DNA of 64,000 nt from Chiloscyllium plagiosum (lineage: Eukaryota), in contig NC_057718.1 in the NCBI RefSeq assembly GCF_004010195.1, positions 97,281,644 to 97,345,643 on the forward strand. Reading direction: 5' to 3'. Of the stretch, positions 1 through 64,000 are shown piece after piece. The notes beneath the pieces were generated by a model, which worked only from the letters and a program-made list of their open reading frames with translations, had not been told where the DNA came from and searched no databases. The translations under genes and the position numbers were made by a program. Numbering within the stretch: the first letter of the stretch is position 1; each line of letters starts with the position of its first letter.

Positions 1-330
1 GCTTTTAATCAGTAAAAATGGGGAGGCAGGTTTTGATCAATTAATACGTAAATCTCAGAATTTCTTACAAGTCAGTGCCCCAAGATAACATAGTTTTATC
101 AGACCCCTTAGGTCAAACAATGCCTTTAGGTGTGGGAGCCTTACTTTGAGTCTGTTTGTGTCTCCATGGAGTCAGATTGGTTTTATTTCCAAAGAAGGAA
201 TTTATAAAATGCCACATGGACTGACTGCCAACAGATTGTGTGCTTTCTGAACAAAATAGACTGTATCTGTAAATGCAAATTCACCCCATAGATTTGTGCG
301 TGAGGGGGAGAGAGAGCACGTGTGTGAGAG
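1..330 (-). mobile_element. Internal fragment of a PLE related to family B
   Basis: Shares AAATTCACCCCA and flanking AT-rich motifs with the family B copy at about 6420-6465; truncated by the window edge. Confidence 0.4.
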
Positions 331-574
331 ACACTGCATTTGCAATATTGAACGTTATCTCCTTAAAGTTTCCTTTAGTTGATCTAGTTTAGCCATTGAC
401 ATTGTGAAACCACGGGCATGTGTGATACTGGCATCCCACACTGAACACCCGAATGCACGGCAACCCCTCATCTGCAGAGAATGTATCAAACTGACTGGAA
501 AAATACACCTTCCTCACGGATACTGCACCAAACACCAATTTCTTCGTTCATTCATCTGCTTGGTTGGGTGTGAA

Positions 575-730
575 TGATTCCTCGAAGAACCAGGGTCTAT
601 CTCTGGTGTCTCAGCCAATGCTTATCACTCCATCAACATCACAAAGACAGAGAATCTGGTTATCATTACCGTGCTGTGTGGGGGAGCTTGCTGTCTGCAT
701 ATTGCCTACCAAGTTCCCTCCCTTCCCACT
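575..730 (+). mobile_element. Deu-domain SINE fragment (SacSINE1/AmnSINE-like)
   Basis: GGTGTCTCAGCCAATGCTTATCACTCCATCAACATCAC...TCTGGTTATCATTACC...GGGAGCTTGCTGT resembles the DeuSINE central domain. Confidence 0.55.
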
Positions 731-1141
731 TGGCGATGCCACGGACATCACTGCAAGAATGGAGTTTTTGTTTTAAATAGCCTCCCTCTTGCTATCTGTA
801 ACTCTGTCTATGCCTTTGGAATAAACTATCAACTTTGCTTTTTTCTTAAAAAAAAACTTTCTCCAATCAACCTGCTCAGAGATGTTATTAAACACTTCTG
901 GGACTTGAACCCAGGCCTCCTGGGTCAGAGGTAGGGGCATGACCGCTGCACCACAGGCTCTATTAAAGTGGGCGTTTCGGCTTGTGGCAGGATGTCAAGT
1001 TTGCCAAGAGTTGGGAATTTCGATGATTTTATTACTGAGGCCATCTGCCTGCAGCATGTTCAAGTGTATACCCAAATTGGTCATCATAGCACTTGTAACA
1101 AAAGCTGGTTTGTAGCTGTCAACTAACCTTCTTTAATATGG

Positions 1142-1627
1142 TTAGGGACAAAAAAAAGACCGCAGATGCCGGAATCCAAACTGGACAGGCAGGAGTCCAG
1201 AAGAAGGGTTGCACTTGATGGGTCAAGTTGCCCACCTCCTGATGCTGCCTGGCTTGCTGTGTTCTTCCAGCCTCCTGCCTGTCACCCTTCTTTTCATATG
1301 ATGTGGAGATGCCAGTGTTGGACAAAGTTTAAAAATCACACAACGCCAGGTTATAGTCCAACAGGTTTATTTGGAAGCACTAGCTTTCGGAGCACTGCTC
1401 CTTCATCAGGTGATTGTTCTTAATTACAACTGGAACATGCACATTTACACATTCAATTGTCACAGTCAAAACTCACACGATACCGGGTTATAGTCCAACA
1501 GGTTTATTTGAAACCGCAAGCTTTTGTGCTGATCACAACCACCTAATGCAGGAGCAGCACTCCAAAAGCTAGTGCTTCCAAATAAACCTGTTGGACTATA
1601 ACCTGGTGTTGTGTGATTTTTTTTAAA
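1142..1627. mobile_element. Composite PLE-derived insertion: degenerate terminus plus family B foldback
   Basis: Flanked by CTTCTTTAATATGG at 1128-1141 and 1628-1641; inverted family B arms at about 1300-1412 and 1535-1627; hammerhead core on the minus strand at 1381-1409. Confidence 0.75.
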
Positions 1628-2084
1628 CTTCTTTAATATGGCAATTGCAAAGCCCATTGCAAGGGAGAGATCGAGCCCAATGCTGGGAGAGAGAGATTGA
1701 GACCTGAGCAGGTCAGAGGGTGTCTCATGGAGCATCTACAGGCCTATACACTGCTGAACTTTTAATTTATTTCTTTATTTTTCTATTTTATACTCAAGGT
1801 TCTGTACCTAAGATGGGGGGGGGGGGAATGGCTACCTTGTACACTTTTCACCTTACTCCTGTATGTAAGTACATGTGACAAACCGAATTCTAATTCTCAG
1901 TCCCTCTCTTGTCACCATCCACTGGAGAAGTTCAACATGGAAGAGAGTCAGAATGAAGAGGAAAGGGAAAACTGCTCCACACTGTCACCCAGTGGCCAGG
2001 ATCTGAAACCGTATCCAAGTCTCCAAGCATTGCTCTGCCAATGTTTCAGCTTTCTGCCTGTCACCCTAGTAGATCTGGGATACC

Positions 2085-2386
2085 TGCAGTGTGGAAACAG
2101 GCCTTTCACCCAGCAAGTCTACACCAACCTCTGAAGAATGGCCCACACAGACCCATTCCCTTACATTTCCCCCAACTACTGCTCATAATCTACACGTCCC
2201 TGAATGCTATGGGCAATTTAGTATGGCCAATTCACCTAACCTGCACAGCTTTGGTTTGTGGGAGGAAACCCACGCAGACACGGAGAGAACATGCAAACTC
2301 CATGCAGACAGTCCCCCAAGGCTGGCATTGAACCTAGGTCTGTGGTGCTGTGAGGCAGCAGTGCTAACCACTGAGCCACTGTGCCA
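2085..2386 (-). mobile_element. HE1-type V-SINE
   Basis: Reverse complement of the tRNA-like head (GTGGCTCAGTGGTTAGCACTGCTGCCTCACAG), V-domain and CR1-like tail. Confidence 0.9.
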
Positions 2387-2524
2387 TAGGCAAACCTTAT
2401 TAAATACAAATATGTGACAAGTGTCACAGTAAAAGAAAGATCACATACAAACGTGGCAAGATAAGCATTGGTAAATTTAAAGCTTACAGACATTTGTTTA
2501 CATTGTCCCATTGGAAACTTTAAA

Positions 2525-2712
2525 AAAATGTATTCATTTTGTGGGATGTGGGTGTTACTGGCTGGGCCCAGCATTTTTTGCCCGTCCCTAATTGCCCTTG
2601 AGACAGTGGGGGTGAGCTGCCTTCTTGTACCGCTGCAGTCTACCTGCTGTGGGTTGACCCAAAATGCCCTGAGGGAGGGAATTCCAGGATTTTGACCCAG
2701 AGACAGTGAAGG
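2525..2712 (-). mobile_element. 3' end of CR1/L2-like LINE (same family as 16062-16845)
   Basis: Reverse complement matches 16682-16845 (GGGTCAAAATCCTGGAATTCCCTCCCT...CAGCTCACCCCCAC). Confidence 0.8.
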
Positions 2713-2977
2713 AACTCCATCTTGATAACGTAACGACAGAGGGTTTAAAACAGCACAGAAAGCCACTTAAAATCAGTGACTTATATTAATAACAATAAGG
2801 TGTTCTTTTTGGTAATCAGCAATATTTGTACACGCATTTGGGAATTATGAACAGCGAATTTAACAGCAAAAGACATGTATTTTGCTCATTCAAGTAGTTG
2901 TTGCCTCCTGAATGCCAAGATAACGGACGTAATGCAGAGGTGACAGAAAGTTACTACCTTGCCTCCTGTCCATATAT

Positions 2978-3188
2978 CTTCGAGGAGAAAATGAGGACTG
3001 CAGGTGCTGGAGATCAGAGCTGAAAATGTGTTGCTGGAACAGCGCAGCGGGTCAGGCAGTATCCAAGGAACAGGAGAATCGACGTTTCGGGCATAAGCCC
3101 TTCTTCAGCCCTTCTTCATGAAACGTCGATTCTCCTGTTCCCTGGATGCTGCCTGACCTGTTGCGCTGTTCCAGCAACACATTTTCAG
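2978..3188. mobile_element. PLE family A foldback mini-element with hammerhead motif
   Basis: Inverted arms; TSD TCCTGTCCATATAT at 2964-2977 and 3189-3202; minus-strand CTGAAGAAGGGCTTATGCCCGAAACGTC at 3081-3108. Confidence 0.85.
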
Positions 3189-3519
3189 TCCTGTCCATAT
3201 ATAGCTGGCATTGTGATCTCCAGCGCATTTTCTTTCCCACTCTACTCAAATCCTACAACTCCTCTCTAGCTGAATCCAACTAATAGTAAAGACTGCATTA
3301 ACAACATATCTTGATAGCTCACCTGCCACCCTGTGACCTTTCCCTCGATCAGAACAATCTCCATTTGGAAGATGTTTTATGGTTTCTCTGTTGCAAATTG
3401 CTTTTCCTGAGCAAAACTCTCTCAACTGCTTCAACAACTGACGTAGCCACAGAGAACTTGAGACAGCAAGAACAATCTCGAGGGGAAAAAAAAAGAGACT
3501 GATGTTATGGCATTTTGAC

Positions 3520-3845
3520 AGAAGCATAGAATCTCTACAGTGTGGAAACTGGCTATTCAGCCCATCAAGTCCACAATGACCCTCCAAGGAGCATCTCACC
3601 CAGACGCACCCCTATCCCTGTAACCCATTATTTGCCATGACTACCCCATCTAGCCTGCACATTCTTGGAGACTATGGGCAATTTAGCATGCCAAATCCCC
3701 TTAAGCTGCACGTGTTTGGACTGTAGGAGGAAACCCACACATACATGGGGAGAATATGTAAACTCCACGCAGACAGTCACCTGAGGGTGGGATTGAACCT
3801 GGGTCCCTGGCGCTGTGAGGCAGCAGTGCCAGTCACGAAGCCACC
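3520..3845 (-). mobile_element. HE1-type V-SINE
   Basis: Head, V-domain and tail motifs present on the minus strand. Confidence 0.85.
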
Positions 3846-4019
3846 TGTATCTCTAGGTATATGTTGTATCTCTGCATTTACATTAGTCCTGAAAGGGTGC
3901 AGGAACATAGAAAATTGAAGAGGAAATTGAAATGCAGAAAGTTTATCGTTAATGGCGCATATTAAAAAGAGCATGCTCTCTCCAAGAAGGTTGAGTTTAC
4001 ATTCCATGTTGAACTTGGA

Positions 4020-4333
4020 AGATTAAACTAGATTCCCTACAGTATGGGAGCAGGCCCTTCAGCCCAACAAATCCACACTGACCCTCCAAAGAATAACCCA
4101 CCCAGACCCATTCCCCTACCCTATATTTACCCCTGACTAATGCACCTAACACCATGGGCAATTTAGCATGGCCAATTCACCCTAACCTGCACATCTTTGG
4201 ACTGTGGGAGGAAACCCACGCAGACACAGGGAGAATGTGCAGACTCCACACAAATAGTTACCCGAGGCAGGGATCGAACGTGGGACCCTGGTGCTGTGAG
4301 GCAGCATGCTAACCACTGAGCCACCATACTGCC
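4020..4333 (-). mobile_element. HE1-type V-SINE
   Basis: Near full length, with an (AATCT)n-like tail. Confidence 0.9.
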
Positions 4334-4439
4334 CAAAGCTTTAGGGGTGAAAAACAAACTGAATTTGAATCTTCCTAAGTGGAACTCAATTACTGTCACA
4401 CAAGCATAATTTACCCCAATGCTCAGACTCCAATAGTCA

Positions 4440-4690
4440 GAAACAAACACAGAAAATGCCAGAGAAACTCAGCAGGTCCTGGCAGCATCTGTGGAGAGAG
4501 AGGAACTGAGGTAATCTTCAGAAATGAAGAAGCGTCACATCGGACTCAAAATGTTAACTCTGTTTCTCTCTGGTGGCTTGTTCCCGACCTCTCCAGATCC
4601 AAAGTCAAAAGTCACATGATACCAGCTTATAGTCCAGACGGTTTATTTAAAATCATAAGCTTTCAGAGAACTGCTCCTTTATCAGATTCA
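4440..4690. mobile_element. PLE terminal fragments (family C, then family B)
   Basis: AGAAACTCAGCAGGTCCTGGCAGCATCTGTGG with a degraded hammerhead at about 4520-4560; family B motif TTATAGTCCA...CTCCTTTATCAG at about 4625-4685. Confidence 0.65.
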
Positions 4691-5152
4691 AGTTCTACAT
4701 CCTCCACCATTCCAAAGTACATCATTTACCCTCTCTCCTTCTTTTCCCCTCCTTTGATTGTTAGCTATTTACTGCAGTCCACCTCTAATCTGTATCTTCA
4801 ATCCTCTCAGTATTGTTCAAAGCACCAATTACAACTTCTTACGACTGCAGGCAGGAGTTCAGCTGCTAAGGAGAATTCTCATCTATTCTCATCTCTGAAG
4901 AAAGAAAAAGAAGTTAAGCCTTTTTATAGCACTTCTCACGAGCTCATAACTTCCCAAATTGCTTTTTAGCCAATCAAAGTGGCGTGCGGTTAAAACAGTC
5001 TCTCAAAATGAATGTACACATTGAAACTAATCAGGAGCAGAAGCAGAAAATGCCTCGAGTAAGCTTTCCAAAATATCCTACCATTGGCTGTGGACATCAG
5101 ATAGCACAGAGAATGCAGGTATGAAGGAGAATGTCTGCCTTTTATGATCTTA

Positions 5153-5576
5153 GTTAAAAATCATACAACACCAGGTTATAGTCCAACAGGTTTAATTGGA
5201 AGCACTAGCTTTCGGAGCGCCGCTCCTTCATCAGGTGGTTGTGGAGGACACAATTATAAGGCACAGAATTTATAGCAAAAGTTTACAGTGTGATATAACT
5301 GAAACTATACATTGAAAAATACCTTGATTGTTTGTTGAGTCTTTCATCTGTTCGAATATTGTGATAGTTTCACTTCTTTCATGTGTAAATCACAAAATCT
5401 TTTTTTAAAAAGTTGCATTCTCAGATGAAATGTAACAATTGGTTTTAGCTAGACAATATGTTGAAGGTATTAGCCCCCTGTGTTCTCTGTCTGTGGCATA
5501 ATGTTTAGATTGATTCTAATCTAAAAAGTGAGATAACAGAGTTTTACATGAATTCATGCAAAGTACAACGTAATAA
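5153..5576 (-). mobile_element. PLE family B 3' fragment
   Basis: Family B terminus; intact hammerhead at 5203-5237 (minus); ATGATCTTA duplicated on both sides. Confidence 0.8.
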
Positions 5577-5671
5577 TGATCTTAATGAGTTAATGAAACA
5601 AATACTGACGGTTTTCTGGCTATAACTGATGACCATTTACACACTTATTTAGAGAAGTGATGTTATTTAAA

Positions 5672-5814
5672 CTGAAAATTTAAACTTCTTCAGGAAGGCT
5701 CATGCCCGAAATGTCGATTCTCCTGCTCCTTGGATGCTGCCTGACCTGATGTGCTTTTCCAGCAACACATTTTCTGCTCTGATCTCCAGCATCTGCAGTC
5801 CTCACTTTCCCCTC
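5672..5814 (+). mobile_element. PLE family A terminus
   Basis: Degraded hammerhead plus family A tail; TSD-like TGATGTTATTTAAA (5658-5671) and TGATCTTATTTAAA (5815-5828). Confidence 0.75.
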
Positions 5815-5831
5815 TGATCTTATTTAAAACA

Positions 5832-6467
5832 AAGTTAAAAATCACACAACACCAGGTTATAGTCCAACAGGTTTAATTGGAAGCACACGAGCTTTCGGAG
5901 CGATGCTCCTTCATCAGGTGATAGTGGAGGGCTCGATCGTAACACAGAATTTATAGCAAAAATTTGCAGTGTGATGTAACTAAAATTATTGTCTGTTAAG
6001 CCTTTCATCTGTTAGAATACAGTGATAGTTTCACTTCTTTCACGTGTAAATCACAAAACCTTTTTTTAAAAAAGTTGCATTCTCGGGTTAGCTGTTAACA
6101 ATGGTGATAGCTAGACAATATGTTGAAGATTCTGGATCAGTGGTGCCTGATGAAGGGCTTTTGCCCGAAACGTCGATTTTGCTGCTCGTCGGATGCTGCC
6201 TGAATTGCTGTGCTCTTCTAGCACCACTGATCCAGAATCTGGTTTCCAGCATCTGCAGTCATTGTTTTTACCAATATGTTGAAGATGTTAACCCCCTGTG
6301 TTCTCTGTCTATGACCTGATGTTTAGATTGATTCTAATCTAAAAAGTGAGATAACAGAATTTTACATAAATTCATGCAGTTTTTGAGCTCAGAGTTGTAC
6401 ATGAATGTATGCAGTTTTTGAGCAAAGTGCAATGTAACTCTGCAAGTACAAATTCACCCCACAAAAG
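5832..6467 (-). mobile_element. PLE family B 3' fragment interrupted by a family A insertion
   Basis: Colinear with 5153-5576; interrupted at 6131-6271. Confidence 0.8.
6131..6271 (+). mobile_element. PLE family A mini-element nested in family B
   Basis: Perfect 15 bp TSD CAATATGTTGAAGAT (6116-6130, 6272-6286); hammerhead core CTGATGAAGGGCTTTTGCCCGAAACGTC at 6147-6174. Confidence 0.9.
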
Positions 6468-6516
6468 ATAGTCAAGTAAAATCAGTGATTTATATCAATA
6501 ACTATAGTATGTTCAA

Positions 6517-7420
6517 CGTTAAAAATTACACAACAACAGGTTATAATCCAGTAGATTTATTTGGAAGCACTAGCTTTCAGAGTGCTTCTCCTTCGTCAGG
6601 TAGTTGTGGAGTATGAGATCATAAGACACAGAATTTATATCAAAAGTTTACTGTGTGATGTAACTGAAATTATATATTGAAAAAGACCTGGATTGCTTGT
6701 TAAGTCTCTCATCTTTTAGAATGATCATGTTGGTTTCAGTTCTTTCATATGTAAATCACAGAATTTTTTTAAAGTTACATTCTCAAGTGAACTTTAACAA
6801 TTGGTGTCATGTCAGCCCGGATAATGCATTGAAGGTATGAGCTTCCCTATGTGAGGCTGTCTGTGTAGGACTGATTCTAATCTAAAAAAGGGATTTACAG
6901 AATCTTACATGGATTCATGCAGTTTTTGAGCAAAATAAAATGTATTAAAATATAATGTTACATTTTATTTTGCTCAAAAACTGTATGTATCCATGTAAGC
7001 GTCAGTGAATCCCTTTTTAGAATTAGTCTGACCATTGTGGCAGAGACAGCCTCACACAGAGCACCTCACACCTTCAATGCATTATCTGGACTGACATGAC
7101 ACCAATTGTTAAAGTTCACTTGAGAATATAACTTTAAAAAAGTTCTGCGATTTACGTCTGAAAGAATTGAAACCAGCATGGTCATTCTATAGAATGAGAG
7201 ACTTTACAAACAATCCAGGTCTTTTTCGATATAAAATTTAATTTACATGTAAACCTTTGCTATAAATTCTGTGTCTTATGATCTTCTACTCCACAATCAC
7301 TTGATGAAGGAGCAGCGCTCAGAAAGCTAGTGCTTCCAAATAAACCTGTTGCACTATAACCTGGTGTTGTGTGATTTGTAACTTTGTACACCCCAGTCCA
7401 ACACCGGCATCTCCAACTTA
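6517..7420. mobile_element. Large family B foldback (about 430 bp inverted arms)
   Basis: 6517-6944 is the imperfect reverse complement of 6958-7383; degenerate hammerhead near each outer end. Confidence 0.85.
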
Positions 7421-7938
7421 TGATAGCTTTCGGTTCATCATTTTGGTAATCAATGATTTTTTTACATGCCTTTTTGAGTCAGGAACAATCATTTAGCAAC
7501 AAAAAGACATGTGTTTTGCTAATCTAATAGTGTATTACCTCCAGGATACAAAGGTAAGGGACCACACTGGAAACATTACAGAAGGTTTCGTATACACTGG
7601 AAATTAGTAGGTTACTGGGAGTGTTTTAAGAAGTGGAAACCCAATAGAGGTCAAAATTATTGAACAAATTAGAGCATTATGAAGTAACCATTGAATTGTC
7701 ATGGTCAGAGATTTGGGGGATAATGTTGATCCACAGCAAGGTCAGCAGTGTGAGCTCGCCTGAGCTTTATTCCATTGACATGCACAGAACATTAGCTCAC
7801 TGTTGCTTTTACTTAATCTGAAATGAAAACCTTTGGCAATATTTCCCAATTTACTGGGAAACGAAGAAAAACGACGTCATCTAAAATTAGCCACTGAGTC
7901 ATTCAATGCAGACCCTGTGTTGACTCTGTTTAAACTTC

Positions 7939-7973
7939 CACCTGATGAAGGAGCGGCGCTCCGAAAGCTAGTG
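7939..7973 (+). ncRNA. Minimal type I hammerhead ribozyme (family B)
   Basis: CAC-CTGATGA-A-GGAGC(GGC)GCTCC-GAAAGCTA-GTG; predicted cleavage after CUA at 7970. Lies in a short insertion flanked by TTTAAACTTCCA repeats. Confidence 0.85.
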
Positions 7974-8741
7974 CTTCCAATTAAACCTGTTGGACTATAA
8001 CCTGGTGTTTTAACTTTTAACTTTAAACTTCCAACAGTTGACTGAGGCAGGAGAAACAGCTGTGGTGAAAACGAGAAACCTTTCTTTCCCAATATAGTCA
8101 CATTTGTTTTTAAACTTAGGAGGATTGTGATTGAGATATAACCTTTGGCCAGTGCAGTTCTTTTTTCGATCATATTTGCCCTGTAATTTGCATGATCCCT
8201 ATAATTCTCATGTCTGGAACCTCATTAGTAATCTCCCAGCTCACACCATGCTTTGTCACTAAAGCATTCTTTTTGCAATTATCCGTACTAACTGGCAGGT
8301 TTCTGACAGAAAGTCGGCAGCTTATGTGTTTGGAGGAAACAATGAAACGCCGAAATGAATTGAACATGAAGGATTTAATCAAAAAATTTATAACAAGAAT
8401 GAAATTGTCATTACTTAAGGACTGGTTGGTGGATCCAGTGAATGAATAATTTATGTTAACTTGATAATTAAAGGCATTACTTTAGATAAGCAGTCTGAGA
8501 GGAATCATGGAGTGGTGGCAGATCAGTTAAATGTGAAAGATGCCCTGAATAAATTTGACACAAATGGAGAAGGATTCTGTTATTTAGAGTTTGTTCAGAT
8601 AAATGGGGAGGAAAGAAATGTTCAAGTTTCTTTTTTTTTTCCACTTCTGAATATTGAGAAAGAAGCATATTGAGGAACAAGAAAATGAACAGGACTATCT
8701 TATATAGCAATATGTATTTAAATAGTTCTTTAAAATCATTG

Positions 8742-8921
8742 CTGGAACAGCGCAGCAGGTCAGGCAGCATCCAGGGAACAGGAGAATCGACGTTTCGGGC
8801 ATAAGCCCTTCCTTAGGAAACGTCGATTCTCCTGTTCCCTGGATGCTGCCTGACCTGCTGCGTTGTTCCAGCAACACATTTTCAGCTCTGATCTCCAGCA
8901 TCTGCAGACCTCACTTACTCC
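8742..8921. mobile_element. PLE family A foldback mini-element
   Basis: Inverted arms; TSD TCTTTAAAA(T/C)CATTG at 8727-8741 and 8922-8936. Confidence 0.85.
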
Positions 8922-9077
8922 TCTTTAAAACCATTGGCAGCTGGGTTTTTCTCAAAGGAAGTGAAATGGGAAACCTAAGGGTGTCATGAATGTAATTGGT
9001 CAGTAATGGTGCATTCCGCAAAGCACAGAATGCATCACCATCCATTAACAGGGGCAATTGGCAGCATATATTGAGGG

Positions 9078-9212
9078 CAAAAGTGAGGACTGCAAATGCT
9101 GGAAACCAGAGTTTAGATTAGAGTGGTGCTGGAAAAGCGATAGGTCAGAGAGGAGGGTGGAGCAGATAGGTGGGAAGGGAGATTGGCAGGTAGGACAGAT
9201 CATGGGGACAGT
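9078..9212 (-). mobile_element. Internally deleted PLE family A 3' fragment
   Basis: TSD GCATATATTGAGGG at 9064-9077 and 9213-9226. Confidence 0.8.
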
Positions 9213-9389
9213 GCATATATTGAGGGGTACAGCTTCCTGTCAAGCGTGGGGCACGGTGAGAAGGCAGCCCTGCTTGAACTGTTACTACACTGGTACGAAG
9301 ACTGAACCAGAGATGTTGGCACCATGTTGTCAAGATGGATAATATACAATGCAGAATTTGAGTAACAGTGTTGGCCATTCAATAGGATC

Positions 9390-9710
9390 ATCAAACTTGG
9401 TACCCTGTTCCCACATTTTCCCTCGACTCTTTGACGCCTTTCCCTTTAAGAACTATATCTATCTCCTTCTTGAGTGCATTCAGTCTGGCTGCAACCTCTG
9501 TCTGTGGCAGAGAATTCCACAGGCTCATCTCTCTCTCGGTGAAGAAATGTCCCCTCACCTCAGTCCGAAACAGTCTATCCTGTATTCTTAAAGTGTGGCC
9601 CTTGGATCTAGAGTCCCCTGTTATTAGGAACATCCTTCCTGTCTCATCCTGTTATAATAATATTGGTTTCTGCGAAGTTGCCCTGCATTCTTCGAAACAC
9701 CAGTGAATAT
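9390..9710 (-). mobile_element. CR1 LINE 3' fragment
   Basis: ORF2 C-terminus SRSKGHTLRI...FFTEREMSLWNSLPQ. Confidence 0.8.
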
Positions 9711-9729
9711 AATCCTAAAGCTGGTAGAA

Positions 9730-9880
9730 TTATAACACTTCAAAGGCATCTGGATGGGAAATGAATAGGAAGAGTTCAGAGGGATATGGGCCAAATGGAA
9801 CTAGATTAGGTTAGGATATCTGGTTGGCATGGACGAGTTAGACCGAAGGGTCTGTTTCCATGCTTACAGCTTTATAACTC
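9730..9880 (+). mobile_element. HER1/CR1 LINE 3' end
   Basis: AAAGGCATCTGGATGGG...GAAGGGTCTGTTTCCATGC tail. Confidence 0.8.
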
Positions 9881-10019
9881 TATATCCAAACCAGTCTGTC
9901 TTTATACGAGTGTCCTGCCATCTCAGGAGCCAGCCTGGTTAGCAGCCTGGGGATGGATAAAGATGAAAAATAGGGCAACGAAGTAGGTAAGGTCAAGCAG
10001 GTTACAGGCAACAATTGTG

Positions 10020-10530
10020 AACATAGAAAATCACAGCTCAGTACAGGCCCTTCGGCCCTCGATGTTGTGCCAACCTGTGGAACCAGTCTGAAGCCCACCT
10101 TAACCTACACTATTCCATTTTTGTCCATGTGCCTCTCCAATGAGCATTTAATTGCCGTTAAAGTTGGCAAGTCTACTACTGTTGCAGGCAGGGCATACCA
10201 CACCCTTACTATTCCCTGAGCAAAGAAACTACCTGTGTCATCTGTCCTATATTTATCACCCCTCAACTTAAAGCTATGTCCCCTCCTGCTAGCCATTGCC
10301 ATCTGAGGAAAAAGACTCTCATTGTTCAAATTATCTAACCCTCTGATTATCTTATGTGTCTCAATTAAGTCACCTCTCAACCTTCTTCTCTCTAATGAAA
10401 ACTGCCTCATGTCCCTCAGCCTTTCCTCATAAGACCTTTCCTTTATACCGGGCAATATCCTAGTAAATCTCCTCTGAACCCTTTTCAAAGCTTCCGCATC
10501 CTTCCTATAATGAGGGGACCAGAACCAGGT
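10020..10530 (-). mobile_element. CR1 LINE 3' fragment
   Basis: FWSPHYRKDAEALKRVQRRFTRILPG...SLERRRLRGDLIE is the canonical CR1 ORF2 C-terminus. Confidence 0.9.
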
Positions 10531-10559
10531 TCTGAAAGCAAGGTTAAACATTGCAAGAG

Positions 10560-11300
10560 GCCTGAGGAGAAGACAGAAGAGGGATCTGTTCAGAGATTAT
10601 CTCGCACTATGGGACAAGAGTCTGGAGAAAGTTACTGTGCCAGTGTATATGTAGAATTAGGAGAGTTGGAGTGAAAGAGACAGAAAGAAGAGAGGAGGAA
10701 ATCAAATTACGTGCATAGATTGGATTGGGGAGGGCAAAGTTTTGGAGAGTTGGGGAGAAGGGTGGAAAGGATTTGAGGAGGGCAAGGGGCTTGGGAAGTG
10801 GAGAAAAAGAGAGGAAGTGAAAAGTTAACATTGAATGTGAATCATGAAGTTAAGAAATGAGCAAATTTTGTTTCAAGACCTCAGTAAAAACCGCAGAAGA
10901 TAATCTCTGGGAGGATAGTAGGAGAGATCCATGAGAATTTGAGAATCAGAGAATTTCAGAAGGCAGTTGAAGCTGTGAAGTGACTGAAATCTGTACAGAG
11001 GTGGCTAAAGCAACAAAGGTAAAAAGGGAGGTGTTGGAGAAGGCAGGTTATCTGCCTGCAGGACAGGAGCCATTGACTTTGGCAAGGGATTTACACTTGA
11101 TGGGACAATGCTTGTTTTAAACTCCCCTGACATTAGAAATAGAATCGAGTCAAATAATGAAAATTTCAGTCGACGTTTATTACAACTCTTGGAATCTACA
11201 TTCATTACAATCAAGTGGACTTCAGTGTCTGGGTTAATACCAAGCTGTGCAATTGTAAACAGTAGCACTCTTCCACTAGTGTGTCATGTTTCAAGTGGCG
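10560..11300 (-). mobile_element. Possible highly degraded L2/CR1-type LINE relic
   Basis: Strand-biased composition and weak similarity to the pre-RT region (LFDSILFLMSGEFKTSIVPSSVNPLPK). Confidence 0.3.
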
Positions 11301-11849
11301 CCAGTTAAGATGGAGTCTGAAACCTTCAGGTCTGGTGCTCTGATTCAGTGTTAATAACATGATCATCTCTCTCAAAGGTATGCTGCCAGTCATACAAACT
11401 TAGCACAATGGCAGGTGAATCAAGGTCTATAGTATTTTGGTGTTTGTGGCAAAATGTACCTGGAGGTTCTTTTGCAACAGAAAGGAATAATAAAGTTGAA
11501 AAATAATAAAGCGTTCTAACAATGCACTTTCTTATAACTTGAAAACTTCAAGTGCTACGTAGAGTTAAACAAATTCATTTACTTGTTATTAATTTTACAT
11601 TGACAAAATCCAACGTCATAGGAAGTCAGAGCTGAGGAGAAAAATCAAATGCTGTCACCCAGGGCCTGAACCTGAAACTATATCCAATTCTTAAAGCAGT
11701 TCTGTGTCAGTGTTCCCGTTTCCAGGATGTCATATAACAAAGAGAGCATTACTAAAACAAAATGCAGCAAGTGTCAAAGAAGAAACTTTATGCTCAAAAT
11801 TACAAAATAAATACTTGGCACATTTTAAGTGAGAGCTCATGGATTTATT

Positions 11850-13480
11850 GTGATAAATCTTCGACAGTTCGTTGGAGGAAATAACAAGCAGGATGGATAA
11901 AGGGGAAGCAGTGGACGTAGCACATTTGGATTTTCATAAGGAATTTGTTAAGGTACCATATACGAGGTTATTTAGTAAGTTAAGAGACCATGGGTGTTGG
12001 AGGTAGTGTAAGAGCTTGGATAGGGGAGTGCCTCATGAATAGAAAACAGAGAGTTAGGACAAGGGACATATTTTCAGAATGGCATCAGGATATCTGGTCG
12101 GCATGGACGGGTTGGACTGAAGGGTCTGTTTCCATGCTGTATATCTCTATGACTCTATGGTGGAAAGCCACAGGGATCAGTGTGGGGGCCACAGTTATTT
12201 TTAATACTTATCAATGACTTGGATAAGGAAGGTGAATGTACCGGAGCCAGGTTTATGGATAACACACCATCAGATGGGAAAGCAAGTGGTGAGGATGACT
12301 AAAACAGTCTGGAGAGGGAGAGAGAGAGACAGATAGGCATGTAGACAAAAGCTTGACAGATAGCAAAAATAATGTGGGGAAAATGTGAGATTATACACTT
12401 TGATAGGAATAATAGAGGTCCTGTGATAGTTTTTAAATGGAGAAAGTCTGCGGAAAGCTATAACAGATAGGTTTGGGAGTCCTTGTGCATAAATCACAAA
12501 GAGCTAGTTGAAAAGCTCATCAGAAATAGAGAAGGCAAATGGAATGTTGGTCTTTATTTCAAAGGGAATAGAATTCCCACAGTGCCAAAGAGGCCATTCA
12601 GCCCATCAAGTCTGCAACAACTCTCTGAAGAGCATCCCAAGTAGATCCAGCCTCTGTCCTATTCCTGTAACACCGCATTTCCCATGACTAATCCACTTAG
12701 CCTGCATATCTTCAACGCTATGGGCAATTTAGCATGGCCGATCCATTGAACCTGAACATCTTTGGGCTGTGGGCGGAGACCGGAACACTGGAGGAAGCCC
12801 ACAGGGAGAACATGAAAATTCCACACAGTCACTCAGGGCTGGAATTGAACCCGGGTCCCTGGTGCTCAGAGGTAGCAGTGTGAACCACCGAGCCACTTTG
12901 AATGGAATATAAAATAGGAAAGTCTTGCTAAAACTGCACTAGGCACTGGAGAGACCACAGCTGGAATACTGTGAACAGTTTTGGTCCCTTCAGCTCAGGA
13001 AAATATCCTGGAGGCTGTCCAAACAAGGTTCACTTGACTGGTACCTGGTATGGAGGGACAGTCTTGTATGTAGTTTGGGCCTCACTGGAGTTTAGAAGAA
13101 TGAAGGGTGACCTTGTTGAAATGTGCGATATTCTCAGGGACTTGCCAGGGTTGATTCAGCGTTATTGTCCCCCCTTGCGGTGGCGGAGGGGGGGGGGAGG
13201 GGAAAGAGTCCAGGACCAGTATACGTCATCTCAGAATAAGGGGTCACGCATTTAAGATGGAGGTGAGGAGAAATTTCCTCTCTCTGAGGGCGGTGAATCC
13301 TTGGAATCCTTTACCACAGAGGGCTGTCGAGGCTGGATCATTAAGTGTACTGAAGGCTGAGCTCGATGGATATTTAATCAGTAAGCGAGTCAAGAGTTAT
13401 GTGGAGAAATTGGATTATTGGATAAACTATGAACTCTATGTATGGCAGAACAAACTTGATTGGCTGAATGTCCTACCTCT
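11850..13480 (+). mobile_element. Fragmented CR1 ORF2 interrupted by a HER1 tail and a SINE
   Basis: Degraded RT motifs (DF.K.F.KVP, RKQRV) and C-terminal SLEFRRMKGDL and WNPLPQRAVEA. Confidence 0.75.
12570..12900 (-). mobile_element. HE1-type V-SINE
   Basis: V-domain and tRNA-like head on the minus strand. Confidence 0.8.
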
Positions 13481-13799
13481 ATGTCTTAAGATTTTCCAAG
13501 AACAAAAGATGCTGATTTTAACAACATGTGGGCAAGTTAATATTTTGCAGCATATCGATAAATATGTCATGCATGCTCTGTCACAGTCATAGTCTCACCT
13601 GATCCTTGCTTCAAATCAGGCAACCTCTTTTTAAATCCTCAGCCATGCTCTTCCAAGTAAGGAACTCTGCGTTGGCAACACTTTCTCAGGTCTTGGTGTC
13701 TCCTTTTCCAATTGAGATTTCTCCCTCCCAATCGAACCAGTCTCTCGAGATTGTTGTGGCAAACGTTGTCTTCATTGAGTTATGAGTCTGACGATTTTT

Positions 13800-13930
13800 C
13801 GTTGGTTCTGATGAAGAGTCACTGGATTCGAAATGTTGAATCTGTTTTCTCCCGCAGATGCTGCCTGGGCCTGCTGAGTTTCTGTAGCGATTTTGTTTCA
13901 GATTTCCAGCATCTGCAGTTCTTTGTTTTA
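13800..13930 (+). mobile_element. PLE family C terminus with degraded hammerhead
   Basis: CTGATGAAGAGTCACTGGATTCGAAATGTT followed by GATGCTGCCTGGGCCTGCTGAGTTTCT. Confidence 0.7.
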
Positions 13931-14756
13931 TCATGCTGAATAGAAGGGGGCAAATATTTAAGGGGAGGGGAGGGGGAAGTTCGAGGGAGAGGTGAGGGGC
14001 AAGTGTTTTACACACAGAGTGGTATGAGTCTGGAAGGTACTGTCAGAGAGTGGTGGTGGAGGCAGATACAATGGGGCGTTTATGGGACTTTTACTTCAGC
14101 ACATGAATAAGCAAGGAACGGAGGGATATGGACCAAGGGCAGGCAGAAGGGATTAGTTTGGTTTTGCATCATGTTTGCCGAAGGGCCCGTTCCTATGCTG
14201 TACTGTTCTATGTTCATATCCTGGATTAGACATGAGTTGTCAACAAATGGGTGTTTATCTGCATTCTCTTCTTGACATTATTATTTATTATGAAGGTTCA
14301 ATAGATTAACAGTAAATAAATAGAGGTAATCAGTGACTTGGTCATTCTTTTAAAATCATGCAATATTTTATTAACCTTTCTTGTGTCATGTACATCATTG
14401 TCACTTGCTTCCTGGTTGCCTTTGCTATGTTTTAGTGCTAGAGTCAGCCCAGTGACAGCTTGTGTGGAAGGGTAGATACTGCTCATGGATATAAATCTGT
14501 GCAGTTGTGCTATAGATACTTTCAGTTTGAAGTGATGGCTGACAGAGATTTTCTTGTCAGTCTCCCACAAATATATTTTGAAGATTAATTTTGTTCATGC
14601 AGTTTTGAAAGTCTCTGGATTTCTTTTCATTGTAATGGGTACCACAAAAAGTACTATTGCCGAAAATAAACATAATCCCCTTCAATTCAAGAGATTTTGC
14701 TTTGTTATATTTCACGCACAAGAAAAAAAAATGCATGTTTCAGCTAATCACGTTAT

Positions 14757-15060
14757 TGTGATTGGTTAGCTCAGTTGGCTGGATGGCTGGTTTGTAATAC
14801 AGAGTGACGCTAATGGTATGGATCAGAGCGGTGCTGGAAAAGCACAGCAGGTCAGGCAGCATCCGAGGAGCAGGAAAATCGACATTTCAGGCAAAAGCCC
14901 TTCATCAGGAATTGGTTGCATTCCCACACCCAGCTGAAATTGCCATGAGGTGTCACCTTCCCAAGCCCACTCACTGTCTGAGGCACAATGATCCCAGGTT
15001 AAACCACTACCAATCTTATCTCTGTAATGAGATAGCAGACCATCGGGACTGTGATCACTT
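14757..15060 (+). mobile_element. tRNA-headed SINE (third family) interrupted by a family A terminus at about 14820-14912
   Basis: TTAGCTCAGTTGG A-box-like head; body resembles 62205-62420 and the minus strand of 36770-36880. Confidence 0.5.
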
Positions 15061-15394
15061 GATCATTTTGAACAGAATGAATTGTGCAATGGTGCACGTC
15101 AGGTACACGGTACACATAGGACAAAGTAGATGAGAACAGAAGCATTAATAGGACTGCCTTGCAAAATCATTGATCAAAACTTTATGTTTCTGACACTTTG
15201 AGTGCAATGTTTTTATAATTTCAATCAGACTGTCTGAATTTATTAATGGAGTCCATTGATTTTCTCATCCAGTTCACACCATTTTTGCTTATGCTGCTAT
15301 TGCTTTTAAAGTGGGTCAGATGTGTTTACACAGCAGCCTTTTTTTTAAATTACTGAGTTTATGACCAGTATTTTCATTTTGTTCTGACTATACA

Positions 15395-15650
15395 CACACA
15401 AGTTCTGAAACCAGAGCAACTCTTCTTCACCCAGCTCCAGAAAGGCGCACTAATGAGTGGAGGACAAACCAGTGCTCTCAAGGAATTCAGCGTAGTTGTC
15501 AACACATGGGAGACACTTGCTCAGCAGACACCAACGTGGAGGAAACTCCCAAATGAGGAGACACCATTCTTTGAGAACCCCCCTACTGGCGAAAGAAAAT
15601 ACGGAAAATGAACCAGAGAAAGGAACACCAATGATCTCAAGGTCAAGGAC
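15395..15650 (+). mobile_element. RTE-clade LINE C-terminal relic
   Basis: Translates to LQKG...GGQ and VNTWETLAQQTPTWRK...FFEN, matching the RTE WExLAxDRxxWR motif. Confidence 0.65.
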
Positions 15651-15721
15651 CAATTCCCATCTCCTGGAAAAACCTGCCAAATGTGTAGTGGGAGATGTGA
15701 ATCAGGTTCAAATGCAACAAG

Positions 15722-15915
15722 ATCTGGGCAGAGGAAGTGGTGGAGCCTGGTACAGTTCCAGCATTTAAAAGGCATCTGGATGGGGAAATGAATAGGAAGA
15801 GTTTAGAGGGATATGGGCCGAGTGCTGGCAAATGGGACTAGATTAGGTTAGGATATCTGGTCAGCATGGACGAGTTGGATGGAAGGGTCTGTTTCCATGC
15901 TGTACATCTCTATGA
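15722..15915 (+). mobile_element. HER1/CR1 LINE 3' end
   Basis: GAGGAAGTGGTGGAG...GCATTTAAAAGGCATCTGGATGG...CTCTATGAC. Confidence 0.85.
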
Positions 15916-16061
15916 CTAATATCCAGGTTATCTGTCAGACCCCTTTTCCTCTCCACCACCACATTCCTGATGAATGGCTCATTCCCCAAATGTTGATTCT
16001 CCCGCTCTTCGGATGCTGCCTGACCTGCTGTGCTTTTCCAGCGCCACAATTTTCAACTCTT

Positions 16062-16845
16062 GTGCTGACAAGTGACAAATAACATTCACACCACACAAAT
16101 TCCAGCTGTGACCATCACCATTGAGAGACAATCTAACCACCGCCCCTTGACATTCAATAGTGTTACCATCAATGAATCCCCCACTGTCAACATCCTGGGG
16201 GTTACCATTGACCAGAAACTCAACTGGACTCACCACATAAACACAATGGCTACAAGAGCAGGTCAGAAGCTGGAAATACTGTGGCAGGTAACTCACCTGC
16301 TGATTCCCCAGAGCCTGTCTGCCATCTGCAAGGTGCAAGTCAGGAGTGTGATGGAATACTCCCCACTTTCCTGGATGGATGTAGCTCCAACTGCACTCAA
16401 GAAGCTTGACACTATCCAGGACAAAGCAGTCCAGTTGATTGCCACCACATCTACAAGCACCCATTCCACCACCGTCACTCAGTTGCAGCAGTGTGTACCA
16501 CCTACAAGCTGCACTGCAGAAATCACCAAAGATCCTCAGACAGCACCTTCCAAACCCACGTTCACTTCCATCAAGAAGGACAGGGGCAACAGATACATGC
16601 AAACACCACTACCTTCACATTCCCCTTCAAGTCACTCACCATCCTGGCTTGGAAATATATCAGCCATTCCTTCGCTGTTGCTGGGTCAAAATCCTGGAAT
16701 TCCCTCCCTAAGGGCATTGTGGGTCAACCCACAGCAGGTGGACTGCAGCGGTTCAAGAAGACAGCTCACTCCCACTTTCTCAAGGGGCAACTAGGGACAG
16801 GCAAGAAAAGCTGGGCAGGCAGTGACGTCCACGTACCATGAATGA
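16062..16845 (+). mobile_element. 5'-truncated CR1/L2-type LINE (RT C-terminus and 3' UTR)
   Basis: ILGVTIDQKLNWTHHI...QVRSVMEYSPLSW...LDTIQDKA, then SKSWNSLP in another frame. Confidence 0.85.
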
Positions 16846-18001
16846 GTTTCAAAAAGAAAAGGCCAGGCAAGAACTCAGAGAACCAAGACCGGTGATACGG
16901 AATTTCCCAGGAGGACAATCATACTCGTTATCCCCGGATTGCCGATTGACGACATGACCATGTGGTGAAGAAAGGTCAGACATAGTAGAAAGAACACGAC
17001 TTTATTTGGCAACTTCCACATGAAGAAACGTACCAAGGTTTACAGGCAGGTTTGTCAAGTGACGCTTGACAAAGAGCCCCACGATGGGAAGGTGATGAAG
17101 AGCTCGATCAAAAGTGATCGGAGTGTCTTATTGAGCAAAGACAGGAAGGGAGGTGGAGAGTTTCAGGGAAGGATTCCCAGAGACAAAGGCCCAGTTAGCT
17201 CTTGGCTTGATCACCAATGGTGTTGTCATTAAAACTGGAATGCTTCACAGTCCAGGTTTAATGGAAACATAGCAAAGTTTAGAAAGCAAATTTTAATTAT
17301 GGACAGTAAAGTACAGCGATTAACAAAAGCACCAAATTATTTCAATGGCCTGAAGATGTCAGTGATGGTTTCATCTCACCTACAGTTAACATGCCAAATA
17401 TTCAGAATAAATTATTGCATATCTTTCAAATGCTGCTGTCAGGGTTATGGCTGTTGAGCGACCAAGGGTTATTATTCACAGTTAGTGGTTTTAAAGTGGT
17501 CCTTTCCTGATGAGTAACATCTGACTATTCAGAGAGTCGTAAAATTATCCAGGACAGAAGAGATCCTTCGGCCTATTCAGTATGCACTGACAAACACTGT
17601 TTCTCAATCTCTACTGGCCTCACGGTCAAGCACTTGGCCTGTTACCTTTGTGAAGCCTCACCTACCTTCCTAGGCAACACATTCTAGATTGCAATCACCC
17701 TTTGGGTGAAAACGTTTTTCCTCAAATCCCTTAAAATTATTCCCTCTTTTTATTGATCGTTTCGCCAAGAGGAACAGCTGCTTCCTATCCACTCTGTCGA
17801 CACCTCTCAAATGGGATTACACTTCTATCAGGTCTCCCCTTGGCCTTCTTTGCTTGAAAGAAAACAACCTGAGTTTATCCAGCCTCTCTTCATAGCTAAA
17901 ATGTTCCATCCCAGACAAATCCTGCTTAATGTCTATTGCACTCCGTCCAGTGCAATGGCCTGGTGATCAGAACTGCACACAGTTGGCCTACTAAAGTTCT
18001 G

Positions 18002-18843
18002 GGAGAAAGTGAGGACTGCAGATGCTGGAGTACCAGAGTTGAAAAATGTGGTGCTGGAAAAGCGCTGTGGGCCAGGCAGCATCCGAGGAGCAGGGTAATC
18101 GACGTTTCGGGCATAAGCCCTTTTTCAGGAATGAGGCTAGTGTGCCAAGCGGGCTGAGATAAAAGGTAGGGGGNNNNNNNNNNNNNNNNNNNNNNNNNNN
18201 NNNNNNNNNNNNNNNNNNNNNNNNNNNNNNNNNNNNNNNNNNNNNNNNNNNNNNNNNNNNNNNNNNNNNNNNNNNNNNNNNNNNNNNNNNNNNNNNNNNN
18301 NNNNNNNNNNNNNNNNNNNNNNNNNNNNNNNNNNNNNNNNNNNNNNNNNNNNNNNNNNNNNNNNNNNNNNNNNNNNNNNNNNNNNNNNNNNNNNNNNNNN
18401 NNNNNNNNNNNNNNNNNNNNNNNNNNNNNNNNNNNNNNNNNNNNNNNNNNNNNNNNNNNNNNNNNNNNNNNNNNNNNNNNNNNNNNNNNNNNNNNNNNNN
18501 NNNNNNNNNNNNNNNNNNNNNNNNNNNNNNNNNNNNNNNNNNNNNNNNNNNNNNNNNNNNNNNNNNNNNNNNNNNNNNNNNNNNNNNNNNNNNNNNNNNN
18601 NNNNNNNNNNNNNNNNNNNNNGGGGTCTGTCTGGAGGTGGCGGAAATGATGGAGGATGATACGATGTATCCGGAGGTTGGTGGGGTGGAAGGTGAGGACC
18701 AGTGGGGTTCTGTCCTGGTGGTGATTGGAGGGGTGGGGTTCAAGGGCAGAGGTGCGGGAAGTGGAGGAGATGCGGTGGAGAGCATCGTTGACCACGTCAG
18801 AGGGGAAATTGCGGTCTTTGAAGAAGATGGCCATTTGAGTTGT
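18002..18843 (-). mobile_element. 5'-truncated PLE (family A, Neptune-like), spanning an N gap
   Basis: FFKDRNFPSDVVNDAL...RTPLVLTFHPTNLRIHRII linker region plus family A terminus; TSD TACTAAAGTTCTG at 17989-18001 and 18844-18856. Confidence 0.85.
18174..18621. other. Assembly gap
   Basis: Run of N. Confidence 1.
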
Positions 18844-19539
18844 TACTAAAGTTCTGCACAGCTCCAGCATTACGTCCCTGCTTTTAAAATCTTTGCCATG
18901 ACTAATGAAGGCAGTTGTCCCGTATGCTGCCTTAACCACCTTATTACTGTAACATTTAGGGAATTGTGGACAAGTACCGCCCAGGTTCCTCTGAGTTTCC
19001 TAGTCTCCTGCCATTCATTGAGCACTCTCTTGTCTTGTTACTTCTTCCATCTGCTACTCCTCAACCCACTGACCCAGTTGATCACGATCCCATTGTACTC
19101 TGAGATCGCCTTCTTCAGCGTCGAAAATACCACCAATTTTGGTGTCATCTGCAAATATACTAACCATGCCGCCTATATTGTCATCCAAATCATTTATATA
19201 AATGACAAGCAAAGGTGGACCCAGCATTGATCCTTGCGACAGACCACTAATCACATGCTTCCAGTCTGAACAATAACCCTCTACCACCACCCACTGTCTC
19301 CGACAGTCAAACTAATTTTGAGTGCAATTGTCGAGTGATCTAACCTTACTAACCAGTCTACCATGTGGAACCTTGCTGAAGGCCTTGCTCAAGTCCATAT
19401 AGACCATGTCTACCCCTTTATATTTAATGTTCATGACATTTATAATATTACAGAGCCCTGTTACTGCGTTAACCATGGATATAACTGGTGTTTTTAACAA
19501 TAAGGATCAGTTGAACAATGCAGTGGTTTAATCCAATGC

Positions 19540-20555
19540 AAAGTTGAGAGTGTGATGCTGGAAAAGCACAGCAGGTCAGGCCGCATCCGAGGAGCAGGAG
19601 ATTCAAAGGGCATAAGCCCTTCATCAGGAATGAGGCTTGTGGGCCAGGGTACTGAGAGATAAATGGGAGGGAGGGTGGGGCTGGGAGGAAGGTAGCTGGG
19701 AATGTGATAGGCAGATGAAAGTGGGGGAGAAGGTGATAGGTCAGAGAGGAGGATGGAGCGGAGAGATGGACAGGTCAAGAGGACGGATAGTGTGGGGGGA
19801 GGGGAATTGAGAAAACTGGTGAAATCCACATTAATCCTGTGTGGTTGCAGGGTCCCAATGCGGAATATGAGGCGTCCTTTCTCCAGGCGTTGGGTGGTAA
19901 GGGTTTAGCGGTGGAGGAGGCCCAGGAATTGCATATCCTTGGTGGAGTGGGAGGGGGAGTTAAAGTCTTCAGCCACAGGGCGGTGAGTTGGTTGGCGCGA
20001 GAGTCCCAGAGATGTTCTCTGAAACGATCCGCAAGTTGGCGTCCTGTCTCCCCAATGTAGAAGAGACCACATCAGGTGCAACGGACACAGTAGATGAGTG
20101 CCCGGAGTGGGGTTTGGGCTGGTGGTGGTGGAGTGGGAGGGCGTGGATCTGACGATGGAGTCTCTCCGGAACGCTGATAGGGGTGTGGAGGGAAATATAT
20201 CTCTGGTAGTGGGGTCTGTTTGGAGGTAGCGGAAATGGCAGAGGATGATGCAATGTATATGGAGGTTGGTGGGGTGGAAGGTGAGGACGGTGGAGGAGGG
20301 TAGGGGTGGGGGTGGTGGTGGGGGCTTCTGTTGTTGTTGCATTGAGAAGGGTGAGGTTTAAGCGCGGAGGTCCAGGAAATGGAGGAGGTGCACTGGAGGG
20401 CATCATCGACCATGTGGGAGGGGAATTCCTGATGAAGGGCTTATGCCTGAAACATTGATTCTCCTGCTCCTCGGATGTTGCCTGACCTGCTGTGCTTTTC
20501 CAGCACCACACTCTCAGACCTTGATCTCTAGCATCTGCAGTCCTCACTTTCTCCT
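19540..20555 (-). mobile_element. PLE family A with GIY-YIG endonuclease relic and inverted terminus
   Basis: Minus strand gives LIYCVRCT*CGLFYIGETGRQLADRFREH and VAEDFNSPSHSTKDM (frameshifted); inverted terminal copy with a degraded hammerhead at 20428-20555. Confidence 0.85.
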
Positions 20556-20619
20556 GCTGGGGGATGGCCCATTTCTATCCTGTATGACTGTCTGATTCTA
20601 ATTCCAGAGGGAATTAATG

Positions 20620-20805
20620 AAAGAATGAACTGCAGATGCTGAAAATCTGAAACATGAACAGAAATTTCTGGAGAAACCCAGCCAGTCTGGCAGCGTCTGT
20701 GGAGAGGAAGAACTGCAAAAGGGTGACGAGGCTTGACATGTTCACTCTGCTTTCTCTTCATAGATACTGTCAGACCTGCCGAGTTTCTCCAGAAATTTCT
20801 GTTTT
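20620..20805. mobile_element. PLE family C foldback fragment
   Basis: ACAGAAATTTCTGGAGAAAC and its reverse complement GTTTCTCCAGAAATTTCTGT form the arms. Confidence 0.7.
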
Positions 20806-20851
20806 TGCAACGCTTCAGTGAACCTTTGTGGCACTATCTCCAAAGCAAGTA

Positions 20852-21122
20852 CAGTATAACCTCAATTACCCGAACATCAGTTATCCAAATTTTGGGTTAT
20901 CCGAATAAGATCTCAAAGTCTCATAACAATGGCATTAGGCGACTCAACATTCAGTTGTCAGTTGAATGGCATTATGGCTTGCATTTCTGGATAACCGAGG
21001 CATGTTCGATAACCACCACTCAAATTACTGCTTTGTTTACGATCAGATCGATTACCCGAACGATCAACTATCCGAACAAAATACTCCCCGGCCGTCTCGT
21101 TTGGATAATCGAGGTTGTACAG
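20852..21122. mobile_element. Tc1/mariner (Tigger/pogo-like) MITE
   Basis: Imperfect terminal inverted repeats CAGTATAACCTCAATTACCCGAAC / GTTTGGATAATCGAGGTTGTACAG; TA on both sides; internal TTATCCGAA-like repeats. Confidence 0.8.
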
Positions 21123-21678
21123 TACATCCTTTTATAAATGCAGAGAGAAAAACTGCATACAGTATTCCAGATGCAGTCTCACCGAAGCCTTGCAGAACTC
21201 TAGCAAGACCTCTTTATTTGTATACACCAATCCACTGAGCGGCGTGGGCTATGATGGGATGTAAAGCAGGATATGGTGACAAGGGTGGCAAGACCCATCC
21301 CAACATTGAGAACAGTCAGTTCATCTTTTACACTTTTCAAAAGGGGCATAGCATGATTTTTGCCAGGCAGTGGCAGGCTGCCTATCGATACTCATTATTG
21401 CTTGTTAAACACCATATTAATACTGCAATTCACTTCATCAAGATCCAAACTCCCAACTAATCCAATGTTTAATCCATTTAATTAATATTAAAATAACACC
21501 TGGATAGCCTGGAGAGGTACCTGCATATCCACAAATTATTCAACAGAGTAATCTCACCGGTACGCAGCGTTTGAAGGAACATGGTGAGGCAAGGTTGCTG
21601 GTTCGCTGGATCTCCTGGTTTCACTGAGAAATACTTATATATACTTACAAATACTTGGGCAAGACATATATAATTAGA

Positions 21679-22085
21679 GGAGAAAGTGAAGTCTGCAGAT
21701 GCTGGAGATCAGAGATGGAAATGTGTTGCTGGAAAAGGAACCCTCCAACCACAAGGGATGAACTCGGATTTCACCAGTTTCCTCATTTCCCCTCCCCCCA
21801 GCCTGTCTCAGTCAAATCCATCAAATTCAGCACCGCCTTCCTAACCTGCAATCTTCTTCCCGACCTCTCCGCCCCCACCCCAGTCTGACCTATCACCCTC
21901 ACCTTGACCTCTTTCCACCTATCACATTTCCGACGCCCCTCCCCCAAGTCCCTCCTCCCTATCTTTTATCTTAGCCTGCTGGACCAACTTTCCTCATTCC
22001 TGAAGAAGGGCTAATGCCCGAAACGTCGATTCTCCTGTTCCCTCGATGCTGCCTGACCTGCTGCGCTTTTCCAGCAACACATTTC
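21679..22085 (+). mobile_element. PLE family A 3' end with inverted 5' arm
   Basis: TSD CATATATAATTAGA at 21665-21678 and 22086-22099; ORF end GTLQPQGMNSDFTSF; pyrimidine-rich 3' UTR. Confidence 0.85.
21996..22031 (+). ncRNA. Minimal type I hammerhead ribozyme (family A)
   Basis: ATTC-CTGAAGA-A-GGGC(TAAT)GCCC-GAAACGTC-GATT; predicted cleavage after GUC at 22027. Confidence 0.8.
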
Positions 22086-22139
22086 CATATATAATTAGAA
22101 GTAGGGCTTTGGGTAGTGTTGAGAAAAGATAGACCTGGG

Positions 22140-22825
22140 GGGTTCAGGTACATCATTCTTTGACATTGACGCACGTATAGATAGGCTGGTTAAGAAGGCC
22201 TTCAGCAAGCTTGCCTTCATTGCTCAGTCCTTTGAGTTTAGGAGTTGGGACATTGTGTTGAGATTGTACACATTGGTGAGGCCCTCTTCTGGAGAACTGT
22301 GTGCAGTTCTGGTCGCCCTGTTATAGGAAGGATATTATTAACGTGGAGAAGGTTCAGAAGAGATTTGCCAAGATGTTACCAGGAATGGAGGGCTTGAGTT
22401 ATAAGGAGAAGCTGGATTGGCTGGGACTGTTTTCACTGGAGTGTAGGAGGTTAAGAGGTGACCTTATAGAGTTTTATAAAATCATGAGGGATACAGATAA
22501 AGCGAATGGCAAATGTCTTTTCTCTAGGGTGGGGGATTTCAAGTCTCGGGGGCATATTTTTAAGGTGAGAGGAGAAAGATTTTAAAAATACATGAGTGAC
22601 TTTTATTTTAACACAGACTGTGATTCACGTGTGGAATCAACTGCCAGAGGAAGTGGCGGATGTGGGTACAATTACAACATTTAAAAGACATTTGGATAAT
22701 TACACGGATAGGAAATGTTTGGAAGGATATGGACCAGGAGCAGGCAGGTGGAACTAGTTTAGGTTAGGACTATGGTCGGCATGGACTGGTTGGAACCAAG
22801 GGCCTGTTTCCGTGTTGTATGACTC
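22140..22825 (+). mobile_element. HER1/CR1 LINE 3' portion
   Basis: QFWSPCYRKDIINVEKVQKRFAKMLPG...RRLRGDLIE through to the 3' tail. Confidence 0.9.
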
Positions 22826-23054
22826 TAGGACTGTACTGGTAGTAGCTGGTAGAACATCCATTGGTCACTGCTGTGAGATGAATGAATATTTTAAAAAAGA
22901 ACAGGCAATCATAAATACCGTCAGTGAGGTTTCTGATTGACGGTTGCTTTAGAATTCTGGGTGATTGGGTACTGAATAATAGGGACTTTATAAAGAGTTG
23001 GAAACTTGAGCCACAAGTGACAAGAACATTACCTAATGAATAGTTACTGTCAGA

Positions 23055-23240
23055 GTGAGGCTGTGGCCTAGTGGTATTCTTGCTGTACTCTGAATCCAGA
23101 GACCCAGATAACATTTTGGGGACCCAGGTTCATATCCTGTGGCTGCAAATGGCTTGAATTTAAAGCAAAATTTGACTGCGATGACCCTGATTGATGGGAA
23201 AGCCCATCTCGTTAACTCATGTCCTTAAGGCAAGGAAATG
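23055..23240 (+). mobile_element. tRNA-headed SINE fragment (fourth family)
   Basis: GTGGCCTAGTGGTA head; related to the minus strands of 30845-31165 and 42960-43260. Confidence 0.5.
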
Positions 23241-23242
23241 GG

Positions 23243-23550
23243 ACGGCCTGGTGGCTCAGTGGTTAGCACTGCTGCCTCACAGTGGAGGGTTTGATTCCAG
23301 CCTCGGGTGACTGTCTGTGTGGAGTTTGCACTTTCTCCCCATGTCTGTGCGGGTGTCCTCCGGGTACTCCGGTTTCCTCCCCCAGTTAAAGATTTGCAAG
23401 TTAGGTGGATGGCCATTGCATTCAGGGATGTGTAATTGAGTTTCATTAGCCGTGGGAACTACAGGGATAGGATAAGATAGTGGGATGGTCTTCGGAGGGT
23501 TGGTGTGAACTTATTGGGCTGAATGGTCTGTCTCCACACTGGAGGACTTC
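23243..23550 (+). mobile_element. HE1-type V-SINE
   Basis: Head and V-domain. Confidence 0.85.
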
Positions 23551-24489
23551 TATACACAAACAAATCTGAGTTTACCTGGTCTAGCCTACATGCAACTCCA
23601 GATCCAGAGCAATTTGGTTGATTCAACAGCTCTCTCTCTGGGCAGCTAAGGAGGGGCAATAAGTCCCAGTGATGCCCACATCTTGTAGACAATGTAAAAA
23701 AAAAGAGAGAAAAGTTTGGGAGAAGGCTGATTGAGTTAGCAGCAATAGGCTTTGACAAAGGAAATGCAGCAATCGATGGACAATCAGAGACTCTAATAAG
23801 AAACTGAAAAAAAAACCCAACAGTTCAGCCACAGGGCATAGTTAGTGAAATACTATGGTCTGGACTCTTGTACAGTTCCACTTGATAAATCAATCCAATC
23901 GCTATTCTGACCAGCAGCAAAACTTTCTGAACAGATTCAGACGCGGATGCTATATCTTCCATGCATGGATTTCCACTTGAATTTTCTCCTGCTCTTTATT
24001 GATTTTTGTTTGGGTTTATTCTGAGTGGGTCATTAGTGGTGGAAAAAAGCAATTTACTTGCAACAAGGACAGCCATGGGCAAACTCAACTGCCTTTGACT
24101 GACACAAAATGTTGGGATGAGAGATATTCAGTTTGGGAGAATCCAGTTCCAGGAGTGTGCGGAGAGAACTACGTTGAAGTTTGCCAGATTGAAAGATTTG
24201 CGAGCAAGTCACAATATCATTTGTAGTTTACTGGGAAAATAGAGTCATCCAGTAGGGAAACAGACCTTTCTGTCCAACACATCCACACCAATCAGGTATC
24301 CTGAAACTAAACTGTTCCCATTGGCAAATCGGACTAGATCAGTTTAGGAAAGCTGGTCAGCATGGACGAGTTGGGCTGAAGGGTCTGTTTCCATGCTGTA
24401 CATCGCTATGACTCCCTCTTCTTTTGCCTTTGCTCGTCCCATTAAGTTGGGTCACAGATCATGGTGACCCTTCTCCAATTCCACACACT

Positions 24490-24820
24490 CACAGAATCAT
24501 ACAATCCCCACAGGGTGGAAACAGGTCATGAGGCCCAACAAGTCCACACTGACCCTCTGAAGAGACCCATTCCCCTACCTCTATCACTCTACATTTACCC
24601 CTGACTAATGCACCCAACGTACACATCCCTGAACACCATAGACAATTTAGCATGACCAATCCACCTAACCTGCACATCTTTGGATTGTGGGAGGAAACCG
24701 GAGCAACCCCACGCAGACACAGGGAGAGCATGCAAACACCATACAGACAGTTACCCGAGGGTGGAATCAAACCCGGGTTCCTGGCGGTGTGAGACAGCAG
24801 TGCTAACCACTGAGACACCA
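24490..24820 (-). mobile_element. HE1-type V-SINE
   Basis: Near full length. Confidence 0.9.
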
Positions 24821-24957
24821 TGATGCCTCCTGCCCCTTTATCTCAGGACCCTCCTCTCTGGAGTCAAATCAGAATCAAAGCATTAACTTTGCCTCTCTGT
24901 TCACCCATGCTGCCAGATCTGCTGAGTTTCACGAGCACTTTTCAGTTTTTACTTTAG

Positions 24958-25268
24958 ATGATTAGATTAGCTACAGTTTGGAAACAGGCCCTTCGGCCCA
25001 ACAAGTCCACACCGACCCTCCGAAGAGCAACCCACTCAGACCCATTCCCCTACATTTACCCCTGACTAATGCACCTAACACTATGGGTAATTTAGCATGG
25101 CCAATTCACCTAACCTGCACATCTTTGAACTGTGGAAAGAAACTGAAGCACCTGGAGGAAACCCCCACAGACATGGGGAGAATGTGCAAACTCCACACAG
25201 TCACTGGAATCGAACCTGGGACCCTGGTGCTGTGAGGCAGCAGTGCTAACCACTGAGCCACTGTGCCA
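24958..25268 (-). mobile_element. HE1-type V-SINE
   Basis: Near full length with (AATCT)n tail. Confidence 0.9.
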
Positions 25269-25514
25269 CTGTCTGCAGTATTTCACTTTCATTCAGTATT
25301 GGGGAGCGCAGCGGTGTAGCTTTTCCATCGCTAGATCCTGGACCATAATGGAGGGCCTGGATTCAGGATCTCTTTCTTTTGACTGGAAGTTGCTTTTGAA
25401 ATGTGTTTGAGTGGGAATATGTGCATCACAGAATCGCAAAATTGTTACGATGTAAAACGGGGCCATTCGGTCCATCGTACCTGCAACTGCACTTCAAACA
25501 AGCATCATTATCTA

Positions 25515-25812
25515 GTCTGTAAGTTAGCTCGCTGAGCTTGTAGATTTGTTTTCAGATGTTTCATCACCATACTAGGTAACATCATCAGTGAGAGTCTCTG
25601 GTGAAGCGCTGGTGGGATATCCCACCTCTCTATCTATAGGTCTTGGTTTCTTAAGGTGGGTGATGTCATTTCCAGTTCTTTTCTTCAAGGGAAGGTAGGT
25701 GGGGTCGAAATGGATGTGTTTATTGATGGAGTTCAGGTTTGAATGCCATCCTGTGAGGATTCTTGTGCGTGCCTTTGTTTCACCTGTCCTAGGGATATGT
25801 ATATTGTCCCAG
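25515..25812 (-). mobile_element. PLE family D (Penelope/Poseidon-like) 3' end
   Basis: Frameshifted GIY-YIG C-terminus WDNIHI/LGQVKQRHAQE/WHSNLNSINKHIHFDPTYLPL followed by a hammerhead motif. Confidence 0.75.
25552..25591 (-). ncRNA. Hammerhead ribozyme motif (family D, slightly decayed)
   Basis: Minus strand TCA-CTGATGA-T-GTTACC(TAGTAT)GGTGAT-GAAACATC-TGA. Confidence 0.7.
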
Positions 25813-26080
25813 GCAAAGTGGCGTCCTTGCTGCCTTATAGCACCAGAGACCTGGGTTCGATCCCAGCCTCGGGCAACTGTCTGTGTGGAGATTGCACGTT
25901 CTCTCCGTGTCTGCGTGGGTTTCCTCCAAACATGTGCAAGTTAGGGTGAATTGGCCATGATAAATTGCCCTGCAGTGTGCAGGCTGGGTGGGTTAGCCAT
26001 GGGAAATACAGGGATGGGATGGGATGCTGTTCGGAGCGTCAGTGTGGACTTTGCAGGATGCTTCCGCACTGTAGGGCTTC
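25813..26080 (+). mobile_element. HE1-type V-SINE (degraded)
   Basis: B-box GGTTCGATCC and V-domain. Confidence 0.75.
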
Positions 26081-26539
26081 TACATTTCCAGGCCGTGTAT
26101 TCCATACTTTTAACTACTGACTATGTGAAAACATTTTTCCCCATCTCTCCCTTTGGAACACCACGTTGCAGATGGCCACATCGTAATGCTTCTCCTTTAC
26201 TGGTGATGTCATTCGAGACCAATATGCCTCTATACCGGGGCTGGAAAGGCTGAGATCTGTTTTGATTTCAGGGGGAGAGCTGCTCCTCTTGGTATGAGAT
26301 CACGGCATGGATTCATGTCCATTCCCTGGAAATAAATAAACCCTGCACAGTTCATACAGTGGCAACATCGTGCACTCTATCACACCTCCCTTTCAACTTC
26401 CTTTGCCAAACCATTCACCTGTAAAACAGCCGGCAAACAGTAACGTTTCGCTGGGCTTGCCAAAGATTGAGATACGTCAGTTGCTGCACAAAATGTCTGC
26501 ATTGTGAAAGGCACTTCAAGGGGTTTGACAAAGTCGACG

Positions 26540-27290
26540 TTGTGTTGGCCGCTGTGGAATCCACATTACAGGAGGGATATGGATGCACTGGAACGGGTGC
26601 AGAGGAGATTTACCACGATGTTGCCTGGGTTGGGGGTTTCTGTTATGAAGAGAGATTAGACAGACTGGGGTTGGTTTCTGTAGAGCAGAGCAGAGGACAT
26701 GATTGAGATATATAAGATTATGAGGGAAATAGGTAGAGTAGACAGGAAGGAACCTTTCCCCTTGGTGGAGGGATCAGTGATCAGGGGAGATAGATGGGAG
26801 ATATAGAGTCATAGAGATGTATAGCACAGAAACAGACCCTTCTGTCCAATCCAACTCGCCCATGCCGACCAGATATCCTAACCTAATCAAGTCCCATTTA
26901 CCAGCACATGGCCCATATCTCTCTTAAGTTTCCTGATGAAGGGCTTTTGCCCGAAACGTCAATTCTCCTGCTCCTGGGATGCTGCCTGACCTGCTGTGTT
27001 TTTCCAGCACCACACTCATGACTCTAATCTCCAGCATCTGTAGTTCTCACTTTTGCCTACATGTCTCCCTAAACCTTTCCTATTCACATACCCATCCAGA
27101 TGCCTTTTAAATGCTGCAATTGTACATGCCTCCACCACTTCCTCATTCCATACACACACCATCCTCTGCATGAAAACGTTGCCCCTTGGGACCCTTTGAA
27201 TCTTTTCACCCAGAGAATCTCCAGCTCTCTGCTTGTAAGGGTGGTAGAGGCAGAAACCTTCATAACATAGAAGAAGTATTGCAATGCCAA
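26540..27290. mobile_element. CR1/HER1 fragments on both strands with a nested family A terminus (about 26925-27057)
   Basis: YEERLDRLGL on plus; HER1 tail on minus; hammerhead core at 26933-26960. Confidence 0.75.
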
Positions 27291-28984
27291 CGTTAGTCAA
27301 GTCAAGTCAAGAGTAGCTTTTAATTGTCATTTCTGCCAAAAACAACTGATACAATAAAAACAACTCAGCGTTCCTCCAGGACCAGGGTGCTACACGGACA
27401 GCACAAACCACACGAAAGGACAGTTATACACAGGGCAGCATAAAGGTTAGGGGCCCAGTGCTGGAAAATGGGTTGAGAATAGTTAGAGAGTTGTTTTTGA
27501 CCATGGCAGGCACAGTACGTCGAAGGGCTTTTTTTCTGTGCTGTCAATCTCCAGACTCAAGAATGAATGTTTCCCCTTGTGGGGCAATCTAGAACAAGAG
27601 GGTCATGTTTAAGACAAAGTGGGAGCAGATTGTAAACCGAGATGAGAATGAATTACTGCTCTGAGAACGTGGTGAGTCACTACCGCAGAGCGCAATGAAT
27701 ACTAGGAGTAAATTTAAAGAGGAGACGGACCGGTAGATTTTTAATGTGTAGGGACAAAGGATTGTGGAGAATGGGCAGGACAATGAAGTTGAGACTGAGA
27801 TGAGATCAGCCATGATCCTATTACATGCCGTAACAGCCTCAAAGTGGCAGAATGGCCAACTCTTGCCCCCAGGTCTTCTGTTCTTCAGCGAAATTATATT
27901 ACGTGGCACTTTGCCACATCCGTAACGTCAAACCAGGCAGTGTTTAGCATCCGACCTGTCTTCCTGCAAGTTCCTTTCTCCCCCCCTTCATATCTTGTGT
28001 TTGCTAAGATTGAAACGTAGCTGGCAGAGAACATGTGGGCAGCTTCCGGCAGTAACTCCGTTTCAGCATCTTAACTTCCATAATTGGAAATCGGGTGAGG
28101 GAGGAGGAGTTGGGGAAACTGCATAGTTGCAACTCCTTATCAGATCATTTGGTCTGAGCTCCCAGTTTTTAACTATAATTGTTTTTATTTTCTTGTGGGG
28201 TATGAGCCTCACTGGCTGGGCCAGTGTTTATTGCCCATCCCTAGTTGCCCTTAAATGCATCAGTGTTGCTGTGCTAAGAGGGAAAAGTACAAATATATTA
28301 AATGCTAAGAGTGAGTTATGGATCCTATGATTTGCAAATGATGCTGCATGATATTTTAAAAAATGCACGATATGAAAATACTGGTCAGGCATCAGTAAAC
28401 TGTTGCTCACAATCAACAAGACATATGGTCCAATCATTTTCTGTAATGTGGTGACTAAACATCAACATTTTTGCAAAGTGCATTGTTGGCGTTGGACCCA
28501 CAGGATACTGTAGGGGCGTAGGAGTGATCACTTTGCCAGTTTCTGGGGTAAAGGAAGTTGGTGGTGTTGTACTAAACCGGAGGTTCCTTTAAAGAGAGAG
28601 GACAGAGATGTTGGGCCGAACGGCCTCACGCTGCGGTCTAAGATTCTAGCAGACAACATGTCCCAAAGGCCACCAATGTGTGGTGTGTTGTGAACGACAC
28701 GTACAGGCTGGTGGTAAACTCCAGTCTACGTCCCACAGCATTCCTCAGAGGTTCACAGTCGGCTTGGGACCCAATGCGTTCTTAAATTGCACCAAGCCAC
28801 TGGCTCACCAGCATGCAGTACTGACAGCCATTTCTGCTCAGGAGTCATTATTAAGAGTTGGGCTGAAGTGGGAAACTGGTGGATGGGGAGAGTTCAGCGT
28901 TAACAGACCAGCTTTGGGTGGGATTTGATAGCAGCTCAGAACATTTGAAAATTTTGGTGGGATCATATTCAAGACTGCACTTGC

Positions 28985-29080
28985 CTGGAGTCGAGAGTGT
29001 GGCGCTGGAAAAGCACAGCATGTCCGGCAGCATCCGAGGAGCAGGAGAGTCGACGTTTCAGGCATAAGCCCCTCACCAGG
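28985..29080 (-). mobile_element. PLE family A terminus (donor of the 29910-29987 insert)
   Basis: Family A sequence with the private variant CATGTCCGGCAGC. Confidence 0.8.
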
Positions 29081-29862
29081 CACTCGCCTTGACACATTCG
29101 TTACTGGGAACCAATGCAGAGAATGCTGGAAAATCTCAGCAGGTCTGGCAGCATCAGTGGAGAGAGAAACAGAGTCAAGTCCAGTATGACTTTGTCAGGA
29201 CAGTTCAGAATGGCACTAATTGGTGTGTAATGAAACTTCAGATGAGGGTCCAGTGTATTTACACAGGAAGACTTAGAGGCTGTCCTACAGCAATAAATGT
29301 GTAGGGGACCCCCTCACCAATTGCATCCATCAGTATGGATGCGATGCACAGGTCATCTCTGGGACTAATCTCGCTTCTGTTTTTCCAGATTGGAGGTTTG
29401 CACGGGTTACGCATAAACCCGTCTACACAAGCTGGGGAAAGTGTTTTTTATAATGTTTTTTACAGACTGAAGAAGCTTGGTTTATTCACAGAGAAAGGAG
29501 AGCAATGTAGATTAAGTTTCATTGGATAATGCTTCAAGATCTTTGATATTAGATGCAACTGGAATGGAAATTAGCACACATCTATGGGAGATTGGTCCTC
29601 GAGAAATGTGTTTTGAGCATGTTTTCTTCAGATTCCAAATTCATACAGGGTGCAGTGTTCATCACGTCTTGGTGCAATCTTCAGCTTAACTAATTCCAGT
29701 TGCGTGCAAGATAGAAACAAGCCTTCAATTAAAAATACTGTGGAAGGAATGGGCATCGTGGTCAATGGATGAGAAGCCTTCCCACCGTTACCCTCTGATT
29801 ATTCATCACATCTTGTTCCACTTGGGTACGTGTCGGATGAGCAATGGACTTCGCCCTTTGAT

Positions 29863-30034
29863 CACAGACCAATCTGTGGCCAGCAACTCTTCTCTACTCA
29901 GCAGCGCCAGTTGGTGGGTTCATATTCAAGACTGCACTTGCCTGGAGTCGAGAGTGTGGCGCTGGAAAAGCACAGCATGTCCGGCAGCACAGACCAATCT
30001 GTGGCCAGCAACTCTTCTCTACTCAGCAGCGCCA
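29863..30034. repeat. 47 bp direct duplication flanking a templated insert
   Basis: 29863-29909 is identical to 29988-30034; the insert between them copies 28954-29032. Confidence 0.95.
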
Positions 30035-30336
30035 CCGGGAAACGATGACTGCTGGCAGCATAGCACCTCACACGGGCCTCACATTGGTCGAGGGGCCTAT
30101 CTCAGGCATGGAGGAGTGATGGCAGAACAGACAGAGTTGTGATGTCATCAGGGGATCAGCAGCAAGGGCAGGTGATGGACTTCAAAGGCAACTACAGTTG
30201 CCTGTACTAGATCACTCAATCTGTCACTGAGATCCTTTAAACAAGGCCCCTACACATTTTTCTGTGGTAATTCCCTCATGGCAAGTGACCATCCCCTGCT
30301 GTGGCTGCGGACAAGTTGGTGTTAATTAACCTGGTT

Positions 30337-30572
30337 AAGATTAGATTAGATTCCTTAGAGTGCAGAAACAGGTCCTTCGGCCCAACAAGTCCACACCGAC
30401 CCTTCGAAGAGCAACCCACCCAGACCCATTCCCCTATATTCACCCCTGGCTAATGCACCTAACACTACGGGCAATTTTAGCATGGCCAATTCCCCTGGCC
30501 TGCACATCTTTGGACAGTGGGAGGAAACTGGAGCACCCAGAGGAAACCCACACAGACATGGGGAAAATGCAC
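30337..30572 (-). mobile_element. 5'-truncated HE1-type V-SINE
   Basis: (AATCT)n tail and V-domain; no head. Confidence 0.85.
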
Positions 30573-30844
30573 AACATTGATTTCACCTTCATCAAAGGAA
30601 AGTATTCCAGAGAATGAAAGTTAAAATCTCACCATGTCAGTTTGTGAATCGGAAAAAAAAATCAGTAGGAAAAGAAACTGGTCCCAAGGCTGGTATTGAT
30701 TAAAATGATCATGAAGTTTTTGGATTGGCAGAATCCAAACAGAATCACTCGTGTGCAATGACAGTCTTGGTCTCATCTGGCTGCTGAAGAGGATGTAGAG
30801 AGTCAACAGAGGTCCAGTAACTTTGTTTCTTTTCGTTACTTGTT

Positions 30845-31165
30845 CTCAGGATGTGTGCATCCCTGGTTTGGCCAGCTTTTATTGCTCCAAGGGTCAGTAA
30901 AATGCCAATCCCATTGCTGTGGCTCTGGAGTTACATGTCGGCCAGACCAGCAGATTTCCTTTCCGAAAGAACGTGAATGAACCAGATGGATTTTTGCAAC
31001 AAGTGATAATGATCGCTTGGTCATTATTAAGCTGACCTTTTAAATTCCAGGTCTTCATTGAATTCAAGTTTAATGAATGGCCACTGTGGGATGTGGACCC
31101 ACGACTCCAGAACATTAGCTTGTGGTTCTGGATTGCTCGTCCAGTGACATTATCACACTTATGAG
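30845..31165 (-). mobile_element. tRNA-headed SINE (fourth family)
   Basis: Body AATCCATCTGGTTCAC...GGAAATCTGC...CTCCAGAGCCACAGCAATG; tail resembles that of the 16062-16845 LINE. Confidence 0.55.
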
Positions 31166-32369
31166 ACATCTTACAGTGGCTTCAGCTTGCTGCAAGAGAG
31201 GGCAGGAACATGTGAACTGGCACCATTTGTTGTCATGGTCTCATTAGTGTATCACTGTCAGATGTAACCTCTGAAACTACATGCGGTGTAGCATATTGAC
31301 CTTAGCTAGTCTTGCTCCGATGTGACTCCTGTCACACACCAGCATGGCTGCCCTCTGAACCATGACATAGAAGGAGGTTCATCATGTTTTGTGGCCCTTG
31401 AGAGTTGGACTATAAATGCCACCCTCGTGTAATGTCCACATCCCAAAAAGATGAATTTTGCCAAGAATGTTCTCACTGTAGCAATCCCAGCAAAGGGTCA
31501 CTGCTTAGTGATCAATTCTCCCACTCTTTAAATGTGACCATTCTGCTGTTGACTTTGTGGTAAGGTTTGACACAAACATTGTTTATCAAAGTATTCTGTC
31601 AGAAGACAGCTGGCACCACTAGACACAAAACTAGCTTATTTTAACATTCATCATCTTTCACTGCAATTGTTTAATTTAAAAAATATATACATAGTTGTTG
31701 ATACTGGCTTTCCAGCAAAGGATAAATATGCGTTGTTTCTTGAATCCACGTGCAATAAATCACGGTACCTGTATTTTGTGCATTTCATAAACCTTTCACA
31801 TCTTTCAGTCAAATCTTTTCCCTGAGTTTGGCGCATAAATTGCACCTTTGATGTTGGATTCTGTGAGTGTGAGGACAGATTTTTAATGAAACTCAATGAC
31901 TGGTGCCTGGAGACGGAATACTTGCTTCACCATTTACTTTCTCTGTTGTGCTGGCTATGATTCCTCAGGCATCTCAGTAGCTCAATAAAGTGTCCAGTCT
32001 TCAGCAGCGAGTCTGACTAATGAGCCTTGTCAGGTTGTTTATGTGTGTGCGTGGGAGTCAAACCTAATTCCAAGATCCCAACCCCAAACTTTCTAGCACT
32101 TTGGATTCAGAGCACAAGCCTTGGTTGTGTTTATTCCTTCCTATTCCTGAATCAGGGAGTGCTTTGCTTCCCCTGTTTCCGTTGTGGGATGTCGGTATTG
32201 CTGGCTAGCTTGTCTGTCCTGAATTGCCCATGAACTGAATGGCTTCGAGGGCCATTTCAATCAAGAGCCAACCACACTGCTGAGTATTTCTCAGGGTCAA
32301 ATGTCGGCCAGACCAGGTAAGGATGGCAGATTCCCTTCTGTGAAGAACCAGCTGAGTTGATGTGACTGA

Positions 32370-32717
32370 CGTTTATAAAATAATGAGGGATACAGATAGA
32401 GCTAATGTTGGTTATCTTTTCCCCAGGATGGGGGATTTCAAGACGAGCGGGCATATTTTTAAGATGAGAGGAGAGAGATTTTACAAAGACATATGGGGCA
32501 AAGGTTTTACGCAGAGAGGGGGTTCATGTGTGGAATGAAATTGTAGAGGACATGATGGATGTGGGTACAATTACAATATTTACAAGACATTTGGAATGAT
32601 ACGTGAATAGGAAAGGGATATGGGCCAGGAGCAGGCAGGGGGGATCAGTTTGGTTTGGGATTGGGCACGGGTTGGTTGAACTGAAGGGTCTGTTTCTGTG
32701 CTGTATGACTCTATGAC
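32370..32717 (+). mobile_element. HER1/CR1 LINE 3' end
   Basis: Typical 3' region ending GTATGACTCTATGACT. Confidence 0.85.
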
Positions 32718-32974
32718 TATCAATTGATGTTTTATGGTCACTATCATTCATGGCTTGCTTCCAATTCCAGATTTTGCAATTGACTTTGAGGTTCAATAGT
32801 TGTCATGTTTCGATTTGAACCCGTGTCCCTATCACATTAGGCTGTGTCTCTGATCTTGAGACATTACCGCTAAACTGCTGTCACCTTCAGTACAGAATCA
32901 AGTATAGGGACTCTATCATCCACTCAGCTGAAGACATATTGCATGTCCTTCTAGAGGTTTCTGGGCTTGTACGG

Positions 32975-33636
32975 TGTTATGGACCAGACAAAATCCCCAT
33001 AAAATACAACAAGGAGATAACCTCGATCCAAACTTATTTTGTGTGATGTGTAGGGCACTGTGTTCCAAATGTGATTTGATTGGTCCACCACTATGCTTTA
33101 AGTAAAATGAACTTTATTTTTACAGTGCAATTAAAATGCAAACCAATAAAAAGAATGGGCATAACTTTAACTCTACTAAATACTCAATAAATTAATGTTT
33201 TGTTTGACCAATATTGCAGCATCCCCTAAATGCACTCTTGGCAAAGACAAATTCAGCAAAACAATTTCTCCTCGTAAGCTGTCTGCCTTCTAGTCCATCA
33301 GAAAGGAAACCCGCAAAAAAACAATCTCTCAGCAGAGAGAGAATGCAAGCTTTTTGCTGCAGCAGCGAGAGACTGAGAAAGAGAGAGAGAGTATCTATCT
33401 GCTTCAACAGCCAACTCCAAACCCCAAACAAAACTAAAAGCAAAGCTAAAACCCTGGGTCTGTGTGACCCTGACTCCACCTGCTTATGCTTTTATCTAAC
33501 ATAAAACAAACACTCAGGGAGCTCAAAGCTATTTACCCACTACCTGTGAAGCAGATATTTCAGAACCACTGTGGCAAGTCCTCTTTGCAAGAGAAACAAC
33601 ATAGAACAAATCTCTCTTCGAGGCACAGTACCACCA
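32975..33636. mobile_element. Possible solo LTR
   Basis: Begins TGTTATGG and ends CA; about 660 bp; contains AATAAA; ACGG/CGG at both junctions. Confidence 0.35.
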
Positions 33637-33789
33637 CGGTGATTGCCTTGAAGGACAGCATGGTGCATTTGCTATTTGATTTCTCAGAGATTACAATGCG
33701 ATGGAGCATGGTTTAATGCATATCTTTAAGGTGGAGGTAGATAGATTCTTGTTAGACATTGGAATCAAGGGTTATTAGGGGTGGATGGA

Positions 33790-34420
33790 AATTGATTTGG
33801 GTTATTGCAGTCACATGCCTCTAAGTACAGTGAAAAGTTTTGTTTTGTAAGCAGTACTGGCAAAACAAAGTCTTAGGGATCATAGGGTGCTTAGACAGTG
33901 TGAGGTGTACAGGCTTACGACTGCAGAGGAGGTGCACAAAGCAAGATCAACGTTACTTGAAGTTAGAGAGTCCATTCATCACTCTAATAACAGCTGGGAA
34001 GAAGCTGTTCCTGAACCTGTTGGTGCATGTGTTCAGGCTTCTGTATCTTCTGCCTGGTAGAAGAGGTTGTGAGATAGCATTCCCAGGGTTTGATGTTGGC
34101 AGCCTTTCTGCAGCAACGAGACATGTAAATGGAGTCCATGAATGAGAAATTGGCTTCCATGATGGTCTGGGCTGTGCACACAACTTTCTGTAGTTTTCTT
34201 TTTACGGTCCTGGGCAGAGCAGTTGCCACACCAGGACGTTATGCACCCAGATCCGTATGCTCTCAATGGTGCATCCGTCGAGGTTGGCGAGGATATGCTG
34301 AGTTTCCTGAGCCATCTGAAGAAGGAGAGGCATTGTTGTGCCTTCTTGACCATCGCATCTACGTGGGAGGTCCAGGACAGATTGTTGGTTATCGTCACTC
34401 CGAGGAACTTGACGCTCTCG
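33790..34420 (-). mobile_element. Rex1/Babar-type LINE 3' portion
   Basis: ITNNLSWTSHVDAMVKKAQQCL...CITSWCGNCSAQDRK...RRYRSLNTCTNRFRNSFFPAVIR. Confidence 0.8.
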
Positions 34421-35209
34421 ATCCTTGGGGAATTTAAAACAAAATCGGATCAGCCACGATCTTGTGGAATAACAGAGCAAGCCAAATGTACGCCTCCTCC
34501 TAAATTGCACACTCCCATGTTTGCTCATGTTGTTAAATTAAGTTTTATTTCAATCACACTGTATGATGTTTTCAGTCACAACGACACAATGGGTACAATT
34601 TGAGTAAACAACAATGTCCTGACCACACAGACTTGTCAGTTCAAATTATGACAAGCTTCATTCTGCAGCCTTTAGTGAAAAGTGGAGACCACATTAATTA
34701 CATGAGGGAGTTAGGACTCTATCTTGTGTGAAGGCTGCATACAAATGGTCTGATTAAAGTGTTTAACAGACAGAGCTGCTAATCGGAGAGGAGCTAACAG
34801 GTGGCCAGTTGCATTTGGTGCATGTAATGACACTTGGTTTTCATCTCCAAAGTTTGTTCTATAAAACTGTTTGAAAATCTAGTATAATGCACAGCTTCAA
34901 CATCAAAATGATTTAAAAGTGGGTTAGAGAATCTTATGGTGAGCTGATGACAGCAGTTGAAAAAGATAAAGAGCCACATTGTACAGAACAAGACCATTGC
35001 TTCGTCACACTCCAAGAACGAAAGGCCAGTGTGTAAAATACTACGAAGAAGACTTGCATTTATATAGCACTTTACACAATCACCAGACATCTCCCAGTTG
35101 ATTAAGCAGTTTTGAAGGGTCACTGTTATTGTAATGGGCACAGGAAGCTGCCGCAAACAGTGTAATATGTATATATAACCAGATTCTGCCCATATCTCTG
35201 TGTGCCATC

Positions 35210-35630
35210 TTTGGTACCTACGCCTGTTTGCCACCTTCAACATTCACTCCCTCTGCCAACGTCACTGTGTACCACTTACAAGCTGCACTGCAGTAACTCG
35301 TCCAACCATCAGACTCTTCCAACTCATCAAATTCTTCAAGAGCACTTTCCGAACCTGAGACCACTTCTATCAAGGAGGTAAGATGGGCGGATACTTGAAC
35401 ACATCCTCGTCTACAAGCTCCCCTCCGGGCCACTCACCATCCACACTTGGACATATATTAGTGTTCCTTTACTCTCACTGGGTCACGGGCTCCTTCCTTG
35501 GAAACACTGTGGGTGTCCCAACATATGAGAACAGCAGAAGCTCAGCATCACCTTCTCCATGGGCCATTAGTGCTGGATCACAAATTCTGCCTTTGCCATT
35601 GATGTCCACATCCCATGAAAGTATTAAGAA
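35210..35630 (+). mobile_element. Degraded 3' end of the CR1/L2-type LINE
   Basis: Colinear with 16440-16845. Confidence 0.6.
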
Positions 35631-36399
35631 AATGACACTGGTACGTCTCCCAGTATTCCTGGATAATGCATCCCCATCCTCAAGTGTTTCAAGGCCCGAA
35701 GAATTGTATTCAGTGCATCTGGGGTTCTGCTCTTAATGTGAATCCTGGCACATTTGTCACTAGCTTACAAGCCTTCTGCTTTCGTCATTTCTACCCTCTC
35801 ATTCCTGTGAGGCATGAAGAGCCATCTCGTGAACTCAGTCGGATCTCCACTCCGATCAGATCTGTGTTCATGTCAGCGGTAGTGATATCCCTCAGAATCA
35901 GCAACCAGTGTGCCCAAAGCAGAACAAATGCTCAATCCCGGACTGTGCTCATTAAACTGATCTGAAGAAGAGTCATACTCGATGTTAACTCTGTTTCTCT
36001 CTCCATCGTTGCTGCCAGGCCTGCTGAGTTTCTCCAGCCTTTTCTGCTTTTATTTCCGATTTCCAGCATCTGCTGCATTCTGCATTTGATTGAACATTAA
36101 ACTTGTGCCATTTCTATAGAAATGCGGCATGTTACTCAACTTCCTTTTCTTCCTATCAGCATTAAGGTGGCTAAACCAGGGAGCATTGAGAACATGGGTA
36201 AACGTTTATGCTAAGATACCTCTCCTGTAAAACAGGCCAGAACAATTTTGTCAAGTGTTTGAAACACGGTAATAATGGCAAACCTGTGTTTCTGCTGTCA
36301 GAATTGTTGTAGGTGGATCTGCCCATGTGATGATGCTAGCCCCAACAGTGGCACATGACAGGGTAAAGGTCAAGTCAGCATATTCTCACCAGATCATAG

Positions 36400-36770
36400 G
36401 GAGAGGTTTATAAGATCATGAGGGGCATGAATAAGTAAATAGACAAGGTCTTTTCCCTGAGGTGGGCAGTCCAGAAGTAGAGGCCATAGGTTTAGAATGA
36501 GAGGGGAAAGATATAAAAGAGACCTAAGGGGCAATTGTTTCACACAGAGGGTGGTGCGTGTATGGAGTGAGCTGCCCGAGGAAGTGGTGGAGGCTGGTAC
36601 AATTGCAACATTTAAAAGGCATCTGGATGGGTATTTGAACAGGAAGGGTTTCAAGGGATATGGGCTGAGTGCTGACAGATGGAATTAGATTAAGTTCGGA
36701 TATCTGGTTGGCATGAATGAGTTGGACTGAAGTGTCTGTTTCTGTGCTTTACATCTCCATGACTCTATGA
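36400..36770 (+). mobile_element. HER1/CR1 LINE 3' end
   Basis: RGERYKRDLRGNCFTQRVVRVWSELPEEVVEAG plus tail. Confidence 0.9.
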
Positions 36771-36884
36771 CTGCTCTCACATTAAGAGAGAGAGAGATAA
36801 CTGGCTGTGGTTTAATCTGAGGGTCACCATGCCTCAGGTGACCGGAGAGGTTGAGAAGGAGAGTCCTTTGTGGACAATCCTTCG

Positions 36885-37160
36885 GGAGCAGCATGGTGGC
36901 TCAGTGGTTAGCACTGCTGCCTCATGGTGCCAGGGACCTGCGTTAGATTCCAGCCTCGAGTGACTCCCTGTGTGGAGTTTGCACATTTTCCTCCAGGTGC
37001 TGCTGTTTCCTCCCACAGTCCAAAAATGTACAAGTTAGGTAGATTGGCCATCCTAAACTGCCCCATAGTGTGCAGGGATGTGCAGGCTATGTGCATTAGC
37101 CATGGGAATTGTGAGGTTACGGGGATAGGGTAATGGGGCGGGTTTGGCTGGGATGCTGTT
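36885..37160 (+). mobile_element. HE1-type V-SINE
   Basis: Head and V-domain. Confidence 0.85.
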
Positions 37161-37320
37161 TGGATATTCGTAGTCATAGGGTGATGCAGCATGGAAACAG
37201 ACCCTTTGGTCCATGTCGAATGTAACCCCAAACTAAACTAGTCCCACCTGACTGCTACGCCCATATTCCTGCAAACATTTTTTATCCACGTACTGATTGA
37301 AATACCTTTCAAACATTGTA

Positions 37321-37641
37321 CAGGTGCACAATCCTTTATCCAAAATGCTCAAGACCAGCTGGTTTACAGAATTCAGAATTTTTCGAATTTCAGAATAAGT
37401 GGCATTTTGATGGTGAAATTTTTTTAAAAATCTTTCCAAAGGACAGACTTACTCTCAGTAAAACGGGCCCTGAAACAAAATTGAGTCCTGCCAGTGCTGG
37501 GCCACAACCACCCCATGTTGTATCTGAGTGACATACATCAAGTGGGTGTGGAGTCGGGTTAACTGTTTGCACGCCAAACAACCTTGTTAATGAGAAAAAA
37601 AACTCGGATTTTGGCATTGCGGATAAAGGGTCGTCTACCTG
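37321..37641. mobile_element. Tigger-like MITE nested in a HER1 3' fragment
   Basis: Terminal inverted repeats CAGGTGCACAATCCTTTATCC / GGATAAAGGGTCGTCTACCTG; TA TSD; removal restores the host AAACATTGTAATTGTACCCACATCC. Confidence 0.85.
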
Positions 37642-38109
37642 TAATTGTACCCACATCCACCACTCCCTCAGGAGGTCAGTGTGGATTCGATGAGCAAAAT
37701 GGCCAGCTTCCACAATGTAGCAATTCTATGATTCTGTGTAACCTCACCCGATGCAGGAATTGAACCTGCACAGTTGACGTCAGTCTGCAATGACCCAATG
37801 ATGTGGAAGGAGTGGCAATGTGTGATTTTGGATATCGGGGAACACAGAAGATGCTTGTCTGTGCACATCATTGCAGTTCCTCTTGTGCCCCATGGCACTG
37901 TGAGGTGGTATGTGAGCGACCCCATGTGCTAGGGGAGAGGGGGTAGACATGAACACCAGCAACCCAGATACCCTGCTCTATTCTGGTTGGTATCAAGATG
38001 GCAATTAAGATCAAGTTGTAGAAGCATCCATCCAAGTGAGTGGGGTACCCTCCTGCTGGGGAAATTTAAGGGATTAGGAAGTGAGCCATTTACCACAGAG
38101 TAGTTAAAG

Positions 38110-38680
38110 GATGTAATACCCCCAAAGGTAGTGCAGGGAGGCTCACCAGACTGATAACACGGCAGCCTCTGATGTGGACAAATTGAGGAAAACGTGTCTG
38201 TATTCTTGAGAGCTTCTAAGAATGCAAGGGAATCGCATTGAAACTTAGAAAATTCTTTGAAGGCATGGTGGAGTGGATGTGTGGAAATTTGCTTCACCTT
38301 GAGTCTAGATCCAGGGTCACAAACTTCTTCAGCCAGAGAGTGGTGAATGTATAGAATTCACTGCCACAGAAGGCGGTAGAGGCCAGGTCATTGAGTGTAC
38401 TAAGACTGAGATGGATAGGTCCTTGTGTATCAAGGAGATCAAGGGTTACGGGGAGAAACTGGGAGAATGGGGTTCAGAGGCTTATCAGCCATGATTAAGT
38501 GGTGGAACAGACTCAATGGGCTGATTGGTCTAATGTCTGCTCCTATGTCTTATGGTCATATGGACTCTGGATAAGGGGCAGGCCATTTTAATATGAGGAG
38601 AAATTTCTTCACTCGGAGGATGTCAAATCTTTGGCATTATCCAGAGGGATGTGGAAGATCAATCATTGAGCAGATTCAGT
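38110..38680 (+). mobile_element. CR1 LINE 3' fragments
   Basis: TTCTTCAGCCAGAGAGTGGTGAAT...CTGCTCCTATGTCTTATGG tail. Confidence 0.7.
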
Positions 38681-38685
38681 GTAGA

Positions 38686-38965
38686 GGGTGGCACGGTGGC
38701 TCAGTGGTTAGCAATGCTGCCTCACAGTTCCCGCCTTAGGCGACTGTCTCTGTGGAGTTTACACGTTCTCTCTGTGTCTGTGTGGGTTTCCTCCAGATGC
38801 TCCGGTTTCCTCCATGGGAAATTGCCCATAGTGTCCAGGGATATGCAGACTAGTTGTGCTAGCCATGGGAAATCTCGGGTTACAGGGATGGGGTGGGGTG
38901 GGAGAGATGGTCTTCAACAGGTCAGTATGTGGACTTGATGTGCCAAATATAGTGTAGGGATTGTA
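38686..38965 (+). mobile_element. HE1-type V-SINE (internally deleted)
   Basis: Head GGCACGGTGGCTCAGTGGTTAGC and V-domain. Confidence 0.8.
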
Positions 38966-39169
38966 TGAAAGATACGAGGATGGTAAGAGAAAATGGCATC
39001 GAGACACATCGGCCATGATGTGTTTGGATGGCACAGCAGCTGCATGGAGTACTCCTGCTCCTATTTCCACTGTTAGTTTGGTCAGATTCTGCTCTGCATC
39101 AGCTGCCATTGTGTCAATGAGGTCTTCTTCCTATCCAAGACCAGCCGACCATGGGTCATTGCAGTCCTG

Positions 39170-39500
39170 AATCACAGAATCCCTACAGTATGGCAAACAG
39201 GCCCTTCAGCCCAACAAATCCACACCGACCCATTGAAGAGTAACCCACCCATATCCATTCCCGGACCCTATTATCGTATATTTTTACCCCTGACCAATGC
39301 ACCTAGCTTACACATCCCTGGGCAATTTAGCATGGCCAATCCACCTGACCTGCACACCTTTGGATTGTTGGAGGAAACCGGAGCACCCGGAGGAAACCCA
39401 CACGGGCATGTGGAGAATGTGCAAACTCCACACAGACAGTCGCCCAAGGCTGGAATCGAACCCGGGTCCCTAGCACTGTGAGGCAGCTGTGCTAACCACC
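39170..39500 (-). mobile_element. HE1-type V-SINE
   Basis: Near full length. Confidence 0.9.
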
Positions 39501-40089
39501 ATGATGGTGGCAATACAGTCAGGACAGATGGTTGAGCTTTGTCCTGTTGTCTTTAATCTGAATACTAGTGAGAACCCCATAGTGCAAATTGAAAGCTTTC
39601 ACTCAGTAACCCAGACAACAATACGTTTAGAGAAGACTTCAGGACCACAGAAGAGCTGTGTACCAAATTGGTCGCTGACTGATATTACCATACACTACCA
39701 GCTTTTAATTGTCTGTTGACTTGGAAAGTGCTGTCAAAATTTCAAGTCGCATTCAGTAAAAATGGCAGCGAGACTGGGTAACTGGGCTACCAAAAACATT
39801 TTGAACTTGTGTTCCATGATTTTCCGTGGAAAGATAACTGGACACATTGAGAGCCGGGCTGCTGATTTTGCCAGGAGCTCCATCTACAGTGCTGGCACAG
39901 AGCAGTTAGGGTGTCATTATATGGTTACATAACATCAAACTCCTGTTTTAATAAAATGAAGCAACCATCAACTCCTTACAGAACTTCTAATCGGGCTGGA
40001 TACATTTGGCGACGCATTAATTTCAGGCAACATTGTGGAAACAAATATCTTTATCATTTTTGGTGTGAACAGTTTTACAAGAGCCTAAG

Positions 40090-40460
40090 AACTTAAAGCA
40101 GGAATAGGCCATTCAGCCCCTCTAGCCTGCTGTACCATTCAGTATGATCTCATCTTGGCCTCAACCCCACTTTCCTGCCCATTCGCCATAACTCTAACCC
40201 ATTACTAATTTAAAATCTGCCGATCTCCTCCTTAAATTTACTCAGTGTCCCAGCCTCCACCGCAGTCTGAGATGGTGAATTCCACAGGTTCATGACCCTT
40301 TGAGAGAAGATAATTCCCTCTCATCTCTGTTTTGCTTGATCACCTCTCATTCTTCTAAACTCCAGAGAGTATCGGCCTAAACCGCTCGATCTCTCTGGTT
40401 AAGACAACCAACACAGGGAACCTCTGAACAGCCTCCAGTACAACTACATCCCTCCTCACT
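40090..40460 (-). mobile_element. CR1 LINE 3' fragment
   Basis: Reverse-complement CR1 tail AAGCAGGAATAGGCCATTCAGCCCCTC. Confidence 0.7.
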
Positions 40461-40571
40461 GGCTAGCCATGACATTTCGCAGAGATGTTAGCAGCATTGC
40501 TTTGGAAACAAAAACTAAAGTTGCTGGAAAAGCTCAGCAGGTCTAGCAGCATCTTGTGATGAGAAATAAAA

Positions 40572-40607
40572 GTTAACGTTTCGGGTCCGGTGACCCTTCC
40601 TCAGAAC
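40572..40607 (-). ncRNA. Minimal type I hammerhead ribozyme (family C) in a PLE terminus at about 40505-40607
   Basis: Minus strand GTT-CTGAGGA-A-GGGTC(ACCG)GACCC-GAAACGTT-AAC. Confidence 0.85.
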
Positions 40608-41019
40608 CGCACTGCTTTGGGCTCGAAGACATGTGCCGGGACAGATGACATAAGATTCCTTCTCTAAAGCACATTCACAAACCCAGAAGTGGTGGATGTG
40701 AGTACAATTACAATGTTTAAAAGACAGTTGGATAGATAATAAATAGAAAATGTTTGGAGGGATGTGAGTCAAGAGCAGGCAGGTGGGACTAGTTTAGTTT
40801 GGGCTGGTTGAACTGAACGGTTGAACTGTTTCCATACTGTATGACCCAATGTCTATGGCTCTATGATGTTGCTCCAAACACAGTCTCACTTATCCTTGGT
40901 ACAGTTGCACCAACACTGCTCCTACTTTTATACTACAAATTGAAATAAATCAAATTTATACTGCAAATCAGAACATTATATAATTGATAAAAATTGATAT
41001 TAAGCCAGGAAACTCTCCT

Positions 41020-41325
41020 CACGATACAGTGGCTCAGTGGTTAGCACTGCTGCCTCACAGCACCAGGGTCCCAGGTTTGATTCCTGCCTCGGGCAACTGT
41101 CTGTGTGGAGTTTGCACATTCTCCCTGTGTCTGCGTGGGTTTCCTCTGGGTGCTCCGGTTTCCTCCCACAGTCCAAAGATGTGCAGGTCAGGTGAATTGG
41201 CCATGCTAAATTGCCTGTAGAGTTAGGTGAAGGGGTGAATGTGGGGGAATGGGTCTGGGTGGGTTACTCTTCAGAGGGCTGGTTGGGCTGAAGGCCCTGT
41301 TTCCAAACTGCAGTGAATCTAATCG
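41020..41325 (+). mobile_element. HE1-type V-SINE
   Basis: Near full length. Confidence 0.9.
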
Positions 41326-41664
41326 AATTCAAACTGAAATCTGCTCAAATTAACCTCAGGATTTGCAACACCAAATCCGGTACTTTCAAACTTCCCTTAG
41401 CAGTATAATTGTGCGTTACGTATGACAAATGTCCTGATATTAAAAAAAACACAGCACATACAGAAAAGCCCCAGAAAAGTTGCTGCCCTTGTTCAGATTT
41501 ATGTTTTCTTTTCAAACACCTGTTGCAATCTCAGGGCTGTGTGGAGGGGAATTGCTCTTTTGAAACCTCAGATCCCATGAGCACATTTAGTCCCTTTATG
41601 ATGTGCAAAGCGACAGCTATTCAGCAATCTGCCCCTGCAGTATAAAGTCTGGCAGTATAAAGAC

Positions 41665-41875
41665 AGAACAAAGACAGTGCTTGCTGGTGAAACTCAGCAG
41701 GTCTGGCAACATCTGTGCAGGGAAAGCAGAGTTAACGTTTTGGGTTCGGTGACTCTGTCACTAGACTCAAAACATTAACTCTACTCTCTCTCTGTCCACA
41801 GGTGCTGCCAGATCTGCTGCGTTTCACCAGCAATTTCTGTTTCTGTTTTGAGTCTCTGGCATCCACAGCACTTTG
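41665..41875. mobile_element. PLE family C foldback mini-element
   Basis: TTGCTGGTGAAAC...GAGTTAACGTTTTG and CAAAACATTAACTC...GTTTCACCAGCAA inverted arms. Confidence 0.75.
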
Positions 41876-42114
41876 ATTATGGTAAAATGTGTTCCAGCTC
41901 ATGGAACAATTCTTTCTGAAATGGCCGAATATTAAATACCAATTCCCGTGGTTTAGACCATGTATTTACTGATCCACAGTAGTCTGAACCAGAAAAGTAT
42001 TCTGTGCATGATATCGAGTAGAAATATTGAATGTAACTGTTAAAGAGGATTAAACACCAGATATAGAAGACATATTGTATCAGAAAGTTTTCCTTTTCAA
42101 AATATATTTAATCA

Positions 42115-42315
42115 TGGAGACAGTAGGGACTGCAGATACTGGAAGCCAGAGTCCAATAGATGTAGGGCTTGAAAAGCACAACAAGTCAGACAGCATCCGA
42201 GAGGCTGGAAAATCAACATTTCGGGCCGAAACCCTTCGTCAGGACTCGCTTGACTTTCCTGCCCCTAGAATGCTGTGTGACCCGCTGTGCTTTCCCAGCT
42301 CTATGTCTATTGACT
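42115..42315. mobile_element. Diverged PLE family A-like foldback
   Basis: Inverted arms; degraded minus-strand hammerhead CTGACGAAGGGTTTCGGCCCGAAATGTT. Confidence 0.7.
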
Positions 42316-43832
42316 CTATATTTGATAATCATTGTTAAATTGCAACACTACCTATTTTCAAAGGCTTGAAAGCTTCGATCCTTTTCGGAAACAGAAGTTG
42401 CTGGAGAAACTCAGCAGGTCTGGCAGCATCTAGTGGAGGGAAAGCAGGGTTAAGCGACCATGCTTCAGAACTGGACCCTTTCTGATTTTTAATAAGTCCA
42501 CCTACCTGTTTTAACCTGGTGCAGGGCAAATAATGAGGCCTTTTGGAGTATGGTGCCCTGGGGATTGTGGCACCGAGGCATCATTAAAACAGTCGAATTC
42601 AAACTTGAGCCCGAACACAGCAGGGATGACTATCCAGCTGGAAGATGTGAGGTCAAAGGTCAGGCAGGTTCAGGCAGCAGGGGCTGGACTCAATGCGGGG
42701 CACAGCCAGTGACTGTGGTGCGTCCTAAGGTGCTCGAGATCAACTCGGCCCTACTTCATTGGCTCACTTCCAGCCACATTCCTGTCCAGTGACCACTGAC
42801 AGGTTGGGAAACACGGCAAGAATGTTATTACTCTTGCTTCAGGGTCTTAACGTGCCACCAAGCTTAAATGCTAGCCAGTCTGTGGAGGCGCCTCCTGTAG
42901 ACTGGAGGTTGAAATGGCACCCAGTGGAGTATTGTGTGCCTTTTGATTTGTTTACTCTTCCATGCGATGTGGGCATCATTGGCAAGACCAACACTTGTTG
43001 CCCATTCCTGCTTTCTCTGCGTGTGTGTGTGTGTCACTTCAGTCAAGAGTTGGCCACATTGCTGCAGGTGTGGACTCACCAAACACCGTGAGAATGGCGG
43101 ATGATAGTGAGCCAGCTGGGATTTTACCGTGACCAACAATCCTTTCACTGAGACTAGGGTTCAGGTCCAGGTTTAGTTCATTGAATATAAACTCTACCAC
43201 CTACCACAGTGGGATTTGAACCCGTGTTCCCAGGACCCTCCAGTCCAGTGACATTGCCACCATGCAGTGATGAGATAAGGATGCAGCCCCGATTTCAGGG
43301 CTGTGCCCATTGTTTTCTTGCATTGAGGGTTAAAATTGAGGCATGTGCGTTCCGATTTCCAGCAGGGTTAACTTTCATGTAAACAACGGGTTGTTCTGAT
43401 CTAATCCAGTTAGAAAATTTCAAACACATCCTTTCTTGCCATAAGCAAATGATAATTTATGAGATCCAGTTAGCATCTACGATTGCTTTCAGGTGAGGTA
43501 AATGAGTATCTAGGCAATGTTGCGCTTCAGTAAGGCTGCACTTCCAAAAACAAGTGATCTTGCATCATTCAATTTAACGCAACACATTGCAGAAACCAAG
43601 AAACAGATTTGTCTCCATCACCATTTTATTTCTGGGTTACTACACTAAAAACATTGGACATACTTTTATCTTGTTAAGAGTGCTTGAAAGTTGGTCCAAC
43701 TGCCTGGATGCTACATCAACAGAAGCAAACCAGTGCTTTGCCGTCCATCATAACAAGTCTTTCAGCTACCCGTTAATGTACACGTTCCTACAATAGCCAT
43801 TTTATCTCTTCTGCTTAGACTTTCCTTCAAAG

Positions 43833-44126
43833 GCTAGAGTGGTGCTAGAAAAGCACAGCAGGTAAGGCAGCATCCGAGGAGCAGGAGAGTCGACGTTTCG
43901 GGCAAAAGCCCTTTCTCAATTCCTGCTGAAGGTCTTTTGCCCGAAACGTTGATTTTCCTGCTCCTCGGATGCTGCCTGACCTGCTGTGCTTTTCCAGCAC
44001 CACTCTGATCTAAACTCTGGCTTCCAGCACCTGCAGTCCTCACTTTTGCCAAGAGGGAGAAACTACTTCTCTAGCACCACTCTAATCTTGACTCTGATCT
44101 CCAGCATCTGCAGTACCCACTTCTGC
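43833..44126. mobile_element. Chimeric PLE family A foldback containing an inverted copy of 48115-48271
   Basis: TSD CTTTCCTTC(A/G)AAG at 43820-43832 and 44127-44139; 44041-44071 is the exact reverse complement of 48115-48145. Confidence 0.9.
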
Positions 44127-44364
44127 CTTTCCTTCGAAGATGATCAGCCACCATGATGTGGACTTCTGCCTACAATAGGATATTTATACCTGATGGGCAA
44201 TATTTACTTTGGCTCTCAGAACTAAAGGACTAGATGTGGGTAAGATAGATTCAACAAATGTTTATCACAGCTTCTGGTATATTCACATATGACAGTCGCA
44301 GGCACTTCAGTGTCTGGGATAATATTAAGCTGTTTGATTCAATGTTAGCCTATTTCCTGTAGCA

Positions 44365-44456
44365 TGAAAATGTGTTGCTGGAAAAGTGCAGCAGGTCAGG
44401 CAGCATCCAAGGAACAGGAGAATCGACGTTTCGGGCATAAGTTCTTCTTCAGGAAT
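44365..44456 (-). mobile_element. PLE family A terminus
   Basis: Family A motif with TGTAGCATG on both sides. Confidence 0.75.
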
Positions 44457-45795
44457 GTAGCATGTCATGCTTCCAATGCCCTAGTTAGGATGGATTCTGA
44501 GACCTTCATACCTCACAGCATGTGCAATGATTTGCCGATAATCCCACAAGCATGTCTTTGAAAAGTATACAGCGTCCTCGCTGTGGTAGAGAGAAGACAA
44601 CACCTTCTACTCCAATTTGATGGTTACTAAGATGATGGATAAGTCTAATACGTGGTCTACTGACTCTGGGTCAAATGGTGTTTGAGGGATTGGCTGGAGG
44701 TTTGTGCTCTCCCTCCAACACCACAACTTTGCCTCTGCCTGTTCCTGGCAAAGTCTCGCCGTGTGTTCCCTGTTTTCCCCCCAGAGCACCATCTCCATTT
44801 TGTTTGGTTATACACCAAGGTGTCCCATGAGACTTTGGGGATCCTAAAAGTACCTCCGTTGTCCTTTTGGAAGTCTGGAACGTTAACTACATCCCACTCT
44901 CTATGAAGGCTGCCCGACCTACTGGTTCCTGCATTTCTTCAGTCCGGTTCCATGCTGGATTTCTACCTTCTCCAGAATTTTCCCCTGGGTTTATTTGTTT
45001 TTTCTCTGACACAGTGATTCATCAGAGCATTGCTCTTGCTACTCTACATCGACCCAAAAAATAACTCTGCTCTGATCAGGGATCATTGTGTTCAGGTGAT
45101 ACACAGTCATTAGGACCACTCTTGTTCTACCCACACTCATCCGAAGTCTGGCAGTAAACCTCAGTAAGCCTCCAGCGGAAGAGGGTATAACATCCAAAAT
45201 GAATTGCGCTGGCGTAGATCTCTGGTACTACCGCGACAGGTGAATACTTTGACGGTTTTTAAGAATATTTTTCTTACCAATTTCCGATCCCACATTCTCC
45301 TCTTTTCCCCATTGCTGAGGATTCTGTTTATTTCTTCCATGGGATGTGAATTGTTTGGACCACCGTTTATTGCCCATTCCTGTTGCACTTGAGAAGTTAG
45401 TGGTTGCATGTAAGACAGCCATGACAAAGTCTCTCAGTGTGGTCCCTGCTTTCCCCAGAGCACCATCTCCATGGTGTCCCATGAGTCTTTGGGGACATCC
45501 CTATAGCATCTCCATTGTCCTTTTGGAAGCCTGGAACATTAACTCAGGTCACGTGACACTGAGTGCCGGAAGACTTACTCCAAGGCCTGTGGTGTTGGGA
45601 TTTCATATATCTTTTTCAATGCTCTCATGGGACTGGCTGGGCCAGCAATTTTTCTTCATCCCTGGTTGCTGTTGAGAAGGTGGGGGTGAGCTGCCTCCTT
45701 GAACTGCTGCAGTCCATGTGCTGTAGGTTGACCCACAAAGCCCTTAAGGAGAGAATTCCAGGATTTTGACCCAGCAACAGTGAATCGAAGTCAGG

Positions 45796-46453
45796 ATGGT
45801 GAGATTTGGAGGACTGCTTGCAGGTGGTGATGTTTTCATGTATCTACTGCCCCTGCCATTACACATATAATGTATATAATTCCAGAGGCAGTTCTGGGCT
45901 CCAGGTTGCTCTCAATGAGAATGCCGATAGCACAGTGCTGAGTTTTCATCTCCTACCAGCGCAGGCCATCGGGTGTAGTTACAATCTCCATGCTGTTAGG
46001 GTGGGAGTACAAGGATTTGGACCCAACGGCAATGGAATGGCAATACAATTCAAGGTCAGGCTGATGAGTGGCATGGAGAGAAACTGGTGGGCGACACGGT
46101 GGCACAGTGGTTAGCACTGCTGCCTCACAGTGCCAGAGATCCGGGTTCAATTCCCGCCATGGTGAGATTTGGAGGACTGCTTGCAGGTGGTGATGTTTTC
46201 ATGTATCTACTGCCCCTGCCATTACACATATAATGTATATAATTCCAGAGGCAGTTCTGGGCTCCAGGTTGCTCTCAATGAGAATGCCGATAGCACAGTG
46301 CTGAGTTTTCATCTCCTACCAGCGCAGGCCATCGGGTGTAGTTACACTCTCCATGCTGTTAGGGTGGGAGTACAAGGATTTGGACCCAATGGCAGCAAAG
46401 GAATGGCAATACAATTCCAGGTCAGGATGATGAGTGGCATGGAGAGAAACTGG
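45796..46453. repeat. About 292 bp near-identical direct duplication separated by a SINE head
   Basis: 45796-46087 matches 46159-46453; 46089-46158 is an HE1 tRNA-like head only. Confidence 0.95.
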
Positions 46454-46659
46454 CAGAGGCTGGCATTCCCATGTACCTGCTGCCCTTGTCCTTTGAGAGC
46501 TCACAGGTTTGGAAGGTGCTGGTGAAGGAGCCTTGGTGAATTGCTGCAGAGCATCATGTAGATGGTAGACACTCCTGTCAATGCATTGATGATGAAGGGA
46601 GTGAATGTTGAAGACATTAAATGAACAATGATGACCCTTTGCAGTTTGCTTTTGACCTC

Positions 46660-46995
46660 TTCATAGAATCCCAAGTGTAGAACCAGAAGACCATTTGGCC
46701 CAACAGGTCCACACCGACCCTCCATAAAGCATCCCACTGACCCTACCTTATCCCTGAATTTCTCATGGCTAATCACCTAACCTGTACATCCCTGGACACT
46801 ATGGGGCTATTTAGCATGGCCAATTCACCTAACCTGCACATCTTTGGACTGTGGGAGGAAACCGGAGCACCCAAAGGAAATCCGTGCAGACACAGAGAGA
46901 ATATGCAAATTCCACACAGACAGTTGCCCGAGGGTAGAATCAAACCCAGGTCCCTGGTGCTGTGGGGCAACAGTGCTAACCACTGAGCCACTGTG
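46660..46995 (-). mobile_element. HE1-type V-SINE
   Basis: Near full length. Confidence 0.9.
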
Positions 46996-48136
46996 TCGTG
47001 CAAGTGGCCATGCTTGGCTGCCCTCTGGGGAACCCCACATACAAACATAAACCTCATCCTGGTCCAAGCCAGTGCACAGCAAGCATTAGTGCAAACAGTT
47101 GCTCCCTTGCCCTTCCTTCACCCAAGGGCATGGAGCCCACTGCAGTGCCCACCTGCTATCTGGAATGACAGTGGGTAACTCTGCACAGAGCAGTGACAGG
47201 AGCTTAGCGATTTGTCTCATTTGGTCAGGGAGCAGATTCCCCCAGTCAGTCACAGGGGCCATTTCCCACATGCAATTCTGTACAAGGAAACAGCGACAAT
47301 TTTTCAAAACGGAGGAAGCTAAATGAAGGGCCAAGTGTAAAGGCATCCATCTTTTGAGGTGCCAAGTTCTGATGAGATAATCCATCAAGTCAAACCATTA
47401 TAGAGAGCATGGTATATTCAAAAGCAGGCACATCTTGTTAAATTATAACTGTAAAGGGCACTAAGGCACTCACTGACAATCATGCATAGAATGTGCATTT
47501 GCTTTTCCTTCAAGAAGCATACACAGAAAGAACAAGTGACTTTGTTGTTTATCTCTGAGAATCCAATGAAGCATTAAACACTACTGCTGCTGGTTTAAAA
47601 AAAAAGTGAATGATGTCTTTGCTTCAAGAGCTCATTAATCTGTGATTTGATCTTTAATGACATCTCCCATTAAACAAGCTCCTGTCTGCTACCATGCAGT
47701 GCGACATGAGCAAGCCAGTTAGACTTACATCCACTGCAGATTTCACCCCATTTAAAAACACATCATGTTTAGCGCCTTGTTGCTAGGTAGCTGGCTGGCC
47801 ATGTGTAGTTTCTAGGCACACAACTCATGCTTTGTGCATTTAAATGTAACCCCTGTGAAGTGCTCAATTGATTTTGTCCAAGCAATCTTCAATTCTATTT
47901 TTTTTGCGCGTTTCCATTTTTAGGAGCCAGTGATGTTAATGAGCTCTTTATGAGTGCAACATAGCTTAAAGGCCAGGCTGGCCAGCTCATCTAAGGACGC
48001 TGGGGAAGATGCAGCTCTAATCATGGAAGGCTACTAATGGGCAATAAATGTCATGGTCATTTATGTTTGAAAGCAAAGATTACATCTTCTAAATTTTTGA
48101 TTTGATTTCAAATGGAGAAGTAGTTTCTCCCTCTTG

Positions 48137-48273
48137 GCAAAAGTGAGGACTGCAGGTGCTGAAAACCAGAGTTTAGATCAGAGAGGTGCTGGAAAAGCAC
48201 AGCAGGTCAGGCAGCATCCGAGGAACAGGAAAATCAACGTTTCGGGCAAAAGCCCTTCATCAGGAATGGAGGC
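48137..48273 (-). mobile_element. PLE family A terminus with intact hammerhead core (48236-48263)
   Basis: 15 bp TSD AGTTTCTCCCTCTTG at 48122-48136 and 48274-48288; minus-strand CTGATGAAGGGCTTTTGCCCGAAACGTT. Confidence 0.9.
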
Positions 48274-48288
48274 AGTTTCTCCCTCTTG

Positions 48289-49310
48289 TCCAGGCACTGG
48301 GCCTTCCCTCACTTCCTGCAATCTGGAAGAGATTTGCATTTATGGAACACCCTTTGCAATGTCTTTGTATGGACAATGTCACTTCACAACAGGTTGTCAT
48401 CATCGTGCTATCAGAAATTCCACCGATTTGTGTGTCCTGCAATGGTCACCTCTGTGTGAAGCGTTGCCTGAGGGAACCACGCTCCACCATGCCAGTCTCT
48501 GCCTCTGTAGTGGCAAAGGATGGTCACCATTTTCCGAACTCTGATTTCTCTGAACCCTCTTCTCGTCAGCTGAGTTTTCCTCTCCCAGTGCTCCTCCAAA
48601 GAGCCTCCCAGAGGCCATGGAGAGGATGAGATGTAGAAAATCATGCGGGGCATAGATAAGGTCAATGACAATGTGTCTTTTCCCAAGGGTAGGGGAATTC
48701 AAAACTAGGGGGCTGAGGGTAACCTTTTTACAGAGAGGGTGGTTCATGTATGGAATGAACTTTCGGAGGAAGTGGTGGATGCGGGTCCAGTTATAACTTT
48801 CAAAAGAGATTTGGATAAGTAGATGAATGGAAAGGGTTTGGAGTGATATAGGCAGGCAGGTGGGACTAGTTTAGTTTGGGATTATGGTCAGCATGGACTC
48901 ATTGGATGAAAGGGTCTGTTTCTAAGCTGTATGACTCTCTCCCAGCTGACAGCTTCAGCCCCAGTCAACCGTCTTCAGACTATGCTTGCTTTGTAGTGGG
49001 GCTATGGTATCCAGGAGTCTGGAAGCCAAAGTTCATATTGTTATACAGAAAGGCTTTGGGTGTATCTGATGAATATGACCATGCCAGCACAGACACCTTT
49101 GCACAGCAATGTGTGTACCCTGGGATTGTCGTGTACCCTGGGATTGTCGTGTACTTGTGAGTTAGTAAGCTTATGCTGCCAAGAATGCTAAAGAGATGTC
49201 TGAGACATGGAAGGGGAAAACTGGTCAGCCTTTTCTCCTGCCTGGCAGATGTTGTCCAGGTCTCTCCATTGTAGATGAGCAATGTGTCATATTTACAAGA
49301 TGCCCTGCAG
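48289..49310 (-). mobile_element. RTE-clade LINE relic, interrupted by a HER1 3' end at about 48625-48940 (plus strand)
   Basis: GETWTTSARQEKRLTSFPLPCLRHLFSI resembles RTE ETWTTYARQE.RLNSFH.RCLR.ILGI; a YKDI-like motif lies near 48350-48385. Confidence 0.6.
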
Positions 49311-49319
49311 AAATTCACC

Positions 49320-49595
49320 AAAGGCTAGCCAGCACCTTCCAAAGCCATGACCACTTCCATCTGGACGGGCAGCAAGTTCCCCTCCAAGCCAATCACCATC
49401 CTGACTTGGAAATATACCAGCATTCCTTCACTGTCACTGGGTCAAAATCCTGGAATTCCCTCCCTCAGGAGGTGGACTGCAGCGGTTCAAGAAGCAGCTC
49501 ACCCCCACCTTCTCAAGGGTAACTAGGGACGGGCAATAAATGCTGGGCCCAGCCAGTGACAGCCACATCCCACAAAATGGATAAATGAAAAAAAA
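49320..49595 (+). mobile_element. 3' end of CR1/L2-type LINE
   Basis: Matches 16530-16845; ends GGGCAATAAATGCTGG...CACATCCCAC with an A-rich tail. Confidence 0.8.
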
Positions 49596-49899
49596 GATGA
49601 GTGACCTGAGGGTTCAGGCTTGGTGGCCTCACAGTTCAGTGTTTTCAGTCAGGTTACTGTTCTTACACAGCTTCTGTGGAGCATGGGTTTCAGCACCAAG
49701 TGACAGATTGCTGGGGATTGTGGAGTCACCATCTGTAAAGCTACCCAAACAACCCCCTGCATCACCTTACCAATACTGATTGATATCGGGATGGCGACAC
49801 CTTGGACTGAGATGTGTTTCCCTGAAGCCAGTGGTTAAACCAACTCTTCCCGGGCATAAGAAAGTGTTGTCCATTTTCCAGGGAAGATGTGAACGTATA

Positions 49900-50200
49900 T
49901 GTAGGGAAATTCACTGTCAATGCACCCACAGAAATTGTGATCAGATGATGATGAACAGATTTTTTTTGTGTGATCCTAGTTAAGGGATAAATATTGACCA
50001 GGACCCTGGGAGGAATTCCCCCATGCTTCTACAAAACAGTGCCGTGGGACCTTTAACAGTCGCCTGAGGTGACAGAGTAGGCTTCGATTCAACGCCTCAT
50101 TTGAAAGACAGCGCCTCTCTGGACTTTCAGCGTGGAATTGTTTTATGACCACATCCCTGGAATGGGACTTCAATCTCTAGCCTCCTGAGTCAAGAGTGCC
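49900..50200 (-). mobile_element. Deu-domain SINE
   Basis: Reverse complement GCTGTCTTTCAAATGAGGCGTTGAATCGAAG...CCTGGTCAATATTTATCCCTTAAC. Confidence 0.7.
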
Positions 50201-52096
50201 CCACACTAAATCGCTCACAGAAAGATGGAAATGAGGGAGGTTCAGAGAAAAGCTCCTTTCTTGGTAGCTTGAATCTGTCTTCACATATAGTGAGTTGTGT
50301 GAAGAAGCTAATGAAAATAAATGCAAGTCTCATTCTTTAGTTTTGTTGAGGAGATGTGGTTTCATCTCACTGAAACCTTGGATTAAGGAAGCCGAATTAG
50401 ATGCATGGATTTACTGGATTGGGATAATTGCAATTACAGACAGCTCCTGGAAAGAGCTGAATAAACCTTGTAGTGTGATGTTGGAGCCACAATATATTTT
50501 GCCACCAAGTAGTTTGCCTGAGGAGATATTATCCCATCATGTCATTTATACACTGCAGTTACCCAAGTTCTGTCCCAGCCAGTGAGTTACAAATTGGCAT
50601 GATTCCCTCTGTGATATTCTGCACTGTTGATTATATTTCAAACTGCGGGAGCAGGAATAAAAGATTCAACTCCTCGAAACTGTGACAAAACCTGGATCAG
50701 AAACATCGTTTCGGAGATACGCAGGATCTGTTTTTCACACATTCCTGCAGGATAACAGTTAAGGCACAATTCTTCGGCACGACAAGCTTCATCCCCTTTG
50801 TTTTTCAATGCGTAATACTTGACTGGAAATGAAAAGCTGAAATTGAAAGTTGCAGTTTTTCTCCCCCACATACGTTTTTATATCAGAATCATGGTAGATT
50901 GATTGTACGTACTTTTCCTTGTGACTGATCAATGACAAGAGCTTGCTCACTGGAAGGTCAGGTTACTTTCCTTTAAAGCTATTCTGTTGTTGCTGTAAAA
51001 CACCTTGTAAGAGGCTTTGTTGTATTTATTGCTGTTTGGCAGGTGACATCAGCGAGCTGACTGTTAAACCCAATGCCTATCTAGACAAATAAACGACATT
51101 GCAGAATGAGCAATGATTGTGCAGTCACACAGCTTATCACCAACCTTAAAAGGAATCCATTAGTGAGATAGGTCTTTGAGTACATTGTTCATGGAGAGTT
51201 CATTTAGCAACAACTTGTCAAAGGCCTGTTGGGCAGAAATCTGCATTGATGCAAACAGAGAGAGTACGAAATGTTTAGCAAGATGGGGGCTAGAATTTGG
51301 CATTGAATCAGGAGCTCTTTCTGCTTTTGAATCTCTGCTAACGACCTCCCCCAAAATCTCAGGTGATACTCTCACCTCGCCTGGGCGCCAATGCTGTCCA
51401 ATAATGACAGCAGAGCTCCAATGTAAACAGAGTTTCGGAAGCAGTGGGTCTGTCACTGTGTCTTGCTTTTGAGTCATAGAGATGTACATCTCAGAAACAG
51501 ACCCTCTGGTCCAACTTGTCTATGCTGACCAGATATCCTACATTAATCTCATCCCATTTGCCAGCATTTGGCCCATATCCCTCTAAACCCTTCCGATTTG
51601 TTACCCATCCAGATGCCTTTTAAATCTTGTATATTGAGGAAAGAAGGATTGATCAATCTAGAATTCACATTTTCCCATTCTCACGGTTGCTGCAATTCAA
51701 GCAGATTCTGAGATTAAAGAGTTGTGGGGTTCCACATGCATCAGTTCCAACCTTAGCCATACATAGATGCTGAGGCCAATGAGAGTACATGCCTCCAACT
51801 CAGGATAACGTTCCTGCATTCCCCTTCCTCCTAGTAGCAATACCAGGCTATTGGAAAACTCCCTCCCTTACTTCCTGTAGCCTTGGCCTTGGAGTGTAAA
51901 AGAATAGTGGAGCCCCTGCAGGTGTTGGGAGTTCCCCCCCAACTTCTGCCCTTGTTCCTTCACTCTCCATCCATGCCTCCAACCTCAGTCTGTGTTTGCC
52001 TATACCCCTCAAATGAGCGGTTAGCCTGAGACTGCGTCTGCTCTGTTGGATAGATACCATGGCACTATTTTGAAGAAGAACAGTGACATGATGCAC

Positions 52097-52375
52097 AGCA
52101 CGGCATGGTGGCTCAGTGGTTAGCACTGCTGCCTCACAGCATGAAGGACTTGGGTTCGATCCCAGCCTCAAGTGACTGTCTGTGTGGAGTTTGCACATTG
52201 TCCTCATGTCTGCGTGGATTTTCTCCCACAGTCCAAAGATGTGCAGGCTAGGATGGATTGGCCATGCTAAATTTCTCATAGTGTGCAGGATAGGTGGGTT
52301 AGCTACAGGGATAGAGTGGGGAGTCTGGATGGGATACTCTTTGGAGGGGTGGTGCAGGCTCAATGGACCAAATGT
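52097..52375 (+). mobile_element. HE1-type V-SINE
   Basis: Head and V-domain. Confidence 0.85.
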
Positions 52376-52399
52376 GCCCAGTCATCCCTTGGTTTTACA

Positions 52400-53112
52400 G
52401 AGTCATATAGCATGGAAGCAGGCCCTTCAGTCCAACATGTCCATGCTACTCAGGTTCCCTAAACTGAATGCGTTGCATTTGGCCCATACCCCTCTAAACC
52501 TTTCCTATCTTCTGGAATACTGTGGGCAGCTGTGGTCACTCTGTTTTGAAAGAATATTATTAAACAGGAGAGGGTTCAGAAAAGATTTCGCAGGGTGTTG
52601 TCGGGAATGGAGCACATAAAAATATACTGGAAAGGCTGGGACTTCTTTCACTGGAGAGGGGTGACCTTATTGAACTTCATAAAATTCTGAGGGGGGCATA
52701 GATAAAGTCCATTGGAAGAGTGTTTCCCTGGGGTGGGGTAGGTCAAAACTAGAGGGCATATTTTTACACAGAGAGTGGTTCATGCGTGTTATGACCATCC
52801 AGAGAAAGTAGTGGATGTGGGTACAGTTGCAACATTTAAATAATATTTGGTTAAATTCAGGAATAGGAAAGATTTGGAGGGATATGGGCCAAATGTAAGT
52901 AAATGGGACAGGTTTAGTTTGGGAACGTGGTCGCCGTGGATTGGTTAGAACAAAGAGCCCGTTTCTGTGTTGTGTGACTGTATCCGCGTACCCATCCAGA
53001 TGCCTTTTAAATGCTGTGCCAGCCTCCACCATTTCCTCTGGTAGCTCGTTCCATGCACACACCACCCTCTGTGTGAAAATATTGCCCCTCAAGTCCCTTT
53101 TAAATCTTTCCC
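52400..53112. mobile_element. Nested HER1/CR1 3' fragments on both strands
   Basis: A minus-strand HER1 tail (about 52400-52510 and 52985-53112) is split by a plus-strand fragment. Confidence 0.75.
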
Positions 53113-53769
53113 CTCTTTGCCAATTACCACATAACTGAAATTTGTAGCAAGAGGCCTTGAAAGTGTCACATTTACAGATTGCTGCACATTGCTGATTTAT
53201 ATGAAGCAAACTTGATGTCGTTGAAATATGTTGCTTTGGAGCATTTGTCATTGGGACGTAAATTGGGACAGTCACCTTTGGTTGATTTACAAAACCATTC
53301 CAGCTGCTGCCATCTCTTGAAAACCATTTTCCTGGTGCATGAGAGACTAAATTGGTTTTGAAGTGAGTGATAGCTCCTCTGGTTTATTTTTGTGTGTTTT
53401 CCCTCTGTTCGACTTTGCTCTCTTATCCATCAGTGAGGTCGGTTGCAGAGTGCGTGGGCTGACGACTGAATGTACAGTGTTCAAACTCTGAATGAAACTC
53501 CCGCGCTTAATGACATTGGGTCGAGGACTCAGGGGCGGACATTCTCCCCCATTGATGGGGGATAATGGGAGGTTCCAGCCAAACAGTTAGTGGGCACAGT
53601 GTCGCTGATTCAACCTCATTGTGGCCAAGATGCGGTGCGATTTGTGAGGAAGTTGGATGTGTCAGTGAAGACTGTTGGCAGTGCAAAAGAATGAGCTGGC
53701 TGGCAGCTCCCCCAGTTGGTTCAATGGGTAAATACACCACCTGGAGGTGATCACTGACTGACGTTGAGA

Positions 53770-54215
53770 ATAGAAGCAGGAGTAGGCCATTCGGCCCTTC
53801 GAGCCTGCTCCACCATTTAATCTGATCATGACTGATCATCCATCTCAGTCTCCCCATACCCTTTGATCCTTTTAGCCCTAAGAATTGTATCTAACTCCTT
53901 TTTGAAAATAGTCAATGCTTTGGTCTCAAATGTTTTCTGTGGTAGGAAATTCCACAGGCTCCCCACTCTCTGGGTGAAGACATTTCTCCCCATCTCAGAC
54001 CTAAATGGCCTACCCCGTATCCATAATGATCCCGGCTCTGGGCTCTGCAGTCATCGGGCACATCCTTTTTGCATTTACCCTGTCTAGTTGCGTTAGAATT
54101 TTATAGTATGCTATGGGATCCCATAGAGCCACACAGCACGGAAACAGACCCTTCGGCCCAACTCATCCATGCTGATCAGGTTTCCCAAACTGAACGAGTC
54201 CCAATTGCCAGTGTT
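53770..54215 (-). mobile_element. CR1 3' fragments
   Basis: GAAGCAGGAGTAGGCCATTCGGCCCTTCGAGCCTGCTCC tail and a HER1 tail. Confidence 0.75.
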
Positions 54216-54744
54216 TGCCCCCACATAATCGCGCTCTGCTTGACTGGGCAGAGTTTAAAAGCCTCAGCTAGCAAGTGAGGAGAAGGATTGAGGGGTGGAA
54301 TCTTCTGGCCTCAACTTGACTAGGTTTCTGCTGGAAATCCCCCTGCCTTCCCACTCCTATCCCGAGTAGGACTGGAGCAGGAATGCCCTTGCACAGCCTC
54401 CCTGTCCCGCTGCCAATTGAAGTTTGGAAGTTGGCCATTAATGACAACTTGAGGGTCTCATCCCATCAGAATTGAAGAGTGTGGTGCTGGAAAAGCACAG
54501 CAGGTCAGGCAGCATCCGAGGAGCAGGAGAATCGATGCTTCGGTAATAAGCCCTTCATCAGGAATGAGAATGCCCACCTGCCATGGGAAGAACCCAAAGA
54601 CAGGTGGGTAACTCGACCCATAGTGAGCATGATGAACAAACCAGTGTGGGCTTTTCTGTAGGGGTATGGTGGACCGTATTCCACAGAGATGCCAGCTTCC
54701 AGTTGGCTGGCACCTTTCGGCCAATGGGCCTTTTGACCCTGGCA

Positions 54745-55575
54745 TTCCTAATTAAGGGAGCTGCATTATGAGAGTAAGGAAGCCTTACTGCAGCTGTACA
54801 AGATGCTGGTGAGACCACACTGTGGGCAGTTTTGGCTCCCTTTATTGAAGGGAAGGTAGCGTTTCCTTAGAGGCAGTTCACGATGAGTTTCACTCGGATG
54901 ATCCCTGGGATGGAGGGATTGTGAGCAAAGGCTGAACATGTTGGGACTCCCTACTCACTGGAGTTTAGAAGAATAGGAGGTGACCTCATTGAAACACATC
55001 GGATTCTTAAGGGGCTTGACAGGGTAAAAGCTGAGAGGATGTTTCCCCCTCATGGGAGAGTCTAGGACCAGAGGGCACAGTCTCAGAATAAAGGGACACC
55101 AATTCAATAATGAAATGAGGAGGTATTTCTTCCCTCAGAGGGTTGAGAGTCTTTGAAGTTCCTTGCCACAGAGAGAGCTGTGGGGGTAGACTCCTTGTGT
55201 ATATTTAAAACTGACCAGTTGAGGAATCAAGGATTATGGCGAAAGGGCAGGAAAATGGACCTGAGAAATGTTAAGTTTAGATCAGAGTGGTGCTGGAAAA
55301 GCACAGCAGGTCAGGCAACATCCGAGGAGCAGGAAAATCGATGTTTCAGGCAAAAGCCCTTCATCAGGAATCCTGAAACATCGATTTTCCTGCTCTTTGG
55401 ATGCTTCCAGACCTGCTGTGCTTTTCCAGCACTGCTCTGATCTAAACTCTGGTTTCCAGCATCTGCAGTCCTCACTTTTGCCCCATGAGGAATGTTAAAT
55501 CAGCCATGATCCTGCTGAATGGCGGAGAAGGTTCGAGGGGCCGAATGGCCTACTTCTGCTCCTATTCCTTATGAT
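54745..55575 (+). mobile_element. CR1 3' portion with a nested family A foldback (about 55272-55482)
   Basis: CAGCTGTACAAGATGCTGGTGAGACCACAC...CTGGAGTTTAGAAGAA; insertion flanked by TGAG(A/G)AATGTTAA. Confidence 0.8.
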
Positions 55576-56649
55576 CTTTCAGTGACAGTGTCCTGAAGCT
55601 TATGTTCCTGATAGTTTTTCAATCACCCTTACTAATAGTGATGATCACCAGCAGTGAGAACGTGCCTTCAGTGTCTTCAATAGAGAGGATCAACCTGGTT
55701 TCAGATGAGACTTTCATGCCTTTTCTGTCAGTTAGTAACACTCTAGTTGGAAGGTCGTGCGTTCAGGTACCACACTGGAGCACTGAGCCCACCAATCAAT
55801 ACTGATCTCCATTGCAGTACGGAGGGAGTGCTGTACTGTTGGAGGTGCTGACGTTTGGCTGAGATATGAAATTCCGCCCTTCTGGAAGGATGATAAAAAG
55901 TGTCTGGCATTACCTTGAAGGGCAGGAACCCTATCCCCAGGCACTTCATTTGCCCTTCCTGCCAACTTCCTCTACAGACCCAGGAAGGTATGGTGCCCTT
56001 TGTGTCACAGTCAAAGGGTTAATTTGCATATCAGAGACAGAGGGGAATCTGGAGGCTAAAAAGAGCGAGGAAATTCGGGTAATGAATGTCATTGGGCAAA
56101 AAAAAATGCATTGGACAAAGCTGAGGAACTAAAATCTGATAAATGTACAGAACTTGATGCCCTAGGGGTCTAGGGGAGCAAGATAATGGGTATGTTGGCA
56201 ATAATGTTGCAAAATTCTGTTGAATGGCAATGATCCCATTAGATTGATTAAAACAAAGAACTGCAGGTATCCGAAATCTGAAGCATCGAAATTGCTGGAG
56301 AAACTCGGTAGGTCTGGCTGCATCTGTAGAGAAAAAGCATGAGTTAATGTATCAGTTCCAGTGATGTGTCTTCAGAACTGAGGAACCCATTAGATTGAAA
56401 GCTGGCAAATGCAATGCCACTTTTCAAGAAAACTGTTCATGTGTTTTTATGAAAAGGGATTCCCGTGCAACAAATTTATTTGAATTTCTTGAGGATATAA
56501 CTAGTCTTGGTAGATAGACACATGGAAGATTGTACAATGAAGGGTATGTAGTTTAGTCTGATCTTACAGCAGGATAAAAAGCCGGCACAACATCGAGGGC
56601 CGAAGGGCCTGAACTGCACTGCATTCATTTATATTCTCTGTTTTATAGA

Positions 56650-57090
56650 GGAGTCATCGAGCTGGACAGCATGGAACCAGACCCTTTGGGCTAACTGAAC
56701 CATGCTGACCAATATTCTAAATTAATCCTATTTGCCAGCATTTAGCCCATACCCCTCTAAACCCTTCCTATTCATATACCCATCCAGATGTCTTTTAAAT
56801 GTTATGATTGTACCAGCCTCCACCACTTCCTCTGGCAGCTTATTCCAGACATGCGCCACCCTCTGTGTGTGAAACAGTTACTCCTTAGGTCCCTTGTAAA
56901 TTTTTCCCCTCTCACCTGAAACCTATGCCCTCTAGTTTTGGACACCCCTATCCTGGGAAAATACCTTTTTAGTCACCCTATCCAAGCCCCTCACGGTCTT
57001 AAAAAGCTCTATGAGGTCACCCCTCAGCCTCCGATACTCCAGAGAAAATGGCCCCAACCTATTCAGCGTCTCCCTATAATCAAACCCTCC
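56650..57090 (-). mobile_element. HER1/CR1 LINE 3' end
   Basis: YRETLNRLGPFSLEYRRLRGDLIELFK plus tail. Confidence 0.9.
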
Positions 57091-57304
57091 TCTAAAGCAG
57101 GGAGACCAGGAAGACATCGGAGTGCAGGAATAACAAGGTCTGGCTAAAGTTGTTTACAGTTTTGGTGAGGCCACGTCTGCATTGTAAAGTTGGCATTCAC
57201 GCTAAAGGAAGGACATATCCTTACATTGGATGTGATGCTGCAAAAATTCATTAGATTGGACTGTGGGCTGAGGGCCCATTGTATGATAAAAGACTGAAGG
57301 AATC

Positions 57305-57607
57305 AGACACACACACACACACAGACATACTCACACACAGACACACACACACAGACACACGCAGACACACACACACAGACGCACACACAGTCACACGCAG
57401 ACACACATACAGACACACACAGACAGACACACATACACACAGATGCACACACAGACAGACACACACACNNNNNNNNNNNNNNNNNGACACACATACACAC
57501 ATACACACGGACACACACGCGCACACACACACTCACAGACACACACACAGACACACACATGGACACACACACCCACCCACACACACAGACAGATACACAC
57601 ACACACA
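57305..57607 (+). repeat. Imperfect (CA)n/(CAGA)n microsatellite inside a CR1 fragment, with an N gap at 57469-57485
   Basis: Visible directly; it explains the HT/CV-rich ORFs. Confidence 0.98.
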
Positions 57608-58829
57608 ATGGAATTTAGAAGAATGAGAGGTAACCATTTTTGAAACATTGAAAATTCTGAAGGGGGATTGATAAGGCGTAAGTCACTGAGAGACAGTCTG
57701 GGAAGCAGGGCTGGAGGATAAGGAGCTCAATAAAAGCTGAGACAGGCAGCAGTATGGACTTCTAAAGAATCAGAGGATTTGAGGAATGGGGCAGGAAGGC
57801 CAACATTAACCATGGTTCTATAAAACGGCTGAGCAGGATTGACAGGCTGAATGATGTGTTCCTGCCCTGACGTCTTGTGTTCTTAGGCAGAGATATTTTT
57901 GATAAAGGACCATGTGGATTCAGTGGTTCTATTTCATTTTTGCCTTCACTGGAAAGGAAGTGCACATTCACAGGTAATTTACTGTCCCGAAAAGACTAAT
58001 GTTCTACATTGGGTTATTGTATACGGGAATCAGTGGTGGTGGGGACAATTATTCAATGTGTAGGCATTTATTTTTCTTCTCTTGTGAAACCCCTTTGCAA
58101 ATAATTCTGTTAATGATATGGAATTCCATCATTCTTCCATACAGCCTTTTGCATGGAATGTACCGTAGCATAGGGACAGCCCCTCGAGCCTGTGCTGCCA
58201 TGTAATCTGTGGCCAAACTCCATTTGCCTTCCTTTGGCCCATATCCCTTAAGGGATTAACTAAAAAAAATCCATCTCAGATAAAACTTTGAACCTACAGA
58301 GAACTGCAATGGGAGATATGTTTGCATTTGTTACTATTTTAGAAGTCTTGCAGTTGTGTACATTCCCATTATTACTCTTAGAAGCATGTACCACAGATGT
58401 GATGTACCTGGTGCAGCAGTATTTTCATGTCTTGGGTCACAAGGGGAAGTATTTGAATAATTGAAAACCCTTTTAATCCCACTATTTGTGGAGTGTCTTG
58501 TAAGCCTCCCACCACTGGGTGGCATTATTGCTCAACAGTGTCACCCAATAACCACAGAGGGTTGAAGGGGGAGAAATGGGGAGATAGGTTGGTGGGGAAG
58601 AGACATCAAGTCGGAAAATGATCAAAATAAATCTGGGGAGAGCGAGACAGCTCTGGAAGCAAGATTAGACAATGACACCCAGTCAGGGAATAGAAGCAGG
58701 ATTCAAAGAACAGAGATCAGAGGATGATGAGTATGAGCTAGAGGTTATGGAGAGATAACAAGTAAGTCAAGTTCAGCAGAGGAGAAAGGGAGAGGCAAAT
58801 CAGTAGGACAGAGACTTAAGAAAGGAATA

Positions 58830-59225
58830 AAGTCATACAGCATGGAAACAGACCCTTCGGTCCAGCCAGTCCGTGCTGACCATGTTTCCAAGTTAAACTA
58901 GTCCCACCTGCCTCCACATGGGCCATATCCATCCCAATCTTGCCTATTCATTAACTTATCCAAATGTCTTTTAAACATTGTAACATCCACCACTCTCTCT
59001 GACTAGTCCATTCCACACACCAACCACACTCTGTGTAAAAAAAAAAGTTGCCCTTCATCTCTTTTTTAAATCCTTTTCACCTCCCCTTAAAAGTATGCCC
59101 CCTAGTTTGGAACTCCCCCACCCTAGGGAAAAAAGACATTGGTCATTCACCTTATCTATGCCCCCCATGATTTTATAAACCTCAATAAGGTCATCCCTCA
59201 ACCTCCTACTTCCCAGTGAAAATTC
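58830..59225 (-). mobile_element. HER1/CR1 LINE 3' end
   Basis: Reverse-complement tail CAGCATGGAAACAGACCCTTCGGTCC. Confidence 0.85.
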
Positions 59226-59629
59226 AGCTCCAGCTGCCCCTTCCCAATGTTTCCATAGTCACCAATGGCCGCACCTCAGATACCCCCATTTTCCATAAAC
59301 CTGCAGCACCTCACCATTTCACCGTGGTGTCAATCTTCCATCTCATTTTCATATCATGTCATGGGACCACTGATTATTAAGTCAGTCATTGAGGACACAT
59401 TTGATAGGTCACTGAGTGAAGTGAACTCTCTGACTCTACCTGTCAGCTGTATTCCATGTGTGAAGATACTGCACGTAGTTAGATAAAGCTGGAGACTCCA
59501 GGCGTGCATACACCATCAAGGCAGTGAAACAGGAAGGAAGTTGTGGTCACCTAGATGTAAGAACAATGTGAGTTTTACTCTGAGGAAAATTATTTTTATT
59601 TTTGCCTTCATGGTGATACTGATATAGTA

Positions 59630-59940
59630 AGGCACGGTGGCTCAGTGGATAGCACTGCTGTCTTACAGCACCAGGGACCCTGGTGACTGTCTGTGTGGAA
59701 TCTGCACATTTTCCCCCATGTCTGTGTGGGTTTCCTCTGGGTGCTCTTGTTTCCTCCCATATTCTAAAGTTGGATTGGCCATGCTGTTGTGTCCAGGTAT
59801 GTGCAGGCTAGGTGGGTTAGCTCTGGGGAAAATGCAGGATTACAGGAAGGTAGTGCATGGGGTGGGTCTGGGTGGGCTGCCCTACATTGTGAACTCGATG
59901 GGCTGAATGGCCTGCTTCCGCACTGTCGGGTCTCTATGAT
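59630..59940 (+). mobile_element. HE1-type V-SINE
   Basis: Head and V-domain. Confidence 0.8.
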
Positions 59941-60639
59941 TTATTGCCTCATGAATTGATTGGCTTGCTGGAGCATTTCAGGGGACAGTTAGCAGCCACC
60001 CACACTGGTGTGGGTCTGGAGTCACGTGTAGGCCAGAGTAGTGCAGATTTACTTCCCGAGAATTTGTTAGTGAACCAACTGTATTTGACAACAACTGAAA
60101 GTAAAATCATTAAGACTATTAATGGTCTTAGAAATGCAAGCAGCACTGAATTTATGGAGAGCTCTGATACATTTTCAGCTGAGGTATTGAACCGCTTGAT
60201 GAAATTGAGTGTTGATGTAAGTCATTGATGGAGGAATTGGGAAATGGGTGAATTGTACAGCTAACAGTGACTTGTATACTTGAGAGAAAGAGTGGGCTTC
60301 TCTGCATTTTGCTTGCAATTATATAGCTTTTATTGCAGAATTATTTCAGTGCTACTTTGAGTAGGTGTGATGTGTAAGCTAATTAATTCATAATTGGGCA
60401 GCCTGTTAAACACGTTACAGGTGGAGAACAGCACATGAAGTGAAAAACATCATGATAATTACTCGTGGCCCTGGATCTGTAGAGATTTGTTTTTCTCTTT
60501 GAGGTGAATATTTGGTCGTTTTCTCAAAAGCAGAAGCGGTCTGTGTGCCATCCATGGCACGGTTGGTAGCCCTTTAGCTTCTAACTGCGCAGACCCAAGC
60601 TGTGCCCGAACACCAAACCTAAAGCAGATGCTCCGTTGC

Positions 60640-60950
60640 AAGGAATGCTGCACTGTTGGCGCAGCCAAGTCACGACCTGCTCTGATTGGTGTAAAATAAA
60701 TTCTTCTGCACTTCTGTGGCCAATATTTGTTCCTCAATCTGCACCGTAAAAGCACATTGTTTGGTCAAAGTCACGTCGGTGGAAGTTAGCTGTGTGCAAA
60801 ACTGGCTTTTGTGTTGCCTGCAGAGCAGATTGAGACAACCAACCGGCCTACTTCAAAGCCATTTACAACAGGAACTGCACATCAGAAGTGCATGCTTGGA
60901 TGCACCATGCTTTCAGACATACTGTAGCTGTATAAGTGGACTTCTTTCTT
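60640..60950 (+). mobile_element. Degraded Deu-domain SINE
   Basis: GGCCAATATTTGTTCCTCAA...GCTGTGTGCAAAACTGGC...CTACTTCAAAG. Confidence 0.5.
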
Positions 60951-61544
60951 CTCTTTTATTTGGTCAAATTTGAATGCCAAACCGACAAAACCTTTCTTAC
61001 AAATGGGTCTTCCTCCTGAAACCTAAGACACTGAATGCGCGAGCACGCAACAAAACAATGTCGAAGAGATCAAGCACTTGTTCTTTAGTTTCATTAAGAT
61101 GATAGGAGTTTGTTCGATCTTTGAAGAGATTGAATGTAGCGAAGATCTAATATGACTTTTTAAATGGTTCTTTGTAATTCAGTTGGACAAGGAAGAGAGA
61201 CAGAAATCTTCAGGCAATGCTTTTTTGGAAGTGTTAGATGACAAGGTTTATAGATTGTCTTTCCTCTGTATCACTTAAAGATTCAGTCCAAGAAGAATGA
61301 AGGTCAATTATACCTTATAGCAAGTTAAACAGTCAAAGTAAATAATCTATTTGAGATGTAATCTTAGAAGTTATGTGGCTGAGTTACAGTATGTCAGTGA
61401 TTATGGACATCAGAATTGGTCCAGATGAACAGTAATTCAAACCCAATCCATAATCATCTCTCTCTGGCTTAGAGTCATGGAGGTGCTACATCATTTGGAG
61501 ACATTAACATCCATGAGGGAGAAGGAATGCCAACATAATACTGT

Positions 61545-61900
61545 AAGACATAGGAACAGAATTAGACCATTCAGCCCATCAGGTTTGCACTGCATTTCAA
61601 TGAGATCATACCTGATCTGATGATCCTCAATTCAACTTTCCTACTTTTTCTCCATACCCCTTGATTCCTGTACTGTCTAATTATCACTCTATCTTAGCCG
61701 TGAATGCACACAACGAACCAGCCTCCAGAGCCATTTATGGTTAAAAAGAATTCCACAGATTCTCGTCTCCTCTGAGAGAAGAAATTCCTCCTCATTTTGG
61801 TCTGAAATAGTGACCCTTATTCTGAGATTGTCCCCCGAAGCCCTAGACCCTCCTCCACATTTACCATGTCAAGTTCTCTAAAAGTCTTGCATGTTTCAAT
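61545..61900 (-). mobile_element. CR1 3' fragment
   Basis: Reverse-complement tail plus CTGAGAGAAGAAATTCCTCCTCA. Confidence 0.7.
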
Positions 61901-62204
61901 GTGTCTGTTTCTATCTGGCTCCAGATGTCAGTCACACCTCGTAGCGAGAATTAGATTGAGAATGAACTCTTTCAAGGAATGCCAATGAAATACGGATCAA
62001 GGGTCTGTCGAAACAGATCCTGCAGAACCCCTCACGGAGATACTTATATCATCGACAGCCATGGGTGAAATGCTGGGAGACTGGCTAATGTTGTGCCAGT
62101 ATTTTAAAAAAGCTGCAAGGAAAAGCCAAGGAACTACAGACCACTGAGTCAAATGTCAATGGTGAGTAAGTTCTTGGAGGAGATTCTGAGTGACTAGATC
62201 CACA

Positions 62205-62420
62205 CAGACTTGACTGGATGGCTGATTTACAAAGTAGTGTGAAGCCAACTGTGTGGATTCAATTCCCATCACTGGCGGACATTACCATGAATGCTTCTCC
62301 TTCTCAACCTCTCCCCTCGCCTGAGGTATAGTGGCGCTCAGATTAAATCATCATCAGCCATTCACCTCTCTCTAACGAGAGAGCAGCCTTGTGATCTGGA
62401 AAGACTATGGCGACTTGAAT
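62205..62420 (+). mobile_element. tRNA-headed SINE (third family) inserted in a CR1 RT relic
   Basis: Similar to 14757-15060; B-box-like GGATTCAATTCCC. Confidence 0.5.
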
Positions 62421-62640
62421 TGAAACTTGGAAAGGTAAGGACTGATTAGAGATAGTCAGCGTGGCTTTGTCCATGGGAAAACATATCTCAAACATTTGAT
62501 TACGTTTTTTGAAGAGGTGACCCAGAAGATATATAAGGGCAGTGTAGTAAATGTTATCTACATGGATAACAATGCCTTCAAACAATAACGTATGGTAGAA
62601 TGGTGAGGAAGGTTAGATCACATGGAGAGCTTGGTAGTAG

Positions 62641-62945
62641 GAGATTAGATTAGATTACTTACAGTGTGGAAACAGGCCCTTCGGCTCAACAAGTCCACAC
62701 CGACCCACCGAAGTGCAACCAACCCAGACCCATTCCCCTAACACTACGAGCAATTTAGCATGGCCAATTCACCTAATCTGCACATTTTTGGACTGTGGGA
62801 GGAAACCGGAGCACCCGGAGGAAACCCACGCAGACACGGGGAGAATGTGCAAATTCCACACAGTCAGTCTCCTGAGGCGGGAATTGAACCCGGGTCTCTG
62901 GCGCTGTGAGGCAACAGTGCTAACCACTGTGCCACCGTGCCGCCC
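62641..62945 (-). mobile_element. Young-looking HE1-type V-SINE
   Basis: Complete GGGCGGCACGGTGGCACAGTGG head, CpGs retained, (AATCT)3 tail. Confidence 0.92.
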
Positions 62946-62949
62946 ATAG

Positions 62950-63280
62950 AAGGTGGTGTTAGAGTGTTGTTTTTCAGACTGAAGGCCTGTGAGGAGCAGT
63001 GTGCCACAAGTGTCAGTGCTGGGTCCACTGTTGTTCGTCATGTATAATAACGATTTGGATGAGAATATAGGATTCACAGTACGTAAGTTTGTGGATGACA
63101 CCAAAATTTGTGATGTAGAGGACGGTGAAGAAGGTTATCTGAGAGTACAATGGGATGTAAATCACCTGGGCCAATGGGCTGAGGAATGGCAAATGGAGTT
63201 TAATTCAGATAAATGTGAAGTGTTGCATTATAGTAAGACAAACCAGGGCAGGACCTACACATTTAATTGGAGGTCTCTGA
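62950..63280 (+). mobile_element. CR1 RT fragment (continues 62070-62630)
   Basis: VPQVSVLGPLLFVMYNNDLD...KFVDDTKI...WQMEFNSDKCEVLH. Confidence 0.9.
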
Positions 63281-63479
63281 CTCTGTGATATGTAAATTTT
63301 TATACACTGCCCTGACCGATTAAAGCAAACATGTCATATACCTTCTTGACCACCTTATCCACTGGTGTTGGCACTTTCAGAGAACTGTGGACCTGATTGG
63401 CTCACTTCCATTCAAGGAGGTGCTTTGATTGACTGACAATCAATGGAGATGGACAAGTGTTTAAGTATAATTTTAATGT

Positions 63480-63810
63480 TAAACTGCCTAAGAATACGCC
63501 GTACAAAGACATCTATTGCATAACCTCAAGTCACCCAAAAGTGAATGTGTTACCTCTGAAATGTGGTTACTACTGAATAGCACAGTAGTCAGCACAGCAA
63601 GATCCCACAAAACATTATGTTATAACACTGTATAATCCAGACCCACGTGTTCCATATTGGCTACACCAAGGTGCTGTGGAGATGTTTCCTAGTCCTCTTT
63701 GGTTCATATTTCTCAGCAAAGGATAGCACTTAAAACCTCCATTTTAAAATCTCATAAGAAAAATTACACCTCCAACAGTGCAGCACTCCCTGAGCGCTGC
63801 GTGGCTCTGG
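63480..63810 (-). mobile_element. Degraded Deu-domain SINE
   Basis: CACAGCAAGATCCCACAAA and CACCTCCAACAGTGCAGCACTCCCT motifs. Confidence 0.5.
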
Positions 63811-64000
63811 ACTGTACTCAGTTTTCTGGGCCTTGAATCCCCAACCTGAGAAACATCAAAAGATTGGAAAGGTATGACACGGGTGGAGGCCGTTCAACCC
63901 ACCGGGTATATTACAGCCAAAGAAAGATGTTCCATGCCGAACCCTGTTCTTCAGGTTTTGACCTTTAGCCCTGTGGGCTTTGAATGCCTTTCCCAGTATT

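What the first reader, a model, noticed from the sequence alone, without database searches (positions are those of the whole stretch)
1381..55367. Four PLE families carry the same loop-less minimal hammerhead ribozyme, with covarying helices
Seen in sequence: family A ATTC-CTGAAGA-A-GGGC(TAAT)GCCC-GAAACGTC-GATT (21996-22031 +); family B CAC-CTGATGA-A-GGAGC(GGC)GCTCC-GAAAGCTA-GTG (7939-7973 +); family C GTT-CTGAGGA-A-GGGTC(ACCG)GACCC-GAAACGTT-AAC (40572-40607 -); family D TCA-CTGATGA-T-GTTACC(TAGTAT)GGTGAT-GAAACATC-TGA (25552-25591 -). Helix I (CAC/GTG, GTT/AAC, TCA/TGA) and helix II differ in sequence but keep their pairing, and all have one extra base after CUGANGA. Helix III has no loop and is a 4-nt palindrome, ACGU in A and C and AGCU in B (D has ACAU, consistent with CpG decay). 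Established: minimal type I hammerheads occur in PLE terminal repeats, and dimeric cleavage is known for hammerheads with unstable helix III (newt satellite 2). Inference: these motifs need a second copy to form helix III, and the ACGU versus AGCU difference would make pairing family-selective. I counted over 20 intact or decayed motifs by eye. The class is known; this density and the possible selectivity may not be described in sharks.
Basis: partly seen in the sequence, partly recalled or inferred. Interest (0 to 1): 0.72.

Follow-up and report, generated by a model that had tools for sequence, protein, structure and literature searches.

The report
Penelope hammerheads at capped RNA start
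The small self-cutting-RNA motifs are real, but they are the known minimal hammerheads at the ends of Penelope-like jumping genes; the scattered copies were likely copied from the capped, uncut start of the element's RNA and are likely inert, and the proposed family-matching code is predicted by base pairing but not shown to matter.

Summary
Observation confirmed: all four motifs are exact. There are 14 strict motifs against 0 in 40 shuffles, and 34 intact or decayed copies. They lie downstream of Penelope-like GIY-YIG ORFs. Loop-less helix III, the extra base, the palindrome, dimer action and covarying families were all described in 2014 (PMC4209133). The genome holds 95,453 exact pattern matches, about 2x10^5 by extrapolation.

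The selectivity idea is weak. A, C and D share ACGU, so helix I must do most of the sorting. Head-to-head pairs are homotypic (AA 9,973, BB 2,068, AB 24), but this fits fold-back on one template.

Extra result: a TATA box and initiator put the predicted start 4-8 nt before the core. Copies pile up there, and family B copies carry an untemplated G (93 of 100 listed). Family B RNA is polyadenylated about 28 nt past the cut site and is read uncut. I found no cleavage footprint. This scan reported these elements, the start site and the poly(A) signal before, on other DNA. Verdict: new members of a known kind.

The parts
21996..22031 (+). Family A minimal hammerhead; predicted cut after 22027; helix I has a U.U mismatch; 21996 is the predicted transcription start (A of an initiator-like TCATTC)
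   Evidence: junction pile-up at 21996 in laid reads and genome-wide
21855..22087 (+). Family A pLTR copy: 3' UTR, hammerhead and tail, 189 nt behind the C-terminal end of a GIY-YIG ORF fragment at 21737-21811
21965..21971 (+). Conserved TTTATCT element 31 nt before the predicted start (TATA-position element, non-canonical)
   Evidence: at -35 to -37 in 22 of 129 held A copies, at no other offset; most copies lack upstream sequence
7939..7973 (+). Family B minimal hammerhead (AGCU palindrome), predicted cut after 7970; solo stub 7939-8025
5152..5390 (-). Family B pLTR copy with the full layout: TATAAA 5274-5269, predicted start 5242, hammerhead 5237-5203 (cut between 5206 and 5205), ATTAAA 5196-5191, family-wide poly(A) sites mapping to 5179 and 5176, tail
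40572..40607 (-). Family C minimal hammerhead (ACGU); tail shared with family A; stub 40511-40607
25552..25591 (-). Family D minimal hammerhead (ACGU decayed to ACAU); A9, the extra T and G10.1 form an ATG (25582-25580) that opens a frame through the tail
25514..25739 (-). Family D pLTR copy with upstream ORF end and 3' UTR (Poseidon-type)
1306..1621 (.). Family B head-to-head inverted insertion (strict motif with C3 at 1409 on minus; decayed motif near 1543 on plus)
2984..3188 (.). Family A fold-back inverted stub
8739..8921 (.). Family A fold-back inverted stub
43835..44052 (.). Family A fold-back inverted stub
55280..55482 (.). Family A fold-back inverted stub (strict motif, C3 at 55367 on minus, begins at the predicted start)
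5831..6051 (-). Family B pLTR copy (strict motif, C3 5917)
6510..6756 (-). Family B pLTR copy (strict motif, C3 6599)
13805..13924 (+). Family C-type stub (strict motif, C3 13808; G-A-G-U-C helix II variant)
14819..14912 (-). Family A stub beginning at the predicted start (strict motif, C3 14908)
20425..20555 (+). Family A stub beginning at the predicted start (strict motif, C3 20429)
19539..20288 (-). 5'-truncated family A element: broken linker and GIY-YIG fragment (19785-20288), then 3' UTR, decayed hammerhead and tail
42116..42244 (-). Older A-related stub (strict motif, C3 42242; GAGUC helix I)
48134..48275 (-). Family A stub (strict motif, C3 48263)

Best explanation
These are minimal type I hammerhead motifs in the terminal repeats (pLTRs) of Penelope-like retrotransposons; each likely cuts only with a second copy of its own family, most likely the copy at the other end of the same transcript, and the scattered genomic copies are likely inert products copied from the capped, uncut 5' end of that transcript. 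Shown: motif anatomy and linkage to PLE ORFs; a TATA box or TATA-position element about 30 nt before an initiator-like A lying 4 nt (A, C) or 8 nt (B) before the core; a pile-up of copy ends at that A, with an untemplated G before it (clear in B and in one A subfamily); polyadenylation of family B RNA 55-58 nt after the core start; and copies that keep tail sequence beyond the poly(A) site. Inferred: the pLTR works like U3-R-U5 with the hammerhead in R. Reverse transcription starts inside the tail of the 5' repeat and runs to the cap. It then either integrates as a 90-130 nt stub, folds back on itself to give the head-to-head pairs, or jumps to the 3' repeat to copy the ORF. Inferred and untested: when the 5' and 3' hammerheads of one transcript pair, probably with help from the element's protein, the cut would remove the cap and the poly(A) tail, ending translation or giving a ligatable unit-length RNA. 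Family matching then follows from geometry and needs no palindrome code.
For: Motif real. PLE linkage: A endonuclease matches Pfam GIY-YIG above cut-off; A hammerheads lie 117-227 nt behind the ORF ends and D hammerheads about 190-290 nt behind the endonuclease hits; B and C have one locus each; RT motifs in L047 (A) and L090 (D). Promoter geometry. 5' ends in a 1.2 Mb sample not chosen by motif: A 73 of 159 within -12..0, 0 in -44..-13 and 22 longer; B 26 of 65, 0 and 12; a second method gave A 58 of 119. Genome-wide, 5,132 copies of one A subfamily start at -4 and 851 B copies at -8. The base before them is G in 66 of 100 and 93 of 100 listed (hand counts), against 26.5% expected and 24 of 73 at the control position; script count in held loci for B is 10 of 11. 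RNA run X19: 842 + 655 reads with poly(T) at 5176/5179, sense-biased depth running through the cut site; signal hexamer in 22 of 26 B copies. Only 2 of 73 strict motifs have a same-strand partner within 5 kb; 31 of 109 A, 15 of 38 B, 1 of 19 C and 3 of 20 D copies are fully intact. Frangieh et al. 2024 (PMC11167929) showed internal RT initiation downstream of the hammerhead, uncut RNA as the main substrate and protein-assisted cleavage in a lizard Poseidon.
Against: No cleavage was measured, and no read ends pile up at either cut site; those libraries would lose a 28-nt 3' product, so this does not test cleavage. Copies starting at the cut site are not in excess: 270 against 353 at a control position. 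The cap-G excess did not replicate for family A in my small mixed set of held loci (G 9 of 33; 5 of 13 for the N7=A subfamilies), where one subfamily has a native T there. Many listed junctions are inversions whose G could be templated. No 5'-end RNA data were available. I recovered no full-length element, so two hammerheads on one transcript is taken from the literature. A poly(A) signal is absent from most A (61 of 68), C (6 of 6) and D (13 of 13) tails within 100 nt. D shows no sharp 5' pile-up (n = 25), and the C run of that script failed. 4 of 12 family B inverted pairs differ by a GT indel between arms, which could mean two templates. The double-hammerhead fold is marginal by nearest-neighbour energy (-1.9 to +6.5 kcal/mol against two free helix II hairpins) and is not the predicted homodimer minimum.
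Confidence: 0.68

Rival explanations
1. One reading: the 4-nt palindrome is a family code, so transcripts pair and cut only with their own family (ACGU versus AGCU), and this selectivity has a biological role.
For: In the double-hammerhead model every pairing of B with another family keeps only 2 of 4 helix III pairs and costs 10.5-15.1 kcal/mol, against -1.9 for B-B. Head-to-head junctions within 20 nt: AA 9,973, BB 2,068, AB 24, whereas random pairing would give about 9,000 AB. B keeps AGCT in 35 of 38 copies. No paper in the library holds hammerhead + heterodimer + Penelope.
Against: A, C and D share ACGU. Their mixed pairs fail at helix I instead: A-D and C-D lack the pair next to the cut at both sites, and A-C at one of two. 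The arms of A pairs agree at N7 in all 50 listed matches, and two of 12 inspected pairs share private changes (L033, L156), so homotypy is finer than any palindrome code and fits one template. 4 of 20 AB loci were mutated AA or BB; about 54 AB junctions are expected from chance adjacency alone.
Confidence: 0.12
2. The motif is a protein-licensed switch: the element's own protein binding near the RT start site folds a single hammerhead, or any nearby pair, into the active form, so RNA dimerisation through the palindrome is secondary.
For: PMC11167929: the lizard Poseidon hammerhead cleaved only with protein, and C3G or G8C abolished it. Family D has a similar overlap of start codon and ribozyme. 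PMC4209133 found only low activity even for dimers. The dimer fold is marginal in energy.
Against: All four families keep a self-complementary 15.1-16.1 segment and switch both inner letters together (CG versus GC), which a monomer would not need. A loop-less helix III cannot close within one strand.
Confidence: 0.3
3. The hammerhead is a passenger that the elements tolerate; it no longer cuts in these lineages.
For: No cleavage footprint. Abundant uncut polyadenylated RNA. The dominant A subfamily spread with a U.U mismatch in helix I. Naiad elements spread without canonical hammerheads, and PMC8557442 raises the idea that hammerheads parasitise PLEs. Catalytic mutants did not impair insertion in vitro.
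Against: The core boxes are kept in families with unrelated flanks (A/C, B, D), with both-sided changes between families and within them: D helix I pair 3 is T-A 11, G-C 4, C-G 2 of 20; C helix II is G-C 9, A-T 4 of 19, and the linkage among 100 listed C matches has p = 9e-4. This indicates selection in the source elements.
Confidence: 0.12

Closest known systems
Minimal hammerheads (min-HHR) in pLTRs of metazoan Penelope-like elements, Cervera and De la Pena 2014 (PMC4209133; parts 1-2 of 4 read, 2 supplements searched, 1 not searchable)
   Same: No helix III or loop 3, an extra base between 9 and 10.1, a G10.1-C11.1 pair, palindromic 15.2-16.2, proposed dimer action, several covarying families per genome, mostly solo copies, opposite-strand pairs, found in fish Poseidon and Neptune elements.
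   Different: Copy number: about 4,000 in coelacanth and 9,000 in Xenopus there, against 95,453 exact matches here (descriptors differ). Helix II is shorter here (4-6 bp against 7-8 in Schistosoma). No cartilaginous fish was found by my term search of the supplements. The start site, cap G and poly(A) layout are not in the parts I read.
Poseidon of Anolis carolinensis, PAc, Frangieh et al. 2024 (PMC11167929; parts 1-2 of 4 read)
   Same: Hammerhead overlapping the ORF start (as in family D), internal RT initiation downstream of it giving the tail, uncut RNA as template, and no RNA-seq ends at the cut site.
   Different: One Poseidon studied in vitro; no transcription start, cap signature, fold-back hot spot or poly(A) site reported in what I read; Neptune-type elements not tested.
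Penelope elements of Adineta vaga, Arkhipova et al. 2013 (PMC3846280; passages)
   Same: A putative TATA box and initiator-like sequence in the pLTR; head-to-head inverted pLTRs with palindromic junctions ascribed to self-priming.
   Different: It proposes an antisense template and has no hammerhead link in the passages seen; here the ends fit fold-back of sense-derived cDNA at the RNA 5' end.
Lunse, Weinberg and Breaker, RNA Biol 14:1499 (not held; seen only as a reference title and a summary in review PMC6765202)
   Same: Small PLE-associated hammerheads with a palindromic short stem III that cleave as dimers.
   Different: Unknown: I could not check whether it tests heterodimers or lists sharks.
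Non-LTR retrozymes and amphibian satellite 2 (PMC7229834, passages; bioRxiv 10.64898/2026.07.22.740005, parts 1-3 of 5 read)
   Same: Type I hammerheads that work better as dimers; 126,247 motifs in axolotl; one chondrichthyan genome was among those sampled, and retrozymes were found in it.
   Different: Those are tandem arrays, mostly of canonical hammerheads; here the copies are solo or inverted stubs, and no such array was found in the window.
Drosophila virilis Penelope promoter, Schostak et al. 2008 (PMC2377424; passages)
   Same: Transcription starts inside the upstream pLTR, and the tandem layout is needed for expression.
   Different: It has a TATA-less internal promoter with an intron before the hammerhead; here B, C and D have an upstream TATA box, and A, B and C start almost at the hammerhead.

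Membership tests
PLE minimal hammerhead (min-HHR) | Conserved CUGANGA and GAAA boxes with U16.1 and H17 | tested here: met
PLE minimal hammerhead (min-HHR) | No helix III loop; palindromic 15.1-16.1 segment | tested here: met
   ACGT or AGCT and CpG-decay forms in all four families
PLE minimal hammerhead (min-HHR) | Extra base between 9 and 10.1, and a G10.1-C11.1 pair | tested here: met
   72 of 73 strict motifs have the extra base; G-C or G-T at the first pair in 99 of 109 A, 33 of 38 B, 16 of 19 C and 18 of 20 D
PLE minimal hammerhead (min-HHR) | Covariation across and within families | tested here: met
PLE minimal hammerhead (min-HHR) | Present in both flanking repeats of a full element | tested here: inconclusive
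   Found behind the endonuclease end in all four families; no complete element recovered
PLE minimal hammerhead (min-HHR) | Self-cleavage as a dimer, not as a monomer | not testable with these tools
   Only energy models and indirect read and junction data
EN+ Penelope-like element | C-terminal GIY-YIG endonuclease | tested here: met
   A: Pfam PF01541 above cut-off and Atlas neighbours; D: PF01541 below cut-off, E 6e-4 and 0.017; C: E 0.026 and 50% to A; B: tblastn to A at E 1e-5, one locus, no Pfam hit
EN+ Penelope-like element | Penelope-type reverse transcriptase upstream of the endonuclease | tested here: inconclusive
   RT motifs read by eye in L047 (A) and L090 (D) (motif labels recalled), but no Pfam hit; not seen for B or C
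EN+ Penelope-like element | 5' truncation, inverted 5' copies and an optional 30-40 nt tail | tested here: met
   (3' ends cluster at +80-99 and +110-129)
Neptune clade (A; B and C presumed) | CX2-5CxxC zinc-finger linker before the endonuclease | tested here: inconclusive
   Present in A (L069, L037); region not recovered for B or C; no tree built; criterion from PMC8557442
Penelope/Poseidon clade (D) | No zinc-finger linker (the clade criterion); ORF start overlapping the hammerhead as in PAc | tested here: met
   no tree built
Non-LTR retrozyme | Tandem repeats with a hammerhead in each unit | tested here: not met
   No such array in the window; 2 of 73 motifs have a same-strand partner; not searched genome-wide

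The most novel reading that the evidence does not exclude
The Penelope pseudo-LTR here is functionally a true U3-R-U5 unit with the hammerhead filling R, between the cap and the poly(A) site. The two hammerheads at the ends of one transcript pair through the palindrome and helix I and remove the cap and poly(A) tail in one step, switching the mRNA to a circularisable template. The hundreds of thousands of stubs are strong-stop cDNAs that record the cap as an extra G. This would explain pLTR regeneration, head-to-head inversions and the purpose of the dimer-only ribozyme together.
Probability: 0.3. Interest if true: 0.62.

Novelty: new member of a known kind. Interest (0 to 1): 0.3.

Why it matters
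The motif class, its dimer logic and its family diversity are published, so the finding as written adds a genome with a very high load (about 60 intact-looking motifs per Mb). What the genome adds is a fossil record of the retrotransposition cycle. Copy ends map the transcription start to within a base or two in two families, and show that the template was likely capped and uncut. Family B places the ribozyme between the cap and a used poly(A) site. This extends the single in vitro study of a Poseidon element to other lineages, and gives exact constructs for the open question of what PLE hammerheads do. It also gives a caution: copies that begin at the cut site can arise by fold-back through helix I and are not proof of cleavage in vivo.

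Tried and rejected
Rfam scan: no hammerhead family reached even E 5, so it is uninformative for this class. Tandem-array (retrozyme) reading: rejected for the window. Cleavage footprint in genomic copies: 270 copies of the tested A subfamilies start at the cut site against 353 at +31. 26 of the 100 listed cut-site starts are the same inversion junction joined through the helix I strands (hand count), and all three +28 starts are second arms of inversions; rejected for family A in this genome. Two-RNA dimer as the cause of inverted pairs: not supported for A, open for B. Read ends at the cut sites: none listed; run X20 laid nothing on the A copy, and contig runs cannot show ends. Among indexed runs no RNA holder was listed. 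Pfam did not recognise the RT or thumb fragments or several endonuclease fragments. Single-strand folds with tail keep helix II but are no more stable than shuffles (z -0.6 to -1.7). The family C part of the 5'-end script failed, so C relies (26 of 61 in -12..0, with a second cluster at +19 that I read as an alignment artefact). No full-length element was recovered. Literature searches for novelty: hammerhead ribozyme + Penelope + shark gave 1 irrelevant paper; Penelope-like + pLTR + TATA + hammerhead gave 0; hammerhead + heterodimer + Penelope gave 0; Penelope + Chondrichthyes + ribozyme gave 3; none of the listed papers holding 'pLTR' in the PLE sense held 'strong-stop'. Lunse et al. was not readable. 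The bioRxiv supplements and one 2014 supplement were not seen and may list shark motifs.

Full report
Checking the observation. The four quoted motifs are present letter for letter. A strict loop-less type I descriptor finds 14 motifs in the window and none in 40 dinucleotide shuffles; allowing one core mismatch gives 18 against a mean of 0.075. Homology search gives 34 copies that span the motif. To avoid selecting for pairing, I collected copies from 120 genome stretches plus the window by core boxes and tail only. Helix II pairs hold in 75-100% of copies at each position. Helix I is 3 bp in B and D and 3-4 bp in C. In most A copies it is 2 bp, a U.U mismatch and 1 bp. The palindrome is ACGT (A, C, D, with CpG-decay forms) or AGCT (B). 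Both-sided changes occur between families and within D and C. A and C share their tail and related endonucleases, so there are three lineages rather than four.

Numbers. The window lies in a 3.56 Gb genome. Exact patterns give 82,570 (A), 12,186 (B), 507 (D) and 190 (C) matches, with reversed-pattern controls at 0. In 1.14 Mb of stretches not chosen by motif there are 73 strict motifs, 64 per Mb or about 2x10^5 genome-wide (57 per Mb in interior stretches, 103 near contig ends). The window has 220 per Mb. Published counts are about 4,000 for coelacanth and 9,000 for Xenopus (PMC4209133), and 126,247 mostly canonical motifs for axolotl (PMC7229834), with different descriptors.

What carries the motif. 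A hammerheads lie 117-227 nt behind the end of GIY-YIG ORF fragments. These carry the CX2-5CxxC linker that marks Neptune and Nematis, and L047 adds RT motifs. D lies behind a Poseidon-type endonuclease without the linker. Its extra T makes an ATG that opens a frame through the tail in most of the 20 copies translated, much as in lizard PAc. B and C each have one locus with an endonuclease fragment 420-450 nt upstream. No complete element was recovered.

What is already known. Cervera and De la Pena 2014 describe the loop-less motif, the extra base, the G10.1-C11.1 pair, the palindrome, the dimer model, covarying families within a genome, solo and opposite-strand copies, and occurrence in fish Poseidon and Neptune elements. 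They found no cleavage for a monomer and low cleavage for dimers and trimers. A review cites a second study showing dimer cleavage (that paper is not held). Frangieh et al. 2024 show internal RT initiation downstream of the hammerhead, uncut RNA as the main template, and cleavage only with protein.

The selectivity idea. Two of the four palindrome letters are fixed by the core, and three families share the inner CG. In a double hammerhead helix I also forms between the two copies. Modelled mixed pairs with B keep 2 of 4 helix III pairs and cost 10.5-15.1 kcal/mol. A-D and C-D keep helix III but lose the pair beside the cut at both sites, and A-C loses it at one. So pairing rules predict selectivity, mostly through helix I. 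As a genomic test I counted head-to-head junctions within 20 nt: AA 9,973, BB 2,068 and AB 24. Four of 20 inspected AB loci are mutated AA or BB, and chance adjacency predicts about 54. But the two arms of A pairs agree at N7 in all 50 listed matches, and two of 12 share private changes. This points to fold-back on one template, so the test does not support a palindrome code. Four of 12 B pairs differ by a GT indel, which I cannot explain.

Where copies begin. If cleavage defined the template, copies would start at the cut. They do not: 270 start there against 353 at a control position, and 26 of 100 listed are one inversion junction joined through the helix I strands (hand count). Instead 73 of 159 A copies and 26 of 65 B copies begin within 12 nt upstream of the core, with none between -44 and -13 in that analysis (a BLAST-based analysis found 4 of 119 A copies in -40..-13). 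Long copies show why. B has TATAAA at -38 or -40 and an initiator-like A at -8. C has TATAAA at -33 and TCAGTT with A at -4 (2 long copies in the count, 3 by eye). A has TTTATCT at -35 and TCATTC with A at -4. D has a TATA-like box near -48 (promoter consensus and spacing recalled). Genome-wide, 5,132 copies of one A subfamily begin at -4, against 16,602 that read through -8, and 851 B copies begin at -8. The base before the junction is G in 93 of 100 listed B and 66 of 100 listed A copies (48 of 72 without inversions), against 26.5% expected and 24 of 73 at the cut-site control (hand counts, tests). An untemplated G is the recalled signature of reverse transcriptase copying a cap. The script check on held loci confirmed B (10 of 11) but not A (9 of 33, mixed subfamilies).

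RNA. In run X19 (about 2% read), family B reads are sense-biased, and 842 + 655 carry poly(T) at positions 55-58 nt after the core start. That is 17-20 nt after an A(A/T)TAAA hexamer and about 28 nt after the cut site, and depth runs through the cut site. Family A reads lie on both strands, drop about fivefold upstream of 21996, show inversion joints there, and have no pile of ends at the cut. These reads come from many copies and largely mirror genomic junctions; they show uncut RNA, not absence of cleavage. Genomic B copies extend to +80-115, beyond the poly(A) site, so they cannot have been primed at the poly(A) tail.

Mechanism. Shown: anatomy, linkage, end distribution, poly(A) use in B. 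Inferred: transcription starts at the hammerhead's 5' edge; RT primes inside the tail of the 5' repeat, reaches the cap, and then integrates a stub, folds back, or jumps to the 3' repeat. Untested: the two hammerheads of one transcript pair, likely with protein help, and remove the cap and poly(A) tail. Only 2 of 73 strict motifs have a same-strand partner within 5 kb and most copies are damaged, so the window's motifs are likely inert.

Novelty. The finding as written is a new instance of a class described in 2014. My searches found no paper on heterodimer selectivity, on sharks with these motifs by name, or on the TATA-start-hammerhead-poly(A) layout. However, a TATA and initiator in a rotifer pLTR, transcription from the upstream pLTR and internal priming are in print, one chondrichthyan was screened for retrozymes, and one key paper was unreadable. 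Earlier notes of this scan reached similar readings on other DNA. My start-site idea was noted before I saw them; the cap and cut-site tests came after. Interest 0.3.

Noticed in passing
L079, L080, L165, L171 (family B inverted pairs): The two arms differ by a GT dinucleotide immediately 3' of the predicted cut site in 4 of 12 pairs: RT slippage or two different templates.
   Followed up: partly
window 40545-40580 (-) and loci L098-L112: Family C tail looks like a 3' splice site: a branch-point-like sequence at the cut site, a pyrimidine tract, then CAG followed by ATG. Not conserved in most A subfamilies.
   Followed up: no
L069:2979 onward: The A subfamily with a perfectly paired helix I also carries AATAAA at about +75 to +79 (7 of 68 A copies have a hexamer there), unlike the dominant U.U subfamily.
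   Followed up: partly
L005:1569-2066; L072:1500-2440: Family B elements carry a (CA)n/(TG)n microsatellite in the 3' UTR between the ORF end and the promoter.
   Followed up: no
L174, L176-L182, L184-L188, L190-L191: About 16 genuine A/B head-to-head junctions, several with both arms ending near their own start sites; the count fits chance adjacency but a few could be real mixed events.
   Followed up: partly
window 4437-9183: Dense cluster of about 15 PLE fragments of families A, B and C within 5 kb, some nested, which drives the window's above-average density.
   Followed up: partly
The plus arm and the 48263 copy are nearly identical over the motif and tail, but I did not verify a shared host flank.
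   Followed up: partly
window 10105-10596 (-) and 16069-16794 (+): Broken fragments that look like LINE (CR1/L2-type) reverse transcriptase C-termini (label recalled; no Pfam support).
   Followed up: partly
window 57307-57607: Degenerate (AC)n tract of about 150 units.
   Followed up: no
G000:C4:54039857-54040067 and C1:17711310-17711699: Same-strand pairs of family C (177 nt apart) and family B (355 nt apart) motifs: natural candidates for cis dimer cleavage tests.
   Followed up: no

Follow-up and report, generated by a model that had tools for sequence, protein, structure and literature searches.

The window analysed here, a 64,000-nt stretch of Chiloscyllium plagiosum contig NC_057718.1, contains a head-to-head insertion of a Penelope-like element (PLE) at 43.8–44.1 kb that carries an inverted copy of a neighbouring element, including part of that neighbour's host flank, at the seam where its two arms meet. 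The features of the acceptor insertion and of the donor are as follows.

43820..43832, no strand: outer target-site duplication, left copy (13 bp, 1 mismatch)
43833..43913, minus: acceptor inverted arm, tail-less (T variant at 43847, also at 44072 in the right arm)
43915..44050, plus: copy of the donor element, ribozyme sense (private changes at 43918, 43926, 43933 and 44021)
43923..43950, plus: predicted minimal hammerhead core within the copy, damaged at 43926 (core) and 43933 (stem II)
44051..44064, plus: copy of the donor's 14-bp target-site duplication
44065..44071, plus: 7 nt of host DNA past the donor duplication (last 6 nt fit the acceptor subfamily 5/6, 2 nt exact at the joint)
44072..44126, plus: acceptor short direct arm with tail
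44127..44139, no strand: outer target-site duplication, right copy
48115..48121, minus: donor host flank, the first template bases in the cDNA direction
48122..48135, no strand: donor target-site duplication, 3′ side
48136..48273, minus: donor, a monomeric element bearing a predicted hammerhead (private changes at 48225, 48184 and 48162)
48236..48263, minus: donor minimal hammerhead core, predicted
48274..48287, no strand: donor target-site duplication, 5′ side

Sequence alignment reveals that 43915–44071 is an inverted copy of 48115–48271, with 150 of 157 positions identical and no gaps. The copied stretch takes in the neighbour element together with its 14-bp target duplication and extends 7 nt into host DNA, and the copy lies 4,043 nt from its single donor. 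The initial annotation had proposed both this similarity and an exact reverse complementarity between 44041–44071 and 48115–48145, and direct comparison bears out both. Its donor span of 48137–48273 is corrected to 48136–48273, bounded by an exact 14-bp duplication (48122–48135 and 48274–48287). It had rightly read the 21 nt at the end of the copy as non-family, host-side sequence; these comprise the whole duplication, rather than most of it, and 7 nt of host DNA. The variants shared by copy and donor are uncommon (3 and 6 of 262 arms), but family sequence by itself does not identify the donor: the best family-part match to the copy is the donor (94.9% over 136 nt), and the next is another copy (93.9% over 132 nt). 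Copy and donor have four and three private changes, respectively, and the duplication is, judged by these substitutions, old. The copy is without function, and its ribozyme core is damaged. An extra C at the donor 5′ end was considered as a base taken from the target; other family copies have the same variant, and the idea was dropped along with that of an excised-circle origin.

The outer arms and their 13-bp duplication represent the ordinary head-to-head form of the family, found at 116 of 375 loci in 1.66 Mb, including examples with the one-sided tail and target duplication of endonuclease-positive PLEs. Both arms belong to one subfamily, in agreement with the claim that the copy sits between two arms of another variant. 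Specifically, the T variant common to 43847 and 44072 is present in 2 of 28 aligned subfamily members, and in the left arm 4 of 79 positions depart from the majority of its subfamily, with one of these changes also present in the right arm. The 13-bp outer duplication that had been claimed is present at the expected length, with one mismatch, and its first 2 nt are also compatible with the subfamily 3′ end. Arms of 62 nt or less occur at 40 of 118 seams, so that no later arm loss is needed to explain the short right arm. The captured piece lacks poly(A) and is not bounded by a target duplication of its own; it is enclosed by the acceptor's duplication (43820–43832 and 44127–44139), at a cDNA end. 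The presence of one subfamily on both sides, with a neighbour copy between, shows that the inverted arm did not arise by fold-back of the present right arm or of the patch. This argues for two cDNAs that were primed separately and then linked by repair.

A 71-nt junction query, in a search of the 3.56-Gb assembly that scores its best candidates only, located the 21-nt flank at two genomic places only; the remaining 8 matches were family sequence only. Scores of the 21-mer were 42–48 within 10 kb, as compared to a maximum of 26–31 in 56–58 distant 20-kb windows. Within the reach of this search, membership of the 21-mer in a dispersed subfamily, which had been named as a competing possibility, is virtually excluded, and nothing was found in its favour: at the donor the 21-mer includes the target duplication found on both sides of the element and runs on into unique flank, in organisms B and C too. 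Contigs of both organisms carry the donor together with its flank.

Junction support is partial. Contigs from two samples of the same species span the outer left and right junctions, but none in any of the four runs, including the same-species control X15, crosses 44071/44072. Contigs in these runs show the donor continuation only, and in those of organisms B and C both the right arm and the donor are visible; the same-species control likewise lacks the inner junction. Contigs of this kind probably lose the short unique links that connect high-copy nodes. The uncrossed junction, in a gapped assembly of 101,977 contigs, could indicate an artefact in which palindrome gap filling drew reads from the neighbour. 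We consider this quite improbable, since the copy retains the family state at three sites changed in the present donor and has four changes of its own, since contigs of other samples span both outer junctions, and since mis-joins cannot give diverged patches of the kind found at other seams.

Two positions bear on the order of capture and species splits, and they disagree. Position 44069 has the same base in the copy and donor of this species and a different base in organisms B and C, which, if B and C are not sisters, would make the copy younger than a species split and the right arm older than it. At 48162, the donor T is also present in organism C and the copy retains the family C, which would place the copy before the split from organism C. 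Flank differences leave the three species unrooted.

Other seams of the family also contain locally templated DNA. An ungapped screen, which replaced a first seam screen that had missed this locus, identified such DNA in 3 of 118 seams in 1.66 Mb, with templates 1.5, 2.0, and 4.1 kb away, as against no insert across 30,556 bp inside the arms (binomial p 0.001 with this locus and 0.011 without it, 30 nt per seam being assumed). A general local-duplication screen also missed this locus, and its counts are not used as rates. In a separate set of 12 foreign-looking seams, chosen by eye before their flanks were seen as a test of the prediction, five have a clear template 0.37–0.9 kb away (52/52, 28/32, 31/32, 22/23, and 59/60), five have none within the available 1.5–2.5 kb, and two are ambiguous. 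Two loci were removed from the clear count: L256, where the insert is an abundant SINE with an equally good match far away, and L258, where the template resembles the element's own sequence, presumably the start of its ORF. Templates at the other seams are mostly non-element DNA, in both orientations; at L257, the left arm, read in the cDNA direction, extends into the 5′ flank of a neighbour (186/189). The template switch onto nearby genomic DNA proposed in the initial annotation therefore stands as a class of event, because other seams hold nearby DNA; a preference for family copies is not a trait of the class, most templates being non-element DNA, and the position of the captured flank 3′ of the donor is no rule, given L257.

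Six picked seams, one of them ambiguous, were pooled: the arms differ from each other by 4.0% and the inserts from their templates by 3.1%, similar values that fit a patch and an insertion of equal age. At the seam at window-relative position −711063, the arms are visibly diverged and the insert is 28/30 identical to a minisatellite; this insert looks later than integration, which counts against integration-time capture. Monomers with a recognisable duplication have a separate local template in none of 15 short 5′ fillers, one of which is a long target duplication, and unique 5′ flanks have a local match in 5 of 112 cases, no excess over 65 of 1659 random sites. Both results, like the picked seams that have no template or an ambiguous one, count against capture at integration. 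A genome-wide pattern of tail, 12–40 nt, and mid-element matched at 4 sites, and no donor lay within 1.5 kb of any of them. Young palindromes gave 936/913, 268/272, and 223/224 matches for spacers of 0–19, 20–50, and 51–80 nt, and their patch rate, by eye among 54 and 53 listed loci, is 0.6–3.3%, a range too wide for age dependence and from a pattern that leaves out short-armed cases. The seam hits at −595064 and −594327 are a single palindrome duplicated whole.

We propose, with a probability of roughly 0.6, that, before the ends were joined, a free cDNA end used microhomology to prime on chromosomal DNA close by. Both target strands would have been primed, giving two antisense cDNAs from one RNA, and the right-hand cDNA would have halted after about 55–60 nt. 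Its 3′ tip, perhaps held at the donor by the ~81% likeness between the two tails, would then have primed on the donor flank through the 5-of-6 match, and a polymerase, either the element's reverse transcriptase or a host repair polymerase, would have copied the flank, then the duplication, then the donor up to its 5′ end. That end would have been joined to the left cDNA with an overlap of 0–3 nt. In purified form, a PLE protein cleaves both strands and extends them, starting at two sites (PMC11167929), and L1 templated insertions originate during integration, according to the available part of the report (bioRxiv 2024.08.27.596794). Evidence for integration timing is indirect, since neither an empty nor a patch-free allele was observed: the copy has 4 private changes in 157 nt, as compared to 4 in 79 for the left arm. 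Microhomology-first priming needs a lucky landing, which counts against capture at integration. As a tentative generalisation, held with less than even confidence, PLE integration may leave two free cDNA ends on a broken chromosome for long enough to search a few kb around, with ~1–3% of head-to-head insertions copying local DNA and homology exerting a pull to family neighbours.

Later repair, which the initial annotation had not weighed, suits the size, distance, and junctions as well as capture at integration does. Here, a palindrome with a longer sense arm would have broken near its centre and been mended by invading the homolog 4 kb off, with a 21-nt overrun of the donor and rejoining by microhomology, as in repair-mediated duplication of the SDSA type. 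A 157-nt insert, a distance of 4.0 kb, microhomology, and an interrupted transposon agree with the accessible text of Pace et al. 2009 (PMC2671141), where the median size is 147 bp and donors lie within 5 kb, and homology-first invasion accounts for the flank overrun without luck. Local duplication is also general here: 16-mers occurring exactly twice are ~100-fold denser at 0.5–2 kb than beyond 100 kb, and three family pieces with flank, each no more than 1.3 kb from its donor, are embedded in non-element DNA. The base pattern at 44069 and the −711063 seam point the same way, against capture at integration. We nevertheless judge later repair to be the unlikely, if serious, alternative. It demands that a single arm lost ~70 nt; young palindromes whose centres are perfect or nearly so have survived; the pooled divergences of inserts and arms are similar; and 48162 would put the copy before the split from organism C. 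The background of 0.08–0.65 events per Mb of transposon DNA, in the part of PMC2671141 available, is far under the seam rate, so that a seam-specific trigger is needed in any case.

Cis 3′ transduction, in which a read-through RNA of the donor was reverse-transcribed into the adjacent insertion, would fit a copy that runs from near the donor 5′ end to 21 nt beyond its 3′ end, like a short read-through RNA, and PLEs can hold host DNA between terminal repeats (PMC3846280, as far as its accessible text goes). This reading, one of two offered initially, is not borne out, and we regard it as very unlikely: the patches are local and fall at seams, with none in the arm interior covered, their templates are mostly non-element DNA in both orientations, and one is a 5′ flank. 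Moreover, the piece lies inside another subfamily's arms without a target duplication or poly(A) of its own, and an RNA offers no reason for the 4-kb distance unless nascent. L1 3′ transduction likewise places an element and its downstream flank at a new place (bioRxiv 10.1101/2024.08.27.596794, available part); here, instead, poly(A) and an own duplication are absent, the donor is adjacent, and other seams took a 5′ flank or non-element DNA.

Three further known systems come close to this locus, each compared through the accessible portions of its sources. Endonuclease-positive PLE insertion units share the head-to-head arms, one-sided tail, unit-flanking duplication, and minimal hammerhead (PMC3846280, PMC8557442); published host DNA lies between terminal repeats, whereas here copies of DNA 0.4–4 kb off lie at the head-to-head seam. 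L1 templated insertions also copy genomic DNA of <250 bp into a retroelement at integration, and pairing of cDNA with nearby DNA, SDSA-like, has been proposed; their templates are typically within 15 bp of the site (22 cases), whereas here they lie 0.4–4 kb away and the patch is at a seam of two cDNAs (bioRxiv 10.1101/2024.08.27.596794). Repair-mediated duplications are likewise short, have donors within 5 kb, show microhomology or filler, and interrupt a transposon, and this locus resembles them in its insert of 157 nt (50 bp or more in theirs), one donor 4,043 nt off, lack of poly(A), and microhomology (5 of 6, 2 nt exact); there, breaks fall anywhere in an old transposon, whereas the patches here occur at the seam, with none inside the arms (PMC2671141).

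The locus itself is a dead scar of a known kind (L1 templated insertions, repair-mediated duplication), and the seam counts are new. The origin of mirror-image PLE insertions is stated to be unresolved in the accessible text of PMC11167929 and PMC8557442, and we found no description of kilobase-range seam patches in PLEs among the full-text papers searched. The value of the locus is as one among many, since seam patches can be counted, dated, and mapped for joining time, reach, and homology guidance. If the proposal is true, the several hundred thousand seams in the genome would include thousands of datable traces of how the PLE cycle ends, a step still unexplained, and would reveal a local duplication engine separate from RNA transduction.

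The copy at L180 carries a reverse transcriptase ORF upstream of its terminal repeat, broken and with a YIDD motif. Its Pfam RVT_1 match is weak (E 0.066, below cut-off), and Atlas feature matches are 0.94–0.95 to HTH_animal PF26215 clusters. In its motif, the ORF end beside the repeat resembles a PLE endonuclease C-terminus and is a candidate GIY-YIG domain; the 94-aa ORF-end piece has no Pfam match. Rfam returns no hammerhead at gathering or at E≤10, its miRNA matches were dismissed as hairpin noise, and the best free fold of the donor is not a hammerhead (z +1.2). The minimal hammerheads of PLE pseudo-LTRs, in the available part of PMC4209133, have the same core, one extra base before stem II, a palindromic 15.2–16.2, and no loop 3; they differ from those here, in which stem II is 4–5 bp. 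The hammerhead has no visible part in capture, and self-cleavage is putative. A minimal type I descriptor (CUGANGA core, stem II, GAAA, short palindromic stem III, NUH) matches 144 of 508 arms, in which we assign minimal hammerheads by sequence; stem II is mostly paired, and five arms have a G-C to A-U double change.

The inverted match of 157 nt described in the initial annotation, with its 31-nt stretch of identity, is borne out (150/157 positions, gapless, with 4,043 nt separating the arms). The window occupies G000:C9:97281644-97345643, and a search of the 3.56-Gb assembly using the junction as query returned 10 matches, with the 21-nt flank part in just the two known places. The neighbouring hammerhead-bearing monomer (the donor, 48136-48273) lies within a 14-bp duplication whose two copies are exact, and its flanks are unique; it is therefore the source of the copy. 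The acceptor, a head-to-head Penelope-like element (PLE) insertion at 43833-44126, is enclosed by a 13-bp duplication with 1 mismatch. Between its two arms it holds a copy of the donor element together with the donor's duplication and adjoining host sequence (7 nt):

43833-43913, minus strand, left arm
44072-44126, plus strand, right arm

A T common to both arms is present in only 2/28 aligned subfamily members, indicating that the arms come from one template. The right-arm tail belongs to a different subfamily than the donor tail (the two are 81% alike). The subfamily sequence preceding the right arm is CTTTTC (20/29 with next base C) and the copy ends in CTTCTC, an overlap of 2 nt exact, or 5/6, at the right joint. 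Diagnostic differences between left arm and copy start at 43950; 43915-43949 fits donor or acceptor without firm assignment and is thus compatible with a homology-first route.

Private changes, scored against 16 donor-like arms, occur on the copy side at 43926, 43933, 44021, and 43918, the last scored from a single informative arm, and on the donor side at 48225, 48184, and 48162. Mis-assembly of the patch from donor reads would have brought in the donor's changes, but the copy carries none of those three, making an assembly artefact very unlikely. Both outer junctions are spanned by contigs of same-species samples X3 and X15, and contigs of two other species, organisms B (X5) and C (X7), start within the right arm and continue into the right flank, indicating that the insertion predates the splits from B and C. 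Junction 44071/44072 is spanned in 0/4 runs (44036-44092 examined), which show donor continuation only, also in X15. Contigs of this type probably lose short unique links that join high-copy sequence, so the missing contigs weigh neither way. The dating markers conflict: at 48162 the donor's T is also present in organism C and the copy has C, while at 44069 organisms B and C differ from copy and donor alike. Taken together, the sequences point to a scar that is real, old, and without function, belongs to a known kind, and has the outer joints as its contig-spanned ones.

Short family copies start near the minimal hammerhead and finish in the tail, a layout shared with the PLE pseudo-LTRs outlined in PMC4209133; the hammerhead core descriptor is matched by 144/508 arms. 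Upstream, longer copies continue into an interrupted ORF that contains a YIDD motif, gives a weak RVT_1 match (E 0.066), and lies near HTH_animal clusters (Atlas); a Pfam search of the ORF did not confirm an endonuclease. Over 1.664 contiguous Mb surrounding the window, 116/375 loci have head-to-head arms, which match the known PLE unit of inverted copy plus tail (PMC3846280, PMC8557442). Assembly gaps lie at 18174-18621, within a long family copy, and at 57469-57485. At window-relative 469482-469576, a monomer lies inside a target duplication of ~85 nt.

All 375 loci were screened without gaps for low-coverage runs. These occur at seams, the meeting points of head-to-head arms, with 0 in 30,556 bp of arm interior. 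For 21 runs, templates were sought within 10 kb and scored against 56-57 distant windows; 3/21 had a local template above all distant windows:

43915-44071, inverted, donor copy (this locus)
30-nt minisatellite piece, direct, template 1.5 kb away
33-nt piece of unique DNA, inverted, template 2.0 kb away

No template was found within 10 kb for 16/21 runs, and the other two (window-relative -595064/-594327) were rejected as patches, being one palindrome duplicated whole, 0.7 kb apart. Locally templated seams thus number 3/118 (p 0.001, or 0.011 excluding this locus). Elsewhere (L222/L224, G000:C1:10199814-10201124), entire palindromic elements that share one centre are repeated 1.2 kb apart.

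Genome-wide, 12 seams with foreign-looking centres of at least 23 nt were chosen from young-palindrome lists before flanks were viewed, and gave 5 clear, 2 ambiguous, and 5 negative cases. In particular, all of L252-L256 have a local match (5 kb per side), L256 being ambiguous and not counted as clear; L257 is clear and L258 ambiguous, and L259 and L260 lack a template, within 2.5 kb per side; and L211, L212, and L213 lack one within 1.5 kb per side. Templates lie 373-901 nt away, on either side and in either orientation. The closest sister case is the L257 palindrome (L257:2343-2606), in which the left arm and 60-nt centre, enclosed by L257's own duplication, reproduce at 186/189 positions a family neighbour 500 nt away together with the 5′ flank of that neighbour. 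Patches targeted to seams recur in this PLE family, and the window locus is one of them. The seam sequence at L259:2450-2530 resembles another hammerhead family.

We consider it somewhat probable (roughly 0.6) that the patch was captured at sealing of the cDNA ends. PMC11167929 describes purified PLE protein that nicks each strand and extends it, with two start sites defining the tail. Two antisense cDNAs would then need head-to-head joining: at the window locus, bottom-strand synthesis would run through the tail, jump to the donor flank, and proceed through the donor antisense to its 5′ end before joining, and at L257 the top strand would run from arm to neighbour's flank to join. At both loci the parts are ordered along cDNA growth. 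Pooled arm and insert divergences agree (4.0% and 3.1%; 3.5% and 3.5% without L256, the latter summed by hand). Later hairpin breakage followed by SDSA repair is a possible but less likely origin; it explains the overrun into donor flank naturally, fits Pace et al. (PMC2671141), and is favoured by base 44069, by the diverged-arm seam at window-relative -711063, whose insert is 28/30 identical to a minisatellite, and by monomer 5′ ends, which have no excess of local fillers. RNA transduction, raised in the initial annotation, is highly improbable. At -711063 (G000:C9 ~96570580-96570790), the right arm is far more altered than the left, many of its changes being T>C and G>A, and a locally templated patch adjoins.

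L1 templated insertion (bioRxiv 2024.08.27.596794) works alike, but the PLE locus reaches farther. The locus has the sequence characters of repair-mediated duplication outlined by Pace et al., a likeness drawn from sequence. bioRxiv 2024.12.14.628481 describes inversions and inverted duplications that L1 induces locally; a retrozyme preprint (10.64898/2026.07.22.740005) concerns tandem forms, with no bearing on the seam.

Local copying also occurs away from seams. 16-mers seen exactly twice are ~100-fold denser at 0.5-2 kb than at >100 kb (satellites included), and non-element DNA has received copies of flank-carrying family pieces at three spots, window 29911-29989 among them; one such copy joins two local templates, a pattern known from Pace et al. 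Specifically, 28954-29032 (34 nt flank and 45 nt family copy) recurs at 29911-29989, 0.9 kb away, direct and 99% identical, between a 47-nt perfect duplication (29863-29909 / 29988-30034). This genome thus produces repair-mediated duplications, for which the seam is a hotspot.

At window-relative -794655 to -793075 (G000:C9 ~96486990-96488570), a patch joins two pieces of local origin end to end, one from a 43-nt and one from a 183-nt template. Window 45796-46087 / 46159-46453 is a ~290-nt duplication, 97-99% alike, flanking a 70-nt tRNA-like SINE head that we take to be HE1, and is either an unusually long target duplication or a slip in the assembly. The two copies of an older direct duplication (44746-44888 / 45422-45544) lie 0.66 kb apart and are ~85% alike, aligning with a 20-nt gap. 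A 355-nt inverted duplication at window-relative -82726 to -81846 (G000:C9 ~97198918-97199798), with arms 173 nt apart, comprises a whole palindromic element and ~130 nt of flank.
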